Positions 1 through 64,000 of a stretch of 64,000 nucleotides of DNA are shown piece by piece. The notes beneath the pieces were generated by a model. The model had not been told where the DNA came from. It worked only from the letters and a program-made list of their open reading frames with translations, and did no database searches. This DNA is from a virus (taxonomy: Duplodnaviria; Caudoviricetes). A program made the position numbers and the translations under genes. Position 1 is the first letter of the stretch; the number at the start of each line of letters is the position of its first letter. Location: the IMG/VR virus record IMGVR_UViG_3300037467_002029, positions 18,212-82,211 of that record. The stretch is one strand, 5' to 3'.

Positions 1-498
1 GTGCCCGGCCAGCTTGATCCGGCCCCAGGCCATGGTGATCAGCGTCCCGATGGTGGTCGTGTTTTTGTTATTTCCCAGATATTTGGAGGCTGGCGGGTCG
101 GAAGACTTGTCGACCGTCGGAGCCTTCATGAAGAGCTGTGAGATCCCCATCAGCGCCATTGAGGCGCCGGCGCTGAACAAGATCGAGCTGACAGCTACGC
201 CAGCGATTTGGCCCAGCCCGGGGATGAACGCTGCTCCGATCAGTGCCGCGCCGAGGATGATCTGGCCAAACTTACCGCCGCCGCCATACATGCTCGGCAC
301 GAGGTGGATCTCGACGGCGTCCGTCGGCGCGCGCAGCTTCTCCTCGGTGTCGAAATCGAGGACATCAATACGAAGCTCACGCGGCCAGTCCGGGAGCTGA
401 CGTGACAATCCTTCGATCGCATCGGCCGGTACGTCGGTTTGGATCTCGAACTCGCGTCCGAACCGGTCGGCGAGCACTCCGTGGAGAATGATCTTCAT
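1..498 (-). CDS. Tail tip assembly protein, lambda gpI-like (runs off window edge)
   Basis: Not in ORF track. Manual translation from ATG 498: MKIILHGVLADRFGREFEIQTDVPADAIEGL...GGGGKFGQIILGAALIGAAFIPG...TLITMAWGRIKLAGH. The Gly-rich hydrophobic segment and the position after L- and K-like genes fit gpI. ATGA overlap with the upstream stop. Confidence 0.7.
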   Translation of the reverse strand, partial: MKIILHGVLADRFGREFEIQTDVPADAIEGLSRQLPDWPRELRIDVLDFDTEEKLRAPTDAVEIHLVPSMYGGGGKFGQIILGAALIGAAFIPGLGQIAGVAVSSILFSAGASMALMGISQLFMKAPTVDKSSDPPASKYLGNNKNTTTIGTLITMAWGRIKLAGH

Positions 499-854
499 GC
501 GTTCACCACCACGTCGTCCTCGAGGACTTTGAAGGTGGCGACAGTTGGCTTGCCGTCGCGGATGCCGACAATGTGATGCTGGAGGCTCGGCCAGGCGCGA
601 AAGCCGTTCATGTCCTCTTCGGACAGGTTGGGGTCACGCCCGGGGTGGGTGTGCCACGTTGCGACAGCCCCGGCGGCGAGCTGCTCGAAGAATGCCTTCG
701 GGTCGATATGAAAACCCTTTTCGGGTTCTGCATGGATATTGGGCAGCTGCACGACGTCACCGTCGGCTGTGATGATCCCGCAGCACTCCGGCTCGCCAAA
801 GCGCAGGTCATCTGCCTCAACGAAGTCAAGCAGATTGGACGCGATATCGGTCAC
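495..854 (-). CDS. JAB/MPN (Mov34) domain tail-tip protein (gpK N-terminal-like)
   Basis: ECCGII...WHTHP...LSEED fits the JAMM motif. Likely start is GTG 854, preceded by AGGAG. Confidence 0.8.
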   Translation of the reverse strand: MTDIASNLLDFVEADDLRFGEPECCGIITADGDVVQLPNIHAEPEKGFHIDPKAFFEQLAAGAVATWHTHPGRDPNLSEEDMNGFRAWPSLQHHIVGIRDGKPTVATFKVLEDDVVVNA

Positions 855-1296
855 GCAGCAGACTCCTGAGATCGGTGTCGGGGAGCTTCGGCCGGAGGTC
901 GGGGACGTCCGGATGCCGAAGGATGAAAGCAGTCGAGTTGCGCCAGAAATCCCGGTACGGTTCGGCACAGCTGAAGCGACCCAGCCGGTGGTGGGTGATC
1001 ATGTTGTCACCCACGTAGATCGCGAAATGATTGGGGTTGCTCTCACCGATCGCGAGACAGAGCACGTCGGCGGGCCGAAGATCTTTGAACTTCCAGTCGG
1101 TAACCATTTGGAAGCCTTCGCGCTCATGGAGCTTGCGGATCAGATCATCACTGTCCGCGCTCCAGTCGTGCGGTCGGGCGTAGTTGGTGATCGGGATCTG
1201 GAAATTGTCCCAGAAGAACTCCCGCCCATGCGCGAAGCAGTCGCGGACACCCGGGAGGAACGATCGCCCGCAGAGGTGCTCGTACTGCAGGATCAC
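826..1296 (-). CDS. NlpC/P60 family tail-tip protein (gpK C-terminal-like)
   Basis: RDCF catalytic Cys motif and HFAIY...ITHH His motif; tail tip context. Confidence 0.85.
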   Translation of the reverse strand: MILQYEHLCGRSFLPGVRDCFAHGREFFWDNFQIPITNYARPHDWSADSDDLIRKLHEREGFQMVTDWKFKDLRPADVLCLAIGESNPNHFAIYVGDNMITHHRLGRFSCAEPYRDFWRNSTAFILRHPDVPDLRPKLPDTDLRSLLRDRYRVQSA

Positions 1297-1808
1297 TGCT
1301 GCACCGCAGGGTATGCGGGAGGGAAATAGGCCCTGTACGGAAGAGTGAAGCCGAGAGAGTCTGAGGCCGTGGCCAGTTGTAGCTCGATCGAGAGACGGCT
1401 GTACTGCGGCACGCGCTTCACGCGATAGGAGCGCTCCTGCCTGATCAATCGATTGTTCAGCAGGTTGTCGAGCAGGATGACGATATGTTTGACAGTCCCG
1501 CCTTCGAGATAGCCGTCATAGACCAATGGCTTGAACGGCGAGAGGTCGACGGTGCCGTCACCGATGGTGAGTTTTGGAAGTAGAGAACTGCCGTCCGTCG
1601 ACTTCTTGAAGCCGGTCATGGCGATCGGCAGGCCCTCATAGGTGTGACCCTGCCAGTCGACGTTGTTGTCGCCCTTGAAGTAGATCGTGCCGCTGCCGTC
1701 GTTGGGCGTGAGCTCGAAGAGGTCGATCTCCGCATCGGCCTCAAGCTTGTGGGCATCCTGGATATGTTCAGCGGGGATCGAGGTCACACGGCGCGGTGTA
1801 TGGGTCAC
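1293..1808 (-). CDS. Minor tail protein, lambda gpL-like
   Basis: IDLFELT...IYF...WQGHTYEGLPIAMTGF...PKLTI pattern; gene order L-K-I. Confidence 0.7.
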   Translation of the reverse strand: MTHTPRRVTSIPAEHIQDAHKLEADAEIDLFELTPNDGSGTIYFKGDNNVDWQGHTYEGLPIAMTGFKKSTDGSSLLPKLTIGDGTVDLSPFKPLVYDGYLEGGTVKHIVILLDNLLNNRLIRQERSYRVKRVPQYSRLSIELQLATASDSLGFTLPYRAYFPPAYPAVQQ

Positions 1809-1848
1809 CGTTCGTGGTGGAACAGGACGGGCTGTGACTTAGGCCCGG

Positions 1849-1865
1849 AAGTGACCGGGTCACTT
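1849..1865. promoter_or_regulatory. 17-bp palindromic element
   Basis: AAGTGACCGGGTCACTT, intergenic upstream of the gpL-like gene. Confidence 0.7.
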
Positions 1866-1871
1866 CATATG

Positions 1872-1901
1872 AAAAGGGCCGGAGCTTTCGCCCCGGCCCT
1901 T
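1872..1901 (-). terminator. Intrinsic terminator after tail tube gene
   Basis: Minus strand AAGGGCCGGGGC-GAAA-GCTCCGGCCCTT-TTC. Confidence 0.7.
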
Positions 1902-1941
1902 CCACTCACCGCAGAGAAGAGGCCCGTCTGCGGGAACTGGC

Positions 1942-2781
1942 TTAGGCGGCGTAGAGCCGGCCTGCGGCCTTGGTACCGATCTCGACGAGGCGCCCAGTGG
2001 CGGCTTCCGAGGCGGTGAGCAGGAGTCCACGCATTTCCCAGGGCATCGCGCCGTACTGGGTCTCGGTGAAGGACAGATTGAAACCCTTCGTGACCTGGAC
2101 CTTGGGCGCAACGTAGACGACCGGGCGGCCGAAGTTGGCGAGCGTACCGACGATCTTGACCGAGAACAGGTCGCCCTGGTCCGTCGAACCGGCCTCCATC
2201 TCGGTCACGACCCAGACGACCGCACCGGCCGGGAAGCTCATTCCGGCTGGGATCGGGAAACCCGCAATCGACACCGTGTGATCGCCGGCCGCAAAGGTGG
2301 AATCCGCCGCGGCGCGGCACGGAAAAACATAGCCGTCGATTGTGGGATGCTGAATAAGGAGCGTGTCACCCGCTTTGATGACCGCAGCAGCCGAGCCGAG
2401 CGTGCTGAGCGCTTCACCCGGGATCGGATAATCGTTGAGCGTCAGCGAAACCGCCGCTGCCGCCGCTGCCGTCTTCAGCTTGCCACGAAGCGGCTGACGA
2501 GCAGCCGTGCCAAAACCTTGCGCGCGAAGCAGGTTGTCAGCCGAATATTCCTGAACGGAACCGGTGATCTGCGACTGTACATTCGTCCTCTTGGTGTCGA
2601 CAAGCGCCTGGGCGATGCCGGCCGTCAGGTCGAGGTTCGAGCTGTCGACCACGACAGCGATTTCCTTCGCCAGGCCCACGGAGTGGTCGGCGGGGTTCAG
2701 GTCAAATACGGGGACGTCTCCGAACTTCGCCATCATCAGCGTGGCGCTCGAGAGCATGAAAGCGTTCTTCTTTGCCGACAT
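1942..2781 (-). CDS. Major tail tube protein
   Basis: 279 aa, between head-tail genes and tail tip genes, followed by a terminator; beta-rich C-terminus. Call is positional. Confidence 0.65.
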   Translation of the reverse strand: MSAKKNAFMLSSATLMMAKFGDVPVFDLNPADHSVGLAKEIAVVVDSSNLDLTAGIAQALVDTKRTNVQSQITGSVQEYSADNLLRAQGFGTAARQPLRGKLKTAAAAAAVSLTLNDYPIPGEALSTLGSAAAVIKAGDTLLIQHPTIDGYVFPCRAAADSTFAAGDHTVSIAGFPIPAGMSFPAGAVVWVVTEMEAGSTDQGDLFSVKIVGTLANFGRPVVYVAPKVQVTKGFNLSFTETQYGAMPWEMRGLLLTASEAATGRLVEIGTKAAGRLYAA

Positions 2782-2878
2782 GGCAGGGGCTCCTCATGGG
2801 GTGGGCAAACTGTCGATCACCCCTTTGAGAGCGCCCCATCGCGAACTCACGGCAAAGCGCGGCCACCGCAATCCACCG

Positions 2879-3430
2879 TTATGTCAGGACTCCGATCGTC
2901 ACGCCGAGGGCAAGTTCAGCGCGCGTTACTTTCCGACCGTCGATGAGATCGTCATGCTGGATCACCTTACCGGTAATGATGCGCGACTGCTCAAAGCTCG
3001 CGCTCATGCGGAAGTCGCCCACTTCACGGTCAAGCGGTTCAATCGCTGCCCAGAACGTGCCGAGCTCGTCTAGGCCTTCATCTTTCTCGAGGTGGGTCAC
3101 GACATCCGTAACCTTCTTGCGCCGCTGCCATTTGACTTGCTGGGTGGCTTCAAAGAGCCGCCAGCTCATCCAGATTGTCCCCTCGGGCTGTTCTGAGGGA
3201 CCGTTGTCTCCAACAATAAAGACCGAGCCTCCCGGCGTGCGGATCACCATACCAGCGCGCACCGCTGACTTGGCGGTCGTACGCAGAACGTGTCGCGGAT
3301 TGACGAAGGCATAGACCGGGATCTGCTTCTGGTCCGCTTCCGAGATGACACCGTGAATGACGCCACTACCGCCCTCGATAACGGTGAGCGGCACCTCGAA
3401 ACGTCGTCCAAGTTTTGTCAGACTGGCCAT
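2879..3430 (-). CDS. Virion structural protein (hypothetical)
   Basis: Likely start ATG 3430 (MASLTKLGRRFEV...), inside the tail operon. Confidence 0.55.
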   Translation of the reverse strand: MASLTKLGRRFEVPLTVIEGGSGVIHGVISEADQKQIPVYAFVNPRHVLRTTAKSAVRAGMVIRTPGGSVFIVGDNGPSEQPEGTIWMSWRLFEATQQVKWQRRKKVTDVVTHLEKDEGLDELGTFWAAIEPLDREVGDFRMSASFEQSRIITGKVIQHDDLIDGRKVTRAELALGVTIGVLT

Positions 3431-3432
3431 GC

Positions 3433-3837
3433 TCAGTACCCCGGATTGTGATGAACGAGCTTCATCTCGAAAGCGTCGATGAGCCCTCCGGAGCTCGGGA
3501 TGGCCTTCGGGATTTTCAGCGGCTCCCTGAAGCGGACTGTCAGTTGACCAAGGTGAGGATGTCGGAAGTCGAACGGCTTCCAAAGGCCATGCTGCTCGTA
3601 GAAGAGCTCGAGACGACGCGCGTTGTAACGCGGGTTGGTGCTCTGATCGAAAAGGCCCGTGCCCTTCAGGTACCAATACATGCCCTGCAGCTGCACGACG
3701 AAGCTCTTCTGATAAGGCACTCGCGGCTTGGATGAGAAGTACCAGCCGTTGAAGGACACACCTTTCCCATCCCCCGACGGGGGTTCAGTTTCCGGCACCA
3801 TGTAGTCCGGACAGAAGTCGAAGAGATCGTTAGCCAC
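3433..3837 (-). CDS. Distal tail protein, lambda gpM-like
   Basis: 134 aa directly after the tape measure gene; F..FYEQHGLWKPFDF pattern. Confidence 0.65.
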   Translation of the reverse strand: MANDLFDFCPDYMVPETEPPSGDGKGVSFNGWYFSSKPRVPYQKSFVVQLQGMYWYLKGTGLFDQSTNPRYNARRLELFYEQHGLWKPFDFRHPHLGQLTVRFREPLKIPKAIPSSGGLIDAFEMKLVHHNPGY

Positions 3838-6800
3838 CCTGTGCCACCTGTTTGATTAGCTGCTTGGTCGGACCGCCGCGGTAAATGTCGTTGGCGACTA
3901 CCACGAGGACGTCATTCGGCCCCATCTGGGGCTTGTCCTCCGGGGCCACGACGTAGACGTTCATGTTCTGCATGGCCGGCGGTGGCATCACGACCTTGGG
4001 ACCGAAATCGCGCATTGCCAGCGCGCCGCGCTCATTGAGCGCCCGCATGAAGTCAGGGCCTACGCTGTCGACTGCAGGCTTCCGAACGATCCACTCCCCG
4101 TTCGCAACCTTGCGATAAGTGCTGTCACGATTGGGAACGCCGTCACGAATGTGCTCGCCGCGGTAGGCTCCTTTGACCTTGCCGCCGTAGAGCATCCCGG
4201 CGTTGAGATCGATGCCCGATGCGGCTTCTGCCGACCGGGCATTCGCGATAACGGAGTCACCTGATTGCCCACCAATACCCAACGCCGCCTGGAGGATCTT
4301 CACGACGATCATCTTCGCAATGAGCTTGATCAGATACTGGATGATCGACTGGACCATGTTGCGGAAGGCTTCCCGCATGGACATGGTCCCGCTGATCACG
4401 TTCCCCAGGAACTCTTCCATCGACGCGGATACGGTTTCAAGCGCACCGCCCAGGTTCATTTTGATCATGTCGGCCCAAGAGGCCGTGAGGTTGTGTGCTT
4501 CGCGGAAGTTCTGGACCGCGCCAGCCCAGGCCTGGCTCATGCTCGTGGGCAGCTCGGCGAGACCACCGAAGCTCGCCTTGAGCTCGGCGTTGTCGTTCGT
4601 CAGGCCAACGATCTTGAGGTGCAGATCCTCGAGTGACTTCAGTGCCGGATCGATGTTCGTGAGCAGGTCGTGCTGCTTCGCGGCGTCCGAGACCCCGGCG
4701 ATGTTGTTGAAGGCTGCGGTCAGGCCAGCGATACGCTGATCGTTGATACCGATTTGGGCGGCGTCGCGCTGATCCCTCGCGCGCGCGGCCTGGCGCTCGA
4801 GATTGGCTCGGACGTAATCGGGAACTTTGTTCTTGAGATCTTCGCGATCGAGCGAGCTCAGCCTCGACTGCACCATGTTGAGGCGGTGGTCGGCTTCCTC
4901 TTCGGCGGTCTTGGCGACGCGCTCGACAGCGTCGACCATGACCTGCAGCGCCTTGGCGATCTGCTCACCGACCTGGCGCTGCGTCTCTTCGCGCTTGGCA
5001 CTGATCTCGCGATTGAGGTCGTCGATCATGTCCTTGCCGCGACCAGAGTTCGGATCGAGCTTCAGCTGTTTGATCTGGTCCCGGACCTGCTCGGTGCGGT
5101 CGGCGATCCACTGATCAAGAGCCTTGTCGACCCGCCCGATGTTCTGCTGCAGGCGATCGGGCGTCAGCGTCCTACTTTGCGCGACGATGAGCTCGCCTTC
5201 TGGCCCGGTTGAGACTTTGCCCCCAGGGTTCAGGAGCCCCTTGATTGCGTTCGACAGCTCGGCGGCCGATGCTTTCAGGCTCAGCGAGTCAGCGGCGCGC
5301 TCTTGACGGTTGGCCAGCCCCCCATGGTTCTTCTTTTTTGATTCCGGTGCTTCCGGGTGGGCCCCACTTCCGATGAAGCCTTCAAGCTGCTGAATGAGCG
5401 CGTCGTAGGCACCGGCCACGCTGGCGGTCTTGCCCTGCTTCGCCTTCTCATACTGTGCGATCTTCGCCTTGATCTGGGCATCAGGCTTGCCGGCCAGCGC
5501 CGATGTTTCGGCCTGGAGCGCGGCGCCCTTCTTCGTTGACAGCTGTCCTACGATGTCGAGCTGACCACGAGCCTGCTGTGACGCGCGCAGCGCATTCACG
5601 CCCTTGTCGAGCGAGACTGAGAACTCATCAACGAAGTGCTTAAGCTCGGCCGGGAGTTTTGCGGCAGCGTCGAACAGCTGCCGGCGGAGCGTATCATTGC
5701 CCGGGTCGGCGATGACTGACTGGTAGAGCCCCTGCACGTTCTTCGGCAGGCGATTGAACGCTCCGTTCTGGAGCCCCGTCTGGGTGATCGAGTTCGCCTG
5801 ACCGATGAACTGTCCGCCCTGAGCGCGTGCGGCGACCGCCTGCGTTTGAAGCGCGCTGCCGAGAGTCCGCAGCTGCTCGAGCCGATAATTGCGAAGCGCC
5901 GCAGTCAGGTTGTCATAGCTGACCGTCGTGCTGTCGAGGTACGACGCAAGCCCCTGAAAGCGCGTGGAGAGTGTGGCGACTTCCGCCTGGAGCGCCATCT
6001 GATTGGAGCTGAGCTCCTTACCCCGAACGTAAACACGAGCCGTCGCGTCGTCGAGCGACGCGAGGACAGTGCGCTGCTTGCCAACAGCTTCTGTCGCCTG
6101 ATTGAAGGCGGTCGTTGTCCGCTCAATCCCTTCAGCGTGAGCGTCTTCGGCGTCAGCGAGATCGTCCTTGATCCGCTGGTAGTCTTCCATCTGCTGCAGG
6201 ATCTGAGCCTGCTTCTCGGTGTCGAAATAGCCCGTCGCCGAATACGCCCGCTCGAGCTTGGTGAGCGTTTCATCGGACAGGTTGTCATTGACCGTCTTGA
6301 AGTAGCTCTCGAGCGCGTCGGTGGCTGGCTTGATGGCATTGCTCGTCGTGTCGTTGACGATGTTCTTGAACCGCTGCCATTCGGCGGCGAGCGAGTCCTG
6401 ACCCTTGGCCGCCGCTTCCGCCGCCTGGCCGATCTGGTTCTGAGCGATGATCTGCTGCTGGATCTCCTCACGATTGTTGCGGAGAACCAGGTACGCCGCG
6501 GCGGCGCGCGTCTCGAGCGTCTTGTAAGCCGCGGCGCTGTCAAAGCCGGCGGCGGCCAATCGGTTGAGCACCTCGGGCAAGCCGAGCTGATCGACGTCGA
6601 TGTCGGCCATCGACAGGTGAAGCTTCTTGAGCTCCGCCGCGAGCGCTTTCGTCGGCGTCTGCAGGTCGACCAGGAATTGGCGGATGCCGGTTCCGATGGT
6701 CGAGCCTGAACGAATGCCGGCATTGGCCATCGTGGCCATGACAGCTGTCAGCTCCTCGAAGCTGATCTTGTTCTCGTGTGCGGTCGCACCGGCATATTGG

Positions 6801-8374
6801 ATGCCGAGCGCCACCTGCTGGATGTTGAGCTTCGTGCGGTTCAACGCCGAAGCGAGCACGTCATTGATGTGAGCGGTTTCGCCGGCCTGCAACTGGAAGG
6901 CACCGATCGCTGCCGTGACCACATCCGTGGCTTCGGCGATCGAGGTACCCGACGCGGTGGCGAGCTGCGAGATGCTCTTGAGCGAGTCCGCGATTTCGCC
7001 CTGGGTGAAGCCCGCCTGGGCGAGGATTGTTGCGGACTGGGCGAGGTCGAGGGTCGAGAAGCGCGACTGCTTGCCGACATCGGCAATCGTCTGCGCGAGC
7101 TCGGCCTGCTGCGTCGCGGTCGCGCCCGAGATCGCACCGAGCTTGGCGATGGCATCCTCGAACTCGATCGAATAGGTGATGCCATCCTTGATCGCGCCGA
7201 TCGTGGCGTAGATCGCCGCCGCCGCGGCGCCATAAGCCGCGGTGCGCGCGAAGATGCCGCCGACACCGGTACTCCCGAACAGGCCGCCCCCGCCTCCGTT
7301 GGCGGGCTTCTGCGCCTGACGGTTCGCGCGCTCCTGCTGGGCGGTCTCACTTTCGAGCGCCCGCACGCGCCGGTTAATGATCTGCAGCCGGGCCTCGTCG
7401 ACCTTGAGCTGCTGCTCGGCACTGACCTTCTCCTGGCCGCTGAGTACCCGGGTCTTCTCGATCTGCCTCGCGATCGCCGCTTCGAGGTCAGCCTGGCGGA
7501 TCTTGGCGCCGTTGAGCTCGAGCTGCGCGGCTAGAGCGCGCTCCTCGTTGCGACCGCTGCGAATATCGAGCGCGGCATTGATGCGGCCGTCGGAGGTTAC
7601 GACCTTGTTGTTCGCGCGCTGCTCGGCCCCGATACGGCTCTCGGCCAGCTTCAGCCGCTCGCGCTCCTGCGCGATGATCAGGTGCAGCTGGCGATCTTCC
7701 TCGTTGCCGATCTTGCCGAGCATGCCTCGGGCTTCGGTGATGCGGTTGACCGCCAGGAGCCGCTGGTTCTCAAGATCTCGGAGTGTCGTCGCGTTCTGGA
7801 CGTCACCGCGCATTGTCTCGCGGCCGTTCTTGAACCTGTTCTGCTCGGTCAGGCGCGCTTGTTCGCGCTCAGCCTGCATCGCTTGTGCGCGCTCGCGCTC
7901 CCAGCGTTGGGTGGCGAGCCGCTCCTTCGTCTGCTCGAGCTTGATCGCCGAGGCCGTCCGATCACGATCGTAGGAGGCCCACATCTGAGCCTCCTGGGAC
8001 ATCCGCTTTTGGGAGAGCTGGGTCTTCTGAGCCTCGAGCTGCTGCCAGGTGCGTTCCTCTTCCTGGGCGCGCTGGCGCATCTGCTGAGCCTGCACCGCCA
8101 TCTGGCCTTGCGGCGAGGCAGCGAACACCTTGGCGTTGATGCTCTGGACGTTCTTTTCGAAGCGCTCGAGGGCCGAGATCGTCTTGTTGAAATCGCCGAG
8201 CGTCTTCTGGAGTGAGCCGCCGAAGCCATTCGCGGCTTCTCGAGCCTTCGTCTGGATCGCGGTTACGGAGGCCTGGATCTGCTGGACGCGGCGGGCGACC
8301 TCATCGAACGCCTTGAAGACGGCCTGGCCGTCTGCGTCGAGAATGACATCGGTTTCGACTGTGCCGCCGCTCAT
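3830..8374 (-). CDS. Tape measure protein (TP901-like core)
   Basis: 1514 aa, Ala/Gln/Glu-rich helical sequence; core motifs LAQAGF...LATASGT...LNRTKL...YAG...GSTIGTGIR. Confidence 0.92.
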   Translation of the reverse strand: MSGGTVETDVILDADGQAVFKAFDEVARRVQQIQASVTAIQTKAREAANGFGGSLQKTLGDFNKTISALERFEKNVQSINAKVFAASPQGQMAVQAQQMRQRAQEEERTWQQLEAQKTQLSQKRMSQEAQMWASYDRDRTASAIKLEQTKERLATQRWERERAQAMQAEREQARLTEQNRFKNGRETMRGDVQNATTLRDLENQRLLAVNRITEARGMLGKIGNEEDRQLHLIIAQERERLKLAESRIGAEQRANNKVVTSDGRINAALDIRSGRNEERALAAQLELNGAKIRQADLEAAIARQIEKTRVLSGQEKVSAEQQLKVDEARLQIINRRVRALESETAQQERANRQAQKPANGGGGGLFGSTGVGGIFARTAAYGAAAAAIYATIGAIKDGITYSIEFEDAIAKLGAISGATATQQAELAQTIADVGKQSRFSTLDLAQSATILAQAGFTQGEIADSLKSISQLATASGTSIAEATDVVTAAIGAFQLQAGETAHINDVLASALNRTKLNIQQVALGIQYAGATAHENKISFEELTAVMATMANAGIRSGSTIGTGIRQFLVDLQTPTKALAAELKKLHLSMADIDVDQLGLPEVLNRLAAAGFDSAAAYKTLETRAAAAYLVLRNNREEIQQQIIAQNQIGQAAEAAAKGQDSLAAEWQRFKNIVNDTTSNAIKPATDALESYFKTVNDNLSDETLTKLERAYSATGYFDTEKQAQILQQMEDYQRIKDDLADAEDAHAEGIERTTTAFNQATEAVGKQRTVLASLDDATARVYVRGKELSSNQMALQAEVATLSTRFQGLASYLDSTTVSYDNLTAALRNYRLEQLRTLGSALQTQAVAARAQGGQFIGQANSITQTGLQNGAFNRLPKNVQGLYQSVIADPGNDTLRRQLFDAAAKLPAELKHFVDEFSVSLDKGVNALRASQQARGQLDIVGQLSTKKGAALQAETSALAGKPDAQIKAKIAQYEKAKQGKTASVAGAYDALIQQLEGFIGSGAHPEAPESKKKNHGGLANRQERAADSLSLKASAAELSNAIKGLLNPGGKVSTGPEGELIVAQSRTLTPDRLQQNIGRVDKALDQWIADRTEQVRDQIKQLKLDPNSGRGKDMIDDLNREISAKREETQRQVGEQIAKALQVMVDAVERVAKTAEEEADHRLNMVQSRLSSLDREDLKNKVPDYVRANLERQAARARDQRDAAQIGINDQRIAGLTAAFNNIAGVSDAAKQHDLLTNIDPALKSLEDLHLKIVGLTNDNAELKASFGGLAELPTSMSQAWAGAVQNFREAHNLTASWADMIKMNLGGALETVSASMEEFLGNVISGTMSMREAFRNMVQSIIQYLIKLIAKMIVVKILQAALGIGGQSGDSVIANARSAEAASGIDLNAGMLYGGKVKGAYRGEHIRDGVPNRDSTYRKVANGEWIVRKPAVDSVGPDFMRALNERGALAMRDFGPKVVMPPPAMQNMNVYVVAPEDKPQMGPNDVLVVVANDIYRGGPTKQLIKQVAQGG

Positions 8375-8563
8375 CCAGCACTCTCAACCGGAGCGGGGCA
8401 AGCATTTCACGTATTGGCTGTGACTTAGCAGGCCACCGCGCTCAGATTTTCGCGGCGGCCTGCCAAGTCCCCTTTGACGGGGAGATGTCCGGATCACCTC
8501 CTTTCGCAGCCAAAGCCAATTGTTCGGTAAGACCGGACGAAAAGTGACAACAGCAAAAAGGCG

Positions 8564-8962
8564 TCAACCAAAGTTCAGTGCGGCATTGATGTTTGCAATC
8601 GCGGCATCGAACGAAGGCGCGTCAGCCAAGTCGGTGTAGTCGCCCTTCACAAGCGAACCGTCGCCGCTCTTCTTGTCGCCGAAGACACCGTTCACCACCT
8701 CCGCGAAGGCGGTGAACTGGCACATCATGCGGGCATTGAGCTCACCCAGCTTGAGCTTCACTCGACCGACGAGCTCATAAAAACTCAGTCGCCAGTACAG
8801 TTCTTCGAGATCGCCCTCGTCGATCTCGAACGCCCAACAAATGCTTTCCTCGAAACTTAGCTCTGCGAACCAGAGGTCGAGGGGGCGGGTTGGGCCTGGT
8901 CCAGCTTGCTGGCCAATAGTTCGGCTAACTGCTTCAGCCCGCCCGCCGAGATCCCGAAAAAA
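8564..8962 (-). CDS. Tail assembly chaperone, -1 frameshifted extension (GT-like)
   Basis: Open -1 frame entered at slippery T TTT TTC (8962-8956), continuing FFRDLGG...FELVGRVKLKLG...ALNFG. Confidence 0.6.
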   Translation of the reverse strand, partial: FFRDLGGRAEAVSRTIGQQAGPGPTRPLDLWFAELSFEESICWAFEIDEGDLEELYWRLSFYELVGRVKLKLGELNARMMCQFTAFAEVVNGVFGDKKSGDGSLVKGDYTDLADAPSFDAAIANINAALNFG

Positions 8963-9282
8963 TACAGGAGGTGCCCCGTCGCCCACTGGAGAAGCTTGTT
9001 CATTTCATCGGGGTCGTCGAGACCAAGATCTTCGGCAGCTTTGAGCTCGGACTCGTCTTTGATGAGCTTCTTCTCCGGCGTCATGCAACGCCGGAGAATG
9101 TAATCACGGGCGTACGGATCCGCGGCGATCGTATCCACGATGGCCCCTGGATCGGGGACCATGCGCTGCAGATCCTGGTGAAGACCGTAGCTCATCTTGA
9201 TCGTGTACTCGGACTCATCCTCGAGCTTGACCGTACAAGTCAGCGGAGGGCGCTCGAGACCGTTGGTTGTCGCAGCGGTCAT
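8857..9282 (-). CDS. Tail assembly chaperone (G-like)
   Basis: 141 aa upstream of the tape measure gene; contains the slippery heptamer. Confidence 0.7.
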   Translation of the reverse strand: MTAATTNGLERPPLTCTVKLEDESEYTIKMSYGLHQDLQRMVPDPGAIVDTIAADPYARDYILRRCMTPEKKLIKDESELKAAEDLGLDDPDEMNKLLQWATGHLLYFFGISAGGLKQLAELLASKLDQAQPAPSTSGSQS

Positions 9283-9494
9283 GCTTGCACCGCCGGATCT
9301 TCCTGGACGATCTTGTCCAGGAGTAGCGCACGAAGAGCGCTGTCGAGCGAGATGTGCTTGTCCATCCCGAGGCGAAGGAGCCGATTGGCCAGCTGGTTGA
9401 GAGGGATACCCTCGGCTTGCGCCTTCTCAGCAAGCTCGAGGTAGAATGGGATTTCGACGCGAAGCGTAAAACTCCTGTGGGTTCGGTTGGACAC
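9279..9494 (-). CDS. Ribbon-helix-helix (Arc/HicB-like) DNA-binding protein
   Basis: GTG 9494 after AAGGAG. RSFTLRVEIPFYLELAEKAQAEGIPLNQLANRLL shows an alternating beta strand, a helix, G-x-S/P-x-N and a second helix. Confidence 0.7.
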   Translation of the reverse strand: MSNRTHRSFTLRVEIPFYLELAEKAQAEGIPLNQLANRLLRLGMDKHISLDSALRALLLDKIVQEDPAVQA

Positions 9495-9563
9495 GGTGGC
9501 TCCTTGCGTTGACGCTTGAGCCTTATGGTGCACCGCGGTTGCCGGTGTAGAGCGCGCTGTGAC

Positions 9564-10460
9564 TTACCGCGTGCGCCCCGCGCCGTGGACTTCCTGCCAC
9601 TTCCAGCGGTTGCCCTGAAAGCCCTGCTCGATGCGCTTGAACACGGCGTTCGGCATCGCTCGTGTCAGGAAATATCCGATGAACGGCTGGATTGTCGGCC
9701 GAAATGGCACTGTCTGCGGATTGCCGCCAAGGCGCCACGCGGCGCGCTCGCCGAGCATCGCCAGAAGCCCTGAGCCCCGCGGGTTCGAACCGAAATCACC
9801 AAGTCCTCCCCCGCCGAGCGCCGGCAGCATTCCTGGGGTGATCCGAGTCATGGCTTGCACGCGGATTGTCGCGATCGCGATCTTCGTGTCCGTATTGCGA
9901 CTGTAATTCGTCGCGACCAATTTGGTGCTTCCGAGATCTTTTCGGTTCAGCGAAGTGTGCCTGTTGACCGAAACAGTGATGCCGCCGAAGGCGCCGGTCC
10001 ACGCCTTTGGCGAGCGGAGTCCGCCAAGCACGGCGCCCGTCCGCTGGAACCATGCGTCACCTGCCCACTTGCGGGCTTGCATGTAGGATGGCTCGCGCCG
10101 CGGCCAGTCGCCGGTGAGTGATCGGACAAAGGTACCATTGAGTCCCGGCATGCCTTTCATCGCGTCGGACTCCGGCGCAACAGTGGACAGCGTCCCCGTT
10201 GGGCCTCGATTTCGGCCGGCGATGCCGATGACGTGCGTCATGAAGAGCTGGGCCATGTGATCGAGCTCACGCTCGATATCTGCCTGCATCCGTTCCTGGA
10301 CCGTGCGCTTCAGCAGGTCGAACATTTTGTCGCCGTAAGAGACAGCGAAATCTTCAACGATCACCCGGGCGAAATTTTCGAAGCCGCGCGGCCTCAACTC
10401 CGAAGTGGTGGAGCCACCCTTCAGATGGTTGAACCTGAACCGTATCCTAAAGCTGGACAT
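9564..10460 (-). CDS. Neck/tail-completion virion morphogenesis protein (putative)
   Basis: 298 aa, basic; C-terminal RPTIQPF resembles HK97 gp10-like endings. Partly positional. Confidence 0.45.
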   Translation of the reverse strand: MSSFRIRFRFNHLKGGSTTSELRPRGFENFARVIVEDFAVSYGDKMFDLLKRTVQERMQADIERELDHMAQLFMTHVIGIAGRNRGPTGTLSTVAPESDAMKGMPGLNGTFVRSLTGDWPRREPSYMQARKWAGDAWFQRTGAVLGGLRSPKAWTGAFGGITVSVNRHTSLNRKDLGSTKLVATNYSRNTDTKIAIATIRVQAMTRITPGMLPALGGGGLGDFGSNPRGSGLLAMLGERAAWRLGGNPQTVPFRPTIQPFIGYFLTRAMPNAVFKRIEQGFQGNRWKWQEVHGAGRTR

Positions 10461-10488
10461 GGGGACTCTGCTCTCTCACGCCGGCTGC

Positions 10489-10926
10489 ATGGCGAAGCTC
10501 TACAGCACGGTCTACAAATCCGTCGTCCGCGCGGTGAACGACCTGGTCAAGGACATTCAGTCCACCGTTGATCCCCAGGCGCTCTACTGGGCCTGGGAGA
10601 ACCGAGACGACGAGGACAAGCTGCCTCGCGTGATGCTGGTCGGCGCCAACGGGTTCTCGTTCGACGAGAACCTCGGCCAGTGGCTGATCCGCTTCGGCGT
10701 CACGCTATCGACGGTCGACGACGCCAACCTGTTTCAGGAAGCCGATATCATCGACATGATCCACGACCGGTTCGGAGAGAAGCAGAAGATTTCACTCCGC
10801 GATCCTGACGACGGGAGCATCACGAACGAGCTCGTGTCAGTTCACTGGGAGGTGCTGCCGATGGTGCAGACCCAGGTCAGAAATTACCGCTCAATTGGCG
10901 TCGAGCTGCGGCGCACCGGAACCTAA
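10489..10926 (+). CDS. Putative tail terminator-like structural protein, inverted relative to its module
   Basis: Phage-like codon usage and a beta-rich protein (KLPRVMLVG...WLIRFGVTLST). ATG at 10489, alternative 10459. Confidence 0.5.
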   Translation: MAKLYSTVYKSVVRAVNDLVKDIQSTVDPQALYWAWENRDDEDKLPRVMLVGANGFSFDENLGQWLIRFGVTLSTVDDANLFQEADIIDMIHDRFGEKQKISLRDPDDGSITNELVSVHWEVLPMVQTQVRNYRSIGVELRRTGT

Positions 10927-11210
10927 CAGCCTTCCATCACAGGGTCGGTCTTGCAGGCCGAACTGTGCAGCTCGGCCTGGTCAAGCTCATGCCGTTTCAT
11001 GTCCCGGGCAATCTCAGGGTCGTTGGCGATCTTGTTCGCGAACTCGCGCGCCGCACTGAGCTCAGCCTTCGCCTGCTCAGGGCTTTCACCCTCATGGATC
11101 TTCTGGAGATAGATCTGAGCTTCGGCCTTCGTATAAGCATCGTCCGCGTCGGCTTGGGCCTTCGAGCACGCGGCCAGGGCCAGCGCGATAAGCAACACGG
11201 ATGCTCTCAT
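10923..11210 (-). CDS. Small lipoprotein
   Basis: MRASVLLIALALAA-C signal peptide with lipobox; 95 aa. Confidence 0.65.
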   Translation of the reverse strand: MRASVLLIALALAACSKAQADADDAYTKAEAQIYLQKIHEGESPEQAKAELSAAREFANKIANDPEIARDMKRHELDQAELHSSACKTDPVMEGC

Positions 11211-11226
11211 GGAGCCGGTGTTTAGC

Positions 11227-11925
11227 TTAAGCGGTGGTTCCTGTCACCGGGTCGTCGCGATTGATGGTCTGAACCAGCGATCCGAAGCTGCCGGCCAGAT
11301 CGAGCTCTGGGTTCACCGCGGCAATCCCTTCGGCAATGTACTGATCGAGCTGGCCGCGGATCATGTTCCAATCGATCTTCTCGCGCTGGAACTGATCGGT
11401 GCCCGAGCTCTGCTTGGCAGCAAGCTTGACTTGCAGCGCAGGGATCTGACCAATTGCGGCTGTGGCTTCGATGGCGTCGCGTGCCTTGAGAGCAGCTGAT
11501 CCAGCTGCGGCATCGAGCGCTGCCGCGGTGACTTGATCACGAAACCGGCTGTACGCCCCGACCAGGTCGATCGCTTCGTCTTCGAGCTCGTGCGTCTCGA
11601 GGCCAAGCTTGTTGCGAACGCCGCCCTCAGAAACTCCGAGAGGAAGGAAGGCGTCCAACCGATAGCGAAGCCGGCCGCTCTTCAGCAGGCCGGCAACGGT
11701 GTAGCTCCAATGCAGCTCCCGCGGCTCGGACAAAGCTCCAGCCTCGATAATTCCATTGTCGACCGCAGCCACAGCGATGACCGACGAAACGGCGGACGGG
11801 GCAGGCGTGACGGTGCCGTTCGTGACTTGCGAACCGGTGCCGTTGAGCAGCTCCCAGGTGATGTTGCCGTCCGGGAACCCGTCCGTGAACTCCACCAGTT
11901 GGGTGAGCGCCTGCCCCGCGCGCAT
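11227..11925 (-). CDS. Head-tail adaptor/connector (putative)
   Basis: 232 aa downstream of the capsid gene. Call is positional. Confidence 0.5.
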   Translation of the reverse strand: MRAGQALTQLVEFTDGFPDGNITWELLNGTGSQVTNGTVTPAPSAVSSVIAVAAVDNGIIEAGALSEPRELHWSYTVAGLLKSGRLRYRLDAFLPLGVSEGGVRNKLGLETHELEDEAIDLVGAYSRFRDQVTAAALDAAAGSAALKARDAIEATAAIGQIPALQVKLAAKQSSGTDQFQREKIDWNMIRGQLDQYIAEGIAAVNPELDLAGSFGSLVQTINRDDPVTGTTA

Positions 11926-12227
11926 TACTTGGCGCCGCGCCTGTTGCGAGCCGTCGGGGGCGCAACCGCTCCTTCAGTGATCGTTTCCGTGCCGGTCTCG
12001 CCGGTCTCGCCGGTCTCGCCGGTCTCGCCGGTCTCGCCGGTCTCGTCTACGATCGGAACCTCTTCGAGGTTAACTGCACCGATTTCCCGCAGATCGCCGT
12101 TGTCGAGGCGCTCTTGAATGAAAGCGGTGTGGGGGACGGTGGGATGCTCTCCGGGCAGAATCTCGCGGCCGGAAATGCGGTCCAGCAGCATGAAGTTGCC
12201 GGTGGTCTCGACGGTAATCTCTTTCAT
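11925..12227 (-). CDS. Small head-associated protein with (ETG)6 tract
   Basis: 100 aa, GGAG RBS, directly after the capsid terminator. Confidence 0.6.
   Translation of the reverse strand: MKEITVETTGNFMLLDRISGREILPGEHPTVPHTAFIQERLDNGDLREIGAVNLEEVPIVDETGETGETGETGETGETGTETITEGAVAPPTARNRRGAK
11991..12044. repeat. 9-bp tandem repeat GCCGGTCTC x6
   Basis: Six exact copies starting at 11991, 12000, 12009, 12018, 12027 and 12036; encodes ETG x6. Confidence 0.95.
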
Positions 12228-12294
12228 GGGATCTCCTATCCACAGGACTGGCTCGGCACATACATCGAGGGCCGCAACCGGGGTGCACCAGTAG

Positions 12295-12328
12295 AAAAGC
12301 CCCGAGGTTCGTGTGAACCCCGGGGCTT
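12295..12328 (-). terminator. Intrinsic terminator after major capsid gene
   Basis: Minus strand AAGCCCCGGGGTTC-ACAC-GAACCTCGGGGCTT-TT. Confidence 0.8.
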
Positions 12329-12330
12329 CC

Positions 12331-12347
12331 TAGTGACTAAGTCAGTT
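12331..12347. promoter_or_regulatory. 17-bp palindromic element
   Basis: TAGTGACTAAGTCAGTT, between the capsid stop and its terminator. Confidence 0.75.
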
Positions 12348-12354
12348 CAACCGA

Positions 12355-13563
12355 TCAGGGATCGGCAGTGACTGCGTCGAGGTTCAGAATGTCGCGCGTG
12401 TCGGCGAAGACCAAACGGTAACCCGCATTCTTCGTCTTGACGTAGCGAACCTTCTGGTTCTCGATCGAGCGGACCGACTCTTCGATGTCCGAGCCGTTCT
12501 CGTTCAGCTCTTCGACCGTTTCGCCCTTGATGAAGCCAACGAGCTTCGACGCAGGGGCGGACGAGGACACCTCGAAGTTGACCTTCTGGTTGAACCGCGG
12601 GTTCTCGATCGCGACTTGGACGCCCGCCTTCGCGAGCACGTCAGTCATGGTCATGCCCTGGTACTGCGGCGTCGCAAACATGCGCTCCCACTCGAAGAAC
12701 ATGTCCCAGTTACCGAGGACCGTGTCGACCGGCACGCCCGCCTGAGCGCGGGTGATCAACCACTTGAGGAAGATCTCCCAGTTCATGCGGCCGGCGGCGA
12801 TTGCGCCATTCCCGATGATCGACGCAGCGAGAGTGGAAGCGTTCGTCACGCTTGCCGCACCGTTGACGCCGTCGCCGTTGATCAGGAGATCGGTGACGAT
12901 ACCGACCTGTCCGATCTGCACCTCACGCTCGATGCGGTTTGCATACGGCGTGACGATGTCGAGGCTGATGCGACGCTCGAATTCGTAGGTGAACTCGTAG
13001 CCACCGCCGAACTTGTGGAACGTCACCGACTTGCTGTCGGTCTTCAGCGAACGGATCGGAATGCGCGCGCCTTCCGCGATCACGCCCGTCTGCTGATAGT
13101 CCTCGGCCTTGTCGTCGACAACGCGAGTGATCAGTTCGACACCGTTGGTGCCGCGGCTGTTCGCCAGCATGCCGCTCACGCTCTCAATCGAGCTCTGGCG
13201 ATACTTCCACTGGACGACGTCATCGACGACTTCCGGGAAGAACGCGCGGGTACCCGGCTTGAACTGGAAGGTCTCGGCCGCGGCTTGCAGCACGATGCCC
13301 TGATCGAGGTCGTCGCGGAACGGAAGGCCAAGGTGCGCGAGCGCCACCTCATAGCCGTTCAGACCCGAGCCCTTAAAGGCACCGACGTTCGGGTCGATCG
13401 CGAGACGACAATAGTCCCGCATCGACAGCCCCGCGTTCTTCGCAGTCGCGACCAGCTTCTGACCAGCGTTGAGGGACTCAGACGGGTTGTCGCTCAGAAG
13501 CCCGGCGAGCACCTGATCGGCCGGCCTGCGGTTCCGTGCGATTTCAAGGAGAAGAGGGTTCAT
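12355..13563 (-). CDS. Major capsid protein
   Basis: 402 aa after the protease and decoration genes; IAEGARIP...KFGGGYEFTYE HK97-fold-like pattern; strong terminator downstream. Confidence 0.85.
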   Translation of the reverse strand: MNPLLLEIARNRRPADQVLAGLLSDNPSESLNAGQKLVATAKNAGLSMRDYCRLAIDPNVGAFKGSGLNGYEVALAHLGLPFRDDLDQGIVLQAAAETFQFKPGTRAFFPEVVDDVVQWKYRQSSIESVSGMLANSRGTNGVELITRVVDDKAEDYQQTGVIAEGARIPIRSLKTDSKSVTFHKFGGGYEFTYEFERRISLDIVTPYANRIEREVQIGQVGIVTDLLINGDGVNGAASVTNASTLAASIIGNGAIAAGRMNWEIFLKWLITRAQAGVPVDTVLGNWDMFFEWERMFATPQYQGMTMTDVLAKAGVQVAIENPRFNQKVNFEVSSSAPASKLVGFIKGETVEELNENGSDIEESVRSIENQKVRYVKTKNAGYRLVFADTRDILNLDAVTADP

Positions 13564-13578
13564 TTTGGGTGGTGCTCC

Positions 13579-14019
13579 TTACAGGCTCTCGACGACAGCG
13601 AAGTTGCTGCCAGCGATGGTGACGAGGGCGACCACGATGTTGACCTTGTGGTCGGGCGTCTTGGCGGCGCCGCTATTCGAGGCCCGAACCTCACCGTTGC
13701 CAGCGCCGACGACCGTGTCTCCACGGGCAACGACATTGAACCCGGTGAGCCCGGCCTTGATCGGCAGCAGCTCCTTGAATTTGCGCGCAACCGAACCGGT
13801 CTTGCCGGCGCCTTGCTGCGAGCGGTCCTCGTAAGCGTTAAGACGACCATCGATGGGATCGCCGTCACCGGCGAGCTTCATCGTGGCGTCGGCGGTCGCG
13901 TCGAGCGTGAGGGCCTTGCCAAGATCGGTCTGAGCGACAGCGCCGCTGATGTTGTAGGTGAAGATGAAGTCGTCGAGCGGGAAACCGTACGAGACTACCT
14001 TCCGCGGGTCATAAGTCAT
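13579..14019 (-). CDS. Capsid decoration/cement protein (putative)
   Basis: 146 aa, Gly/Ala-rich, between protease and capsid genes. Confidence 0.6.
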   Translation of the reverse strand: MTYDPRKVVSYGFPLDDFIFTYNISGAVAQTDLGKALTLDATADATMKLAGDGDPIDGRLNAYEDRSQQGAGKTGSVARKFKELLPIKAGLTGFNVVARGDTVVGAGNGEVRASNSGAAKTPDHKVNIVVALVTIAGSNFAVVESL

Positions 14020-14034
14020 TGTCGAGGGTCTCCC

Positions 14035-15183
14035 TTATCGACGGTTGGTCTTGAAGGCGGACAGGCTCGCGGCCGGCTTCGCCTCGGTGGCACCCGAGCC
14101 AGCGCCGCCTTCGGAAGCGCCACCCGCGGGAATGATGGCCGTGAGGCCCCTGGTTTCGGCGTCGATCGCCGCGGTCAGATCCGCGACGGTCGTCGGAAGG
14201 TTCTCAACCGACTTGCCGGCTGCGGTGAGCAGCTTGGTCAGCGAGGCAGTGAGCCAGGTCGTGGCGGCGTCAGCGTCGGCCGTACGGTTCGCGGCGACCG
14301 CATTGTCCCGCTCGGAGGTGAGCGTCGCGATCTGCTCGTTCGCGGCGGTGAGCTGCGTCTGGAGTCCCTCGGCGCGCGTATTCGCGGCGGTGAGTGCAAC
14401 CTCATGACCCGCAGCGGCGGCTTCGAGCACGCCGACCTTGGTCTTCGCGTCGATGAGATCTGCCGTAAGCTTGTTCGTATCCACTTGGTCTTCTCCTCGT
14501 GATGCCTGGCAGACCAGGCCGTCGATTTCGAAACCGCGGGCGGCGAGGCGCTGCGCGGATGCAGGCGCGAGCTTTGACGCCGAGCGACCCACAATTTTAG
14601 GTTTGTCCGCTGCACCGCGGGCCACCAGGCTGAGCTCGATGAGATCGGCGAGGCCGACCATGTTCACATGGACGCCGTCTTTTCCGATCTCATGATCGTT
14701 CGCGCAGGTGCGGGTGTAGAAGTTCTCGAAGTTCGCGCCCTCGCCGAGGTAGTCCCAGCCGCACTCCGAACAGAGGTAGGATGTCGGAAGGAACGAGATC
14801 GACACCTCGTCCAGCACGCTTTGATCGATGTCGTCGGCGAGCTTCGCTTCGGACGCCGCGAGATAGAAAAGCGTGCGGAGCTCGAACGAGCCGTCCGCGG
14901 AGTAATCGATGCCCGCGTCGACCACGCGCCCGTTGGGCATGTTCGACATGTTGTGGTTGGTCATCAACGGGATCGTGTTTCCCTTGTTGATGAAATCGGA
15001 GATCTGCTTGAGGGTCAGCGGGGTCGCAACCGCGCCTTCCCAGATCGTACCCTTCTTGCCGGGGAGTGGCTTGTTGTTCAGCGAGATCGCTTCGAAGACG
15101 GCGATCCCCTCAAGGCTCGTGTCTTCACCGACACGGTCCTTGATCAGCTGCTGCAGTTCGGGGGTGAGCTGGAGGCGCTTCAT
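14035..15183 (-). CDS. Prohead protease with C-terminal scaffold-like coiled coil
   Basis: EVSISF and ELSLVARGA motifs, followed by an Ala/Thr/Glu heptad-rich tail. Confidence 0.72.
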   Translation of the reverse strand: MKRLQLTPELQQLIKDRVGEDTSLEGIAVFEAISLNNKPLPGKKGTIWEGAVATPLTLKQISDFINKGNTIPLMTNHNMSNMPNGRVVDAGIDYSADGSFELRTLFYLAASEAKLADDIDQSVLDEVSISFLPTSYLCSECGWDYLGEGANFENFYTRTCANDHEIGKDGVHVNMVGLADLIELSLVARGAADKPKIVGRSASKLAPASAQRLAARGFEIDGLVCQASRGEDQVDTNKLTADLIDAKTKVGVLEAAAAGHEVALTAANTRAEGLQTQLTAANEQIATLTSERDNAVAANRTADADAATTWLTASLTKLLTAAGKSVENLPTTVADLTAAIDAETRGLTAIIPAGGASEGGAGSGATEAKPAASLSAFKTNRR

Positions 15184-15348
15184 ATTCCGAGCGCCTACGC
15201 GGCCACTCAGGGGCTCTTCGAGGAAAGAGCCGTCAACCGCTGTTCACCGCGACCGTGTCTCAATCTGAAACCGAGCTTTTCTTGCTCTGATTGTGAACCT
15301 TCGTTAACTACGCGCGGCTCAACACTGCATCAACAGAAGGGTTAGCCC

Positions 15349-16077
15349 GTGCAAGCCGTAAGTAACCTTCGTCACGCAGCCGGCCGAACCGTCCGCAATC
15401 TCAGGCGCAACCGCGTTGGCGGTGTCGGTCATGATTTTGCTGGCGACATTCGATTGCGGCTTCCCCACCTCGATATTCGCACCGTCTTTGACATCGGCGC
15501 CCACATCGGACTGACCGCAATCGAGTTCTCGGACGAGTTCCCGCAAGCCACGGTACACGCTTTCGAGCCGCACCCCGGAAACTTCTCCCGGATGCAATCG
15601 AACTGCGCCGGCAAGCCAGAGGTAAGGTTCTACAATCTCGGGATCGGCGCAGAACCTGGCACACTCCCGTTTCATTTCGACCCCGAGCACCCGACAATGG
15701 CCCGCGTCGTCAGCAACGGAGAAGAGGTCACGGATACCGTGGCGATCGATACCGTTGACCGCCTCTGCGACCAGCTTGGAATAACCCGCATCGACTTCAT
15801 GAAGATCGACGTCGAGGGTCATGAAATTCCGGTTCTGGAGGGAGCGATCAGGATGCTCAGCGAAGGCAGGATTTCGCTTCTCAAGCTCGAAACCGCCATT
15901 GACCCGGATCTCTCTTATCACACCCAATTGTGGGACTTGTGCGAACTCCTTCAGCCGCTCGGCTACCGTTTGTTCGGCTTCTACGACCAGTGGGAGAACA
16001 CGCTTTCAACTGAAAGCGCGAAACTGAGGCGGTTCGACGTGGCCTTCATCTCGCCGGGGATCATTCACAGAACCTAA
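15349..16077 (+). CDS. FkbM family SAM-dependent methyltransferase
   Basis: VFDIGAHIG, HAFEP and DFMKIDVEGHE..VLEGA motifs. Exact start uncertain. Confidence 0.88.
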   Translation: MQAVSNLRHAAGRTVRNLRRNRVGGVGHDFAGDIRLRLPHLDIRTVFDIGAHIGLTAIEFSDEFPQATVHAFEPHPGNFSRMQSNCAGKPEVRFYNLGIGAEPGTLPFHFDPEHPTMARVVSNGEEVTDTVAIDTVDRLCDQLGITRIDFMKIDVEGHEIPVLEGAIRMLSEGRISLLKLETAIDPDLSYHTQLWDLCELLQPLGYRLFGFYDQWENTLSTESAKLRRFDVAFISPGIIHRT

Positions 16078-17993
16078 TTGTGCACCGTCACCGGCCCCTT
16101 GGCGGTTACACCGAGATCGGTGACATGAATATTGTCGATCGATCCGGAGAAGTTCTTCAGACCCATGAAGCCCCACACGCCATCATCGGGCGCAGTGAGA
16201 TAGACCGTATATGAGCCGTTGGCGGTAATGTCCTTCGACATGCCGAAATTCTCCGGCGGCGTCGCGTGGTCCATCTGGTAGCTGTGACCGAAAATCTGCG
16301 GCGCGTCCGGTCCCCATTGGTTGTGGGGGACCTTCTGCGTGAAGCCGTCGCCGAGATCGTTGGTGCAGCTGTTGTGCGCCATGTTGCAATTGGCGAACCA
16401 GCGGGTGCGGACGCTATCCGACCACGCTTCCCAATAATCGGCGTGCTCGGTGCAGCCCGCCTGGCCGCCGGTATCGTAGCACGCTGCCATTTCATCGGAC
16501 GACAGTTTCCACTTCCCGTCGAGGAATGACTGATCGACCGTGTAGGACAGTAACAGGGAAATCTGCGGCAGCTTGACCGCGTGGGCTGACAGGCAATGAA
16601 CAATATTGTTACCCCAGCTGATGTGGTCACGGTGGTTCGGCGAGTCGACGTTCGTTCCGTCCCAGCAGGACGGCATGCCGATCGAGCGCGTGACACGTCC
16701 GCCAAGAGCGCAAACGTGGGCGTCCATGATCTCCTGGAGCGACGAATAGGCGCTGCCATATTGCGTGCCAGCTGGCTGTCCGCCCTCGCCGTTGGGGCCA
16801 CCAGCGCACTGCCACGCCCCGCTGATGCCGCGAATGCTGCACCGCTCAGTGGTTGAGTTGCCAACGCTTACGGTATCGGCCGGGCCGCAGTTGTTGTCAG
16901 TGGTGGACGTGGCGTTGAACGAGCCTTTGTAGCCAAACGTGAAGCGAAGGCTGCGTGGGACGTTCTGGCAGGTAGCGGTGGGAGAAAATTCGGCGCACAT
17001 GCTTGCGGCCGTACCCTGCGTTTCTCCTGCCGCCTTATAGGGCGAAATCAGCGTGATCGTCTCCGATCCGACCGTCATGGAATTGTTGAGCTGATATGTT
17101 CCGATCCCTCCAGACGTGCCCGTCAATTGCGAGACGATTTGCGTTCCGGCAGTAATACCCGTGCCCGTGATGAACTCGCCATCGGGGCTGATCGGATTGG
17201 TGACGCCTCCGGTTGCCGTGACGGTCAGGGTCGTCCCGGAAATAGAGCCGGTTAGGGAGACGCTCGAAGGTTGGGCGGGGTCAGACGGTCCCTTGTAGTA
17301 GACCAGCAGCGGGCCGGTTTTCTCGGCATCGCCGTTGCCGTCAAGGACTGCGGGAAACCAATAGCCCGAGCGGTTGATCGTGTTTTGTGGATCGGACGGG
17401 TTGCTACAGCTCGACTGCGCCTTCGTGCGGAAGTCGTTATAGGTCCAGCTGGGCTCCATGTTGGTCGCGCCGACGAGCTCGTGAAGGTGCGGCGACTGGG
17501 TGCCCGGATAAACCAGCGGATCGACGCGCTTGAAGCCGCCGCTGATGCAGCTGATACGCCACGAGCCGTTGCGCTCGGGATCGTCGCCGGGGCCGGTGGT
17601 GCTGCGAAGGATACCGCCGGCCTGCAATCCATTCGAGGTGGTGAAATTGTCCGCTACTGCCGAAACGGAAGCTGCGGTGATCCATGTTCCCGTGGGCGAT
17701 GACGGCATCTTCACGCCAGCGAAGGCACGAAGTTTGCCGGTCCCGGTGATGCCCGAAACGTCGAAGGTGATCTTGTAACGATGCAGCTTTTTGACGAGGC
17801 TGCTCATCTGCATGAGCATCGCCATGCGGGTCGCGCTCGAGGCGACGCACTTGGATCCGGTGACTGCCCACCCGCTATCCGGCATCCACGAACCGGTGCT
17901 GTCGCAGCCAACGTCAGTATTGATCTCGACGGCATATGCCGGCGCGGAGACGCCGACGATGAGCGCAAGCGCGAGAAGGAGTTTCTTCATCAT
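16074..17993 (-). CDS. Secreted DUF1996-domain protein
   Basis: Start ATG 17993 gives signal peptide MMKKLLLALALIVGVSAPAYA. DUF1996 motifs: RVDPLVYPG..SPHLH, NRSGYWFP, MPSCWDG..DSPNHRDH, HADYWEAW. Confidence 0.78.
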   Translation of the reverse strand: MMKKLLLALALIVGVSAPAYAVEINTDVGCDSTGSWMPDSGWAVTGSKCVASSATRMAMLMQMSSLVKKLHRYKITFDVSGITGTGKLRAFAGVKMPSSPTGTWITAASVSAVADNFTTSNGLQAGGILRSTTGPGDDPERNGSWRISCISGGFKRVDPLVYPGTQSPHLHELVGATNMEPSWTYNDFRTKAQSSCSNPSDPQNTINRSGYWFPAVLDGNGDAEKTGPLLVYYKGPSDPAQPSSVSLTGSISGTTLTVTATGGVTNPISPDGEFITGTGITAGTQIVSQLTGTSGGIGTYQLNNSMTVGSETITLISPYKAAGETQGTAASMCAEFSPTATCQNVPRSLRFTFGYKGSFNATSTTDNNCGPADTVSVGNSTTERCSIRGISGAWQCAGGPNGEGGQPAGTQYGSAYSSLQEIMDAHVCALGGRVTRSIGMPSCWDGTNVDSPNHRDHISWGNNIVHCLSAHAVKLPQISLLLSYTVDQSFLDGKWKLSSDEMAACYDTGGQAGCTEHADYWEAWSDSVRTRWFANCNMAHNSCTNDLGDGFTQKVPHNQWGPDAPQIFGHSYQMDHATPPENFGMSKDITANGSYTVYLTAPDDGVWGFMGLKNFSGSIDNIHVTDLGVTAKGPVTVHN

Positions 17994-20467
17994 GGGGCGA
18001 CAAATCCTGCGGGTGGGGTGCGGGTGAAACCGGAGAAGCGCATGGTGCACTGGCCGCCGTTGGCGAACTGTGCTGCTGGATAGAGAGCCGCAGAGCCCAT
18101 CGCGGAGATGTCGAGACCGCCTACCCCGGTAGCGGGATTGGCGCTTGCTCCGGGGAGCCAGGAGCCAGCCGAGGCCCCATCGGCCGCGGCGACGCGCCAC
18201 CAGACCTTCTTGGCATCGACATCGACGGCCATGTCCACGCCATCGCCAGTGACGTAGGTGGCATAACCTGAGTTCGCACTTCCGTTGTAGTCAGTGAAGC
18301 CGTTCTTCCAATAAGTCGCCATGTTGGCGTTCGCGGCGCCGTCCCCGAACAGCTCATGGTTGCCGCCCTGCGACAGCGTTGCCGTGGCGTTGGCAACCGC
18401 TGCGTACATATTGGCATTGTTCATCTTGTATTCGACGTAGAACTTGCCGGTCGATGGGTACGAACGGTTCGTGCGGATCGCCATGACGCCGCTGCCATCG
18501 ACGCCCACTGCGGTGAGGTTGCCATTGCTCAGTGTGATCGTGCCGAATTTGTCGGTGGCGCTCCACGTCATCGCAACGACAGCATCGGTCGGGCTGATGG
18601 CGGGGCCAACGTAACTGTAGCCAAGGCCGTTGGGGCTGTTCGTGTAAACCGTGGGGCGCAGATACTGAGTGGCTGTGGGGGCGGTAAGGCCAGCGGCGGC
18701 GAGGCCGGAGCTTAGGTTCGCCCCGGATTGCAGATCGTCGTTGGTGAGTTCGTAGTAAACGTCCTGGACGCGCGTGGTGTTGTCCATGATCGAGCCGGAA
18801 CTGAAAACCTCCCAGCGTGTCATGTAACCGGCATAGACCTTGGCCCCGAAGGTGATGTTCCAGGTCATCGGCGTCACGCCCGAGGCCGACGTCCGCGTGA
18901 ACGCGGTGATGGCGTTCGTAAGATCGATCGCGACGGTCGCCGCCGTCGCTGCGGAGCGCGTCTCGGCCGATGGTCCGGTGCCGTTGGTCGCCACAACGCC
19001 AACCTTGAACGTCTTGCCGGCGTCGTTGTCGTTGACCAGCAGGGCGTCGTTGGTTGCCCCGCCGATGGCGACGAAGCCGCTGCCGCCGTCGGCGTACCAT
19101 TGGTAGGCGTAGCCGGTCGGAGCGTTCGTCCACGTGCCCGTTGAGGCATAAAGCGTTTGCCCGACCACGGCATCGCCGGAGATGGCCGGGGCGACGGTGT
19201 TGACCGGAACCGCTCCGGTCACCGTCGTCGAAGTGAACGTGTCGCTCGTGGCGCCGACTGTCAGGGTCGTATTAACCGCTGTTGAAGCGCTTGCGGACGA
19301 TGTGTGACGAACCGCCAAGGTGTCGCCGTTCACAACTGTAACTGGCCCAGCGCCCCAAGTGCCGCCGTTCTTCTGCAACTGGCTGGAGGCGTCACCGCTG
19401 ATCGAGGCCGTGGCGCTGTCGCTGGCGCCAAGCCCAGCGATCGTGATCGTGTTCGATGTCTCGAGCGTGCTAAGCGGTGCACTGGGTACATCGGTGAAGC
19501 TGAAGGCGCTTGGTGACGTGTCGTTCAGATTAGAGACAGCGATCGCGAGCGTCGTCGAGCGCGGAGAATTGGCGCTGTCGGCCAAGGTCTCTACGATGGT
19601 AATATTGTGACTGGTGGCGGCCTCGTAATTGAGCAGAGATCCGTCCGCGACAGTGACCTGGCCGGTCGATGCGTTGATGGCGAACCGCCCAGCCGCGTTA
19701 TCCGACAGGCTCTTAGTTGAGCCGGCGGTATACCCCGTCGGTGTTCCAACAATCGTGGTGTTCGCGGAATTCTCAGGAACGCTGAGCGAACCGGTAAGAG
19801 CAGCCAAGCTTGGCTGTTCGAAGACATTGCTGACTGACACGGCGAGGGTCGTCGAGCGCGGCGAGTTCGCGCTGTCAGCCAAGGTCTCAACGATGGTGAT
19901 GTTGTGGCTGGTAGCTGCCTCGTAATTGAGCAGCGAGCCATTCGCGACGGTAATTTGTCCGGTCGATGCGTTGATCGAGAAGCGACCGCTAGCGTCGTCG
20001 GAAAGACTCTTCGTGGAACCCGCTGTGTACCCGGTCGGTGTGCCCACCACCGAGCCATTGGCCGAGTTTTCGGCGATGCTCAGGGAGCCGGTGAGCGCGG
20101 CCAGATTTGGCTGTTCGGAAACGTTGACGACGGTCACGGTCAGCGTCGTCGACCTGGGGGACCCTACCGCACCGGTCAGGGTCTCTACGATTGTCACTGA
20201 ATGGCTTGTCGCAGCTTCGTAATTGGTCGGTGTTGCGGCCGCGACCAGGTTGCCGCCCGAGATCGTGAAGCGACCACCGGCGTCGTTCGAAAGAGATAGG
20301 GTCGAGCCACTCGATTTATTGAGGATCGAGCCCACCACCGTACCAGCCACGGAGTTCTCGGCGATGGTGCTGTTGTTGAGCCCAAGAGCCTGCAGCGCTG
20401 AGCTGGCGCCTTTGATGACCTTGAGCGCCTTCGAAGAAGGCCGGAGGACGACCCGATACCGGTTCAT
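17990..20467 (-). CDS. Fibre/adhesin-like virion protein: 3 cadherin-like repeats, Ig-like domain and C-terminal SPRY-like domain
   Basis: Three ~100-aa repeats (AENS...DDASGRF.I...LLNYEAATSH.ITIVET); PVNTVAPAISG..VGQTL Ig motif; ITLSNGNLTA...TGKFYVEYK SPRY-like motif. Confidence 0.75.
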   Translation of the reverse strand: MNRYRVVLRPSSKALKVIKGASSALQALGLNNSTIAENSVAGTVVGSILNKSSGSTLSLSNDAGGRFTISGGNLVAAATPTNYEAATSHSVTIVETLTGAVGSPRSTTLTVTVVNVSEQPNLAALTGSLSIAENSANGSVVGTPTGYTAGSTKSLSDDASGRFSINASTGQITVANGSLLNYEAATSHNITIVETLADSANSPRSTTLAVSVSNVFEQPSLAALTGSLSVPENSANTTIVGTPTGYTAGSTKSLSDNAAGRFAINASTGQVTVADGSLLNYEAATSHNITIVETLADSANSPRSTTLAIAVSNLNDTSPSAFSFTDVPSAPLSTLETSNTITIAGLGASDSATASISGDASSQLQKNGGTWGAGPVTVVNGDTLAVRHTSSASASTAVNTTLTVGATSDTFTSTTVTGAVPVNTVAPAISGDAVVGQTLYASTGTWTNAPTGYAYQWYADGGSGFVAIGGATNDALLVNDNDAGKTFKVGVVATNGTGPSAETRSAATAATVAIDLTNAITAFTRTSASGVTPMTWNITFGAKVYAGYMTRWEVFSSGSIMDNTTRVQDVYYELTNDDLQSGANLSSGLAAAGLTAPTATQYLRPTVYTNSPNGLGYSYVGPAISPTDAVVAMTWSATDKFGTITLSNGNLTAVGVDGSGVMAIRTNRSYPSTGKFYVEYKMNNANMYAAVANATATLSQGGNHELFGDGAANANMATYWKNGFTDYNGSANSGYATYVTGDGVDMAVDVDAKKVWWRVAAADGASAGSWLPGASANPATGVGGLDISAMGSAALYPAAQFANGGQCTMRFSGFTRTPPAGFVAP

Positions 20468-20793
20468 TCGACCCACCCGTAGATGTAGACGGTCCCTACC
20501 CAGAGCGGCGTCGGCTCAGGAGCCGTATTGTCGAGGACGACAAAGTCCTTGTTTGAGGCTGCGTAGATGACCTTGATGTCGGCGTTGGTGAGCTCGAGCA
20601 GCAGCTCGTCTGTCGTTGCTCCAGCAACGAGCGTCTTATTGATGCCCGTGCCGCACTCGAACGTGACGCTCACACCGGTCATGTCTCGGGGGAGGTCGTT
20701 GTCGTCGACGAAATTCACCGAAATGACGACACCCTGCCGGCCGTGCAGCTGGATATCGCCATTGTCGTCGACGATGTCGGGGATGATCTTCAC
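20464..20793 (-). CDS. BppU-N-like adaptor protein (paralog 1)
   Basis: GDI...PRDMTG...AGATTDEL motifs shared with 23551-23874. Start GTG 20793 uncertain. Confidence 0.55.
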   Translation of the reverse strand: MKIIPDIVDDNGDIQLHGRQGVVISVNFVDDNDLPRDMTGVSVTFECGTGINKTLVAGATTDELLLELTNADIKVIYAASNKDFVVLDNTAPEPTPLWVGTVYIYGWVE

Positions 20794-20849
20794 GCGAAGG
20801 TCGTGACGTCGTCGAGCGCACGCTTCGAGGAAAGACGAGGCAACCGCGA

Positions 20850-21569
20850 TCAACCAAGCAAAAAAGCGTAGCCATATTGTTTTCGCGCTGCCGCCACCGC
20901 TGCCTTCACGCCAATCGTGACGCCTGCCCAGATCGAGCTGGTGGTCGTCATTGAGAAGAATACGCCTCCAGTGGGCGCACCGCTTGGCGTCAGCTGATTG
21001 ACGATGATTCCGCCGCCAGCGCCGCTCGCGGTCGACTGGTTGAAGATAAAGGCGTTGCTTCCTGCCTGTCCGCCCCACGACGGACTCGAATTGGTCGCAG
21101 CCGTGGCGCTGTCGCGGTCCGTGAAGAAGCAGGCCAGCACGAGGTCGTTGGCGGTAAGGTTGGCCTGCGCGATCGAGTTGGTTGTGAAGCTCGTCTGCGC
21201 GACGCTGGCGCCGGTAAATCCGCTAGTGATGAACGGCGTTGTCGCGTCGCAGCCGCTGAAGGTGATCAGTGTAGCGTCGGTATGATCTCCGCTATCGCCA
21301 ACGGCGATGCCGCCGCTGATGTCAGTCGAACTGATGCTGGCCTTGTAATAGACGAAGCCCTTGGTGATGCCCGCTGCGCCAGGCGTGCCTGTAGTTGAAA
21401 GGCTATCGAGGAGGGTAAACCCTGTGGGGGTGGATGGGAGATTTTGCCCCGCCGTCTCGATGAGTAACAGGGCCGCTTCACCAGCCGTTGCGCCAGTGCC
21501 GAACGCGACGGTGATGCCCGCCGTGCCCGCCGCGAGAGTGGTGGAGACGCTCGTGCGGGTAACGCCCAT
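20850..21569 (-). CDS. Thr/Gly/Ala-rich virion appendage protein (hypothetical)
   Basis: 239 aa beta-rich low-complexity sequence in the fibre cluster. Confidence 0.5.
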   Translation of the reverse strand: MGVTRTSVSTTLAAGTAGITVAFGTGATAGEAALLLIETAGQNLPSTPTGFTLLDSLSTTGTPGAAGITKGFVYYKASISSTDISGGIAVGDSGDHTDATLITFSGCDATTPFITSGFTGASVAQTSFTTNSIAQANLTANDLVLACFFTDRDSATAATNSSPSWGGQAGSNAFIFNQSTASGAGGGIIVNQLTPSGAPTGGVFFSMTTTSSIWAGVTIGVKAAVAAARKQYGYAFLLG

Positions 21570-21572
21570 GCC

Positions 21573-21992
21573 TTAGCTCCACTGGATACGTAGCGTGACA
21601 GTGATCCGCTTGGCGTTGTCGTTCGCGGAGACGCTCGCGCGCAGACAATCGCCCTGGGCAAGCACGGTACTACCCCACCCGGTGAGCGTCGTGTCCTGGT
21701 TCTTTTGCGCCGCGCTGGTGTTCGGCTTGTCCGTGCCGGCGATCGAGGCCACGGTGGGGAAATTGGCGTAGGTGCCGCGCAGAATATCGACCGAGCAGGT
21801 GGCACTGGTGTCAGTTGAGATCGTCCAGCCAACGATAGTCGCGGCACCGGGCAGATCCGGGAGATCCACTGTCTGGTTGGCGGCAATGACGGAACCACCC
21901 CCATCGATGACGAAGGTGATTGAGGCGTAGGTGGGGCTGAACGCCTGCGAGGAGTCTGAACTCCTCGTCAGAGCGCCGCTGTAGAACTTCAT
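21573..21992 (-). CDS. Virion appendage protein (hypothetical)
   Basis: 139 aa; ITFVIDGGGSVI...GDCLR pattern seen in phage fibre modules. Confidence 0.5.
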   Translation of the reverse strand: MKFYSGALTRSSDSSQAFSPTYASITFVIDGGGSVIAANQTVDLPDLPGAATIVGWTISTDTSATCSVDILRGTYANFPTVASIAGTDKPNTSAAQKNQDTTLTGWGSTVLAQGDCLRASVSANDNAKRITVTLRIQWS

Positions 21993-23071
21993 TAGCCGAC
22001 GACCAGCGCTTTGATCGCGTTCGAGGCCGGCGCGCTTGAGAAGGTCAAGGTGACGTTGTTGACGTCGGTCGCAACCCAGTCGACCAGGATTGCTTCATTC
22101 GTCGAGGCAAGGCGCACGGAGACGGCCACGTCCTGGGTATTGAGATTGTGATTGAGTGCGATGCTCGTCGCGGCTCCGTTACCGACCGTGAACGCGACCT
22201 TTCGCGCAACGACTGCGGTGTCGATCGCCACGCCGGCCGCCGATACACTGATGCCCGTCGAGGGCTTGACCGAGAAGCTGTTGCCGGTGAGCAGCAGGCC
22301 GTTGCCGTTGGTGTAGCTCGTGCCACCCGTGAACTGGGTGATTGTGATGCTGGTCGTGCCGAGCGTGATTGCGCCGGTGTTCGCGCAGCGCCAAGTCGAG
22401 GCCCCATAGGTGCCACCTTCCTCGACGTACCAGGTTGCACCAGGTGTGATCTCGCCAGTTGCGTCGGCATCCGTTGCGCGCGACCAGGCGCCGGCTGCTA
22501 CGACATAGACGCCGTTCTGACTGCCCGTAGTCTGCGCTGTCAGAAGAACTCGGTCACCCGCGACAAGGCTGACACTGTCGATCGTCTGGGTGCCCGTCAG
22601 CGCGACGTTGGCGACCGCGATCGCGCGGACGGAAGGCTTGCTGTCGATGCCAGCGGCGGCGTTCTGCACCTGCGCGTCGACATAATTCTTGGTCGCTGCG
22701 TCCTGTGGGTTCGTCGGATCCGTGACGTTGATGATCTTGTGCGAGGCCATCGACAGATCGACGTTCGGAGCCGCGAACTGATCGAGGCGATAGCCCTGAA
22801 CGGTCGTCGCAAGATCGCTGATCGTCGCTGCCAGCTGGGTTCCAGTGTGGTTGGCGCGCGCCAGATAAAAAGCCGCGTTCTGGCCGTTCAGCAGCGCAGA
22901 ATCCGTCGCCTTGTTCGCGAACGAGGTGCCGTTGTAGGTGAGCAGCTGATTGGTGGCAGTGTTGAAATAGGTTTGACCGACGGCGGGCGAGCTCGGATCC
23001 GCCGAGAGCGGATCGATAACGATGCTCTTCGCCGCGTTCTTCTGGAAGTCTTGAGCGTTGTAGATCTTCAT
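21992..23071 (-). CDS. Fibre protein
   Basis: DPTNPQDAATKNYVD, GDRVLLTAQT..SQNGVY...WSRATDAD and C-terminal HNLNT.DV motifs typical of phage fibres. Confidence 0.7.
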   Translation of the reverse strand: MKIYNAQDFQKNAAKSIVIDPLSADPSSPAVGQTYFNTATNQLLTYNGTSFANKATDSALLNGQNAAFYLARANHTGTQLAATISDLATTVQGYRLDQFAAPNVDLSMASHKIINVTDPTNPQDAATKNYVDAQVQNAAAGIDSKPSVRAIAVANVALTGTQTIDSVSLVAGDRVLLTAQTTGSQNGVYVVAAGAWSRATDADATGEITPGATWYVEEGGTYGASTWRCANTGAITLGTTSITITQFTGGTSYTNGNGLLLTGNSFSVKPSTGISVSAAGVAIDTAVVARKVAFTVGNGAATSIALNHNLNTQDVAVSVRLASTNEAILVDWVATDVNNVTLTFSSAPASNAIKALVVG

Positions 23072-23083
23072 CGGTCAGGGCTC

Positions 23084-23350
23084 CTACGAGAGGTCAGCGG
23101 AGCCCAGCGTGGGCTGACTGAAGGTGATGGTGAGGACGTTCTCGTCGAGGTGTTGGACGTCGGCGACGATCACGTCGCCAACCGAGTCACGGATCGAGAC
23201 GACCGGATAGCGACCAAGATTGTGCGGAATCATCCACACCAGCTGAGCTGACGGCGCAGTCCAGGTGAAACCGCGCTCGGCGCGCACGGAATTGAACTCG
23301 CCCGCCACGCGCACGGTAAAATCCTGCAGACGTTCCTGAAGCGTGGTCAA
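23084..23350 (-). CDS. Small fibre-associated protein
   Basis: WMIPHNLGRYPVV motif, the same domain type as the C-terminus of 21992-23071. Confidence 0.6.
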   Translation of the reverse strand: MTTLQERLQDFTVRVAGEFNSVRAERGFTWTAPSAQLVWMIPHNLGRYPVVSIRDSVGDVIVADVQHLDENVLTITFSQPTLGSADLS

Positions 23351-23362
23351 GCGAGCGTGTCC

Positions 23363-23587
23363 TCATAAGACGAGATTGGTCTCGAAGAGCAGCACCAGAT
23401 CGCCGGGATCGGGTATCTGCCCCGGTTCCACAGGAACCGGGCTTGCACTTTGAACAACGCGAAGCTGCGCGCTACGTGGAGCGAGCTGCACCACGGCGGT
23501 GGCGCCATCCCTCAGAACAATTCGCTCGATGCTCTTGGCTGTGATCGTGATCATGCAAAGCCGGTCACGAGCAATATGCCGCTCCAC
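23363..23587 (-). CDS. Hypothetical protein
   Basis: 74-aa ORF tightly packed in the operon; start uncertain. Confidence 0.4.
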   Translation of the reverse strand: MERHIARDRLCMITITAKSIERIVLRDGATAVVQLAPRSAQLRVVQSASPVPVEPGQIPDPGDLVLLFETNLVL

Positions 23588-23874
23588 AGGTTATTGGCGG
23601 GGTCAGCCGTCTCATCGATAAGGGCGAAATCGGCCTTCTTGCCGACTAGGGTGTTGTAGAAGCCAACAGGGATCTCGAGGACTAGCTCATCCGTCGTGGC
23701 GCCCGCGATCAGCGTAATCGTGGCTCCGTCCTGGACATAGAGCTTCACCGTCGCGCCGGTCATATCCCGGGGCGAACCATCCTCCTGCTGGAAGAAGATC
23801 GGGATCCGAAGCCCCTCCTTCGCATGGAAGACGATGTCCCCTTCCTCGGTGATCGGTGATGGCATGCTGATCAT
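23551..23874 (-). CDS. BppU-N-like adaptor protein (paralog 2)
   Basis: See paralog 1; ATGA overlap with the portal stop. Confidence 0.55.
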   Translation of the reverse strand: MISMPSPITEEGDIVFHAKEGLRIPIFFQQEDGSPRDMTGATVKLYVQDGATITLIAGATTDELVLEIPVGFYNTLVGKKADFALIDETADPANNLWSGILLVTGFA

Positions 23875-25364
23875 ACGTCGACCTCAAAGTGGAGCTTGGT
23901 TCCTGATCCAGGCTTCGAGGCGTTCGACTTCGCTGATTTCCCGCCTTCGGGTGCGAGCGACCGGCCATGGCTGTCCTGGTTCGGCGAGACACTCGTGACA
24001 TCGACGTTCGCGGCTCCAGCGTTGGGGGCGAGAAAGTTCGTGCCGGAAAGTTCCGGTGTGCCGACGGGTGGCGGCCGACCGTACATCTCCATGTGATATT
24101 CGAGGTCGGTGATGAGCCCGGCTGACAGATCCTGTTTCAGGCGGGCCGACTTCATGACCTTCTGCGGCTCGAGCTCGAGGACCGGTCGGAGCTCGACCGG
24201 ATTGAACCGCGCCTCGACGCGGCCCTGATAACCGGCCATGCGAGCCGCGAGCGTCAACGCTTGCGTGAGCACACCGCAGATCGAACGATTGAGACTGTCG
24301 GCGCCGAGCGCGAAGAGCCGCGCCTCGGTCCCCGCCACCTGCCCGCCGTCGGCTTTGCCGACGACTGCCGGCATGACTTTCAGCGCGGCCTGGTTCTGGG
24401 CATCGAGCACGTCGATGACACCTTGGATCTGCAGACCCGCGCCGGGGTTCTTGTCGTTAATGACTTTCGCCGTGACCGCGCTCGAGTGAACCAAAGCCTG
24501 GTCCGACCTGATCTGGTTGAGCGACGTCTTAATCTTGTTAATCTCGTCCTCGACGAACTTCCGCATCTCCTGCGGGTTCTGGCGAATGGTGACCGGTGCG
24601 TTCTGGATCAGCACCTCCTCCATCACCTCGAAGTCGAGGCGCGGGTAACCGACCACGCGCATGATGCGGTAGAGTTCGTTGATCACCTCCTGGCGTGCGG
24701 CGATCGTGTTGATCGCCGCCACGAAGGGCGAGAAGGTGTAGACGTCGGTCGGGTTCTGATGGAACCGGCTGACGAAGAAGCTCGGGATGTTGAGGTCTAT
24801 CTGGACCTGGGCGCCTTTCGGCTTCTGCACGGGTGAGTACACACCCGGCTGCTTCTCGTTCCAGACCAGGCTGACCGGGTCGACGAGACGAAGCTCGGAG
24901 GGCACCATCTGTTTGTCGAAGACGAGCTCGGCCGCGTTCATGCCGCGGAGCAGCATGTAGTAACGCAGGTCTTGGGCCAGCCCCGACAGCAACGGCTTAT
25001 TCGAGAAGCCGACGCTGTAGTCCGAGACAACCGTGAGCTGCTCAAGGATTTGACGCCCGAGCTGGATGCCTTGGGCGTCGAGCTGCGCGTTCGCGTCGAA
25101 AGCCCAGACCACCAGATCCGCACTCGAGGCGATCGTCAGGTAGGCGTGAACCGCAGCAGAGACGTCGGGATCGTGATTGACCGCGGCGTTGAGCAGGTCG
25201 CGAGAGTCCGACGTCAGTCGGCTGTCGTACAGCTGATTGAGGTGGTCACGGTACTGCGGTGCCGTCAGCAGCGGATTGTTGCCCTTGAAGGTCGGCGTGT
25301 AGCTCTTGCCGCCCTTGAGCTTCCCCTTGGGGAGAATGAGTTTGACGGGATTGAGGGACGCCAT
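23871..25364 (-). CDS. Portal protein
   Basis: 497 aa directly downstream of the terminase; helical composition. Mainly positional. Confidence 0.75.
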   Translation of the reverse strand: MASLNPVKLILPKGKLKGGKSYTPTFKGNNPLLTAPQYRDHLNQLYDSRLTSDSRDLLNAAVNHDPDVSAAVHAYLTIASSADLVVWAFDANAQLDAQGIQLGRQILEQLTVVSDYSVGFSNKPLLSGLAQDLRYYMLLRGMNAAELVFDKQMVPSELRLVDPVSLVWNEKQPGVYSPVQKPKGAQVQIDLNIPSFFVSRFHQNPTDVYTFSPFVAAINTIAARQEVINELYRIMRVVGYPRLDFEVMEEVLIQNAPVTIRQNPQEMRKFVEDEINKIKTSLNQIRSDQALVHSSAVTAKVINDKNPGAGLQIQGVIDVLDAQNQAALKVMPAVVGKADGGQVAGTEARLFALGADSLNRSICGVLTQALTLAARMAGYQGRVEARFNPVELRPVLELEPQKVMKSARLKQDLSAGLITDLEYHMEMYGRPPPVGTPELSGTNFLAPNAGAANVDVTSVSPNQDSHGRSLAPEGGKSAKSNASKPGSGTKLHFEVDV

Positions 25365-27100
25365 CAGCCGAGCCTCGACGCGCGCGCAGCGCTGCCCAGG
25401 AGATGGGTCTTCGCCTGGTCACCGGTATCGGCGCCATCGACCATGCTGGAGGTTGCGATAACCCCGCTCTGGGTCTGGTACATGTGCTCGCAGATCCTCC
25501 GGCTCAACAGATTGAAAGCCATCGAGTGGAAGAAGTGGTCGTTGCCGCTCGTCTTCTTCCACGTCGCTTCGGCGTTTGCGTCAGGGCTCTCATCGCGCAC
25601 CATGTCGCAGAGGTGTGTGATGAGCGTCTCCCTCAAATGCGTGTAACCACCGATCACCATCTTCCTTTGAGAGATGGTCGCGAGCATCCGATCGAAGATC
25701 AGCGTCTGGTTGCCCGAGTAGTGGGTGAGGACTCCGAGCTCGTCCTTGTGCGGCGACAGCGCCGCGGTGCCGCGCCACTGGATTGGCATGACCAGCCCCG
25801 TCGTGAAGTCGCGGAGCGCGTCAGCGGTCGGAGTGAACGGGAACCGGTCGATCCCGGCAGAGGCGATGTTGTAGACCTTGCGAAGCTCGGCGATCCGCGC
25901 CTCGAGGCGCGAAACCGGTACCTGCTCGAAGAGGATCCAGACGGGCTCGCCGTTCTCGTTGTCGTACGAGAGGGTGAGGTAGCACTGGAAGCCAACGTCG
26001 ACGCCCAGGAAGACGGGTATGTCGTGCGAGATGTTGGGGATCTCGGCGGACCCGCGCGCCATGCAGGCTTCGATGTCTTCCCGCTGGACCTGGCTGTCGG
26101 CTGAGTTGTGAGGTTCGCCGAGCACCGTGTTGTAGAAGCCGCGGATGAACCCCGATTTCAGGTACTTGGCGAGCTGGGTGAAGACATAGTCCGGTGACAG
26201 CCGGCCGGCGGAGAACGGTCGGACGTAGTAGCCACGGAAGGCCGTGCGGCTCGGATGTCGGGCGACCCATTCGCGGGTGCTGGCGTTTGCCAGGTCGAGC
26301 GCCCGGTGACAGCGCTCGCACTTCACATAGGTTTCGGAGAGATCCATCGTCGCGATGATCTCTGCGGTGAGGTCGGTGAACTTCTCGAGGTCGAGCTGCT
26401 CGAACTCGGGGCAGTGGACGAACTTCCGGGTGAAGAGCGGCACCTGCCAATGGTTGCAGGCCTCACAGCGGATCTCGTACTCGCGCTGGTCAGTGAGCTT
26501 GTAGTCCCGATCGATCCCGTAGCCCTTGAAGGTCGGGGTCGAGAACTTCTGCGTGATCCGCATCGACGAGTTCTGCAGACGCGACTGGTACAGACCGATC
26601 ATGTCCTCGGGGGAGAGATCGAGCTCGTCGTGCATGAGGAAGTCGGCGGGGATCGAGGTCGCGTCGTCTTCGCCGCACCCGGTGATGTAGCCGAAGCTCT
26701 CGCGGATCTGGATCAGGCCGGTGGAACGGATCGGCTTGATGTCGGACGGCGGATTGAAGACGTCGTCGCGATCGAGGATCGGTTTGAGGCGGGTCTTGTA
26801 GACGCGCTTGAACATGTCCTCGTTCGGCAGCGAGAAGATGCCCGACACGGCGTCGTTGCGAGTGAGGATCCCAAGATATTTGCGGAGCTGAACCTCGGTG
26901 AGGCCCACCTGGGAGCATTTGATCACCGACATGTCGGGGTGCATGTCGTCGATGATCGCGCGCTGAAATTCGTAGCTCTGGAACGAGAACGGCACCGCAC
27001 GACGGATCGTCGTGTTGTTGCAGATCCACTCGCTCATCGGCTGGGTCGAGGATCCAGCGCCGTAGCGTTGCCTGACGGTCTGGTAGAGGTCCTCGAACAT
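25364..27100 (-). CDS. Terminase large subunit (GpA-like)
   Basis: VIKCSQVGLTE Walker A variant, HDELD Walker B, CxxC pairs, LGVDVG nuclease motif and C-terminal NDHFFH. Confidence 0.88.
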   Translation of the reverse strand: MFEDLYQTVRQRYGAGSSTQPMSEWICNNTTIRRAVPFSFQSYEFQRAIIDDMHPDMSVIKCSQVGLTEVQLRKYLGILTRNDAVSGIFSLPNEDMFKRVYKTRLKPILDRDDVFNPPSDIKPIRSTGLIQIRESFGYITGCGEDDATSIPADFLMHDELDLSPEDMIGLYQSRLQNSSMRITQKFSTPTFKGYGIDRDYKLTDQREYEIRCEACNHWQVPLFTRKFVHCPEFEQLDLEKFTDLTAEIIATMDLSETYVKCERCHRALDLANASTREWVARHPSRTAFRGYYVRPFSAGRLSPDYVFTQLAKYLKSGFIRGFYNTVLGEPHNSADSQVQREDIEACMARGSAEIPNISHDIPVFLGVDVGFQCYLTLSYDNENGEPVWILFEQVPVSRLEARIAELRKVYNIASAGIDRFPFTPTADALRDFTTGLVMPIQWRGTAALSPHKDELGVLTHYSGNQTLIFDRMLATISQRKMVIGGYTHLRETLITHLCDMVRDESPDANAEATWKKTSGNDHFFHSMAFNLLSRRICEHMYQTQSGVIATSSMVDGADTGDQAKTHLLGSAARASRLG

Positions 27101-27164
27101 CGGTGAGGGTTAACCGGGGTTTTGCATCCGGCAACAAGGGTGAAATGTGACTTGGTGGACAACC

Positions 27165-27181
27165 AAGTGACTGAGTCACAT
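27165..27181. promoter_or_regulatory. 17-bp palindromic element
   Basis: AAGTGACTGAGTCACAT, in the divergent terL/27230 gap. Confidence 0.75.
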
Positions 27182-27229
27182 CAGAAAGTTGGCTGGAATT
27201 GAAATCGCCGACCCGGTCTTAGGGTCGGA

Positions 27230-27757
27230 ATGAGCAATTACCCCACCCTGCGTCTCGGCGTGCTGCAAGGCATCGTCGATCTGAAAGCCGCGTGCGACGC
27301 CAAGCCAGGCTTTTTGCGGGCGTCAGATTGTCCCTACGACAACGACACCGTTTCCATCCTCGAGAAGCTGTTCAAGCCGGTCGAGATCGAGGTCATCAAG
27401 GAGGTGATCGTCGAGAAGCCGGAGCGCGGCAAGGTCGGCCGGCCGACGAACAAGAAAGAGCTGTCCGAAGACGACGCCGCCGAGCTCGAAAACGAAGCCA
27501 AGGAAATGCTGACCGAGCTTCGCCAGATGGCGAAGAAGGATGACGGTGCGCTCAAGGATCTCGACACCCAGACCAAGCTGACGATCCTCAAGACGAGGGC
27601 CTCGCTGATGGAGAAGCTGGTCTCGATCCGCGAGCGCTTCACCAGTTCGCGCAAGGTGCTGGAATTCCAGAACACCGTCGTCGGCATCCTCGACGACCTC
27701 ATCCCCGAAGACATGCGCGACGAATTTCTGAAGCGCCTCGAGCCTTACCGGAGCTAA
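27230..27757 (+). CDS. Hypothetical protein, candidate terminase small subunit
   Basis: 175 aa helical, KVGRP motif, divergent from terL. Function is inference. Confidence 0.4.
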   Translation: MSNYPTLRLGVLQGIVDLKAACDAKPGFLRASDCPYDNDTVSILEKLFKPVEIEVIKEVIVEKPERGKVGRPTNKKELSEDDAAELENEAKEMLTELRQMAKKDDGALKDLDTQTKLTILKTRASLMEKLVSIRERFTSSRKVLEFQNTVVGILDDLIPEDMRDEFLKRLEPYRS

Positions 27758-27758
27758 T

Positions 27759-30209
27759 ATGACAGACCGCGTTTTCGCCGACTTCGCCCCCTTCTACTGG
27801 GAGGCGGGGATCCCCGCCATGCCTCTCAAGGTGAGGAGCAAGGCACCGATCCTTTCGGAGTGGACCCAGTACGGCAGCAATATGCCGTCCGCCGCGGTTC
27901 GCGAGCACTGGCTGACCACTTATCCCCGCTCGAACATCGGTCTGCCATTTGGCCCGGCCAGCAAGCTCTGCGCGATCGACATCGACACCACCGATGAAGC
28001 GCTGGTCAAGGCGATTGAGGATTGCCTGCCGGCTACCCCTTGGCGCCGCGTCGGCAAGAAGGGCTGTGCACTGGTCTTCAAATGGCAGGGCCAGAAGAAC
28101 TTCAAGATCCGATCCGACGAGGGGATGATCTGCGAGTTCCTCGGGCTCGGCAACCAGTTGGTCCTCCCACCCAGTATTCATCCTGATACGGGCGAAGCCT
28201 ACACGGCGACGACGAACCTATGGGAGGTGATGGACCAGATCCCGGCGCTCGGGGTCGATATCGAGGACCGCCTGCGCGCGGCGCTCGGCGTCAAGGGCGT
28301 GACGCTCTCGCACGAAGGGCGCTCCAAGCCTCTGGACGTCGTCCCCTCCGGTGAGCGCGACATCCAGCTCGTCCGTCACGCCGGCTACCTCGCGCGCGTG
28401 GTCTTCGGGCTCGACAAGCAGACCAGGTTCTCGCTCGTCGAAGCGATGCAGCACATGCACCATTGGGTCGAGAACTTCACCGCGCGCGTCGCGGGCGACG
28501 ACATGGATCCGCAAAAGGGCATCGCCAAGCTGCTCGAATTCCTCCTTCGCGACATCGAGGGTGGCCGCACCCTGCCCGAGGGATGGGACGCGAACCTGAC
28601 TGACGAGCTGCGCGCTCACCCGACGATTGCGACGATCGCCGAGAAGAACAAGGCCGAACGCTGGGACTTCGTTCGGGCCCGCGAATGGCTGATCGAGCAA
28701 GTGAGTGCGAAACAGGACGACGACCGCTGGGCGCTGCAGAAGGTCCGCGAGGTCGTCGACAAGGTCGCCGCGGACGAGCAGTTCGACGAGTTCGAGTTCG
28801 ACACCCTGATCCCAACGATCGAGAGCTGCCTCGGCAAGGGCGCGAAGATGGCGCGCGCCGCGATCAAGAAGATGTTCAAGGAAGCGCGCGCCACCGGCGG
28901 TGAGGTCGAGATGGCCGAAGATCACGAAGGCATCGCGCGCCAGGTGATCGAGGACATGGGTCGCGGTGGTGAGCTTCGCCACGCTCACGGCAGCTTCTGG
29001 CAGTGGAGCGGTTCGTGCTTCGCTCAGCTCACCGACGCGGTGATCTACCGGCACATTGCCGAGCGCGTGAAGGGCAACGTGCTGTCGAAGCGGCACTCCG
29101 ACTACGCTGCGATCGTGAAGACGATCGGAATGCTGGTCGACGCGCCGCTTGAGGAAAACCCTGAGCTCGGGATCAACTTCGCCAACGGGTTTCTCGACAT
29201 GAACCTGGCGCTGCACGAGCACTCGCCGACCTTCGGCAAGACCTTCACGATGCCGTTCAACTACGTCCCGGCCCGCCGGCACGAGTGCCACCGGTTTCTC
29301 GAGATGCTCGAGCGCGCGTGGGGCGACGATCCGGACTTCGACGACAAGGTGAAGGCGCTTCAGGAGGTCATGGCCGCGACGATGTTCGGCATCGGCCCGC
29401 GGTACCAGCGCGCCATACTTCTGTACGGCCAAGGTGGCACCGGCAAATCCCAGCTGCTCGATATCCTCGGGGCGATGATGCCCGACAACGCAGTTTGCGC
29501 GCTGCCGCCGCACAAGTGGGGCGAGCGGTTCTCGCTGACCTCGATGGTCGGCAAGGTGCTGAACGTCTGCGGCGAGCTCCCCGAGGATTCGATGATCTCC
29601 GGCGAGCGCTTCAAGGGCGTCGTCTGCGGCGAGCCGCAGGACACCGAGTACAAAGGCAAGGACGGGTTCACGTTCGCGCCGATGTGCGCGCACTGGTTCG
29701 CCTCGAACCACTTGCCGCGGTCGAGGGATACGTCGGACGGGTTCATCAGGCGTTGGATCATCTTCGAGTTCACCCGCAAGATCGCCGAGAGCGAGCGGAT
29801 CCTCGACTTCTCCAAGATCGTGATTGCCGAGGAGCGCGAGGCGATCGCGGCCTGGGTGGTCGAGGCGTTGCCGCGGCTGCTGCAGCAGCGCGAGTACACC
29901 CTCCCCGCCTCACACCGTCGGTTGGAAAACCTAGTTTTACGGTCGAATAATTCCGTCGCCGCTTTCCTGCAGAGCTGCGAGCGAGTGAGGCCCGACGCCG
30001 AGAGCACCGCCGACTGCCGCACGGTGTTCGACCAGTACATCTTCTACATGAAGGACGTCAGCAAAGGTTACGGCGTCACCTTCGAGCGCTTCAAAGCGAT
30101 GCTCGAGGGGCTCGGTTACAAGGTGGTCGAGTACTCCGACGAGATGAAAGTCACCCGTGACAGGGTGAAGGGGCTCAAAGTCGTGGTTCCGGCGGGGGTG
30201 AAGCCTTGA
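27759..30209 (+). CDS. Prim-Pol primase fused to SF3 (D5/P4-like) helicase
   Basis: N-terminal NIGL..G...AIDID...LVLPPSIHPDTG; C-terminal GQGGTGKS Walker A, NVCGEL and FASNHLP...RRW. Confidence 0.9.
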   Translation: MTDRVFADFAPFYWEAGIPAMPLKVRSKAPILSEWTQYGSNMPSAAVREHWLTTYPRSNIGLPFGPASKLCAIDIDTTDEALVKAIEDCLPATPWRRVGKKGCALVFKWQGQKNFKIRSDEGMICEFLGLGNQLVLPPSIHPDTGEAYTATTNLWEVMDQIPALGVDIEDRLRAALGVKGVTLSHEGRSKPLDVVPSGERDIQLVRHAGYLARVVFGLDKQTRFSLVEAMQHMHHWVENFTARVAGDDMDPQKGIAKLLEFLLRDIEGGRTLPEGWDANLTDELRAHPTIATIAEKNKAERWDFVRAREWLIEQVSAKQDDDRWALQKVREVVDKVAADEQFDEFEFDTLIPTIESCLGKGAKMARAAIKKMFKEARATGGEVEMAEDHEGIARQVIEDMGRGGELRHAHGSFWQWSGSCFAQLTDAVIYRHIAERVKGNVLSKRHSDYAAIVKTIGMLVDAPLEENPELGINFANGFLDMNLALHEHSPTFGKTFTMPFNYVPARRHECHRFLEMLERAWGDDPDFDDKVKALQEVMAATMFGIGPRYQRAILLYGQGGTGKSQLLDILGAMMPDNAVCALPPHKWGERFSLTSMVGKVLNVCGELPEDSMISGERFKGVVCGEPQDTEYKGKDGFTFAPMCAHWFASNHLPRSRDTSDGFIRRWIIFEFTRKIAESERILDFSKIVIAEEREAIAAWVVEALPRLLQQREYTLPASHRRLENLVLRSNNSVAAFLQSCERVRPDAESTADCRTVFDQYIFYMKDVSKGYGVTFERFKAMLEGLGYKVVEYSDEMKVTRDRVKGLKVVVPAGVKP

Positions 30210-30457
30210 GCGTCTACGTCGAGCCTCACGCCCTGGCTCAAATGACTGCCGACTCCCCCGTTGAGCTGCTCGATGCGACCGAAAGGCTCGGCATCGAAGC
30301 GACCGGGGTCGTGGTGCAGCTTTCAGTCAGAACTCGCGGAATTGCTGTGGGTATGGGTGCGATCGAGCTGTCCAGGCGCGAATTTGTCGCGAAACTCGAC
30401 GAAATTAACGACAATGGGCGCGGTTTTGGGCCTAATTTGGCTCAGATTTGCAGGTAA
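30206..30457 (+). CDS. Hypothetical protein
   Basis: 83 aa, overlaps the primase stop. Confidence 0.5.
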   Translation: MSVYVEPHALAQMTADSPVELLDATERLGIEATGVVVQLSVRTRGIAVGMGAIELSRREFVAKLDEINDNGRGFGPNLAQICR

Positions 30458-30813
30458 TCGTACACAAATACGGGACTTGTGACTTAGGAAAAAGCGAAAA
30501 TTACCCCCGGACAATTTGGGGATGATCCGTCTTAGTGTGACGTTTCCCCACAACAAGAACGTGGCACCCTTCCTCGCCTAAGTGCTTGGAAACGTTCATC
30601 TTTCTGGCACCATGTATAACGATGTCAGTGTGTTACTAATACTATACAAGTATTGGTATTCTACCTGGTAGGCCCGTCTATGGTGAGCACATGGACAGGC
30701 AAACGCCCCTCTCGGGAGCCACGGCTCTCTTTGTGCCCTCGCCACTGGCGGGGGCGCAAGGCGTGCGCGCTGCCCATGCTTGGGAAATTTCCCATATTTC
30801 AGGAGATTGTGAC

Positions 30814-31470
30814 ATGACTGCCATTGCATTCGATATCGCGCACTATGGCGAAACGACGGAAGACTTGCGTCAGAAGGGAGTTTCTTTCGAAAACAAGGCA
30901 ACCGACTGGAGCCGAGAAGGCCTTTGCGGTCTCTTCTCCGGACGCATGACGGTTGGCGACATGACGGCGACACTATGCGCTATCCTGAAGCCCAAAATGG
31001 CCAACGGGAAGGCGGGAACAACGCTTTCCAGTCTTCGCAATGTGAAGGGCGGTGACGCTATCCGCAAGGTGGCGGAGGGCGTCATTGACGTCTTCGAAGC
31101 GTCCAACACTGGCGCTGTTGCGGAGGCTTTCCGCCCTGTTGCCATTGCCTTTGCGACGGCTTCACCGGACGCGCCCAAGTCTCTCAACGCACTACGCAAG
31201 GAGCTTGCCAAGCTGCGCGCTGAAGCGAGCAAGGCGGCCGTTGAGGCGGCGGACAACGCCAAGCCGGAAGGCGAAGGCGACGGCGAAGGCGAGGAAGCGC
31301 CGGAGGCGAAGACTTCGCTGGCCGTTGTCATTGAGCGCGCCGCGCTCGCCATTGCGGAGGCGTCCGCCGATGACCTTTTGCTGGCCGATGACGCGATTGC
31401 CTCACTGATGGAGACAATCAAGGCGCGTTATGCCGAAACCGCGGAGGCGGAAGAGGCACTCGCGGCCTGA
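30814..31470 (+). CDS. Hypothetical early protein (first gene of GATC-free region)
   Basis: AGGAG at 30801-30805, ATG 30814; 218 aa. Confidence 0.7.
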   Translation: MTAIAFDIAHYGETTEDLRQKGVSFENKATDWSREGLCGLFSGRMTVGDMTATLCAILKPKMANGKAGTTLSSLRNVKGGDAIRKVAEGVIDVFEASNTGAVAEAFRPVAIAFATASPDAPKSLNALRKELAKLRAEASKAAVEAADNAKPEGEGDGEGEEAPEAKTSLAVVIERAALAIAEASADDLLLADDAIASLMETIKARYAETAEAEEALAA

Positions 31471-31477
31471 TCCACAA

Positions 31478-31509
31478 AGCCCCGTTTGGGAAATTTCCCA
31501 AACGGGGCT
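31478..31509. repeat. 32-bp perfect palindrome
   Basis: AGCCCCGTTTGGGAAA-TTTCCCAAACGGGGCT, between two early genes. Confidence 0.95.
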
Positions 31510-31581
31510 CTTGCGAGGCGCGCGGCCTTCCCCCTCCACCGCGCGCCTCACAAGAGCCCCGTTCGACAGGAGATCGACGCC

Positions 31582-32079
31582 ATGCCTCGCGCCCACGTTC
31601 AAGGCTATGACAGCAACGCCGCGCAATTCGAGCGCATGGGCAATCCGTGGGTTTCCGAACGCGAGCGCGCGGAGTTTTCGGCCCCGAACAAGAAGGAGGC
31701 GCGCCAGAACCGCAATCCGCGACGCGGTGTGGATTTGGGAAATTTCCCAAAACCGGCGTTCGAGCGGTCCACTGATCCGCGCAAGCGGCGCCGCGATTTC
31801 ATTGCCCTCGCGTTGTCCCGGGTGGGTGGATCGCGAACCATTGTCCCGACGATCGCGAAGCCCGACGACGCCGTGGTCCGCGCGCCGGGGTTGACCGAGC
31901 TCAAGCCGCTCACATCGGAGCAGCTGGCCTTGCGCCAAGCCCAGCGCGACGCCGTTGCGGCGCGGCTGGAGGCGGGCGCGCTCGCCTACGCTGCGAGCGA
32001 GGCCGCGAAGGCGGCCGAGCGCAAGCGTCTGGAAGCCATTGTGAAGGCCGCACAGAACCGACTCGCTGCTTTGGGCTGA
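31582..32079 (+). CDS. Hypothetical early protein
   Basis: CAGGAGA RBS, ATG 31582; 165 aa. Confidence 0.65.
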   Translation: MPRAHVQGYDSNAAQFERMGNPWVSERERAEFSAPNKKEARQNRNPRRGVDLGNFPKPAFERSTDPRKRRRDFIALALSRVGGSRTIVPTIAKPDDAVVRAPGLTELKPLTSEQLALRQAQRDAVAARLEAGALAYAASEAAKAAERKRLEAIVKAAQNRLAALG

Positions 32080-32228
32080 AACTTGAAGTGACTAGGTCAC
32101 TTGTGCGGGTTGGCGAGGGCCAGTTGCTTCTTTGGGCTGGAAATTGAAGTGACTAGGTCACTTGTGCGGGTTGGCGAGGGCCAGTTGCTTCTTTGGGCTG
32201 GAAATTGAAGTGACTAGGTCACTTGTGT
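32069..32228. repeat. 61-bp tandem repeat (~2.6 copies), each copy with AAGTGACTAGGTCACTT
   Basis: Units start at 32069, 32130 and 32191; palindromes at 32086-32102, 32147-32163 and 32208-32224. Confidence 0.95.
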
Positions 32229-32340
32229 GGGGTGCCAACTGTTGGTGTATTTTGCCAGCTTTGGGTGGCGACAGTAGACCATGTAACCCCAAGGTTACAG
32301 CGAAAGTATTCGTATAACCCCCTTATTTACTTCATCCGGC

Positions 32341-32372
32341 TTCTATAAATATATAAAAAATAATTATATATA
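32341..32372. other. AT-rich tract (candidate unwinding element)
   Basis: TTCTATAAATATATAAAAAATAATTATATATA in a GC-rich genome, between direct and inverted repeat units. Confidence 0.6.
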
Positions 32373-32378
32373 GGGTAC

Positions 32379-32395
32379 TAGTGACTAAGTCACTT
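32379..32395. promoter_or_regulatory. 17-bp palindromic element
   Basis: TAGTGACTAAGTCACTT. Confidence 0.8.
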
Positions 32396-32403
32396 CGAAT
32401 TCC

Positions 32404-32466
32404 ACGCCAAAGGAGCAACTGGCCTTTTGGTTGGCCCCCGCAAGTGACTTAGTCACTTCAAGTTTC
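32404..32466 (-). repeat. Inverted copy of the 61-bp unit, with AAGTGACTTAGTCACTT at 32442-32458
   Basis: Reverse complement reads AAACTTGAAGTGACTAAGTCACTTGCGGGGGCCAACCAAAAGGCCAGTTGCTCCTTTGGC, matching the unit. Confidence 0.85.
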
Positions 32467-32484
32467 ACTCTATAGTTGCAACTC

Positions 32485-32516
32485 GCCCTCGCCGAACCCC
32501 TCGGCGAGGGCTTTTT
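32485..32516 (+). terminator. Intrinsic terminator-like hairpin
   Basis: GCCCTCGCCGA-ACCCC-TCGGCGAGGGC-TTTTT. Confidence 0.75.
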
Positions 32517-32648
32517 CGTGGGAGTACGTCCGATGACTAAAATTCGTTTCACCAATCGCTGCATCGTCGAGGTCCGCACCAAGGTCGAACCCCGCGCGAT
32601 CGTCACCAGCACCCGGCGGATTGCCGGCACCCTCCATCTGAGGCTCGC

Positions 32649-32843
32649 GTGATGCTGACCCGCATCGCTCTCGCCCTGATTGGGTGCGTTTGCATCTGGA
32701 CCGGCGTGTTCGCTGGCCTGAACTTCAACCCGCCGCCGCACGCAGACCCCGGCGCCGTCAACGCCTGTTGGCTCACCTTCATCACCCTGATCATCGCGGG
32801 CCACGCCTTCGTGATCAGCTCAGTCTGGAGGCTCGTGAAATGA
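32649..32843 (+). CDS. Small membrane protein (2 TM)
   Basis: Two hydrophobic segments; chained start/stop overlaps. Confidence 0.55.
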   Translation: MMLTRIALALIGCVCIWTGVFAGLNFNPPPHADPGAVNACWLTFITLIIAGHAFVISSVWRLVK

Positions 32844-32998
32844 CCGCCGCCGAATGCCTCGACATGGCTCTCAACGAGGAGCGCCTTGCCCGCGACTGCG
32901 GTGTCCACGACCCCGCCTTCGCCTTCCTGATCCGCGAGCGCGATTGGTGGCTCAACGAGGCCGCGCGCCTCGAGGAGATCGAAAACCAAGTGACCTAG
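32840..32998 (+). CDS. Hypothetical protein
   Basis: ATG 32840 overlapping the previous stop. Confidence 0.5.
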   Translation: MTAAECLDMALNEERLARDCGVHDPAFAFLIRERDWWLNEAARLEEIENQVT

Positions 32999-33004
32999 TC
33001 ACTT
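32988..33004. promoter_or_regulatory. 17-bp palindromic element
   Basis: AAGTGACCTAGTCACTT; contains the TAG stop of the upstream ORF. Confidence 0.8.
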
Positions 33005-33130
33005 CTTCATCCACGAATGACGCCCGTGGGCTGATCTGAATATCAAGGCGTCACCGACGGGGACCGGACAGTCCCTCTTCTGAACTTCAACTTCAAAGCG
33101 GGCTCCGCCCCGCCACGGGAGAACTTTGCC

Positions 33131-33472
33131 ATGATCAACACGACCCTGATCAGCGACCTGCCCCTGAGCAACGTCGCGAACATCGCACACTGGCAGGCCA
33201 ATCAGGCCTTGCGGGCTGGACGAAAAGCTCAGGAGTTGCACCGTTTGGCGGACGCCATTGGCCTGCCCGATGCAGAATCCAAGACACGCGCTCAGGCTCT
33301 CTCGTTTGAACATGAGTTCAGCGTCCACACCAACAAGATGTACGACGTGCTGGAGGCCTCGCGCTATCCCACCCTGACCACCGAGGCGCTTGTCCGCACC
33401 CTTGGCCGCTCCAAGGCCATGGTCCTCAAGATCAACCGTCCGCTGATCAACCTCGCGCTCCGAAACCAATAA
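33131..33472 (+). CDS. Hypothetical protein
   Basis: GGGAGA RBS; 113 aa. Confidence 0.6.
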   Translation: MINTTLISDLPLSNVANIAHWQANQALRAGRKAQELHRLADAIGLPDAESKTRAQALSFEHEFSVHTNKMYDVLEASRYPTLTTEALVRTLGRSKAMVLKINRPLINLALRNQ

Positions 33473-33678
33473 TGGATTGGACCCGCACGATCGACGAGAT
33501 CCTCGCCGTCTTCACCGACGGCGCGGACGTCGTCTTCAAGACCCGCGCCGGCCGCACGTTCCGTGTCTACGCGGAGTCCTTCATCCCCAACGCGAAGGCC
33601 TACGTCGTCGAGAAGATGAACGTCCCCGTCCGTATCCTCCACATGGGCGAGCGCTGCGAGTTCATCTTCGCCCTATGA
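33472..33678 (+). CDS. Hypothetical protein
   Basis: 68 aa, coupled to the previous ORF. Confidence 0.55.
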   Translation: MDWTRTIDEILAVFTDGADVVFKTRAGRTFRVYAESFIPNAKAYVVEKMNVPVRILHMGERCEFIFAL

Positions 33679-34094
33679 AACACGGCAACTTCGTTTTCGA
33701 GGCACGCCCGAGCTGGGAGGGACATGAACGCGAAGTTCTGATCCTCGCCCTCACCCCGGGCATCCCCTTCGAGTGGATCATCAAGGTCACCCGCATGGGC
33801 TCCGTCCGCAAGGCCGCCCTCCGCAGGATGATCGAGGCGGTCACCACCGAGGACCACGCCAAGGCCGAAGAGAATGCTGCTTCAATCACCGAACAGGACG
33901 GTTTCCGGATGCTCAAGGTCATTCCTCACGACTACCGCGGCGCCATCCCTCTGTACGCCCAGCTGTGGCTCCAGAGCACGCCCCAGACCGACGCCGAAGT
34001 CGCCCGCATCCTGGGCGTCAAGCGCGAGCGCGTCTGCCGTTGGCGCAACACCAACAACTTCGATCCCCTTACCGGAGTACGTATCCATGGATGA
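33675..34094 (+). CDS. Protein with C-terminal helix-turn-helix
   Basis: TDAEVARILGVKRERVCRWR is an HTH pattern. Confidence 0.6.
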   Translation: MKHGNFVFEARPSWEGHEREVLILALTPGIPFEWIIKVTRMGSVRKAALRRMIEAVTTEDHAKAEENAASITEQDGFRMLKVIPHDYRGAIPLYAQLWLQSTPQTDAEVARILGVKRERVCRWRNTNNFDPLTGVRIHG

Positions 34095-34365
34095 TCTCCA
34101 CTGGATGATGATCGCCCTCGAGGCGGCAAACATCACCAACGAACGCCTCGGCCCAGATCACCCACCGTGCATCCTCGGCGACGAGATGAACGATGACGAT
34201 CGCCGACAGGCTATCCGCGAGTATTTCGCCGAGGTCGAAGAGCTGACCGACGACGTTGTCGAGACAGCGCTCGATGAGCTCAAGCGTTGGGAAAATTCCC
34301 AACGCATCGCGATGCAGTTCGCCGACGCCCTGATCGGCTCCTTCATGCCGGCGAGGGCAGCGTGA
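34087..34365 (+). CDS. Hypothetical acidic protein
   Basis: ATG 34087, coupled to the previous ORF. Confidence 0.55.
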   Translation: MDDLHWMMIALEAANITNERLGPDHPPCILGDEMNDDDRRQAIREYFAEVEELTDDVVETALDELKRWENSQRIAMQFADALIGSFMPARAA

Positions 34366-34539
34366 TCAACCCCTACCTCGCCTCCCAACTTAAGCACGCC
34401 AAGCGCGTCTTCGCCCGGTCCAACCGGCCCATCCTCGCCGCCGAGACCCGCAGCGTGCTCGGCGCCCTCGCCGACGCCCGTGAACCCGACGAGTCCGAGG
34501 CCCACCGCCTCGTTCGTCTCGCCTTTGGAGACCCGATCA

Positions 34540-34875
34540 ATGCATGACATCTTAGTCCGCGCCCGCGAGCTTATCGCCGACCCTGCCCACTGGTGCCAGG
34601 AAGTCTACAGCTTCGACGGCCCCCTCACTGACCCTGACACGAGGTGTTTTTGCACCTTGGGCGCGATCAATCGCGCCGTCCTCGAGAAGCACCAGAAGCT
34701 CGGTGTATTCGAGCACGAAGACGACGCCATTAACTTCGCCGAAGGCACACCCGAGGCCGCGGCAGCGATCGAGCATCTTCACAAGATGCTCGACGGATGT
34801 TCCGTCGCTGAGTTCAACGACGAACACGATCATGAGGAAGTGATCGCCCTCCTCGATCAGGCGATCGCAGCATGA
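34540..34875 (+). CDS. DUF6197-like phage protein
   Basis: ARELIA...WCQ...CFCTLGAI...FNDEH.HEEVIALLDQAI pattern. Confidence 0.55.
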   Translation: MHDILVRARELIADPAHWCQEVYSFDGPLTDPDTRCFCTLGAINRAVLEKHQKLGVFEHEDDAINFAEGTPEAAAAIEHLHKMLDGCSVAEFNDEHDHEEVIALLDQAIAA

Positions 34876-34986
34876 CCCGCCTCGGCCACCGCACCTACCT
34901 CGACAACCCGAGGCTCATCCGCACCGAACGCAACGATGATCTCATCGAGCGCGTGATCCGCGCCAAACAGAGAGGATACCAGGACG

Positions 34987-35316
34987 ATGTCCGTGTTGCA
35001 GCTTGACCTCAACAACCTCACCCCCGCCCACCTCGCCGAGGCCAAGCCTCACTGCGGTGACTACTGCCGTTACTTCGCGCCCTGCATCATCGGCACGATC
35101 GTGCCCAAGGAGCAGCGCCGAACGTTGGACTACAGCGACACGGAACATCCGAACCTGGCCGACTCCGCAATCGGCACGCTCCTCCAAAACCGGTTCGTCT
35201 CGTTCCCGAACAAGGGCCAGGAGAAAGACGCCATCGCCATGCAGGCCGCGTTCGATGCGGGCGACTGGGATGATGTTGAGCAGATCGCCGAGAGGTACAT
35301 CAATGCTGCAGCTTGA
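34987..35316 (+). CDS. Hypothetical protein (tandem paralog A)
   Basis: LQLDLNNLT..HL...PH...C.Y..PCIIGT. Confidence 0.65.
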   Translation: MSVLQLDLNNLTPAHLAEAKPHCGDYCRYFAPCIIGTIVPKEQRRTLDYSDTEHPNLADSAIGTLLQNRFVSFPNKGQEKDAIAMQAAFDAGDWDDVEQIAERYINAAA

Positions 35317-35626
35317 CCTCAACGACCTCACGTCCACCCACCTCGAGCAGTGTCGACCTCACCTGGGCACGTGCCAATACGCCTCACCCTGTATCATCGG
35401 CACGCTGATCCCGCCCGAGCTTCGCAAGAAGCTGGATGATGGGACGGTCCGCGACGAGGACGGCGTCGCCATGTTGCGCCCTTCGGTGTCGCGCCTGGTC
35501 GGCGCCAAGTTCATCCAATTCGCGGACGACGAGCAAGCGCACGACGCGCTCCGGATGCAACGCGCTTTCGATGTCGAGAACTGGGCCCGGGTCCAGGAGA
35601 TAGCCTCGAGGTACATCACCCCATGA
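35303..35626 (+). CDS. Hypothetical protein (tandem paralog B)
   Basis: ATG 35303; LQLDLNDLT..HL...PH..C.Y..PCIIGT. Confidence 0.65.
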   Translation: MLQLDLNDLTSTHLEQCRPHLGTCQYASPCIIGTLIPPELRKKLDDGTVRDEDGVAMLRPSVSRLVGAKFIQFADDEQAHDALRMQRAFDVENWARVQEIASRYITP

Positions 35627-35780
35627 CCGACCCCCTTCGCGCCCTGACCCAATGCGAGGACGCCGCGCGCGAACTCCGCAACATGATGAAGCGACGAGAC
35701 ACCGCTGTTGTCCCGTCCGACGTCGAGCGCCTCGCCAACGCTGTGACCCAGGGCTTCCAGGCTATTCGGGAGTTGTTGCA

Positions 35781-36101
35781 ATGACCATCGAACTCGGCCG
35801 CACATACCGTGACGGCTACAATCGCCCGGTCCGCATCATCGCCACCGATGCGAAGAGATCCTTCACCCCGATCATCGGTCTCGTCACCACGGACGATGGC
35901 ACCGAACTGATGGAAGCCTATCGCGAGACCGGCGAGGTCTACCCGATGAGCAACAGCAGGCGGAACCTCATCATTCCGCGCCGCTACATCGACCTCGAGA
36001 ACGCCAAGAGCCTGATCCGCGCCCGCCAGGACGACTTTGCAATGGCTCACCTCAACATCATCCTCGAGGATCTCTCGACGATGCCGTTCGAGGAGCTGTG
36101 A
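35781..36101 (+). CDS. Hypothetical protein with G.tYrxRdG-type small beta domain
   Basis: ATG 35781; GRTYRDGYNRPVRIIATD...PIIG. Confidence 0.55.
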   Translation: MTIELGRTYRDGYNRPVRIIATDAKRSFTPIIGLVTTDDGTELMEAYRETGEVYPMSNSRRNLIIPRRYIDLENAKSLIRARQDDFAMAHLNIILEDLSTMPFEEL

Positions 36102-36998
36102 ATGACCGCTCCAACTACCCCGACTACTGAGCTCTGGGTCATCGGCAACGCCACCAAACAACCGTGGCTGCTGAACCTCCGTGGCCCTTACCCCAACCGG
36201 GCTCACGCCCAGCGCGCCATCAACTGGCAGCACACCTACCTCGACTACACACCCGACTACTGGAAGATCGTCACCACCGACGAGCTCCGGCAGTTGCTGC
36301 CGACGATGAACCGCGCTCCCTACACGCAAGAAGCCTGGGAACGCTTCAAGGAGACCATCAATGCCTAAACACACCGTCACCGTCTATCGTCCGGTCCTCG
36401 AGCGCGTCACCCTCGAAGTCGACGCCAGCTCAAAGTACGATGCCCAGGAACAGGCCCTCGAGAAGGCTGCGACGCTCCATGAGAGCGCCTGGTCGCCAAT
36501 GGATCGGCGCCTGAACTGGTACTGTCCGGACAGCTTCGACCTCGAGCCATTCATCATGGACGAGGAGCCTCACCTCTTCGATTCCGAAGACGACGAATGA
36601 CCGCCACCTGGACCCAAGCCCTTCGCGACGCGACCAAGAACCTGATCCGCGAGCCGCGAAAAACCGACCTCGATCAGGACATCTACAGCCGCGCGAGCGA
36701 GTACCTCGCAATCCCGATCGGTCACGAGTTCGAGCCCCACCAGGTCTCCTACACCCACTGCCTCCTGCAGCGCCTCGACAACTATCGCGAGCGCGCCAGT
36801 CACCTCGCCTTCAAGAAAGCCTGGGAAGATGCCCAAGAAGAGACTGTCTGACCTTCTCACCGACGACGACTACGACGCGATCTACCACGCGCTCGACGAG
36901 TTCGACGTCGGCATCGCCAGCTTCGACGATGTGCTTCGCGCCATCCTAAAGCCGCTCGTCCCGCACTTCGATCAGATCCGAAAGGAGCTGAGCGCGCG

Positions 36999-37220
36999 AT
37001 GACCAGCGAGAACGAGATCTTTGATTTTCTCAAAGACGCAAGAAGCCACGTCGACCAGGCCTGTACCTACGCCGCCGAAGTGGTTCGCCGGCTGGAGCAG
37101 GAACCGAACTGTGTGACAGCTCGGAGCGCGCTCCAGTGGTACACTGAAGAGCTTCAGCGCCAGAGCAACAACCTCGAGAGCCTTCGCTCCGATCTTCTAA
37201 TTCTGGCCCGCAAGATCTGA
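36999..37220 (+). CDS. Hypothetical coiled-coil protein
   Basis: AAGGAG RBS; its stop lies in the palindromic element. Confidence 0.6.
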   Translation: MTSENEIFDFLKDARSHVDQACTYAAEVVRRLEQEPNCVTARSALQWYTEELQRQSNNLESLRSDLLILARKI

Positions 37221-37231
37221 CCTAGTCACAT
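37215..37231. promoter_or_regulatory. 17-bp palindromic element
   Basis: ATCTGACCTAGTCACAT; bridges TGA stop 37220 and ATG 37230. Confidence 0.75.
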
Positions 37232-37438
37232 GCTCCACAACCACTCCCACTTCCCCAACTCCCTCCCTACCCCACCTTTCATGAAATACGTCCTGATGTT
37301 CCTCGGAGAGCCCGTCTACTCCTCAACCAACTGGCTCGACGTCCATCAGGTCGCACTCGCCAACGGCTACGCCGTCAACGCCAGGGGGTGTCTGTTCACC
37401 CTCATGCCCGGTGTCACCGTCGAAAAGATTAGGACACA

Positions 37439-37744
37439 TTGATGCTCGACCAAATCAGACAGGCGATCTTCGCCCAGAACCTTCTGAGCTTCAGGTATGA
37501 CGGCGAGAACCGCCTCGTCGAGCCCCACGCCCTCGGCTTCACGTCGAAGGGCAAACTCAGCGTCCGCGGGTTTCAGCCGGCCGGTGGTACCCACCGCGAG
37601 CTCGGCTGGAAGCTGTTCACCATCGAGAAGATCGAAGACCTGACGGTGCTGCCGCTCACCTTCGAATACGCCCGCCCCGGCTACGCCCTCGGCGATAAGC
37701 AGCTGCCCACGCTGGTGGCTCAGGTCGACGCCGTCTTCGCATGA
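37439..37744 (+). CDS. Stand-alone WYL-domain protein
   Basis: LSFRY...RLVEPHALG...GWKLFTIEKIEDL...F...RPGY; no HTH present. Confidence 0.75.
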   Translation: MMLDQIRQAIFAQNLLSFRYDGENRLVEPHALGFTSKGKLSVRGFQPAGGTHRELGWKLFTIEKIEDLTVLPLTFEYARPGYALGDKQLPTLVAQVDAVFA

Positions 37745-37919
37745 ACTACACCCAGGCCCGCGAGCGCACGCTCGCGGCTGGTGCCACCGACGCTGAGATC
37801 CAGCGCTACGCCGACAACCTCACCCCTTCAGTCCCAACCCGCAACATGATCGTCGCCCTGCAGCTGCACCCGTGGCTGAACAGCGCCGACGACTGGGCGC
37901 GGCTTGCTGGAGCAATGCT

Positions 37920-40900
37920 ATGCCGGAAATCAAAGTCACCAAAACTGTAACGCGGACGGAGGTCACCAACGTCCGCGTCGAAGCCGACGAGCTCGAGGAG
38001 CTTCTCCGCGAACATCTGAACCTGCCGATCGGTGCCGAATTCAGCTGGCGGATCAACCGTTACGAGGACTTCGACGGCGTCGAGATCGTCCACAAAGCGA
38101 CGGAGGTCGAGAGCGATGCCTGAAGCCATCTTCGACTACATGATCAGCGGGCGCCTGATGGCGCCAGCCGGATCCAAGCTTAACCCAACTGGTTCAGGAG
38201 TCATCCTGCCCGACGGGCGCGAGATCAAGCTCTGGGAACAGCTCGAGATCAACACACCCGGCGAAGATGACCACGAGAACATGGACCTCAATGAGGCCGC
38301 GGACCTCGGGATTTTCTACGACGGCGACTGTTGCGAGTTCGACGCTGTCGATCTCGGCGCTGAAACGCAACTGTGGCCGCCGAAATGAGCCGGCCCAGCT
38401 ACGAAGAGGTGTTGAAGCGCCTCGCCCGCGTTGTCGCTTACGACGTTGAGCTTCAGCGCCTCGAGCTCCCACCGAACGGCGACGATTACAACGCTGTCCA
38501 CCAGCTGCTGCTCGGTGGTGAGCTCCTCCTGCCTGAGAAGGAAGGCCGATGATCTTCTATATCGCCCTCGACGAGCACGGCCACCGCCAGCTTTGCGGCA
38601 CCCAGGCCGACGCCAAGGCCATCAACAAGAACTTCGAGCAGATCGACATCCCGACCGACAAGACCGGTCTGATGGGGTTCGTGCAAACTCTGTTCCACAA
38701 CAACGACACGCTTTGCGACCAGCTCGCTGAGCTCGACAACCTGCGCCACGATCTGACGTCTTCCATGGGGCGCGAGAACGACCTGTTGAACGACAAGCCC
38801 TCCTACGTCGACCAATCGGTCAACTGGGACGCGCTCTTCCCAACCCTTCCGCTCGCCCACCAGCTGCACTTCGCGGCCATGGCGATGGAGAATGCCCGTG
38901 AACGTTTATAGTCTCGACATTCAAATTGTCGCCACCGCCTACATCAAGGCCGAGTCCGAAGAGGAAGCCCGCAAGATCGCGAGCGACCTCCCCAATGACT
39001 TCATCGAGTTCTCCGATCGCCACCAGATCGTGGGCGATGACATCTGCGTCGACGGCACGCCCTTCCGGGGCCTCTGGGAGAACGACGAAACCACCGCGCT
39101 CTCGCCGGCCATGACGATCACCGGCGTTTTCAACCTCGAGGGCCTCGAGCTCGTCGAGGAAGACATCGACGTCGAGGAAGACGAAAATGTCGATTAACTG
39201 GCGCAAGCCACTCGAGTGGTCGACGGGCGAAGAGGCCAGCCTCGCACCCTACGACAACGCATACGACGGTCACCGTCACGTCTCCGGCTGCAAGGAATGG
39301 CTCAACATCACCGGCGACAATTATGTCGCCGTGAACGCCACGACGGGCCAGGTGCTCGGCTGCGAGGACGACTATCCTCACATCCGCAACGTGGCCGAAC
39401 CCAAGAACCCACCGGTCTGGCTCCATCTATTCCACGGCCGCAGCGCGCCCGACGAGAAGCTGGAAGATTGGGGCTTTAACGGTCCCACCATCGGCCCGCT
39501 CGACTACGTCCATGTCACCTACATGTGCGACGTCAGGTACGGCTTCCAGAACGAGGAAGACGCCGCAAAATTCGGTCTCTCGATTGAGGGCCACTTCCCC
39601 CTTCATGGCGACCTGGTCGAGCACAAGGGCGCCTTCTACGGAGACTTCTCCATCAACGCTTTCAAACCCACCGGACTCTACCGCATCGACCTCATCGAAA
39701 AGTGTGACCCCGACGAGGTCATCCAATCCGAGAAGTTCGACGGTACCGAGCTCGAGGCCGAACAGCGCCTCGGCGAGGTCTGGAACTCCAGCATCTGCGC
39801 GACCGGCGAGGCCGGCCGCTACAAGGCTGAGCTCTACTGCATCAGCGGTGGCCAGCCCGTCCTGCGTCAGACGATCGAGCCCGAGGGCGACGATGACTGA
39901 GTTCAACTGGGACGACTACGCCAAGCACGTCGACGCACTGCGCGACATGGGCTGCGCCGTCGTCACGATCACGCCGGAAGACGCCCAGAGCGTCTTCGAT
40001 GAAACCCTGCTCCCACACGAAGCCCACGCCTGGCTCCGGCACAACCACGACGACGTCGAGGGCGCGATCCTCGGCGAATACTGGGGTGACACCCTCCGAG
40101 ACATCTATGTCGAAAATGACTGACCTCATCAGCCGCGGGGCGCTCCTCCAGGAGCTCTACGCAATCGGCAAGCGCGAGAACAACCTCGGCCGAGTGGCGC
40201 TCGTCTGTGAGTGCATCGACAAGGCCAAGGAAGCGCCCGCGATCAAACCCCAGGTCGTCGCCAACATCAGTGGCGGCATCCTGCAGGGTGCGAGCTCCGA
40301 CTATCCGGTCGACCTCTACACGCTCGACTTCGAACACGACGGAGCCGAGGAGGACGAGCTCATCACCGTTGACGGTTCAACCGCCCTGTTCGGTGAGACC
40401 TTCATTAAAATCGATCCCGACTTCGTGGACGAGGTCATCGAAACGATCCTCGAAACCGTCGACGACCTCTGCTCGGTCGGGCTGCACAACTGGGGCGGTG
40501 AACCGTCCATTGGCGCCGAGTGCCTGCTGTGCGGGACTCAGTGCGAGGAAAAACATCTATGACCTACCCCGTCACCATGACCATCGAACCCCAGCGCGTC
40601 TGCGACATGTTTGTCGGCGCCTTCGAGGGCGGAAGCAACTATTGGCTCGGCCGAGGTCTGGTCCAGCTCGTGAAACCGGATCAGGCTGCCGTCGCGAACC
40701 CGGAGGGGGTCGTCTGGTGGGGTCGGACAGCACTCTATGAGCAGCCATTCGAGATCTCGATCTACGTCGTAGACGACGAAGAGACCAAGGTCATCGACAA
40801 TGCCTCTGTGGAGAACGCGCTCCGCGTCATGGCTGAGAAGTATCCGCGTCACTTCGCTGACCTCGTCAACGAGAACGACGACGCCGACACGTCGGACGTG

Positions 40901-41535
40901 TTCCTGCAGTGCTGCCTCTTCGGGGAGCTGGTCTATGGCTAACCTCTACGCGCCTGACGGTACCCGCATCATCGGCACCTGCGAAACACTCAAAGGCACC
41001 TGTCTCTTCCACAACGAAGACATCACCATCGACACCGAGACTGGTGAGTTTCAATTCCAGTATGTCGGCGGAACCGAGGTGGATTGGAACGGCCAGGTGA
41101 CCAGTCGCGACCAGTTCGGGATGCGGCTGTTCTTCGACGAGAATTACGGGATCTGGCCCGAGAGCGCACTGTGCCTGAAGTAATCGTCGACATGAAGTGG
41201 GAGACGGCCGTGCCGCTCCTGCTCGAGATCATCCAGAACGGCACACCTGCCGGCCGGCGCGACGCTCGCGACGAGCTGCTGCGCTGTGCCCGTATCGCGG
41301 ACACCGCGGTGGTTGCCGCTAAAGCCGCTTCACCCGAACCCACGGCTGACTAGCCATGCAAATCGATATGGCACACCCACAGCCTCGTGGCTTCCTCGCC
41401 TGGATCGCCAACCCCAACGCTCGGGGCGTAGTCCTCGATCGTGAGTTTGACGACGACGAGAACCAGAAGCCTCTGACCGCCGAGCCGCTGGACTGGCACG
41501 AAAGCCGCCACTGGCCGGCTCTCGCTACCGACTGA
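37920..41535 (+). other. Array of ~12 small, coupled, mostly acidic early ORFs
   Basis: ORFs 37920-38123, 38116-38388, 38549-38911, 38892-39197, 39187-39900, 39893-40123, 40116-40562, 40559-40942, 40935-41183, 41171-41353 and 41356-41535, with overlapping starts and stops. Confidence 0.7.
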
Positions 41536-41546
41536 CTTAGTCACTT
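41530..41546. promoter_or_regulatory. 17-bp palindromic element
   Basis: GACTGACTTAGTCACTT, upstream of rIIA; contains the upstream TGA stop. Confidence 0.8.
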
Positions 41547-41594
41547 CTTCCGCAATCCAAGACTCTCAACCCCTGCTTAGGGGAGTGATCACCC

Positions 41595-43742
41595 ATGCTA
41601 TTGGACACTGAAGAGCGAACAGTCACGTCCGTGGGCCTCCAACAGGTGGCCCGCGCGACGATCAAGACGTCGCCCAAGATTTTCAACTTTTTCGCCGACC
41701 AAACCTACGCCAATAAACCGAAGGCCATCTGTAGGGAGCTAGCCGCTAACGCGGTCGACAGCCATGTGATGGCCGGCAAGGCGGACGAGCCGATCGAGAT
41801 CTGGCTCCCAACCCTGCTCGACCCAACCTTCCGGGTCCGCGACCACGGACTGGGCATGAGCCACGAGTTCATGATGACCCAGTTCATGTGTTACGCCGAC
41901 GGCTCGACGAAGGATCAGTCGAACCAGGCGATCGGTGGGTTCGGCATCGGCTCCAAATCACCATTTGCTTATGTTGACCAATACACGGTCAAAAGCATTT
42001 TTGATGGCATCGAGAGCGTCTACTCGATCTTCAAGGACGAGGATGGCATCCCGGCGATCGGCCTGTTGGGCCAGCGCGCGACGCAAGAGTCCAATGGCGT
42101 CAGCGTCGAGTTCCCGGTCCAGCCCGATGACTTCCGCACGTTCGAGGAAGCCGCGTTCGAGGCGCTCCGCTATTTCGAGCCGTTGCCCGACGTCAAGAAT
42201 GCGAGTGAAGGCAGCTTCGCTCCGCCCAAATATGTGAGCCGCGGCGCCACCTGGGGCATGCGCGAACAGGCCGGCGATCTGCTCATCGTCATGGGCGGCG
42301 TGCCCTACCCGGTGAGCGTCAGCAACCTCTCTTACAAGTTCCCGAGCGATAGCCCGGCGCGCAAGCTGCTCGGTTACGGCTTGGACCTGCGCTTGCCGAT
42401 CGGCACCTGCTCAGTTGCCTTGTCGCGCGAAGCGCTCAGCTACGATGACCGTACCATCGACGCGATCCGTGTCGCCTGCGAGAACGTGATCGAGGAGGTG
42501 AAGGCTTCCTTCGCCACCATGTTCGATCAGTACGACAACGCCTGGGAAGCCGCCGCCGCGCTGTTCCGCGAGGTCGGGGATAACGGCTACGGGGCGCGCG
42601 CCGAGTTCCTCAAAGAGAACGCACAGTGGAAGGGTGAGCCCCTCCACCTGACGCTCCAGTATCAGATGCTTGGCAGTCACGAATACGAGAAGAGGGTCGT
42701 GCCATGCTGGGGCTACCAGATCTGCAGCATTGAAGGCCGCAGCGACCGCGCTGGTCGCGGCGGACGTGTCCGCAAGGTCACGACCAGCTGGCAGCAGCCA
42801 GACAACGGCTTCAAGGGACAGGGCGGCTTCGCCCCCGGGCGTATCGCCACGCTCCTGATCGATGATCTGCCGCAGAAGTCCAGCTCGAAGGCCGCGCGCA
42901 AGATCAAGGAGTTCGCCGAGGAGACCGGCAATCGGATCCTGGTCGTGCGTCCTGATGAGGATCAGGCGCTCGAGATCAAGGACGTCCTCAATGGTTTCGG
43001 CAATCCGCCCGCCGATCAGGTCGTGCTGACGTCGAGCCTGCCTGAACCGGAAATCGACAGAGTTTACGTGAAGAACAAGGACCGACCCAAGGTCCGGATG
43101 TTCAGTTACGACGGAAGCCATATCCGGAGCTCGCGCGGCTACGGTTATTCGGACAGCATCAACCCCGGTCAATTCGGCAAGGATGGTGTCTACGAGATCC
43201 CATACGCCGACCAGCCCACCAGCGGTCTCCTCGTCGTCATGGAGCAATTCGAGATCCCGCGCGGCGAGATCCAGCAGCTTGTCAATGCCGGGTTGCTCAA
43301 CTGGCGCGAGCTTCGCTTCGTCAATGCTGGCGACGCCAAGAAGCTCAACAAGCAGAATTGGACGATGTTCAACGTCGAGGCCGAGCGCCGCAAGAAGGAG
43401 AAGCTTAGTGCTTATCCTGAGCTCGCTCAGCGTCTCGCCCTCTCGAATGCCCACGAGATCAAGTGGCTGTTCGAGATGTTTGCCCGCAACCCCCAGCGCG
43501 ACTTCACGTCGAGGAAGCCACTCGGGAAAATCTTCAAACTCTACCAACAGTACGTCGAACCGCTCGATCACGAGCAGAAGAAGCTCGCGCAGTTTGTCAC
43601 CGCCAAGCTCCCTCGCGGCGTGAAGCCCGAGGAGCTTCGAGATCAATTCAAAGCCAAGCAGCCCAAAGCCAATCGGCTCCTGTCGCTGCTCCCGAACCAC
43701 CTCGATGATGAGGACTTTGCTCTCCTCCAGGAGAACCTATGA
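41595..43742 (+). CDS. rIIA: rIIA-like protein (N-terminal GHKL ATPase)
   Basis: RELAANAVDSH, VRDHGLGMS and STK...IGGFGIGSKSPFAY motifs; paired with rIIB. Confidence 0.85.
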   Translation: MLLDTEERTVTSVGLQQVARATIKTSPKIFNFFADQTYANKPKAICRELAANAVDSHVMAGKADEPIEIWLPTLLDPTFRVRDHGLGMSHEFMMTQFMCYADGSTKDQSNQAIGGFGIGSKSPFAYVDQYTVKSIFDGIESVYSIFKDEDGIPAIGLLGQRATQESNGVSVEFPVQPDDFRTFEEAAFEALRYFEPLPDVKNASEGSFAPPKYVSRGATWGMREQAGDLLIVMGGVPYPVSVSNLSYKFPSDSPARKLLGYGLDLRLPIGTCSVALSREALSYDDRTIDAIRVACENVIEEVKASFATMFDQYDNAWEAAAALFREVGDNGYGARAEFLKENAQWKGEPLHLTLQYQMLGSHEYEKRVVPCWGYQICSIEGRSDRAGRGGRVRKVTTSWQQPDNGFKGQGGFAPGRIATLLIDDLPQKSSSKAARKIKEFAEETGNRILVVRPDEDQALEIKDVLNGFGNPPADQVVLTSSLPEPEIDRVYVKNKDRPKVRMFSYDGSHIRSSRGYGYSDSINPGQFGKDGVYEIPYADQPTSGLLVVMEQFEIPRGEIQQLVNAGLLNWRELRFVNAGDAKKLNKQNWTMFNVEAERRKKEKLSAYPELAQRLALSNAHEIKWLFEMFARNPQRDFTSRKPLGKIFKLYQQYVEPLDHEQKKLAQFVTAKLPRGVKPEELRDQFKAKQPKANRLLSLLPNHLDDEDFALLQENL

Positions 43743-44815
43743 ACTACACCCTCACTGACACGTCGATCACCGTCCTTGACGAGTCGACGTTTGAGCCACG
43801 GACCATGCCCTCGACGCACCCCGCGTTCGAGGAGGTGGTCGAGGCCGTTCGAGCCGGCGATGCCGACGAGGTTCGCCGGATCATGGATCTACCGGCCGTG
43901 ATCGCCGACTTCACCCAAGGCCTTGTCCAGGTTGTCGACCGTGTCCTGTATTTGAATGGTAGACCATTAGATACGAGCGCCACGCGCCGCGTCCTCCAGT
44001 TCATGGACCAGGGCCGGCCGGAGCTCGCCAAGCCGCTGTGCAACTTCATCGAAAAGGTCGCGCAGAACCCCAGCCGCCGAGCCGTCTACGGCCTGTACGA
44101 TTGGGCCGAGAAGTCGGGCCTGCCGATCACCCCGGAAGGCGACATCATCGCCTGGAAGATCGTCAAGGAGGACTACCTCGACATCTACTCGAGCTCCTTC
44201 GACAACTCAGTCGGCAAGACCGTCGAGGTTCCACGCTACGAGGTCGACGAGAACCCGGACCAGACCTGCAGCCACGGTCTCCACGTTTGTTCCACCGCCT
44301 ACCTGCCGCATTATGGCACCGGGCCCGGCTCGCGCGTCATGGTCGTCAGGGTCAACCCCAAGGACTTCGTCGCCGTGCCGCGTGACTACAACTGCTCGAA
44401 GGCGCGCGTCTGTCGCTACGAGGTGATCGCCGAAATGCCGCGGGAGAAGGCGAAGACCTACCTGCGCGACCAGTATGTCTACGACCCGAAGTTCAACAAC
44501 TGCGGGTTCCGTGACGGCACGCTCGACTGCGACGTCGAGGTCGGCGAGTTCTACCGGATGCGCGACGGCCGGGTCGTCGAGATCCAGCGCTATGACGATG
44601 ACGGCGCCGAATATCCGTACTGTGGTCGCATTGTCGGCGGCGACGGCGGCGAGCTCTCGTGGAGCTATGACGGCATCTACACGTCGCTCGAGGACGAGCA
44701 CGAGTACGATCTGGTCGAGCACCTCGAGGACTTCGATCCGGATTTCGAGCCTAGCGCCGTGGCCGAGGCGCCGCGCAAGTCGCACTGGTTCACTCGCATG
44801 ATCTTCGGCGACTGA
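43739..44815 (+). CDS. rIIB: rIIB-like protein with extra C-terminal domain
   Basis: TCSHGLHVCS and VNPKDFVAVP.DYN.SKARVCRYEV motifs. Confidence 0.85.
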   Translation: MNYTLTDTSITVLDESTFEPRTMPSTHPAFEEVVEAVRAGDADEVRRIMDLPAVIADFTQGLVQVVDRVLYLNGRPLDTSATRRVLQFMDQGRPELAKPLCNFIEKVAQNPSRRAVYGLYDWAEKSGLPITPEGDIIAWKIVKEDYLDIYSSSFDNSVGKTVEVPRYEVDENPDQTCSHGLHVCSTAYLPHYGTGPGSRVMVVRVNPKDFVAVPRDYNCSKARVCRYEVIAEMPREKAKTYLRDQYVYDPKFNNCGFRDGTLDCDVEVGEFYRMRDGRVVEIQRYDDDGAEYPYCGRIVGGDGGELSWSYDGIYTSLEDEHEYDLVEHLEDFDPDFEPSAVAEAPRKSHWFTRMIFGD

Positions 44816-44817
44816 CC

Positions 44818-44997
44818 ATGTCTGGATTGTTGATCAGCGACAGCACGAAGAAGGGCGGCTTGTCGCCACGAGCTGGCATGAAGAAGAAGGTGGCGCGCGC
44901 CGAGTTCGCTCGGCGTGCCCATCTCTCCGATGAAGTGCTGCTCAAGCGAGGCATGTCTGCCCGCCAAATCCGCCGACTTCGAAAGGCGGTTGGATGA
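44818..44997 (+). CDS. Small basic protein
   Basis: Manual ORF of 59 aa, K/R-rich; its stop overlaps the next ATG. Confidence 0.5.
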   Translation: MSGLLISDSTKKGGLSPRAGMKKKVARAEFARRAHLSDEVLLKRGMSARQIRRLRKAVG

Positions 44998-45791
44998 AAC
45001 AGATCCTCCACGTCGCCCAATGCACGATCGCCGCCAATCGCAAGAATGGCACGAACGAGCCGGCGATCATCGTCCGTAACTATCGGGGCGCCAAGCGCGC
45101 CCATGAGGTCGAGCTTGTCCACGACGGAAAGGTCGTGGGCAAGTTCGTCTACCGCCCACACGCCCCGTTGCCGTGCGGCGCACGCCTTTGGTTCGAGTCA
45201 AATTCGGAAGAATTGGAGCTCCGGACCTCCCAACATGAAGAAATCTTTGAGTTCAGAAAGGTGGCCTGATGGGCGCCGAAACTTTCAGCCAAGTTGCGAG
45301 CGGCAAGACCGCTCAAGAAGCCTTCCGTACCGCCCAGGAACAAGCCCGGTATGACTATGGTCATGCCGGCTACACCGGCACGATCGCCGAAAAACATGAT
45401 TTCATCATGCTCAAGGTTTCGCCCGATAAGATCGAGGAGCTTAAAAGCAGCCCGTACTGCTACTACGACTACTCTGGAGACGACCCGCTCTGGGAAAAGG
45501 TCGATGACAAGTGGGGACCGGCCGGCTGCATCGATCTTGGTGATGGACGGTATCTTTTCTTCGGTTGGGCATCGAGCTGATGTCCCTCAAAGTCTCCCGC
45601 GACTTCGACACCGACGAGATCGTGCTTCGCATCAAGCGCGGCGGGGAAGCAGGTGGCTTTGCCCGCTTCCTGACCGCGTCAGCTGACGCGATCGAGCACG
45701 GCAAGATCACCGGTAACCCCAAAGGTAACCCCGTCAAGGTCGCGGACTCGCTCCGTTCGATCGCTGACAAAATGCACAGGCACAACGACGC

Positions 45792-46883
45792 ATGATCCAC
45801 GACCGCATCTACAAGCGCGACAGCCAGGGCCGGCTGCGCGTCTGGTTCATCGAGCAGGACGGCTCGCGGTACCGCGTGCACTCCGGCCTCGAGAAGATGG
45901 ACGCCACTGTCGCCGTTACTGGCTGGACCCAGGCGCGCGCCGCGAGCCAGCCCACCGACCAGGCTCAGGCCGACTTCGAGATCGCTTCAGCTTACGAGAA
46001 CAAGCTGACGCGCGAGTACCACCGCACGATCGAGGCCACCGATAGTGGCGCGCACTTCTTCAAGCCCATGCTGGCGAAGGAGTTCACCGGCTGGGATCCG
46101 AAGTGGCACGAAGTCGTCGTTCAACCCAAGCTCGACGGCATCCGCTGCATTGCGACCGAAGCCGGTCTCTTTAGCCGCCAGGGCAAGCCGATCACGGCGG
46201 TCCCGCATATTCACGCGCAGCTCATGCCGTTGTTCCAGGCCTACCCCGGCCTGGTACTCGACGGAGAGCTCTACAACCACGAGTACAAGGAGAACTTCAA
46301 CGCGATCGTCTCGATCGTGCGGAAGCAGAATCCGACCGCCGACGAGCTCGAGCTCGCCGAGGCCAAGATCCAGTACCACGTCTACGACGTCCCCTCGAAC
46401 AACGCCCGCTGCACGAAGACACGGCTCGAGATGCTCGGCTGCGCTGTGCGCGACCACGGCATCGAGGGTGCGATCGTGCTCGTTCCAACCGAGCGGGCCC
46501 ACCACCGTGATTTGATCGATAGCCTCTACGGCATCTGGCTCGAGCAGGGGTACGAGGGCCAGATGGTCCGCCTGCCCGGCACCTACGAGCAGAAGCGGTC
46601 GAAGCTCCTCCTGAAGCGCAAGGAGTTCCAGGATGCGGAATACGAAGTCATCTCAATCGAGGAAGGCGAAGGCAACTGGGCCGGCGTTGCGAAAGCTGTC
46701 CGCTGCCGTCTTCCTGATGGTCGCGTTTTCGGAGCAGGCATCCGCGGATCGCGCGAGCGCGCTGCTGAACTCCTCCATGAAGCCCACAAAGTTGCGACTG
46801 TCCGCTTCTTTGCTCTGACGCCTGACGGCGTGCCCCGTTTCCCCGTCGTGACCAAGTTTCACGGCGCTGAGAGGACGCTCTGA
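45792..46883 (+). CDS. ATP-dependent DNA ligase
   Basis: QPKLDGIRC (motif I), LDGELY, YHVYD, YEGQMVR and LLKRK. Confidence 0.9.
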   Translation: MIHDRIYKRDSQGRLRVWFIEQDGSRYRVHSGLEKMDATVAVTGWTQARAASQPTDQAQADFEIASAYENKLTREYHRTIEATDSGAHFFKPMLAKEFTGWDPKWHEVVVQPKLDGIRCIATEAGLFSRQGKPITAVPHIHAQLMPLFQAYPGLVLDGELYNHEYKENFNAIVSIVRKQNPTADELELAEAKIQYHVYDVPSNNARCTKTRLEMLGCAVRDHGIEGAIVLVPTERAHHRDLIDSLYGIWLEQGYEGQMVRLPGTYEQKRSKLLLKRKEFQDAEYEVISIEEGEGNWAGVAKAVRCRLPDGRVFGAGIRGSRERAAELLHEAHKVATVRFFALTPDGVPRFPVVTKFHGAERTL

Positions 46884-47629
46884 TGGCTGAGACCAAGATC
46901 ATCCGCGAGATTACAATGGTCACGCGCCGTTGGCTCGACATCGATGACATCGAGCAGGCGCTGCGCGACCAGTACGATCTCCACGTCCAAGACGATATCA
47001 AGTTCGAATGGGAGACGGGCGGTTTGGACCATGTCCGCGGTGTCGAGATCGTCCACACGACCAGAGAGACGAAGGAAGGCTGATGAAAATCTCCTGCCTC
47101 TTCAGTGTCGACTGCAACTATGACCAGCCCGACCACAATTTGGTGTGCTGGTGGCAGAAGAAGCCGACGCTCGAACAACTTGCTGAAACGCTTACCGGTA
47201 CGAAGCTCGCCAATCTCGATGAGGAAACAATCGTCGAGGTCGTCGCGATCTTCACCGGCAAGGAAGGCAAGATCAAACGGTATCACTACGACACCGTTTT
47301 CCGCATCCAGGACGTGACCGAAGGCTGCACGGTGAACCACGGTTGACCCCTCTTATCCTGTCGGTGTGACGAGCCTCTCGTCATGCCGGCCGGATGAGCA
47401 AGGCCAAACCGCAGAGCATCATCGCCGACTATCCGACCGTCGAATTGTCGGGTCCGCGTCGTCTCATTCTCAGCCTCGGCCAGTGTGGCCGCATGTTCGG
47501 TGTCGATCTTCCTGAAGATGCCGGCCCTATTACGGCCCGCGCCGAGCTTTCCGTTCCGCATCTCGATGAGAGCGGATGTCCACAGGATGCAGTCTTCCGT
47601 CGCTTCCTGCTCGACTAAGGAGCTTTCCT

Positions 47630-48412
47630 ATTTCGTCACTCGCTGCCCTGCGCCGTCGCGCGGGGGTACTCAAACTTTTGTCGCCGCCTGACGCCAATCC
47701 CAAAGTCAAGAAGAACCAGAAGATCGGAGTGCTAACCACGGTACTGCACCTGGCGCCGGGGAACATGTCCGGTCACGAGGTGTGCCCAAAGCGAAGTGCA
47801 GGCTGCTCAGCTGCCTGCCTCCACTTCGCCGGTGACCCCTCGCGCCTAGAGCGAAAGACCAAGGCCCGTGTCGCCAAGACCAGGCTGTTCTTCTCTGACC
47901 GCAACTTGTTCATGAACATCCTCGTGCTCGAGCTCTTGGCGCATGTCCGCGCCGCAAAGCGGAAGGGTATGAAGCCTGGGGCCCGCCTCAACGGAACGAG
48001 CGATATCGTTTGGGAGAAGAAGCGTTTCATTCTCTTCCCGGAAGTCGCCGCGCAGCTCGGCCGTAGCGGTGACAACATCATCGACCTGTTCCCGGAGATG
48101 AGCTTCTACGACTACACGAAGATCCCGGGGCGGACCTCGCCGGCCAACTATCACCTGACCTTTAGCGAGTCTGAAACCAATTCTGTTGAAGTTGCGCGCG
48201 AAATGGCTCGAGGGATGAACATCGCTTCCGTCTTCGTTGGCGGGTTACCGGGAAACCATCTCGGTAGAACGGTCATTGACGGAGACGAACATGACTATAG
48301 ACCAGCGGATCCAGCCCGCGTCGTCGTGGGTCTGAAGGTTAAGGGCGTAAAAGGCAAAGCCGACCGATCGGGGTTCGTTCAGAATTCTGTAGTGCTCGGT
48401 CTGGCAGCATGA
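47630..48412 (+). CDS. GP88-like protein
   Basis: VCP...GC..ACL, RLNGTSDI.WE, FYDYTK and YHLTFS motifs. Start uncertain; ATT 47630 follows AAGGAG. Confidence 0.7.
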   Translation: MSSLAALRRRAGVLKLLSPPDANPKVKKNQKIGVLTTVLHLAPGNMSGHEVCPKRSAGCSAACLHFAGDPSRLERKTKARVAKTRLFFSDRNLFMNILVLELLAHVRAAKRKGMKPGARLNGTSDIVWEKKRFILFPEVAAQLGRSGDNIIDLFPEMSFYDYTKIPGRTSPANYHLTFSESETNSVEVAREMARGMNIASVFVGGLPGNHLGRTVIDGDEHDYRPADPARVVVGLKVKGVKGKADRSGFVQNSVVLGLAA

Positions 48413-48417
48413 TCGAT

Positions 48418-48586
48418 GGGTGTCAGAACCCGGACTCTGCTAGGCGTGGATTTCCCCGCCGAACTCGCTGCGTGCTTGGCGGTGCGCTGCAACCTGGCTT
48501 CGAGAAGCCGGGGGCGGCGCGCCATGTCCAGGGCCCTTCCGGGCTTAAAAGCCGTCGGCCTGTCGCAGAGCAGGTTCTGACCCCCC
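48418..48586 (+). ncRNA. Candidate structured non-coding RNA (~170 nt)
   Basis: Three-tier closing helix plus internal hairpins; all non-Watson-Crick pairs in the helices are G-U on the + strand (see findings). Confidence 0.6.
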
Positions 48587-48695
48587 GGTGAAGGAGCTCT
48601 TCACAAAGAGCTTAGGAGAACAAACCTAGAACATTTCGCTTGCGTTATAGGAAACTTCCTATCACATGCTTAGCGGATGACGAGAGTCGTGGCGT

Positions 48696-49082
48696 ATGTG
48701 GAGACGGATTTGGGGCGAACCAGTGCCCGACGCGCAGGAGCGTCAGGTCAATGCCTCGCTTGCGAGACACTTGATCACTGGTGGGCTGTTCCTGGAGCAA
48801 TTGCTTGGCAACTACGCCTGCGGCCTCGTAGCGCTCGAAACCTTCTTCGGCACACCCGACGGCGAAGTGACCGCCGACTATGTATCGCACCGGCTCGGTG
48901 GGCTCATCAGCGAAGACACTGCCCGTCGCCGACTCAACGACATGGGCAAGCGAAATATAGTCACAATACGAAAGGCCGGTCGGGGCATTTATTTCAAGCT
49001 CAGACCAGAGCTGGCCGAGGCGGCGATTTCCTTCATGAAAGGAGAACCGATTGTGCTCCCGGCGTCGGAGAGAGCCGCCTAA
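48696..49082 (+). CDS. Winged helix-turn-helix protein
   Basis: ADYVSHRLG..ISEDTARRRLNDM...IVTIRKAGRGIYFKL. Confidence 0.65.
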   Translation: MWRRIWGEPVPDAQERQVNASLARHLITGGLFLEQLLGNYACGLVALETFFGTPDGEVTADYVSHRLGGLISEDTARRRLNDMGKRNIVTIRKAGRGIYFKLRPELAEAAISFMKGEPIVLPASERAA

Positions 49083-49233
49083 CTGAGTTAACGAAAGATG
49101 ACCGCAATTTGCGGCAAGTTTTCCTTGCGGTGGAGTCACTTAACAATCAAAGGGGCCTCGCCGAATTAACATCCTGTAATGGGGATTTAACGTTGCAGCC
49201 CGGAGGTGCTGCGCGATGTGAATGCTGTTGAGC

Positions 49234-49250
49234 AAGTGACTTAGTCACTT
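49234..49250. promoter_or_regulatory. 17-bp palindromic element
   Basis: AAGTGACTTAGTCACTT, intergenic. Confidence 0.8.
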
Positions 49251-49296
49251 GGTGAGACACGGGGCAACAAGCTCGGTAACAACGGTTAGGAGGGTC

Positions 49297-49614
49297 ATGA
49301 AAGATCGCTCTGAACCACTTTCAAACTTGGCATTTTCAGCCTTCGCACATAATGAAGCGCCCCCTACGGGGGGCCTCAACATGACGAAGGATGAGATGCT
49401 GCTGAAATTGCTCGATGAGCTTTGCCGCTCGTGGATGGAAACATCGACGCCGGTTGAGATTGGTTCGGACCTCGAAAAGGTCCGGATGCTGAAGGAGGCT
49501 CGAGCTCAGATTACAGAGGGGAGACCCTCCGAATTGGTTCAACAGCTATACAGAGAGGTTTTCCTTCGAGATGTGTGGAGCGGGGACAGAAATCAGTCGG
49601 GGAGTACAGCGTAA
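49297..49614 (+). CDS. Hypothetical protein
   Basis: AGGAGG RBS, ATG 49297 (alternative 49381). Confidence 0.5.
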   Translation: MKDRSEPLSNLAFSAFAHNEAPPTGGLNMTKDEMLLKLLDELCRSWMETSTPVEIGSDLEKVRMLKEARAQITEGRPSELVQQLYREVFLRDVWSGDRNQSGSTA

Positions 49615-50089
49615 ACAGCTGTTGTCTGAACGCGATGAGCGTATCATCGAGTTCATGCGCCAGGGAAGGCCAGTTGCCGTTATTGCGGAACTGGAAGGGT
49701 TGGAGCCCGACTATTGTCGAAAAGCTACCCGCCGCCTCTCCGCTGATTACTGTATCGACTATAATCCTGACCGAGAACCGGTAACTTCGCTTTTGGGCGA
49801 GGCAAGCCGGCGCTTCCGCAACAACATCGCGAACGTCCTCTATCAGTTCCGCAACAAGCCCTGCCAGCACCCGCTGGCCGTCGCTCGCGACACTGGGCTT
49901 ACTCAGGCTCAACAGATCCTTGCGTCCGAACGTGGCGGACGCCACAACTTCAAGCTCACCGAGCTTGAGCGGCTTGCCGTGGCGACGGAGCAGGATTTCA
50001 CGAGGATGATGATTATTGCACTCTTGAAAGGCACGACGGAGGCGGACCAGCTCCGGCTCCAACGGGTGCTGGCATGTCTGAACAGCTAA
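49571..50089 (+). CDS. Putative double-HTH transcription regulator
   Basis: N-terminal LSERDERIIEFMRQG...IAELEGL is LuxR-like; C-terminal VARDTGLTQ...ERG..NFKLTELERLA is XRE-like. Confidence 0.5.
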   Translation: MCGAGTEISRGVQRKQLLSERDERIIEFMRQGRPVAVIAELEGLEPDYCRKATRRLSADYCIDYNPDREPVTSLLGEASRRFRNNIANVLYQFRNKPCQHPLAVARDTGLTQAQQILASERGGRHNFKLTELERLAVATEQDFTRMMIIALLKGTTEADQLRLQRVLACLNS

Positions 50090-50471
50090 CCCGCTTCTTT
50101 ACCGCCGCACAGCGCCTCCGCCGGTCCGAACGAGCACTCGTTCGGGCCGGTGCTGTTATGGAGCTCGAGGATCTGGCCGTCGAGGCTCAGAACCATAAGC
50201 TCAAGTCGAGGATCGCTGAATTGCTCAACGCTCAAAGGGCGAAGGCGTCATGAGTCTAGTTCATCAACTTGCCGCGAAAGCTTCGGTGCTCACCGGCTCC
50301 GAGGTGATCATCCACCGCACCGGACCCTTCGTTCATCCCCGTCGCTTCCGCATCCAGGTGAAGCGCGGTGAAGCCTCTTTCACCTTCGGTGAGGCCGATT
50401 TGATCGAGACCAAGGCGCGGCTAGCCATGATCTGTGATCTCGTCGAAATGGGGTTCGTGTCCACCACCAAC

Positions 50472-50488
50472 CACTGACTTAGTCACTT
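50472..50488. promoter_or_regulatory. 17-bp palindromic element
   Basis: CACTGACTTAGTCACTT, upstream of nrdJ, followed by a 12-bp hairpin (50489-50521). Confidence 0.8.
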
Positions 50489-50560
50489 GCCCCGGAGCCT
50501 TGGACGACGAGGCTTCGGGGCTCTTACTGCCTGCGGTTCACCTTTGTTGGAGAACCGTCC

Positions 50561-52216
50561 ATGCTCGACCCGGGCCACGCCCCTTTTCGCTCTCAATTCA
50601 GCCGCGATATCTTCAACCAGAAATACCGGCATGACGGTGCTGAGAGCTGGGACGAGCTCGCGAACACGCTCGTGCTCGACGTCTGCAAGGAGCACCTGTC
50701 GATTGGGGATATGACCCAATTGGCCGAATATATTTCGGAGATGAAGTTCATCCCCGGCGGGCGCTATCTCTACTATGCCGGTCGACCTAACCCCTTCTTC
50801 AACAACTGTTATTTGCTGCGCGCGGAAGAGGACACTCGAGAGGATTGGGCGAACCTGTCATGGAAATCGGAAAGTTGCTTGATGACCGGTGGGGGCATCG
50901 GGGCGGATTACTCGATCTACCGGCCGGCTGGTGCACGAATTGCTCGTACCGGCGGCGTGGCGTCGGGACCAATCCCGAAGATGGAAATGATCAACGAGAT
51001 CGGCCGGCGGGTGATGCAGGGTGGCTCCCGAAGGAGTGCGATCTATGCCTCCCTTAACTGGGCCCACGATGACGCCGCGAAATTCCTCGTGTCCAAGAAC
51101 TGGGACGAGATGGTCGTCGCCGGTACCGGCGGGCTCACGATCTGGGATCTGAAGCAGGCCGACTTCAACTATCCGGCGCCGCTCGACATGACCAACATCT
51201 CGCTCAATTACGATGACGAGTGGGGCTTCGACGCGACGCACCCGACATTCGTCAAGAATGTTGAACAGGCGCTCCGCACCGCAGAGCCGGGCTTTAGTTT
51301 CAACTTCGGTCCGCATCGGAACGAGACACTCCGTAACGCCTGCACCGAGGTGACGTCCGAGGATGACAGCGACGTCTGCAACCTTGGAAGCCTCAACCTG
51401 GGGCGGATCGAATCCATCTCTGAATTGCGCGACGTTATCCAGCTCGCCACCAAATTCCTGATCTGCGGCACGCTTCGCGCGAAGTTGCCGTACGACAAGG
51501 TGTATGACATCCGTCAGAAGAACCGGCGCCTCGGCCTCGGCCTGATGGGCGTGCATGAATGGTTGATCAAACGAGGATACCGTTATGAAGTCACCGACGA
51601 ACTTCACACCTGGCTTGGAGTCTACGCTGACGAGTCTGATGATGTGTCCGCGGATTTCTCCGACCGCCTTGGCATCTCTCGCCCGTGCGCTAACCGTGCC
51701 ATCGCCCCGACAGGCACTATCGGAATTATGGCCGGCACTACCACTGGGATCGAGCCTCTTTTCGCGGTTGCTTACCAGCGTCGATACCTGAAGAACGGCA
51801 CGGACTGGCACTACCAGTTCGTCGTCGACGGCACCGCCAAGGTGATGATCGAGGAGTATGGCGTTGACCCGGAGAACCTCGAGGGCGCTATCGATCTCGC
51901 TGCCGACTACGAGCGCCGCATCAAGTTCCAGGCGGATGTCCAGGACTATGTCGACATGGCGATCAGCTCGACCATCAACCTGCCCAAGTGGGGCAGCGAG
52001 CTGAACAATCCTGACACCGTGCCGGAGTTCGCAAAGACGCTGGCCAAGTACGCACCGCGGCTCAGGGGCTTCACCTGTTATCCAGACGGCGCGCGCGGCG
52101 GACAGCCCCTCACCCCGGTCTCCTACAAGGAGGCCAAGCTGCACGAGGGCCAGGTCTTCGCCGAGACGTTCACTGATATCTGCGATCTAACAGGCGGCGG
52201 GACATGTGGCAGCTGA
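50561..52216 (+). CDS. nrdJ: Class II (adenosylcobalamin-dependent) ribonucleotide reductase
   Basis: NCYLL, NACTE, CNLGSLNL, IAPTGTI and ISSTINLP motifs; terminal CxxxxxxC; no beta-subunit gene adjacent. Confidence 0.88.
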   Translation: MLDPGHAPFRSQFSRDIFNQKYRHDGAESWDELANTLVLDVCKEHLSIGDMTQLAEYISEMKFIPGGRYLYYAGRPNPFFNNCYLLRAEEDTREDWANLSWKSESCLMTGGGIGADYSIYRPAGARIARTGGVASGPIPKMEMINEIGRRVMQGGSRRSAIYASLNWAHDDAAKFLVSKNWDEMVVAGTGGLTIWDLKQADFNYPAPLDMTNISLNYDDEWGFDATHPTFVKNVEQALRTAEPGFSFNFGPHRNETLRNACTEVTSEDDSDVCNLGSLNLGRIESISELRDVIQLATKFLICGTLRAKLPYDKVYDIRQKNRRLGLGLMGVHEWLIKRGYRYEVTDELHTWLGVYADESDDVSADFSDRLGISRPCANRAIAPTGTIGIMAGTTTGIEPLFAVAYQRRYLKNGTDWHYQFVVDGTAKVMIEEYGVDPENLEGAIDLAADYERRIKFQADVQDYVDMAISSTINLPKWGSELNNPDTVPEFAKTLAKYAPRLRGFTCYPDGARGGQPLTPVSYKEAKLHEGQVFAETFTDICDLTGGGTCGS

Positions 52217-52227
52217 CTTAGTCACTT
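52211..52227. promoter_or_regulatory. 17-bp palindromic element
   Basis: AGCTGACTTAGTCACTT; contains the nrdJ stop. Confidence 0.8.
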
Positions 52228-52247
52228 GCCCCAGCACTTGAGACGAG

Positions 52248-52285
52248 GGAGTCCGTCAGCGTTAGTTGGCGGGCTCCTTTCGTTT
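52248..52285 (+). terminator. Intrinsic terminator after nrdJ
   Basis: GGAGTCCGTCAGC-GTTA-GTTGGCGGGCTCC-TTTCGTTT. Confidence 0.75.
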
Positions 52286-52296
52286 CAGGAGCCCAC

Positions 52297-52956
52297 ATGA
52301 ACGACCAATCTGCGATCTTGGACGGAGCGCCAGTTTCGGCCGCGCGAGCCGTCCAGCTCGGTGAGGGCATCGAGCTGCTCAACGGCCAGATGTTCGACTT
52401 CTTCCATCCCGAGCGCACAGAGCTCGAGCTCGAAGAGATCATCCATACGCTATCGAACGTCTGTCGCTTCGCCGGTCACGTCCACTACTTTTTCTCGGTA
52501 GCACAGCACCTGCTGAACGCGACCTATTTGGCGCCGCCAGGTCATCGCCGCGACGCAGGCCTGCACGACACTTCCGAAGGCTTCACGAACGACATCGTGA
52601 CGCCACTGAAATTCGCTATCCCGACGTTCGGAGAGATCGAGCGGATCATCGAGCCCGACATGGCTCGGCGTTTCCGCTTCCGCTATCCCCTGTCGCCCGA
52701 GGTTAAGCTCGTCGACCTGCAGTTGTTGGCGGTCGAAAAATCGGTCCTTAAGCCCTCGTCCAGTCATTGGGCGGTGCTCGACGGTATTCCCTTTGAGCAC
52801 ATAAAGGTTTCAACGCTCCCATACTGGCTCGAGCGGATCATTCATCCGTTCCGACGTAAGAAGGCTCTGTTCATGGGTCCGATGACGCCGAAGCAGGCAA
52901 AGCGCGCCCTGCTCAAGCGTCTGAACGAGCTTCAGCATGAGGAGCTGCGGCCATGA
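52297..52956 (+). CDS. HD-domain phosphohydrolase (YfbR-like)
   Basis: CRFAGH...SVAQH...LHDTSE motifs. Confidence 0.8.
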   Translation: MNDQSAILDGAPVSAARAVQLGEGIELLNGQMFDFFHPERTELELEEIIHTLSNVCRFAGHVHYFFSVAQHLLNATYLAPPGHRRDAGLHDTSEGFTNDIVTPLKFAIPTFGEIERIIEPDMARRFRFRYPLSPEVKLVDLQLLAVEKSVLKPSSSHWAVLDGIPFEHIKVSTLPYWLERIIHPFRRKKALFMGPMTPKQAKRALLKRLNELQHEELRP

Positions 52957-53209
52957 CGCGCTTCCTCCAGAAACAGGTCGTTCACGCCGCCTACTACAAT
53001 CGTGATCTGGACGAGGATCTACCCAGCTGTGAGTTCACGGCAGAAGCTGGCGACGTCTTCACGCTGATGTGCGGAATGGTGCATCTCGATCTCGACGATC
53101 CCATCGCTTTGGAGATCGACGGCGAGCGTGTCTACGAAGGCGCCGCCGGCCACGACCTACTCGATGTCCTCGCGACGCTCGGTTGTCGCTACGTCGAGGA
53201 GCCAGTCCA

Positions 53210-53599
53210 ATGACGGCTCCGATGACGCTGAACGATTATCAGCACGCCGCCGTCGGCACCGCCATCTACCCCGGGCGTCACTCGGCGCTGGGCCTCTGCT
53301 ACACGGGTCTCAAGCTTAACGGCGAGGCCGGTGAGGTTGCCGAGAACATCGGCAAAGCGATCCGCGACGATGCCTTCGGACAACCGAAGGAGATCGGCGG
53401 TGGCGGCACTGTCCAGACGCCGCTGACGCCTGAGCGCCGCGAGAAGCTGCTCAAGGAGCTTGGTGACACCCTCTGGTACATCGCCGCCGCGGCCGATGAA
53501 CTCGGCTTCACGCTCGAGAGCATCGCCCAGGAGAACATCGACAAGCTGCGTGACCGTAAGGAGCGCGGCGTGCTCGGTGGGTCTGGGGACGATCGCTGA
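53210..53599 (+). CDS. MazG-like nucleotide pyrophosphohydrolase
   Basis: LNGEAGEVAE, KELGDTLWY and NIDKL..R..RG...GSGD motifs. Confidence 0.85.
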   Translation: MTAPMTLNDYQHAAVGTAIYPGRHSALGLCYTGLKLNGEAGEVAENIGKAIRDDAFGQPKEIGGGGTVQTPLTPERREKLLKELGDTLWYIAAAADELGFTLESIAQENIDKLRDRKERGVLGGSGDDR

Positions 53600-53842
53600 A
53601 TGCTCGTCGCGGCCGGTATCCTCGGCGTGCTGCTCGGCATGCTCAATTACTTGCTGCTCGTTACCGGCCGCGTCGTCCCCGACGGCGCGGCCTACCTCAT
53701 CATCAACATTGCCGCGGTGGCGCTCGTTCTCGCGTCGCTCTTCCAACAATTCAACCTGCCCACGCTGATGATCAACGTCTTCTACGGCGGGGTTTCTATT
53801 TGGGGACTATGCAAATGCTCACCGAAGAACAGTATCTCCTGA
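53600..53842 (+). CDS. Small membrane protein (CBU_0592-like)
   Basis: Three hydrophobic segments; Y..IN......SL...FNLP pattern. Confidence 0.55.
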   Translation: MLVAAGILGVLLGMLNYLLLVTGRVVPDGAAYLIINIAAVALVLASLFQQFNLPTLMINVFYGGVSIWGLCKCSPKNSIS

Positions 53843-54102
53843 TCTGCCTCATGGAGGAATGCGACGAGGTGTCGCAGCGCGTCGCGAAGGCGCTTCGCTT
53901 CGGCCTCGACGAGGTTCAGGTCGGTCAGGACCAAACCAACCGGGAACGTCTGCTTGGCGAGCTCGATGACCTCTATACCGTCGCCCACGAACTCAGGTTT
54001 CGCCAAATCGTCGCGCAGCCGGCGCCGAACATCACCAAGATGCAGAAGATCGCGAAGTTCATGGGGTACTCGCGCGAAATGGGTCAGCTGGAAGCAGCAT
54101 GA
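53809..54102 (+). CDS. Second MazG-like protein
   Basis: LMEECDEVSQ..AKALRFG...LLGELDDL (EExxE...ExxD). Confidence 0.6.
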   Translation: MQMLTEEQYLLICLMEECDEVSQRVAKALRFGLDEVQVGQDQTNRERLLGELDDLYTVAHELRFRQIVAQPAPNITKMQKIAKFMGYSREMGQLEAA

Positions 54103-54723
54103 CCCTCTTCTGGCTCTACATCATCATCGGCTCGTGCTGCGTCGCCGCCAACGCCTATCGCATTGCAGATGAGGTGCCGGATCCGGGGAACATCGCCTCG
54201 GCCGTTGCGACCGGTCTGAAGTGGATCGTGACGTGGCCGTGGTGGGTGTTCAGGAAATGATCGCCAAAGCCGATCTGGTCCACGGCGCCTATTACTACGG
54301 CTCGTGCCGGAATGCCTCCGTCGCCCGTTGGAACGGTGAGACCGAAAGGTTCATCTACTGGCGTCACAAGTTCGGTGACCGCTTCGCCGAAGAGATCAAT
54401 CACCCCGAAGACGACGACGGCTTTGACCTGTTCAAGCCGCGGGAGATCGTCAGCTGGGGTGTCGACGAGATCCCTCTCCATGCCTAGCGGCCCCGCCACC
54501 ATCCTCGGTGGCCTGCCCGTGATTGCCGACGTCTCGTTCGGTTACGACTCCTACGCCATGGAGCACTGGGCGGATGTCGGCGAGATCTATTGGCAGAAGC
54601 GAAACGGCGAAAAGGGCAAGCCGATCCCGCAGCACCTCCGAGACCGAGCTGAGAAGTACGATCCGTATTTCTCGACCGTGATCGAGCAGGTCCAGGACCA
54701 CCTCATTATGGAGCAGGCAAGGG

Positions 54724-56442
54724 ATGACCAGCCAGACGGCTTCCTTACCTTCGGATAAACCGACCCTTCGGGAGTACCAAGTCCAAGATCTCGCCTTTCA
54801 TATCGCTCACCCCAAGTCTCTGAACGAGTCCGACCCCGGTACCGGTAAGACGCCGACAGCATGTGTGCTGTTCTATTATTGGTGGGCACGAAAGCGCGCG
54901 CGGACCGTCTGGTCGATGCCTTTGTCGCTCATGGAAAAGAACCGTGAGGAGCTGCTGCGCTTCACGGACTTCGCCCCTGAAGACGTGGTCATCATGGAAA
55001 GCGACTTCGACACGCTCACCAAGAGCTGGGAAGGCGCGACGTTCACGCGGCAGAAGGAGATCGACACCGCTCGCTGCTGGGTGATCGACAACCCTGGCAA
55101 GCCGACCACCGTTTATGAGCTGCAGAAGGCCAACCCCGGCATCCCGATCATCGAGGTCAGCCAGGAAGGCTACCGCGAGTTCGGGAAACGGACCAAGGTT
55201 GACGGCAAGATGCAGCTGTTGCCGTGGGCGGCAAACGCACCCGACGGTATCCAAGTCCGCATCGTGAGCGGACCTGACGGCAAGCCGCTGAAGGAGAAGA
55301 TCTTCGAGCCGGAGCTCGCCAAGGATCTGATCAAGACGCCGCAGATCAAGGTCGGACGCAAACTGGTTCCGGTGACCGACCCGAAGGTGTTCATCTGCAC
55401 CTTCGCGTTCCTTCGGAATAACTGGGAGCGGCTGCTCGACACCTGGCCCGACATCAAGATGTACGGCATCGACGAGCTTCACATGGGCTACTCGACGCCG
55501 AGCTCCGAGCAGACCGCTTCATTCTATCAGGTGAATGACCACTGCGACGGCCTGCTGGCGATGACCGGAACGCTGATCGACGGCCGGCTCGACAGCGCCT
55601 TCCCGGTGATCCACGCGATCGAGCCTCGCTATTACGGCGGCCTGCCTGGCTTCATTCATGAGCACGCCGCTTGGATCAACGACTTCGGCAAGGTCGAGAG
55701 CTGGAAGAATGAGGAAAAGCTCCGAGCGATCCTGAAGCTGCATAGCGTCAAGCACTCATTTGAAGAGGTGTACGGCAAGGAGCCGGTGCACTTCGAAACT
55801 GTGCTGCTCGAGATGTTCGAGGAGCAGCGCGCTGCCTATGACGAGTTCCACGAGCAAGCGATGCTCGAACTCGAGGACGGTCGGATCCTCGACGGCTCGC
55901 TGCCGGGTGTGGCCGTCATCCGTGCGACGCAGATCATGGCGCATCCCGAGACGATGGGCCTCGCGAAGAACGAGACCACCGCCAAGGACAAGAAGCTCAT
56001 GGAGTACGCCGTCGAGGGCCGGCCGATGCTGGTCTTCTCTGCGGCCGTTGCCGAACAGGAGCGCTGCGTCGCTCGGCTGGAGTCCTGCGGATTGCGCGTG
56101 GGACTGATCAACAATTCCGTCTCGATGAAAGCTCGAGGCGCGATCGATCGAGATTTCCGTGCAGGAAAGCTCGACGCCATCGTCGGCTCCGGCCCCACAG
56201 TGGCCGTGGGCTATAATTGGGAGCGCGCTGACCACGTCGTCGGCGTCTCCTGGGACTACAAGGACGTCAACTTCGTCCAGGCTTACCGCCGCGCCAGCCG
56301 CGGGTCGCGGACTTCGGTCCTGCGCGTCACGACGCTGGCTTACGAAGATTCCATCGACCTTCGGAAGATGGATATTCTCACGAGCAAGTCACAGCTCGCT
56401 AATCGGGTCGACGAGACCCGTAGGGTGCTCCAGTTCTGGTAG
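54724..56442 (+). CDS. Superfamily 2 (SNF2-like) helicase
   Basis: DPGTGKT, IDELH, MTGT, VGYN and QAYRRASR motifs. Confidence 0.85.
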   Translation: MTSQTASLPSDKPTLREYQVQDLAFHIAHPKSLNESDPGTGKTPTACVLFYYWWARKRARTVWSMPLSLMEKNREELLRFTDFAPEDVVIMESDFDTLTKSWEGATFTRQKEIDTARCWVIDNPGKPTTVYELQKANPGIPIIEVSQEGYREFGKRTKVDGKMQLLPWAANAPDGIQVRIVSGPDGKPLKEKIFEPELAKDLIKTPQIKVGRKLVPVTDPKVFICTFAFLRNNWERLLDTWPDIKMYGIDELHMGYSTPSSEQTASFYQVNDHCDGLLAMTGTLIDGRLDSAFPVIHAIEPRYYGGLPGFIHEHAAWINDFGKVESWKNEEKLRAILKLHSVKHSFEEVYGKEPVHFETVLLEMFEEQRAAYDEFHEQAMLELEDGRILDGSLPGVAVIRATQIMAHPETMGLAKNETTAKDKKLMEYAVEGRPMLVFSAAVAEQERCVARLESCGLRVGLINNSVSMKARGAIDRDFRAGKLDAIVGSGPTVAVGYNWERADHVVGVSWDYKDVNFVQAYRRASRGSRTSVLRVTTLAYEDSIDLRKMDILTSKSQLANRVDETRRVLQFW

Positions 56443-56443
56443 C

Positions 56444-56460
56444 ATCTGACTCAGTCACTT
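56444..56460. promoter_or_regulatory. 17-bp palindromic element
   Basis: ATCTGACTCAGTCACTT, just after the helicase stop. Confidence 0.75.
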
Positions 56461-56534
56461 CTCTGTAACCCTTAGAAAATTTCGCTTCGTGGTCTCAAAG
56501 AGATCACTCCACAACTTTGAAAGGTACTTCGATT

Positions 56535-57230
56535 ATGGGTAATCCCGCTTCTGCTCTCGACAGCGTCATGGCCGAAGCTGAAGCAGCCGCTGCTGCGGTT
56601 GTTTCGGTTCCTGTGCCCCTCCCGGGCAACGCCACGGACCTCGTTCCGGCCACTCCTGCCAACACCAATCTTGCCCGTCCGACGATCGAGGACTTCCTCG
56701 ACGGCGGTGGAATGGACGTCGACACCTATCTCAAGGTGAACGCGGAAGGTTTCCGCATCGGTGACAAGATGCAGGGCCTGCTCGAGGAGGTGATTGCCGA
56801 GATCGATATGTCGGAGGTCACTCCGATCTATCAGTCGCGGCATGAGGCTGGTGGCAAGACCACCTTCCTCAAGACCTACGACGGCTCGACCACGCCGGAA
56901 GGCAAATCGTTCGACTCCGAGTTCCAGCGCCTGTCGCGGATCAACGTGAAGAACGACGGCCCCTTCCAGACGGCCGAAATCCCGCTGACGCTTATCGACG
57001 ATGTCGAAGATCCGAAGAAGTCCTCTTCGGTGAAGATCGACGCGGGCACTCGCGTCGGCCTGACGCCGTCGAAGACTGGCTTCCGCGCCTTCCAGGCGTT
57101 CGGCAAGTCACTTCGCCGCACCAATCCGGACGCTCTGAACGGTGTGCTGAAGGTCAAGCTGACCCACGAGAAGAAGACCAACACGGCCGGCAATGAGTGG
57201 GGCGTGCTCAACTTCGAGCTGGTCGACTGA
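56535..57230 (+). CDS. Hypothetical replication protein (possible ssDNA-binding/annealing)
   Basis: 231 aa between helicase and exonuclease; C-terminal NEWGVLNFE. Function is inference. Confidence 0.4.
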   Translation: MGNPASALDSVMAEAEAAAAAVVSVPVPLPGNATDLVPATPANTNLARPTIEDFLDGGGMDVDTYLKVNAEGFRIGDKMQGLLEEVIAEIDMSEVTPIYQSRHEAGGKTTFLKTYDGSTTPEGKSFDSEFQRLSRINVKNDGPFQTAEIPLTLIDDVEDPKKSSSVKIDAGTRVGLTPSKTGFRAFQAFGKSLRRTNPDALNGVLKVKLTHEKKTNTAGNEWGVLNFELVD

Positions 57231-57577
57231 TGCAGACGGCGGTCGTATCTCCCCTCCCCTCGACGGCCGCCTCTGAGAGGCGGGGGCCACCTGGCCCCCG
57301 CCTCATTTCCTTTGCCGAGCGGTGGTTCGATATCCCGTCAGGGTCGATCTCAAACCCAAAGCGCAAGGGCGGCAATATCTCCCGGGCTCGCTTCGCCGTC
57401 GCCCACGTCCTCAATAGCGAGTGCGGCTACAGCTACCCGCGCATCGCTGACCTTTTCAATCTGCAGGACCACGGCGGCGTTCTCCGTGGGGCCCGCAAAG
57501 CCGAACAGCTGCTTCGCAGCGACGAGATTTTCTTCAACGGCGTCAAGCTGTTGAAAGCGGAGATTGCACCGCAGTGA
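57230..57577 (+). CDS. DnaA domain IV (C-terminal HTH)-like protein
   Basis: RARFAVAHVL...SYPRIADLFNLQDHGGVLRGARKAEQL aligns with the DnaA signature ARQIAMYL...SLPEIG..F..RDHTTVLHA.RKI. Confidence 0.75.
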   Translation: MQTAVVSPLPSTAASERRGPPGPRLISFAERWFDIPSGSISNPKRKGGNISRARFAVAHVLNSECGYSYPRIADLFNLQDHGGVLRGARKAEQLLRSDEIFFNGVKLLKAEIAPQ

Positions 57578-58383
57578 TCCACCTCTACGACGGCAACAAC
57601 GTCATGCTGCGTGACCTGGACAAGGTCGGTGGCGAGCGGATCGGCCTGCGCCGCCGCTACGACATGAGCACCAACGGCATCCACATCTGGTGCTGGGACG
57701 GCCGCAACCACAATGAGCGGCGACGGATGCTCTATCCGGCGTACAAGATGAACCGTACCCCGATGGCCGAGGATCGCTTCGCGCAGATCGGTGTGTTCCG
57801 CGAGGCTCTCTCGCACTCGAGCTGCTATCAGGTTGAGTGCGATGGCTGGGAGGCCGACGACGTTATCGGAGCACTGGTACACCGGTTTGCGAGCCGGCAG
57901 GCTGGCGGTGACAGGTATGGCAAGTCTGCGCCGATCCCCGTCACCGTCCACACCAACGACCTCGATTACTGGCAGCTGATGCAGTACTCGAACGTGACGA
58001 TCGACGGCATCCGCCCGCAGGCGGTGCCGAATTGTGAGCCGCACCACATCCCCTTGTACAAGGCCCTCGTCGGCGATCCGTCCGACAACATCATCGGGGT
58101 GAAGGGCTTCGGAACGAAGTCTTGGAATGTCCTTTCGCCATCTGACCGCAAGAAGCTGCTTCGCGCGATCGAAGAGAACAGCCCCGAGCTGATCCATGAG
58201 CTGCCGCTACCGACGCGGCCTCGCAACCTTCTCCTCAATTCGGAGAGCCGAAAAGAGGCGCGCAATGCCCTCGCCGTTACTCGGTTCCTTCCTGTCCCCG
58301 AAGCCGAGCTCGATGCCGGCATGAAACAAGGCGTCCTCAATCGCGAGGCCGCGAACGCCCTCTTCAGGAGGTTCTTCCTCTGA
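57574..58383 (+). CDS. 5'-3' exonuclease / flap endonuclease
   Basis: YDGNN, YKMNR, EADDVIG, TNDLD and GDPSDNIIGVKGFG (H3TH). Confidence 0.88.
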   Translation: MIHLYDGNNVMLRDLDKVGGERIGLRRRYDMSTNGIHIWCWDGRNHNERRRMLYPAYKMNRTPMAEDRFAQIGVFREALSHSSCYQVECDGWEADDVIGALVHRFASRQAGGDRYGKSAPIPVTVHTNDLDYWQLMQYSNVTIDGIRPQAVPNCEPHHIPLYKALVGDPSDNIIGVKGFGTKSWNVLSPSDRKKLLRAIEENSPELIHELPLPTRPRNLLLNSESRKEARNALAVTRFLPVPEAELDAGMKQGVLNREAANALFRRFFL

Positions 58384-58607
58384 AAAATTACCACGAAATT
58401 ATCGACAAAGCCGTCCGTGAAGCCGCCGCAAGCGGTATGACTGTTGGGGACATAGTTCACCCGCTCGCGAACATGACTGCGACAATCCTCGCCAACGCCG
58501 TGGTCACGAACAAGCTCGACGCCGCTGAAGAGATCGAAGCCATTCTTACCATGACGGAGGAGCTCTATGAGCAGTACCTCGATGCATATCTCAAGCAGAC
58601 TGCTTGA
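58380..58607 (+). CDS. Hypothetical protein with CTG start
   Basis: AGGAGG 8 nt upstream of CTG; 75 open codons (MKNYHEIIDKAVREAAASG...YLKQTA). Confidence 0.5.
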   Translation: MKNYHEIIDKAVREAAASGMTVGDIVHPLANMTATILANAVVTNKLDAAEEIEAILTMTEELYEQYLDAYLKQTA

Positions 58608-61221
58608 CGCCCGTTCACCGGACGAACTGTTTCAACGAGCCGTTGAAGAGCTGTCCAACGCCTCAATTCTGGGACTGGACTGCGAGACCACCGACGAGGA
58701 GACAGCTCACCCCGGCATCCAGTCCTACCGCAATAAGAAGCGGTGGGTCTTCGATCATCGTCGCACGACGATGACCGGCTTCTCATTCTACGCCGATGGG
58801 AGCGATACCGCTTGGTACGTCAACCTGGCGCACGCCGACATCGAGAACCGGATGCCGCGACGCAAGGCGGATGTGCTGCTCGCCGCGATCCCTGAGAACT
58901 GCCTGATCCTCGCCCACAACGCGCCGTTCGAACTGGTCATGTTCGAGCAGTGCCTGGGGGTTATTTTACGAAATATTTTGTGCACCCTGCAGCTCGCGGT
59001 CACCCATCACGGGCCCGACGAGTATGACGCGCAGTTGTTCTTCGCCCAGCCACTCCAGCATCTGATCAAGCACCGCAAGGCGATCGAGCAGGCGTTCGCG
59101 AACTACGACCCCGAGACCCGCGGCCGGAGCCTCACGAGCGAGCAGCAGGAGCTGCTGTCGCTGTTCATCGGCAAGACCTCGACGGCGGCTCATTCGTACA
59201 ACGGTTTCGTTAGCGAGATCGCGTTCGGCTATAATTTGAAGAAGCTCGTCAAGAGCCTCTTCGGCTTCCAGATGACGACGTACGACGAAGTGCTGAAAGC
59301 TCACGGCGCCAAGCACATGGGCGAGCTCACCGGTGAGCAGGTGGCCAACTACGGCGCGGACGACGCCTACTGGGCCGTGCGCGTGTTCCACCATCTGAAG
59401 GATGATCTGCTTCGTACCAATCCGAAGGTGCTGCAGACGTTCCTGAGCCAGGAAAACCCGATGGTCCGGGTGTTCGCTGACAACTGGCGCGATGGGCTCC
59501 GGCTCAACCTTCAGGAGGTATTCGACCGGCGCGACATGGAGCGCGCGGCGATGGCCGACCTGCTCCGTCAGTTCAAGGCGCAGATCAGCGCCTACCTGCC
59601 GTTCCCGGAGGAACCCAGCGAGAAGCTGCTCGAGCGCCAGGGCAAGTGGTATAAGGATGGCAGCTGGCAGAAATATCGCAAGCGCATCACCGATTGGTGC
59701 GCGCTGCCCGACAGCGCCGACACGTTCGAGCAGGTTACGCAATGCTCGAACCCGATTGGCAATGCCTGGCGTGAAGAAAAGGGCCTGCCCGAAGTCAAGA
59801 ACCTGCTGAACCCGGTCTACTACATGGGCATGCGGATCATTCTGCACGACCTGATGGGCCTGCCCCTCGTCTACCTCGACGGCGAGATCTCGTCGGACAA
59901 GGAAGCGCGCGGCAAGATGCTGCTCAAGGCCGAGAAGGCCGGCGACGAGCAGGCGATGGAAGTGCTGAAGACCTACCAGCGGATTGCCGACGTCGAGCAG
60001 ACTGTAAAGCTATACTTGACACCCTACAGTCAGCTCATGGACCCCGAGACCAGCCGGGTGTACCCGTCGCTAAGCTCAATGCTGGCGACACGCCGCATGG
60101 CCTTCTCGTTCCCCAACGTCATGGCGCTCGCCAAATATTCGGACAGCAAATATGTCAGAGGCTTCTACCTTGCGGACAACGATGATCACGTCGTGGTGTC
60201 CGCAGACTGGTCGTCCGTTGAGCTCGTCATCATTGGTGACCTGTCAGGCGATCACGGATTTCGAGAGGTGTTCGGTCAGATACCGTATGGCGATCTCCAC
60301 ACCGGCGCCGCCGCGGATTGTCTCGCCGTCAAAACACTCCCCGGGCTGACCGAGGAGGAATACAGCCGTTTCAAGTTCGACGAGAACCCCAACGGCCGGC
60401 GGTTGCTGCACATCTTCACCGGCCAGGAGATGACCCCGAAGGACTTCTACAAGCTGACCCGCGGCACGCCGGTCGGCAAGGGCGCGAACTTCAACTATTG
60501 GTACTCGGGCTCGCTCTCGACAGTCGGCATGAATCTCGGATGGGCGCCTGACGAAATGTGGGAAGCGGTCGATCGCTATCGCAATCGCTTCCCGCTCGCC
60601 GAGGCCTGGCGAGTGAAAACTCAGCAGGAGCTGATGGAGTACGGCTTCATCGAGCTGCCGGATCATCATCGCCGCGTGCGCCTCGAGGCGACGCCGAGCT
60701 GGCACACCTGCATGATGCGGAAGTTCGCGGACATCTCCGCCTCGCCAGCGATGCTGGCTTACGCCGAGCTCGCGTTGAAGCGCATCAAGAGCCGTGCGCT
60801 CAATCAGGGTGTCAACGGGAAGGTGCAAGGCACCTGTGCCACGCTGGCCAAACGTTCAATCCTCCGCATGAAGGCGGAAATTGAACGGCGCGGCTGGGAC
60901 TCTCGCTTCATGTTCCCGGTGCACGACGAGACGGTCTGGTCGGTTCACCGTGATCTGGTGCCGGAGTTCATCACGACTCTGCGTTCGGTGAAGACCAATC
61001 ACCCCGACATCGTCACCAGTTTACCGCTGCACTGTACAGTCAGCGTAGGACGGACGTTCAAGCCATTTGATAAACTGAACCCGGCCTTCAGCCAGATCGA
61101 GCTCGACGAAGCTGAGCCGATCGACGGCGTCATCCCGCGCGAGCTGCAGGGCCAGGTTCTCCCCGACGACATCGTCAAACGGGTGATCGAGTTCGTCGCC
61201 GACGCTAAGGTGGCGGCATGA
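58567..61221 (+). CDS. polA: Family A DNA polymerase with 3'-5' exonuclease
   Basis: Exo motifs LDCET, AHNAPFE and YGADDA; pol motifs ADWSSVE, R....KGANF..WY and PVHDE. Confidence 0.92.
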   Translation: MSSTSMHISSRLLDARSPDELFQRAVEELSNASILGLDCETTDEETAHPGIQSYRNKKRWVFDHRRTTMTGFSFYADGSDTAWYVNLAHADIENRMPRRKADVLLAAIPENCLILAHNAPFELVMFEQCLGVILRNILCTLQLAVTHHGPDEYDAQLFFAQPLQHLIKHRKAIEQAFANYDPETRGRSLTSEQQELLSLFIGKTSTAAHSYNGFVSEIAFGYNLKKLVKSLFGFQMTTYDEVLKAHGAKHMGELTGEQVANYGADDAYWAVRVFHHLKDDLLRTNPKVLQTFLSQENPMVRVFADNWRDGLRLNLQEVFDRRDMERAAMADLLRQFKAQISAYLPFPEEPSEKLLERQGKWYKDGSWQKYRKRITDWCALPDSADTFEQVTQCSNPIGNAWREEKGLPEVKNLLNPVYYMGMRIILHDLMGLPLVYLDGEISSDKEARGKMLLKAEKAGDEQAMEVLKTYQRIADVEQTVKLYLTPYSQLMDPETSRVYPSLSSMLATRRMAFSFPNVMALAKYSDSKYVRGFYLADNDDHVVVSADWSSVELVIIGDLSGDHGFREVFGQIPYGDLHTGAAADCLAVKTLPGLTEEEYSRFKFDENPNGRRLLHIFTGQEMTPKDFYKLTRGTPVGKGANFNYWYSGSLSTVGMNLGWAPDEMWEAVDRYRNRFPLAEAWRVKTQQELMEYGFIELPDHHRRVRLEATPSWHTCMMRKFADISASPAMLAYAELALKRIKSRALNQGVNGKVQGTCATLAKRSILRMKAEIERRGWDSRFMFPVHDETVWSVHRDLVPEFITTLRSVKTNHPDIVTSLPLHCTVSVGRTFKPFDKLNPAFSQIELDEAEPIDGVIPRELQGQVLPDDIVKRVIEFVADAKVAA

Positions 61222-61224
61222 CGC

Positions 61225-61241
61225 GAGTGACCTAGTCACTC
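61225..61241. promoter_or_regulatory. 17-bp palindromic element
   Basis: GAGTGACCTAGTCACTC, just after the polA stop. Confidence 0.75.
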
Positions 61242-61297
61242 CGTCCTAAACCCGGGCGTCGCCGAGTCCCGCTTCGTACAGCGGTTCCTCAACAACC

Positions 61298-61531
61298 ATG
61301 AGGAACCATATGCCCAACGCCGCTGAAGAGCTCGGTTACCCCACCTGGCTCAATGCCTTTGCCGTCCTGATCTTTTGGGTGATCGGATTGATCATTGGGT
61401 ACGGCCTGATCGCATTCATTGCCTGGGATCCGGACCCATACAAATGGGGCACGTTTGTGCGACTGATCGCGGTCGTGACCGGTCTTATCTGGACCGGCCT
61501 CGTGATCGACGCGACCGGCGATGAGGAATGA
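61298..61531 (+). CDS. Small membrane protein (2 TM)
   Basis: Two hydrophobic helices. Confidence 0.55.
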   Translation: MRNHMPNAAEELGYPTWLNAFAVLIFWVIGLIIGYGLIAFIAWDPDPYKWGTFVRLIAVVTGLIWTGLVIDATGDEE

Positions 61532-61928
61532 CGGGACGGCCGCCGAGGAAGCTTTCGAAAAGCTGATCGGCGCGGACGTCCTCTACCGCTTCCCCGACAA
61601 GAAGGCGCTCACCGGATTGAACGGTGGGCGCCGGGTCGGCGACTTCCCGAAACCCAGCGACTACCTCGTCACCAAGAACATGCTGACGTTCTACGCCGAG
61701 GTGAAGTCGTGTCAGAGCGCAACCAGCTTCCCGTTCGCGGACATTCGCCCCTCGCAGAAAGCCATGGCCCTCAAGCAGGCGGCGGTCCGCGGGCGCTACG
61801 ACTTTTACATCTTCTCCTACGGTCTCGGGGCCTGGTTCCTCATGACCGAGAAAGTCTTCGCCGCCGCAGTCGCGGCCGGCGCCAAGTCCATCAAATTTCA
61901 GGAGCTACCCACTTGGACCACCCAGTAA
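61521..61928 (+). CDS. PD-(D/E)xK nuclease, RecU-like Holliday junction resolvase (putative)
   Basis: PSDY...YAEVKS motif. Confidence 0.7.
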   Translation: MRNDGTAAEEAFEKLIGADVLYRFPDKKALTGLNGGRRVGDFPKPSDYLVTKNMLTFYAEVKSCQSATSFPFADIRPSQKAMALKQAAVRGRYDFYIFSYGLGAWFLMTEKVFAAAVAAGAKSIKFQELPTWTTQ

Positions 61929-62356
61929 GCCGCGCCGAAGTCTACGCGGCGATCGACAGCGAGCGAGCCTATCAGGACTCGCTCTGGAACCCTGCCACGA
62001 CGCCGACAAACGGCGTGCATCACGTCGCCTCCTGGCTGACGTACATGCAGAGCTACCTGAGCGAGGCCATCGACCAGGTCAGCCGCGCAGCTGACCCTGG
62101 GGCTTCGCTCGCCGCGCTCAGCACCATCCGGAAGATCACCGGCATGGGCGTCGCTTGTATGGAGCAGCACGGCGCGCCGCTGCGCGGTAACGGCTTGGAG
62201 ATCGTCCTGACGCAGCCGTTCTACGACCTGCCGGTCGGCGCCGTGCTGAAGGTCGACGAGATCATTCCTCACGGAGGCCACACGGACGACGCCTGCCAAT
62301 ATCGTGTTGGCACGAGCTTCATCCGGTCGGGGATCGCACGGGAGACGCCGCGATGA
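61913..62356 (+). CDS. Hypothetical protein
   Basis: TTG 61913 after AGGAG; AEVYAAIDSERAYQD...ALSTIRKI. Confidence 0.55.
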   Translation: MDHPVSRAEVYAAIDSERAYQDSLWNPATTPTNGVHHVASWLTYMQSYLSEAIDQVSRAADPGASLAALSTIRKITGMGVACMEQHGAPLRGNGLEIVLTQPFYDLPVGAVLKVDEIIPHGGHTDDACQYRVGTSFIRSGIARETPR

Positions 62357-62961
62357 AGCTCGTCGATCTCCTCACCGCCCGCCTCTCCGACGCGCCGATG
62401 ACAGATGTGATGCTGGACATCGAGACCACTGGCACCGACCCCTACCACAACGCAATGGTCCAGCTCGCCGCGATCGAGTTCAACTATGAGACCGAGGAGA
62501 TCGGACGCACCTTCAACCGGTCGCTGCTGATCCCCAAGGGGCGGTACTGGGACGAGGACTGCCGCAACAACTTCTGGGCTCCCAAGTGGGATCTGTTCAC
62601 GAAGATCATGTCGACGGCACAGCCGGCGAACGAGGTCATGCAGGACTTCTTCGACTGGGCGAAGCTAGCCAATTGCAGCCAGCGGTTCTGGTCGCGCGGC
62701 AACTTTGATTACTGGTTCGTCCAAACCTACCTCGAGCGCATCGATCTTCCGATGCCGTACTCGGCGTTCACGACGCGCGATCTCCGCACCTTCCTGGCCG
62801 GTCTGTTCGGCAAGGCCGACGAGCCCAACATGAAGTGGCTGACGATGCCCGGCGACGCCCACAACGCGCTGTTCGACTGCGTCATCCAGCTGAAGCGTCT
62901 TTTCAGCGCCAAGAACGGCGTCTTCTACGAAATTCTCCCTCCTGAAGGACAAGCAGCATGA
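62353..62961 (+). CDS. DEDDh 3'-5' exonuclease
   Basis: MLDIETTG, WSRGNFD and HNALFDC motifs. Confidence 0.85.
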   Translation: MKLVDLLTARLSDAPMTDVMLDIETTGTDPYHNAMVQLAAIEFNYETEEIGRTFNRSLLIPKGRYWDEDCRNNFWAPKWDLFTKIMSTAQPANEVMQDFFDWAKLANCSQRFWSRGNFDYWFVQTYLERIDLPMPYSAFTTRDLRTFLAGLFGKADEPNMKWLTMPGDAHNALFDCVIQLKRLFSAKNGVFYEILPPEGQAA

Positions 62962-63352
62962 AGAAATTCTTCCTCGGCTTCGCCGCCTGTTATCTAATCG
63001 GTGTCGTCAGCTTTGCTGGTTCAGCATCGCGAGCGATGCCCTTTATCACCGTAGCCGGTGACATCTACTACGGCGCCCTTTGGCCGCTCGCGCCGCTCTC
63101 CGTCTGGCTTAACAAGGATCTCTACCCGATCCCAGCTTGGGCGATCCGCACTTGATCGCCGCTAATCTTGCCACCGGTTTGTTCTTTGGCTTGGTCAGCT
63201 GGAACGCGCATTTCACGCTCCGGCGCTTCAACCTTAGCCTAACCGATTTGCAATGGTGGAGCCTGTGGCTCTTCGGTCTGAGCGCCGGGTTGTTCGCTCT
63301 CGGCAGTTTCGCTGTCGCGGGCTTGCAGACGATTGGAGTCCCATCCCTATGA
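62958..63352 (+). CDS. Two small membrane proteins (62958-63155 and 63152-63352)
   Basis: Hydrophobic, coupled ORFs. Confidence 0.5.
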
Positions 63353-64000
63353 TGATTGAACTCCCCTGCTCCAGCCGCGTCTGGCACATCGGTGATCCCC
63401 ATCTCGGAAAGCGCTTCGAGAACGGCGTTCCACTCGACCGCCGCGGCGAGCGCGAGGCACGCCAGATGCGGAAGTTCAAGGACGAGCTCGAGACCGACGC
63501 CGATATCATCATCATGGTCGGCGATCTCTTCGACCACCCCCAAGTCGCCCTGTCGGTGATCCTCGAGGCGGTCGACGCCATTGAGCTCGCAGCACGGCGC
63601 CGGCCGAACGTTCAGTTCTTCATGATGGCCGGGAACCACGACCGCAGTCGCCAGCTGAACACGATCGGCGCCTGGAACATCTTTCGTCGGATCATCAGCG
63701 GTTCGCTCCCGAACGTGTTCGTGGTCGACACCGTCGGCCAGGTCGAGAACATCGCTTTCGTGCCGTGGGAGTGGGGCAAGCCCGTCGCCGCGGCGATCGA
63801 GGAGCGGTTCCCGAAGCCGAACGTCGAGATCGCCCACGTCGTGCTTCACCACGACCTCGAGGCCTTCGGTGGGAACACCGACTACATGGTTCCGGCTGCG
63901 GAACTGATGAAGAAGTTCCCCAACTGCCAGAAAATAGTGACTGGTCACTGGCACTTAGAGGGCGATTACGTCGTCGACGGCATTGACGTTTCATGCACCG
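63349..64000 (+). CDS. Mre11/SbcD-like metallophosphoesterase nuclease (runs off window edge)
   Basis: Not in ORF track. Manual translation from ATG 63349 gives HIGDPHLG, VGDLFD and AGNHD. Confidence 0.85.
   Translation, partial: MMIELPCSSRVWHIGDPHLGKRFENGVPLDRRGEREARQMRKFKDELETDADIIIMVGDLFDHPQVALSVILEAVDAIELAARRRPNVQFFMMAGNHDRSRQLNTIGAWNIFRRIISGSLPNVFVVDTVGQVENIAFVPWEWGKPVAAAIEERFPKPNVEIAHVVLHHDLEAFGGNTDYMVPAAELMKKFPNCQKIVTGHWHLEGDYVVDGIDVSCT

Follow-up and report, generated by a model that had tools for sequence, protein, structure and literature searches.

In temperate phages such as P1 and the Streptomyces phage phiC31, one repressor (C1 in P1) acts on well over a dozen scattered operators; those of P1 are asymmetric, and the phiC31 operator is a 17-bp conserved inverted repeat located in intergenic regions. 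In neither P1 nor phiC31 is the operator known to recur in tandem next to an A/T tract. In the lambda-type origin, dyad-symmetric iterons with a period of about 20 bp lie beside an A/T-rich tract.

In Cluster O mycobacteriophages, a 17-bp dyad repeat, TGTTCGG-N3-CCGAACA, is present 34 times, in several cases within an ORF (Cresawn et al. 2015, PMC4351075). The stoperators of cluster A (bound by L5 gp71 or the TipsytheTRex repressor) are asymmetric 13-mers, to which a two-domain monomer binds and which are effective in only one orientation to transcription (PMC9283540). The operators of restriction-modification (R-M) C proteins (C.Esp1396I, C.AhdI and C.BclI) contain TG..GACT-AGTC..CA (PMC3351150).

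The DNA analysed here, referred to as the window, is a stretch of 64,000 nt corresponding to bases 18212–82211 of a circularly assembled 82,211-bp phage genome (G000). It carries a 17-bp palindrome with the symmetric consensus AAGTGAC-YNR-GTCACTT. The TGAC-N3-GTCA core occurs 18 times in the window against 1.24 ± 1.17 in shuffled sequences (18 was reached by 0 of 100), and AAGTGAC-N3-GTCACTT, with 0–3 mismatches, 19 times against 2.0 ± 1.5. The entire genome holds 19 good copies, three of which lie outside the window (genome positions 526, 2398 and 8071), and core matches at 40858 and 45671 are intragenic, carry no flanking consensus and are at chance level. The 16 copies reported in a first-pass annotation all match the consensus at their coordinates with 0–3 mismatches, and the motif, far above chance in the window, is kept at orthologous junctions in relatives. 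The single copies in the window are as follows (palindromes are given without strand; G001, G002 and G003 are relatives).

1849–1865: perfect palindrome, AAGTGAC-CGG-GTCACTT, between two minus-strand late genes, past a terminator and with the next start codon 61 nt on.
12331–12347: palindrome, 7 nt past the stop of the major capsid gene (12355–13563, minus strand; capsid homologs).
27165–27181: single palindrome in the gap from which the large terminase gene (minus strand, start 27100) and, in the opposite direction, the replication operon (plus strand, start 27230) diverge; G001, G002 and G003 retain it.
32988–33004: perfect palindrome, whose central TAG is the stop of 32840–32998, upstream of the gene trio 33131–34094; junction occupied in G001–G003.
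37215–37231: palindrome, whose TGA is the stop of 36999–37220.
41530–41546: palindrome, whose TGA is the stop of 41356–41535; rIIA (41595) lies 48 nt downstream.
49234–49250: perfect palindrome, 46 nt before 49297–49614, the first gene of the candidate-binder operon; junction occupied in G001–G003.
50472–50488: palindrome, whose TGA is the stop of 50250–50477, followed by a hairpin (50489–50521); the ribonucleotide reductase gene is 72 nt on.
52211–52227: palindrome, whose TGA is the ribonucleotide reductase stop, followed by a hairpin (52242–52284).
56444–56460: palindrome, 1 nt past the helicase stop; junction occupied in G001–G003.
61225–61241: palindrome, 3 nt past the DNA polymerase stop; junction occupied in G001–G003.

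All 19 good genomic copies are intergenic or on a stop codon in our own gene calls, in a genome whose non-coding share is 7.8%. The same placement, claimed earlier for 16 copies, holds for 16/16 under independent gene calls, and the stop codons said to lie inside copies are indeed there (TAG at 32988; TGA at 37215, 41530, 50472 and 52211). In the plus-strand half, nearly all real gaps of at least 59 nt contain a palindrome, and about 14 single sites occupy almost all true gaps between gene blocks.

The Cluster O repeat has identical geometry (7-bp arms and a 3-bp spacer), is also dispersed in a siphovirus genome, chiefly in intergenic positions or at the ends of genes, and also has a central triplet without consistent orientation. 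However, sequence, host phylum and phage lineage are different, 19 copies with none inside ORFs stand here against 34, and the likeness is one of form only. With the operators and stoperators of cluster A, the palindrome has in common the presence of a single short site in over 15 copies, located in promoter regions and in short gaps between genes, the frequent overlap with stop codons, the spread over early and late regions, a temperate carrier (probably so here) and a proposed role in silencing of the whole prophage. In contrast to them, it is symmetric, with a weak polarity that is lost in relatives, and the proteins are unrelated. The strict L5 stoperator analogy drawn previously therefore fails on the feature that defines stoperators: they are oriented, asymmetric sites for a monomer, whereas the palindrome is symmetric and of the dimer type. 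The dispersal of one regulator's sites over a temperate-phage genome would also be shared with P1 C1 and phiC31, whose proteins and sequences are unrelated to those found here.

The dyad symmetry continues through the centre of the motif, with Y at M8 and R at M10. Over 52 unique sites, the M3/M15 pair is G-C in 32, C/C in 15, G/G in 5 and C-G in 0, and the Watson-Crick counts between the arms equal the expectation for independent arms, with zero compensatory changes. In 6 of 13 unique G003 sites, GTGAC stands opposite GTAAC, and the resulting mid-stem G.A mismatch would break a stem. Since the arms show no compensatory changes, the palindrome is taken to be bound by a protein rather than to fold as a hairpin. 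A role as an RNA or cruciform hairpin that terminates or processes transcripts, or stabilises mRNA, at gene ends is very improbable: the 7-bp inverted repeat, its 3-nt loop and the frequent stop-codon overlap would suit it, and ahead of the integrase operon the palindrome does top a longer G+C-rich stem, with one compensatory change between G000 and G001, but most copies have no U-tract after them and one site occupies a divergent promoter gap. That gap, between the terminase gene and the replication operon, keeps one central site in four genomes; because it needs promoters and no terminator, its conserved site speaks for a protein site. The following hairpins are found near the copies.

1872–1901, minus strand: terminator-like hairpin that has a T-run and, in the direction of transcription, comes shortly before the copy at 1849.
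12296–12329, minus strand: strong terminator hairpin (−27.8 kcal/mol), directly after the copy at 12331 in the minus direction.
32485–32511, plus strand: strong intrinsic terminator (11-bp stem, then TTTTT) that separates the array described below from the first small plus-strand gene (32533).

The last of these, a strong terminator separating site 32442 from the first early gene, is explained by neither a repressor nor an activator model. The earlier statement that six or more copies have a stem-loop after them is borne out in part only. Strong terminator-like hairpins do stand after 12331 (in minus-strand reading), 32442, 50472 and 52211, whereas the hairpin at 1849 precedes the copy, and the others are weak or extend into the ribosome-binding site that follows. 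Because a strong hairpin is present at just about 5 of 19 sites, the suggested analogy with PeSL (promoter/stem-loop) cassettes finds no support.

Ten orthologous junctions keep the palindrome though their flanks diverge, the identities of motif and ungapped flank to G000 being 0.95/0.67 in G001, 0.85/0.43 in G002 and 0.74/0.33 in G003. The motif is the same as that of G000 in G001, G002 and G011, has drifted to GTTAC/GTAAC in G003, and takes the form TACC-N-GGTA (TAC-CNG-GTA) in G004, with 4 copies against 0.03 expected; in the farther kin G005–G010, a palindrome scan found none. The 401 sampled alphaproteobacterial genomes contain at most one copy each, below the reversed-pattern control. 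As the motif drifts with phage divergence and is not enriched in these 401 host-class genomes, its binder would be phage-encoded, and the palindrome is very probably the site of such a protein. That is to say, the earlier proposal that one phage protein binds genome-wide, at operon boundaries and at the 32-kb cluster, is supported by inference from the symmetry, the lack of arm covariation, the orthologous junctions, the stepwise drift and the absence of host-class enrichment. It is hardly credible that the sites are boundaries of recombinational gene shuffling (mosaic joints) or belong to a borrowed host transcription factor. For mosaic joints, 5 of the 82 ends of G000–G001 alignments fall no farther than 40 nt from a site (1.8 expected), and the reductase gene between two sites is swapped for a 25%-identical one in G002; the enrichment is nevertheless weak (random maximum 8), and any conserved regulatory site gives the same effect. 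A host factor is opposed by the stepwise change of the motif and by its enrichment in 0 of the 401 genomes.

Five palindromes are clustered at 32.07–32.46 kb, where the primase-helicase operon ends, in the following array.

32065–32231, plus strand: tandem 61-bp units, 2.7 copies, with a perfect palindrome in each (32086, 32147 and 32208).
32341–32372: nearly pure A/T tract of 32 bp, with the direct units on one side and the inverted unit on the other, resembling a DNA-unwinding element.
32379–32395: palindrome adjoining the A/T tract.
32442–32458: palindrome within the inverted 61-bp unit.

The array looks like a lytic origin. By analogy, its direct repeats with a dyad site, its A/T tract and the adjoining replication genes recall the lambda-type origin, from which it differs in its 61-bp period (versus about 20 bp) and in the recurrence of the same site at 14 gene boundaries elsewhere. 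The palindromes could be iterons of a replication initiator, with the array as origin; the dispersed copies would titrate or handcuff the initiator or organise the chromosome and would not act directly on transcription. The three direct units, A/T tract and inverted unit at the end of the primase-helicase operon fit this, as do the arrays of G001–G003, which adjoin the same small-gene module (homologs of 33131 and 33675) despite its changed order. Yet 14 of the 19 copies are single and stand exactly at gene boundaries, at orthologous junctions, which is predicted by transcription control and unnecessary for titration, and the neighbouring HTH protein (33675–34094) has different recognition helices in G001 and G002 despite their common motif. 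An iteron role is accordingly rated improbable, and control of transcription is the probable function of the palindrome.

Among the five binder candidates named earlier (9279, 48696, 49571, 33675 and 57230), the evidence favours the "double-HTH" protein at 49571 and not the others.

49571–50089, plus strand: candidate binder, a 172-aa two-domain helix-turn-helix protein with an XRE/Cro-type C-terminal fold, predicted to be a homodimer.

Its AF2 model has a pLDDT of 86.7, and the top Foldseek matches of the C-terminal domain are the XRE-type HTH proteins C.BclI, C.AhdI, C.Esp1396I, ClgR, HipB, 434 Cro and lambda cI, with probability about 1.0 and weak E-values (0.04–0.4); a Pfam HTH_3 search across the genome gave no match. 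The homodimer model scored 0.81 against 0.00 for the best control, a mark that, in calibration, 20 of 30 proteins solved as pairs attained, as did 1 of 23 solved as single chains, and the runs agreed in at least 97% of contacts, with a partner pLDDT of at least 88. The modelling supports, rather than shows, a homodimer. Since the predicted interface touches residues 108–114, beside the recognition helix, the modelled dimer may not be the DNA-binding form.

The C proteins, to which the candidate's C-terminal domain is structurally closest, are XRE-type HTH proteins that form homodimers, and the phage site, which can be read as GTGACT-N-AGTCAC, resembles their C-boxes. The spacer between GACT and AGTC is, however, 3 bp (TAT) in C-boxes versus 1 bp here, and C proteins are single-domain proteins of about 80 aa serving 1–2 promoters of an R-M operon, whereas the candidate is 172 aa long, with an additional domain at its N-terminus. 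The genes seen beside 49571–50089 include none of R-M type.

The start of the recognition helix, GLTQAQQ, is identical in G000, G001 and G002, which have a common motif, and reads GLIQAAQ in G003 and GLTNVEQ in G004, where the protein is the sole HTH-type candidate remaining. In G011 it is GLTQAAQ, yet the GTGAC motif is retained, so that the link between helix and motif is loose. A conserved palindrome precedes the candidate's operon; its gene is co-directional with the lytic genes, a position unlike that of classical cI. The protein at 49571–50089 is put forward tentatively as the palindrome binder.

As for lifestyle, the phage had been taken as apparently lytic and devoid of an integrase. 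This is contradicted by a 406-aa protein at genome 995–2215, outside the window, a tyrosine integrase with the full lambda-integrase fold. Foldseek places lambda Int first (E 4e-6), then the Tn1549, Xer, Brujita, HP1 and P2 integrases; the catalytic R-K-R-H-Y residues (R235, K270, R322, H349 and Y359) are invariant, and homologs named integrase are located in Sphingomonas chromosomes. In addition, G003 has an ORF matching Pfam Phage_integrase, and G002 proteins are found on a 2.55-Mb Sphingomonas jaspsi contig, which puts a G002-type relative in a chromosome. Since the assemblies of G000 and G001, both from soil metagenomes, are free circular genomes, the lysogeny of this phage is deduced from its integrase and relatives. 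It is probably a temperate, 82-kb Sphingomonas-type siphovirus.

The direction of control can be argued both ways. As activator or promoter elements of the lytic programme, the sites would hold a phage dimer about 40 bp upstream of start sites, recruiting host RNA polymerase to promoters without normal −35 boxes, as at class II CRP/FNR sites, with Mu Mor/C or at T4 MotA boxes. The distance of 45–76 nt from the motif end to the next start codon at most sites, including ones distant from the upstream stop, suits a site centred near −40. A single site serves both sides of the terminase/replication gap, and the post-helicase junction keeps a G[AC]AA[AT][TC] box at +15..+20 in four genomes. Three E. 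coli-type sigma-70 promoters were found in the 37 kb scanned against about 6.7 expected, i.e., none above chance, which also suits activation and leaves the promoters supposedly repressed unlocated. On the other hand, no fixed −10-like element lies downstream across sites (at most 0.5 bit of information beyond the motif), transcripts begun at several sites would meet strong terminators just downstream, the conserved site at genome 2398 is in a convergent junction, and neither a sigma factor nor a phage RNA polymerase could be detected. For a probably temperate phage, a dispersed repressor network is the simpler reading, and activation is considered unlikely. That the binder represses rather than activates is about evenly poised, falling a little short of the balance.

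In summary, the reading that we favour, and hold to be reasonably likely, is that the palindromes are sites of a phage-encoded symmetric protein controlling transcription at operon boundaries. AAGTGAC-YNR-GTCACTT would be the double-stranded DNA operator of one two-fold symmetric phage regulator, which would occupy the gaps before the integrase operon, between the terminase gene and the replication operon, before rIIA, around the ribonucleotide reductase gene, after the helicase, DNA polymerase and capsid genes, and before its own operon. Bound at these dispersed sites, it would control transcription genome-wide and, through its upstream site, its own operon; at the 32-kb array, replication may be coupled to the same protein. 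The mode deemed most likely is repression, in which promoter occlusion and an orientation-independent roadblock would keep the prophage silent. With an integrase present and the phage probably temperate, the palindromes would thus form an ordinary prophage-control network, not a novelty of a lytic phage.

The 17-bp palindrome AAGTGAC-YNR-GTCACTT is a real and well-conserved feature of G000, the phage under study, whose genome is a circular assembly of 82,211 bp with 61% G+C. All 16 coordinates listed by the first-pass annotation are present in the window, and stop codons lie within five of the copies, as it had stated. Counting TGAC-N3-GTCA cores gives 18 for the window, where dinucleotide shuffles give 1.24 ± 1.17; if up to three mismatches are allowed, the 17-mer has 19 matches where 2.0 are expected. 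At 40858 and 45671 the core falls within a gene and has no flanking consensus, and chance alone predicts as many such matches. Three further good copies outside the window (genome 526, 2398 and 8071) bring the total to 19, distributed over the early, replication, late and integrase regions; the proposal that the sites are intergenic or sit on a stop codon holds for every one of them. With our own simple gene calling (92% coding), the plus-strand half has a copy in almost all real gaps of at least 59 nt. The stem-loops that had been assigned to at least six copies are less general, and strong terminator-like hairpins stand beside only about five sites.

Alignment of 57 oriented sites from four genomes showed that the symmetry runs through the centre of the element, Y at position 8 mirroring R at position 10. 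The left arm is somewhat less conserved than the right, since the final codon and the stop of the upstream gene often run into it. An RNA or DNA hairpin was rejected, because the two arms do not covary: positions 3 and 15 are G-C at 32 sites, C/C at 15, G/G at 5 and C-G at none, and at each arm pair the number of Watson–Crick combinations is that expected from independent arms. Moreover, in the relative G003, GTGAC is combined with GTAAC in 6 of 13 unique sites, which would place a G·A mismatch in the middle of any stem. That is to say, as judged from the alignment, the element is read as double-stranded DNA by something two-fold symmetric. Read along the direction of transcription, its central triplet is YTA in most of the G000 sites, with a flip near 32.4 kb; this replichore-like orientation with a polarity flip at an origin is tidy in G000 and was rejected, as the polarity is not retained at the orthologous sites of G001–G003.

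The relatives form a graded series from IMG/VR, retrieved with the capsid protein.

Sites in the relatives of G000 (percentages are capsid identity to G000)
G001, 90%: 18 core matches
G002, 81%: 10 core matches
G011, fragment: about 7 copies, motif the same as in G000
G003, 70%: about 15 sites, right arm GTAACT, left arm GTTAC or GTGAC
G004, 60%: TACC-N-GGTA 4 against 0.03 expected, TAC-N3-GTA 11 against 1.4
G005 (50%), G006 (48%), G007 (52%) and G008 (51%): no sites
G009 (64%) and G010 (62%), fragments, 23% and 44% complete: no GTNAC-N3-GTNAC sites

In three or four genomes the site is kept at ten orthologous junctions, as listed below.

Junctions at which the site is conserved
divergent gap between terminase and replication genes
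before the gene at 33131
before rIIA
before the operon of the candidate binder (described below)
before the reductase gene
after the reductase gene
after the helicase gene
after the polymerase gene
before the integrase operon
before the thymidylate-synthase operon

The motif and the ungapped flanks of these junctions have identities to G000 of, respectively, 0.95 and 0.67 in G001, 0.85 and 0.43 in G002, and 0.74 and 0.33 in G003, so the site is kept although its flanks decay. A host regulon was rejected for this element, because none of the 401 alphaproteobacterial genomes sampled contains the 15-mer core more than once, and the core is rarer there than its reversed control. A site that is under selection, drifts stepwise with the phage and belongs to no host regulon points to a binder encoded by the phage itself, and by the same reasoning from a conserved, drifting and symmetric site the first-pass annotation was right to propose that a single protein serves the whole network. 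The association of the sites with mosaic joints is weak. The ribonucleotide reductase gene (50561–52216) is flanked by a palindrome copy on each side and is 96% identical in G001, while a reductase of 25% identity occupies its place in G002; from these sequences, the replacement looks like a cassette swap between conserved sites.

The persistence of small DNA-binding candidates across the series was followed with tblastn, and those reaching G004 are the 172-aa protein, the RHH protein, the WYL-like protein and a few unassigned proteins.

Candidate and putative binders
49571–50089 (+), 172-aa two-domain helix-turn-helix (HTH) protein, the candidate binder
33675–34094, HTH protein, weaker candidate
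9279–9494, RHH protein, putative binder
57230–57577, DnaA-domain-IV-like protein of 115 aa (PDB 1j1v, E 6e-4), putative binder
37442–37744, WYL-like protein, putative binder
44994–45269, conserved 91-aa protein, putative binder

The last four find little in Pfam, PHROG and NCBIfam. No match to Pfam HTH_3 was found; the model of the candidate binder (pLDDT 86.7) has two helical domains, and its best structural matches are XRE-type HTH proteins, namely the controller proteins C.BclI, C.AhdI and C.Esp1396I, followed by ClgR, HipB, 434 Cro and lambda cI, all with a probability of about 1.0 and weak E-values of 0.04–0.4. Modelled as a homodimer it reaches 0.81, against 0.00 for the best control; in the calibration, 20 of 30 proteins solved as pairs came up to this mark, as did 1 of 23 solved as single chains. 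At least 97% of the contacts agree between runs, with a partner pLDDT of at least 88, and the modelling supports pairing, as a predicted symmetric homodimer. The putative recognition helix begins with GLTQAQQ in G000, G001 and G002, which have the motif in common, and with other residues in G003 and G004; in G011 the motif is unchanged and the helix begins with GLTQAAQ, so that helix and motif correlate only loosely. In four genomes the first gene of the operon encoding this protein is preceded, at 46 nt, by a conserved site, as would be expected under autoregulation. The HTH protein at 33675–34094, which always adjoins the site array at 32 kb, was set aside as the binder, because its recognition helix differs between G001 and G002 despite their common motif and it is absent from G004. 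A binder of the ParB/KorB type was likewise rejected, since a six-frame search of the genome, with E up to 1 allowed, found no ParB_N domain.

The late genes lie on the minus strand, leftward from 27100, and include the terminase, portal, capsid and a tape measure of 1514 aa, while the plus strand from 27230 carries primase-helicase, rIIA, rIIB, ligase, ribonucleotide reductase, helicase and DNA polymerase; an SbcC-like nuclease, thymidylate synthase and endolysin are encoded outside the window. Relatives of the phage are Caulobacter phage Seuss and Achromobacter phage JWF, whose large terminases are about 40% identical to its own, and Sphingomonas proviruses; megablast with 5 kb found no match among GenBank phages. 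The sequencing runs listed with this phage are soil and rhizosphere DNA metagenomes only, none of them RNA. The phage had been taken as apparently lytic, no integrase being visible, a reading that arose because the cut of the window leaves the integrase outside.

Integrase gene
genome 995–2215 (+), tyrosine integrase of 406 aa, locus L049, outside the window

This protein does not score against Pfam Phage_integrase; its profile matches the catalytic domain of the P2 integrase (E 0.009), and it has hundreds of homologs, several of them named integrase or containing an integrase SAM-like domain, and several within Sphingomonas chromosomes. R235, K270, R322, H349 and Y359 are invariant in 29 homologs, and the AlphaFold model (pLDDT 85.8) matches in Foldseek the full-length lambda integrase (E 4e-6) and then the Tn1549, Xer, Brujita, HP1 and P2 integrases. 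With a lambda-Int-type fold and the catalytic R, K, R, H and Y, the protein is, as modelled, a divergent tyrosine integrase, and a Pfam-recognisable integrase stands at the matching place in G003. G002 is listed as a provirus, with its proteins found on a 2.55-Mb contig of Sphingomonas jaspsi, and its record ends right at the integrase homolog. The integrase gene is followed by a non-coding gap of 182 nt; since the provirus record ends there, this gap is the likely attP. The lytic assignment therefore falls: G000 owns the gene needed for integration, relatives are proviruses, and the clade is at least in part temperate. Before the integrase operon (genome 515–555), the palindrome tops a longer G+C-rich stem (GGGGGT...GCCCCC), retained in G001, G002 and G011 with one compensatory change, and here an operator may lie inside a terminator hairpin. 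Two plus-strand genes oppose the late operon: that at 15349–16077 encodes an FkbM-type methyltransferase found only in G000 among the genomes compared, and that at 10429–10926 a 165-aa protein without assigned function, conserved in G001–G003. Both are placed like morons, i.e., genes expressed in the lysogen.

For a symmetric dimer at nearly all operon boundaries of a temperate phage, the simplest reading would be a dispersed operator network, in which the bound dimer would block promoters and form a roadblock irrespective of orientation, about 120 genes would be held silent in the lysogen, and the binder would regulate its own synthesis. The divergent gap between terminase and replication genes contains a single site, which speaks for an action at promoters as well as at terminators. 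One conserved site lies in the convergent junction that follows the integrase gene, and some sites are placed before terminators, so a roadblock or insulator fits better than a promoter element. Less probably, the sites may instead be activator elements: at most of them the motif ends 45–76 nt upstream of the next start codon, and E. coli-type promoters are not detectable above background (3 sigma-70 promoters in 26500–63900, fewer than the about 6.7 of shuffled sequence), whereas an activator is disfavoured by the lack of a fixed −10-like box downstream of the sites. The same lack of a fixed downstream box across sites led us to reject an ECF-like −35/−10 arrangement, with GTAACTT/GTCACTT of the right arm followed by CGxC. 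A phage sigma factor or RNA polymerase using the motif as promoter was also rejected, because neither Sigma70_r2 nor r4_2 finds a match and none of the large ORFs encodes an RNA polymerase. At the post-helicase junction, a box G[AC]AA[AT][TC] lies exactly 15–20 nt past the palindrome (window 56461–56480) in G000–G003, and could be the −10-like element of that promoter alone.

The five sites at 32.07–32.46 kb form an array made up of 61-bp units (2.7 in tandem), an A/T tract of 32 bp, one more copy and a unit in inverted orientation, situated downstream of the end of the primase-helicase operon. Tandem repeats and an A/T-rich tract beside replication genes are the layout of iteron origins, and in its sequence the array has the build of one. 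The word TGGTGTATTTTGCC, at 32240–32270 within the array region, recurs in the array region of G003 and is possibly another conserved element of the origin. A second local palindrome, GGAAATTTCC, has three copies (30783, 31489 and 31738) around the two genes between primase-helicase and array, and is found at corresponding positions in G001 and G002. No intergenic words of G002 are more enriched than AAATTTCC and TGGGAAA; this genome also has six intergenic DnaA-box-like words (TAATCCACA) at record positions 40587, 53395, 56207, 57408, 64081 and 67192 (loci L034–L035), of which G000, G001 and G003 have none. Only 21 nt separate a strong intrinsic terminator (32485–32511) from the start of the small plus-strand gene that comes first after the array, a layout shared by G001; antitermination and attenuation are possibilities for the transcription of this gene.

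Among known systems, the operator/stoperator network of the L5 type, with dispersed copies of one site (PMC9283540), appears by analogy the closest in proposed function. Many copies of a short site in promoter regions and short gaps of both arms are common to it and to G000 with its 19 copies. However, the L5-type stoperator is an asymmetric 13-mer bound by a monomer, whereas the G000 site is a symmetric 17-mer with a predicted homodimer as candidate binder; the stoperator orientation follows transcription, whereas the triplet polarity of G000 is lost in G001–G003. L5-type networks belong to temperate phages, and there the immunity repressor binds the sites and blocks elongation; G000 has an integrase and provirus relatives, and a repressor acting at its sites in this way would be a candidate only. 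The earlier comparison with stoperators thus does not extend to class membership, for which the site lacks the asymmetry and the fixed orientation. The P1 C1 operators and the 17-bp inverted repeats of phiC31 are presumably also near in proposed function. The closest in form is the repeat of Cluster O mycobacteriophages, to which its source assigns no function (PMC4351075); 7-bp inverted arms, a 3-bp spacer and tens of copies agree with the G000 site, whereas the sequence (TGTTCGG-N3-CCGAACA) and the phage lineage differ. Restriction-modification (R-M) controller proteins read TG..GACT-TAT-AGTC..CA (PMC3351150), a C-box whose half-site resembles that of GTGACT-N-AGTCAC in G000. Its spacing does not: the C-box is GACT-N3-AGTC, duplicated before its own R-M operon, and the G000 site is GACT-N1-AGTC and dispersed. 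No methyltransferase was seen near the candidate binder, the sole one seen being the distant FkbM-type gene at 15349–16077. Membership of the C-box class fails on spacing and context, and the likeness of site and candidate binder to the controller-protein system is by analogy a lead only.

We give only a small chance to the wider proposal that one small phage dimer would use the same 17-bp palindrome as the iteron of a lytic origin, in the 61-bp array beside the A/T tract, and also as a symmetric, orientation-independent operator or roadblock at nearly all operon boundaries, with its concentration setting both replication firing and genome-wide transcription, and with fast co-evolution making immunity groups. 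If so, a single protein level would set origin firing and transcription together, and with them the choice between prophage and lytic growth, and the co-evolution of protein and site would make new immunity groups, from GTGAC to GTTAC and then to TAC-CNG-GTA.

Dispersed palindromic operator arrays are already known from several phages. What is obtained here is a testable regulatory map for uncultured, temperate siphoviruses of about 80 kb from Sphingomonas-type soil bacteria, which carry an unusually large set of replication and nucleotide-metabolism genes for temperate phages. The map provides a defined site, a few candidate binders and natural specificity variants in relatives, and these variants would permit swap experiments on the evolution of immunity specificities.

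Follow-up and report, generated by a model that had tools for sequence, protein, structure and literature searches.

A structured RNA in a phage genome belongs to an uncatalogued family of phage and prophage RNAs of Alphaproteobacteria

The RNA element and its surroundings

The window, by which we mean the whole 64,000-nucleotide stretch of DNA that was analyzed, comes from a virus record that represents a complete genome of 82,211 bp with direct terminal repeats. A structured RNA of ~170 nt is encoded on its + strand (Table 1), which confirms the existence of an element that an earlier note on this DNA, made from the letters alone, had put forward as a candidate phage ncRNA. The element is single-copy in this genome. 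It begins 6 nt past the stop codon of a GP88-family gene, and 91 nt separate position 48586 from the next ORF (48677-49231), all on the + strand. We found no consensus promoter in 47000-50000; with an RNA start only 6 nt after the GP88 stop, read-through would put the RNA in the 3' part of the GP88 mRNA.

On the + strand, the RNA folds at -93.8 kcal/mol as compared with -73.8 ± 4.3 kcal/mol in 200 dinucleotide shuffles, none of which was as good (z = -4.66), so the element passes a fold-energy comparison that the earlier note had named as a means of refuting it. The complementary (-) strand folds at -79.9 (z = -2.24), and this difference between the strands bears out the suggestion, drawn at first from G-U pairs seen on one strand only, that the + strand RNA is the relevant molecule. 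We conclude that this stretch of the window encodes a genuine, strand-specific structured RNA.

The same stretch is also spanned by a 60-aa ORF rich in Arg, Gly, and Pro. A search of 5.8 billion proteins returned no homologue of this ORF, though the DNA that carries it has ~100 relatives, and we agree with the initial impression that it is spurious. Neither ARAGORN nor Rfam detected a tRNA or tmRNA in the window or in the two further records screened (L038/L040), as had been anticipated from the lack of recognizable motifs. Rfam 15, applied to the window and to the members of the family described below, gave no family at the gathering threshold, and permissive scans gave sub-threshold matches only (RNaseP-T, malK-III, miRNA noise, weak sRNA-Xcc1, and weak c4-a1b1).

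Table 1. Coordinates, in window numbering, of the RNA, its parts, and adjoining features.
Feature	Position	Strand	Evidence
Upstream GP88-family gene	47576..48412	+	PF17338, E 2e-35
60-aa ORF overlapping the RNA, judged a non-gene	48409..48591	+	no Pfam/PHROG family, no homologue
Whole family core, 5' GGG to 3' C-run plus GG	48418..48588	+	fold z -4.66; blastn relatives; models R1/R2
Box a1, 5' strand of outer closing helix, hypervariable among members	48422..48430	+	pairs with 48573-81
Box b1, 5' strand of inner closing helix	48435..48440	+	pairs with 48565-70; compensatory changes across family
Variable hairpin; other members have 1-2 extra UUGGCG-loop hairpins here	48443..48460	+	MFE structure, alignment A5, hairpin census
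Hairpin H3, 6-bp stem 48470-75/48482-87, invariant UUGGCG hexaloop 48476-81	48470..48487	+	
Hairpin B, 3' strand entering invariant G-run 48507-14	48493..48512	+	helix 7 (A5), helix 8 (A7)
Invariant stretch including CGCCA 48520-24, complementary to the UUGGCG loop	48513..48531	+	search pattern
Hairpin C (48531-46), then invariant A-rich junction	48531..48552	+	helix 8 (A5), helix 9 (A7)
Hairpin P5 (48558-62/48571-75), loop with box b' 48565-70 (complement of b1)	48558..48575	+	
Box a' 48573-81 (complement of a1) plus invariant C-run 48581-88	48573..48588	+	
7-bp hairpin, phage backbone rather than RNA family	48595..48612	+	hairpin-forming stretch also in L001

Homologues, covariation, and conserved architecture

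A blastn search with the window element against 401 Sphingomonadaceae genomes returned two matches (E 6e-13 and 2e-11, in genomes G324 and G018), and R1, a covariance model that took the window as its only input, aligned to both from end to end with scores of 75 and 48 bits. The closing helices of these two relatives differ in sequence from that of the window and remain complementary, their junctions are conserved, and the three-sequence alignment contains 13 pairs changed on both sides as compared with 4.5 ± 1.8 in shuffles. The ORFs that follow the element in the window and in G018 have no similarity to each other. Used as exact patterns, two invariant stretches retrieved 31 viral-contig loci and 71 metagenome stretches; the invariant stretch 48513-48531 used as a pattern retrieved 20 viral and 71 metagenome stretches. 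A second model gave 34 + 2 + 66 full or near-full matches (40-136 bits), and there are 94 distinct RNAs from viral contigs, metagenomes, and three alphaproteobacterial genomes. The family models R1 and R2 matched 100 further loci over their full length; both were seeded with the window, whose own score is thus by construction.

Members are rare in assembled genomes, with one found among 151 Sphingomonadaceae by model and one among 401 Alphaproteobacteria by pattern and model combined; a pattern search of the latter allowing two mismatches yielded mostly noise, with an equally high control, and a single confirmed genome. Searches of GenBank phages and PLSDB plasmids by blastn, using the window element and a typical member as queries, returned nothing meaningful, and exact 19-22-mers of the window element were absent from the viral contigs. 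We conclude that the RNA belongs to a family of phage and prophage RNAs of Alphaproteobacteria, 157-220 nt long and ~100 members strong, that is uncatalogued (no Rfam 15 match). A new ncRNA class had been one of two ideas in the earlier note, and it holds in the sense of a real structured RNA with ~100 relatives and no family in Rfam 15, 6S included.

Relatives of the GP88 protein are present in Sphingopyxis and Sphingomonas assemblies. One relative, 53% identical to that of the window, lies on a 75,082-bp contig (L020/L008) that is listed twice, as a viral record of IMG/VR and among the contigs of a 'Thermosynechococcus' MAG; possibly a phage contig was binned into the MAG.

Compensatory changes, which the earlier note had expected of a genuine RNA, were found in two independent alignments. 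In the first (A5, 34 sequences), 89.6% of cells pair as compared with 78.1% in shuffles, and 218 cells are changed on both sides (shuffles, 62 ± 7; slid partners, at most 46). In the second (A7, an independent metagenome set with 63 distinct rows), the corresponding numbers of both-side cells are 359, 106 ± 9, and at most 64. The closing helix of 19 bp is 97.5% paired in A5, with compensatory change at 12 of its 19 pairs (11 of 19 in A7). Hairpin P5 is 98.2% paired and compensatory at all five pairs (25 cells as compared with 4.3 ± 1.8 shuffled and at most 11 in slid controls). Across both alignments, hairpin B is 89-92% paired with compensatory change at four pairs, and hairpin C is 91% paired with compensatory change at five of six pairs, its closing pair being an invariant G-U.

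The resulting architecture combines free variation with strict conservation. Boxes a and b of the closing helix vary in sequence from member to member while keeping their complementarity, and ~60 invariant bases are common to the members. Of the first 34 members, 32 have one to three hairpins in which a UUGGCG hexaloop sits on a covarying stem of 3-10 bp, and the remaining two carry variant loops. The conserved structure is a multi-branched core of hairpins without a large central bubble, and the rod-with-bubble layout read into the single sequence gives way to a branched one with loop-specific hairpins. The window copy has every core feature, namely the two-part closing helix, the UUGGCG hairpin (one only), the invariant core, hairpin C, P5, and the C-run end.

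The three helices first proposed for the window (48422-30/48573-81, 48435-40/48565-70, and 48441-45/48558-62) are all found in the sequence, as are hairpins at 48484-48520, 48533-44, and 48595-48612, and the family data amend this picture at three points. In place of a hairpin at 48456-48482, they back the UUGGCG-loop hairpin H3; the third tier of the closing rod, though present in the sequence, competes with the family-supported P5 (98% paired, five of five pairs compensatory); and the conserved 3' end lies at 48588, two bases beyond the 48586 given initially. The hairpin at 48595-48612 is missing from other family members, and the closest related phage (L001), which does not carry the RNA, has a hairpin-forming stretch at the corresponding place.

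The C-run at 48581-88 can also pair with the G-run at 48507-14. The closing helix, P5, and this G-run:C-run pairing are mutually exclusive, so more than one fold is possible, and covariation cannot say which of them forms in the cell. For the window RNA, the closed rod (-94.8 kcal/mol) is strongly favored over the open 3'-domain fold (-68.5 kcal/mol). The complementarity between the UUGGCG loop and CGCCA was read from the sequence; we found no compensatory change for this pairing, and loop variants in two members (L070/L062) are uncompensated.

Two single loci deserve mention here. ARAGORN called a 'tRNA-Pyl (cta)' inside one member (L056:827-921, - strand), which is almost certainly false but shows that a cloverleaf can be drawn from part of the core. 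One contig (L053) carries two diverged full-length members (639-850 and 4268-4476), 3.4 kb apart on the same strand and with different boxes.

Downstream box copies and stand-alone members

We analyzed the flanks of 36 members. Most have a sigma-70-like promoter whose predicted transcript start lies a few bases before the 5' GGG, often with a terminator-like hairpin further upstream. On the 3' side, most have a conserved hairpin followed by a copy of both 5' closing-helix boxes of the same member. In approximately nine of ten, this third copy of boxes a and b is placed 20-60 nt downstream, over the ribosome-binding region of an ORF; it contains a purine-rich, Shine-Dalgarno-like run and ends ~10 nt before the AUG. 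Pairing of the 3' strand with the member's own downstream region is worth -24 to -31 kcal/mol, as strong as its pairing with the 5' strand, and ranks 1-4 among 35 heterologous downstream regions in 23 of 35 members. In the enlarged set, members were classed by ATG position and not by the z-score of downstream pairing, which is unreliable there because many members share boxes; an ATG lies at +45 to +70 in 74 of 83 members with enough flank, including all 43 classed as having their own target copy. In most members, then, the start of a downstream ORF lies under a helix-swap arrangement, and we infer that the swap controls translation of that ORF.

Seven loci (L067, L063, L043, L049, L061, L087, and L082) have a hairpin ~45-65 nt upstream of the RNA start, before the promoter, which is also UUGGCG-looped, with small loop variants in L049, L087, and L082; a fourth copy can thus lie outside the RNA.

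The regulated ORFs are heterogeneous, many of them acidic, and none has a Pfam family. The often acidic products (L041:5398-5976, L055:7910-8305, L046:10145-10993, L066:4015-4662, and others) have in common a short 'RLIAFLD..DGD.DLE' region and repeated 'EPSLG(W)' motifs. A tyrosine integrase is encoded downstream on the same strand in seven loci, and four loci have a tRNA gene at a distance of 1-3 kb, in one of them (L071) just beyond the integrase. These integrase and tRNA neighbors place member RNAs in prophages, at the integrase end. No neighbor is universal among the members, the integrase being found in only some loci, and we found no conserved protein partner.

The window copy does not share the majority form. 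Pairing with its own downstream region does not rise above background (-18.2, rank 11 of 35), and no second box pair was found anywhere in the 82-kb genome, either by pattern search or by a two-box mismatch scan, the latter giving 61 loose combinations as compared with 40-65 in shuffles and none better than three mismatches. With the downstream third copy absent, the window belongs to a stand-alone minority of which there are about ten other members, several with good promoters; for three of these, too, the complete records hold no second box copy. In four stand-alone loci, a small ORF of 73-100 aa with a shared 'W.F..G..V' motif follows the RNA (L064:1457-1690, L070:2520-2747, L068:13078-13380, and L062:1098-1319), and a dNMP kinase gene is nearby on the opposite strand.

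Past 48588, the window continues with phage backbone that it has in common with L001, whose GP88 protein is 85% identical. Both flanks of the element align between the two phages, and L001 has 24 nt where the window has 48413-48585. At 3823-3850, L001 has a few bases that resemble the two RNA termini (CGT followed by a G-run, and GG preceded by a C-rich run), which makes an internal deletion in L001 no less likely than an insertion in the window. No element was found downstream of GP88 in 16 viral-contig relatives, nor anywhere in five whole relative records. We found no tyrosine integrase in the genome of the window's phage; three related records are classed as proviruses.

Possible function and relation to known RNAs

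We consider it most probable, at roughly 60%, that the window RNA is a stand-alone (orphan) core of this uncatalogued alphaproteobacterial phage and prophage family, for which we infer a translation switch based on helix swapping, and that it is not a 6S RNA. In the switch, backward pairing of the 3' strand would close the core and leave the ORF open, and forward pairing would mask the ORF start. Such a switch could work in the manner of C4 of P1/P7, with the box sequences setting specificity, or in the manner of a riboswitch, with the core sensing a factor. The window RNA would form the tail end of the GP88 transcript and, going by the fold energies above, would stay closed. It might act through the conserved core, for example by titrating a factor to which the switch versions respond, or alternatively in trans on matching modules of resident prophages. 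We hold these last proposals, production as the 3' part of the GP88 message and action via the core or in trans, with low certainty, a remnant being the alternative.

C4 has two boxes, with upstream and downstream copies of the target. The family resembles C4/immI (RF01695, RF03163) as a phage or prophage RNA at the head of an operon with two short antisense boxes, whose target boxes lie both upstream and downstream, the downstream copy falling over the translation start of the first gene in most members; in both, box sequences vary between elements and one target box lies within a hairpin loop. The differences are also substantial. The family RNA is two to three times longer and has an invariant core, its hosts are Alphaproteobacteria, the regulated ORFs are not recognizable antirepressors (no Pfam family), and the window copy has only the upstream box pair, without any a2/b2. 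We know of no UUGGCG-loop hairpins from C4. Neither five member records nor local scans yielded a hit to the C4 covariance model at E<=10, and the c4-a1b1 model aligned on the downstream target region of two members at E 0.08-0.19, far below cut-offs. For immI of P1/P7, PMC8198154 (citing Citron and Schuster 1990) describes C4 as an antisense RNA encoded before icd-ant and required for ant to be off.

A second partial likeness is to sRNA-Xcc1 (RF02221), whose model aligned to the 3' domain with 20.5-23.7 bits in three members and 14.0 in the window, against a cut-off of 53; in L065, the match coincides exactly with the 3' domain. The two have in common a G-run/C-run closing stem, an internal hairpin, and then a short single-stranded junction. 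The large 5' domain of the family is absent from sRNA-Xcc1, which is known from gammaproteobacterial integrons, islands, and phages. sRNA-Xcc1, isrK, and C4 occur in tandem within ~400 nt in a Xylella genome, and all are present in APSE phages (PMC12189769, PMC7313666). A distant kinship of the family with this C4/isrK/sRNA-Xcc1 group of phage RNA modules is plausible.

To our knowledge, few riboregulators have been described from phages of Alphaproteobacteria; what is new here is an uncatalogued structured RNA family that numbers ~100 members and shows strong compensatory change in each of two independent sets. The boxes are hypervariable and present in triplicate, which suggests immunity or specificity groups that operate through RNA, as in the heteroimmunity of P1/P7, and immunity-like control would bear on a prophage operon that leads to the integrase in several elements. 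As the regulated ORFs are in no known family, an immunity role for the switch is put forward as a possibility. The strongly conserved core hints at an additional partner. An orphan in a phage where no tyrosine integrase was found raises the question of whether phages can use such RNAs against each other's control circuits.

Conservation of the core is very high, which is unusual for a plain antisense RNA, and a general argument (PMC5737381) takes extreme conservation as a sign of sophisticated RNAs and not of antisense ones. This counts in favor of a riboswitch-like sensor, a possible if unlikely reading in which the core would be an aptamer or RNP scaffold that binds a ligand or macromolecule of the cell, the closing helix would report binding to the ribosome-binding site, and the orphans would be ligand sponges. 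Translational riboswitches and T-boxes likewise combine a folded conserved core with a closing helix set against a downstream helix that masks the ribosome-binding site, and the two partners of equal strength available to the closing helix make a classical expression platform. The persistence of ~60 invariant bases while helices vary freely, the identical UUGGCG loops that are modular in number (one to three), and the stand-alone members with no antisense target in their own genomes fit a sensor as well. Against it, the closing-helix sequence is hypervariable and triplicated and some members stand alone, as is not the case for riboswitches and T-boxes; three-copy boxes of this kind resemble specificity determinants, which a riboswitch does not need; the regulated genes, heterogeneous and unannotated, suggest no ligand; and the loop-to-CGCCA pseudoknot has no covariation support.

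The second alternative, which we regard as unlikely, is that the window copy is a non-functional remnant, a switch core without platform or promoter, whose stable 3' hairpin may protect or terminate the GP88 transcript. The lack of a promoter and of a target copy, the single UUGGCG hairpin, the very stable rod, and a closest relative that does without the RNA are all in keeping with decay, and a copy without its own promoter and target may indeed be a decaying remnant. Every helix and all invariant core positions are nevertheless intact in the window, and the ~10 other stand-alone members, several of them well supplied with promoters, argue for a working stand-alone form, as the preferred orphan reading has it.

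Capture of tRNA 3' ends has precedents in T-box leaders and RNase P. The invariant core might similarly sense or scaffold a cellular macromolecule, for example with the UGGC of the hexaloop capturing tRNA 3' ends and the orphans serving as sponges; we think this a long shot, and if true, it would make the family a new class of phage riboregulator sensing the physiological state of the host.

The other idea in the earlier note, a 6S-like decoy of host RNA polymerase, is not borne out and strikes us as highly improbable: the ~170-nt size and long terminal helix do recall 6S RNA (RF00013), but the core is a different one and branched, with no large open bubble, RF00013 matched nothing in the window either at E<=10 or at the gathering threshold, each of the three genomes tested, including two with a family member, has a 6S-like locus of its own that the family model misses, and in most members the RNA is coupled to an ORF start. 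A MITE-like inverted-repeat mobile element inserted after the GP88 gene, to which the ~150-nt indel relative to L001 and the inverted-repeat ends might point, was rejected as highly improbable on the strength of one copy per genome, arms that vary and covary instead of being conserved, and junctions without visible target-site duplication; moreover, G-U pairs occur on one strand only, the interior is conserved, a promoter and a coupled ORF accompany most members, and the short stubs of both ends kept in L001 fit an internal deletion.

Among the genes near the element are RIIA- and RIIB-like genes (41595-44815), a DNA ligase (45792-46883), a class II ribonucleotide reductase (50561-52216), and a dNMP phosphatase-like gene (52297-52956). 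Upstream of the ORF at 48677, a conserved intergenic stretch (48640-48664) includes a perfect 6-2-6 palindrome (48648-48661). Both L001 and L002, which are without the RNA, retain it, and it resembles an operator or promoter that belongs to the phage backbone; palindromes of a second, related type occur at 30781, 31487, 31736, and 34288.
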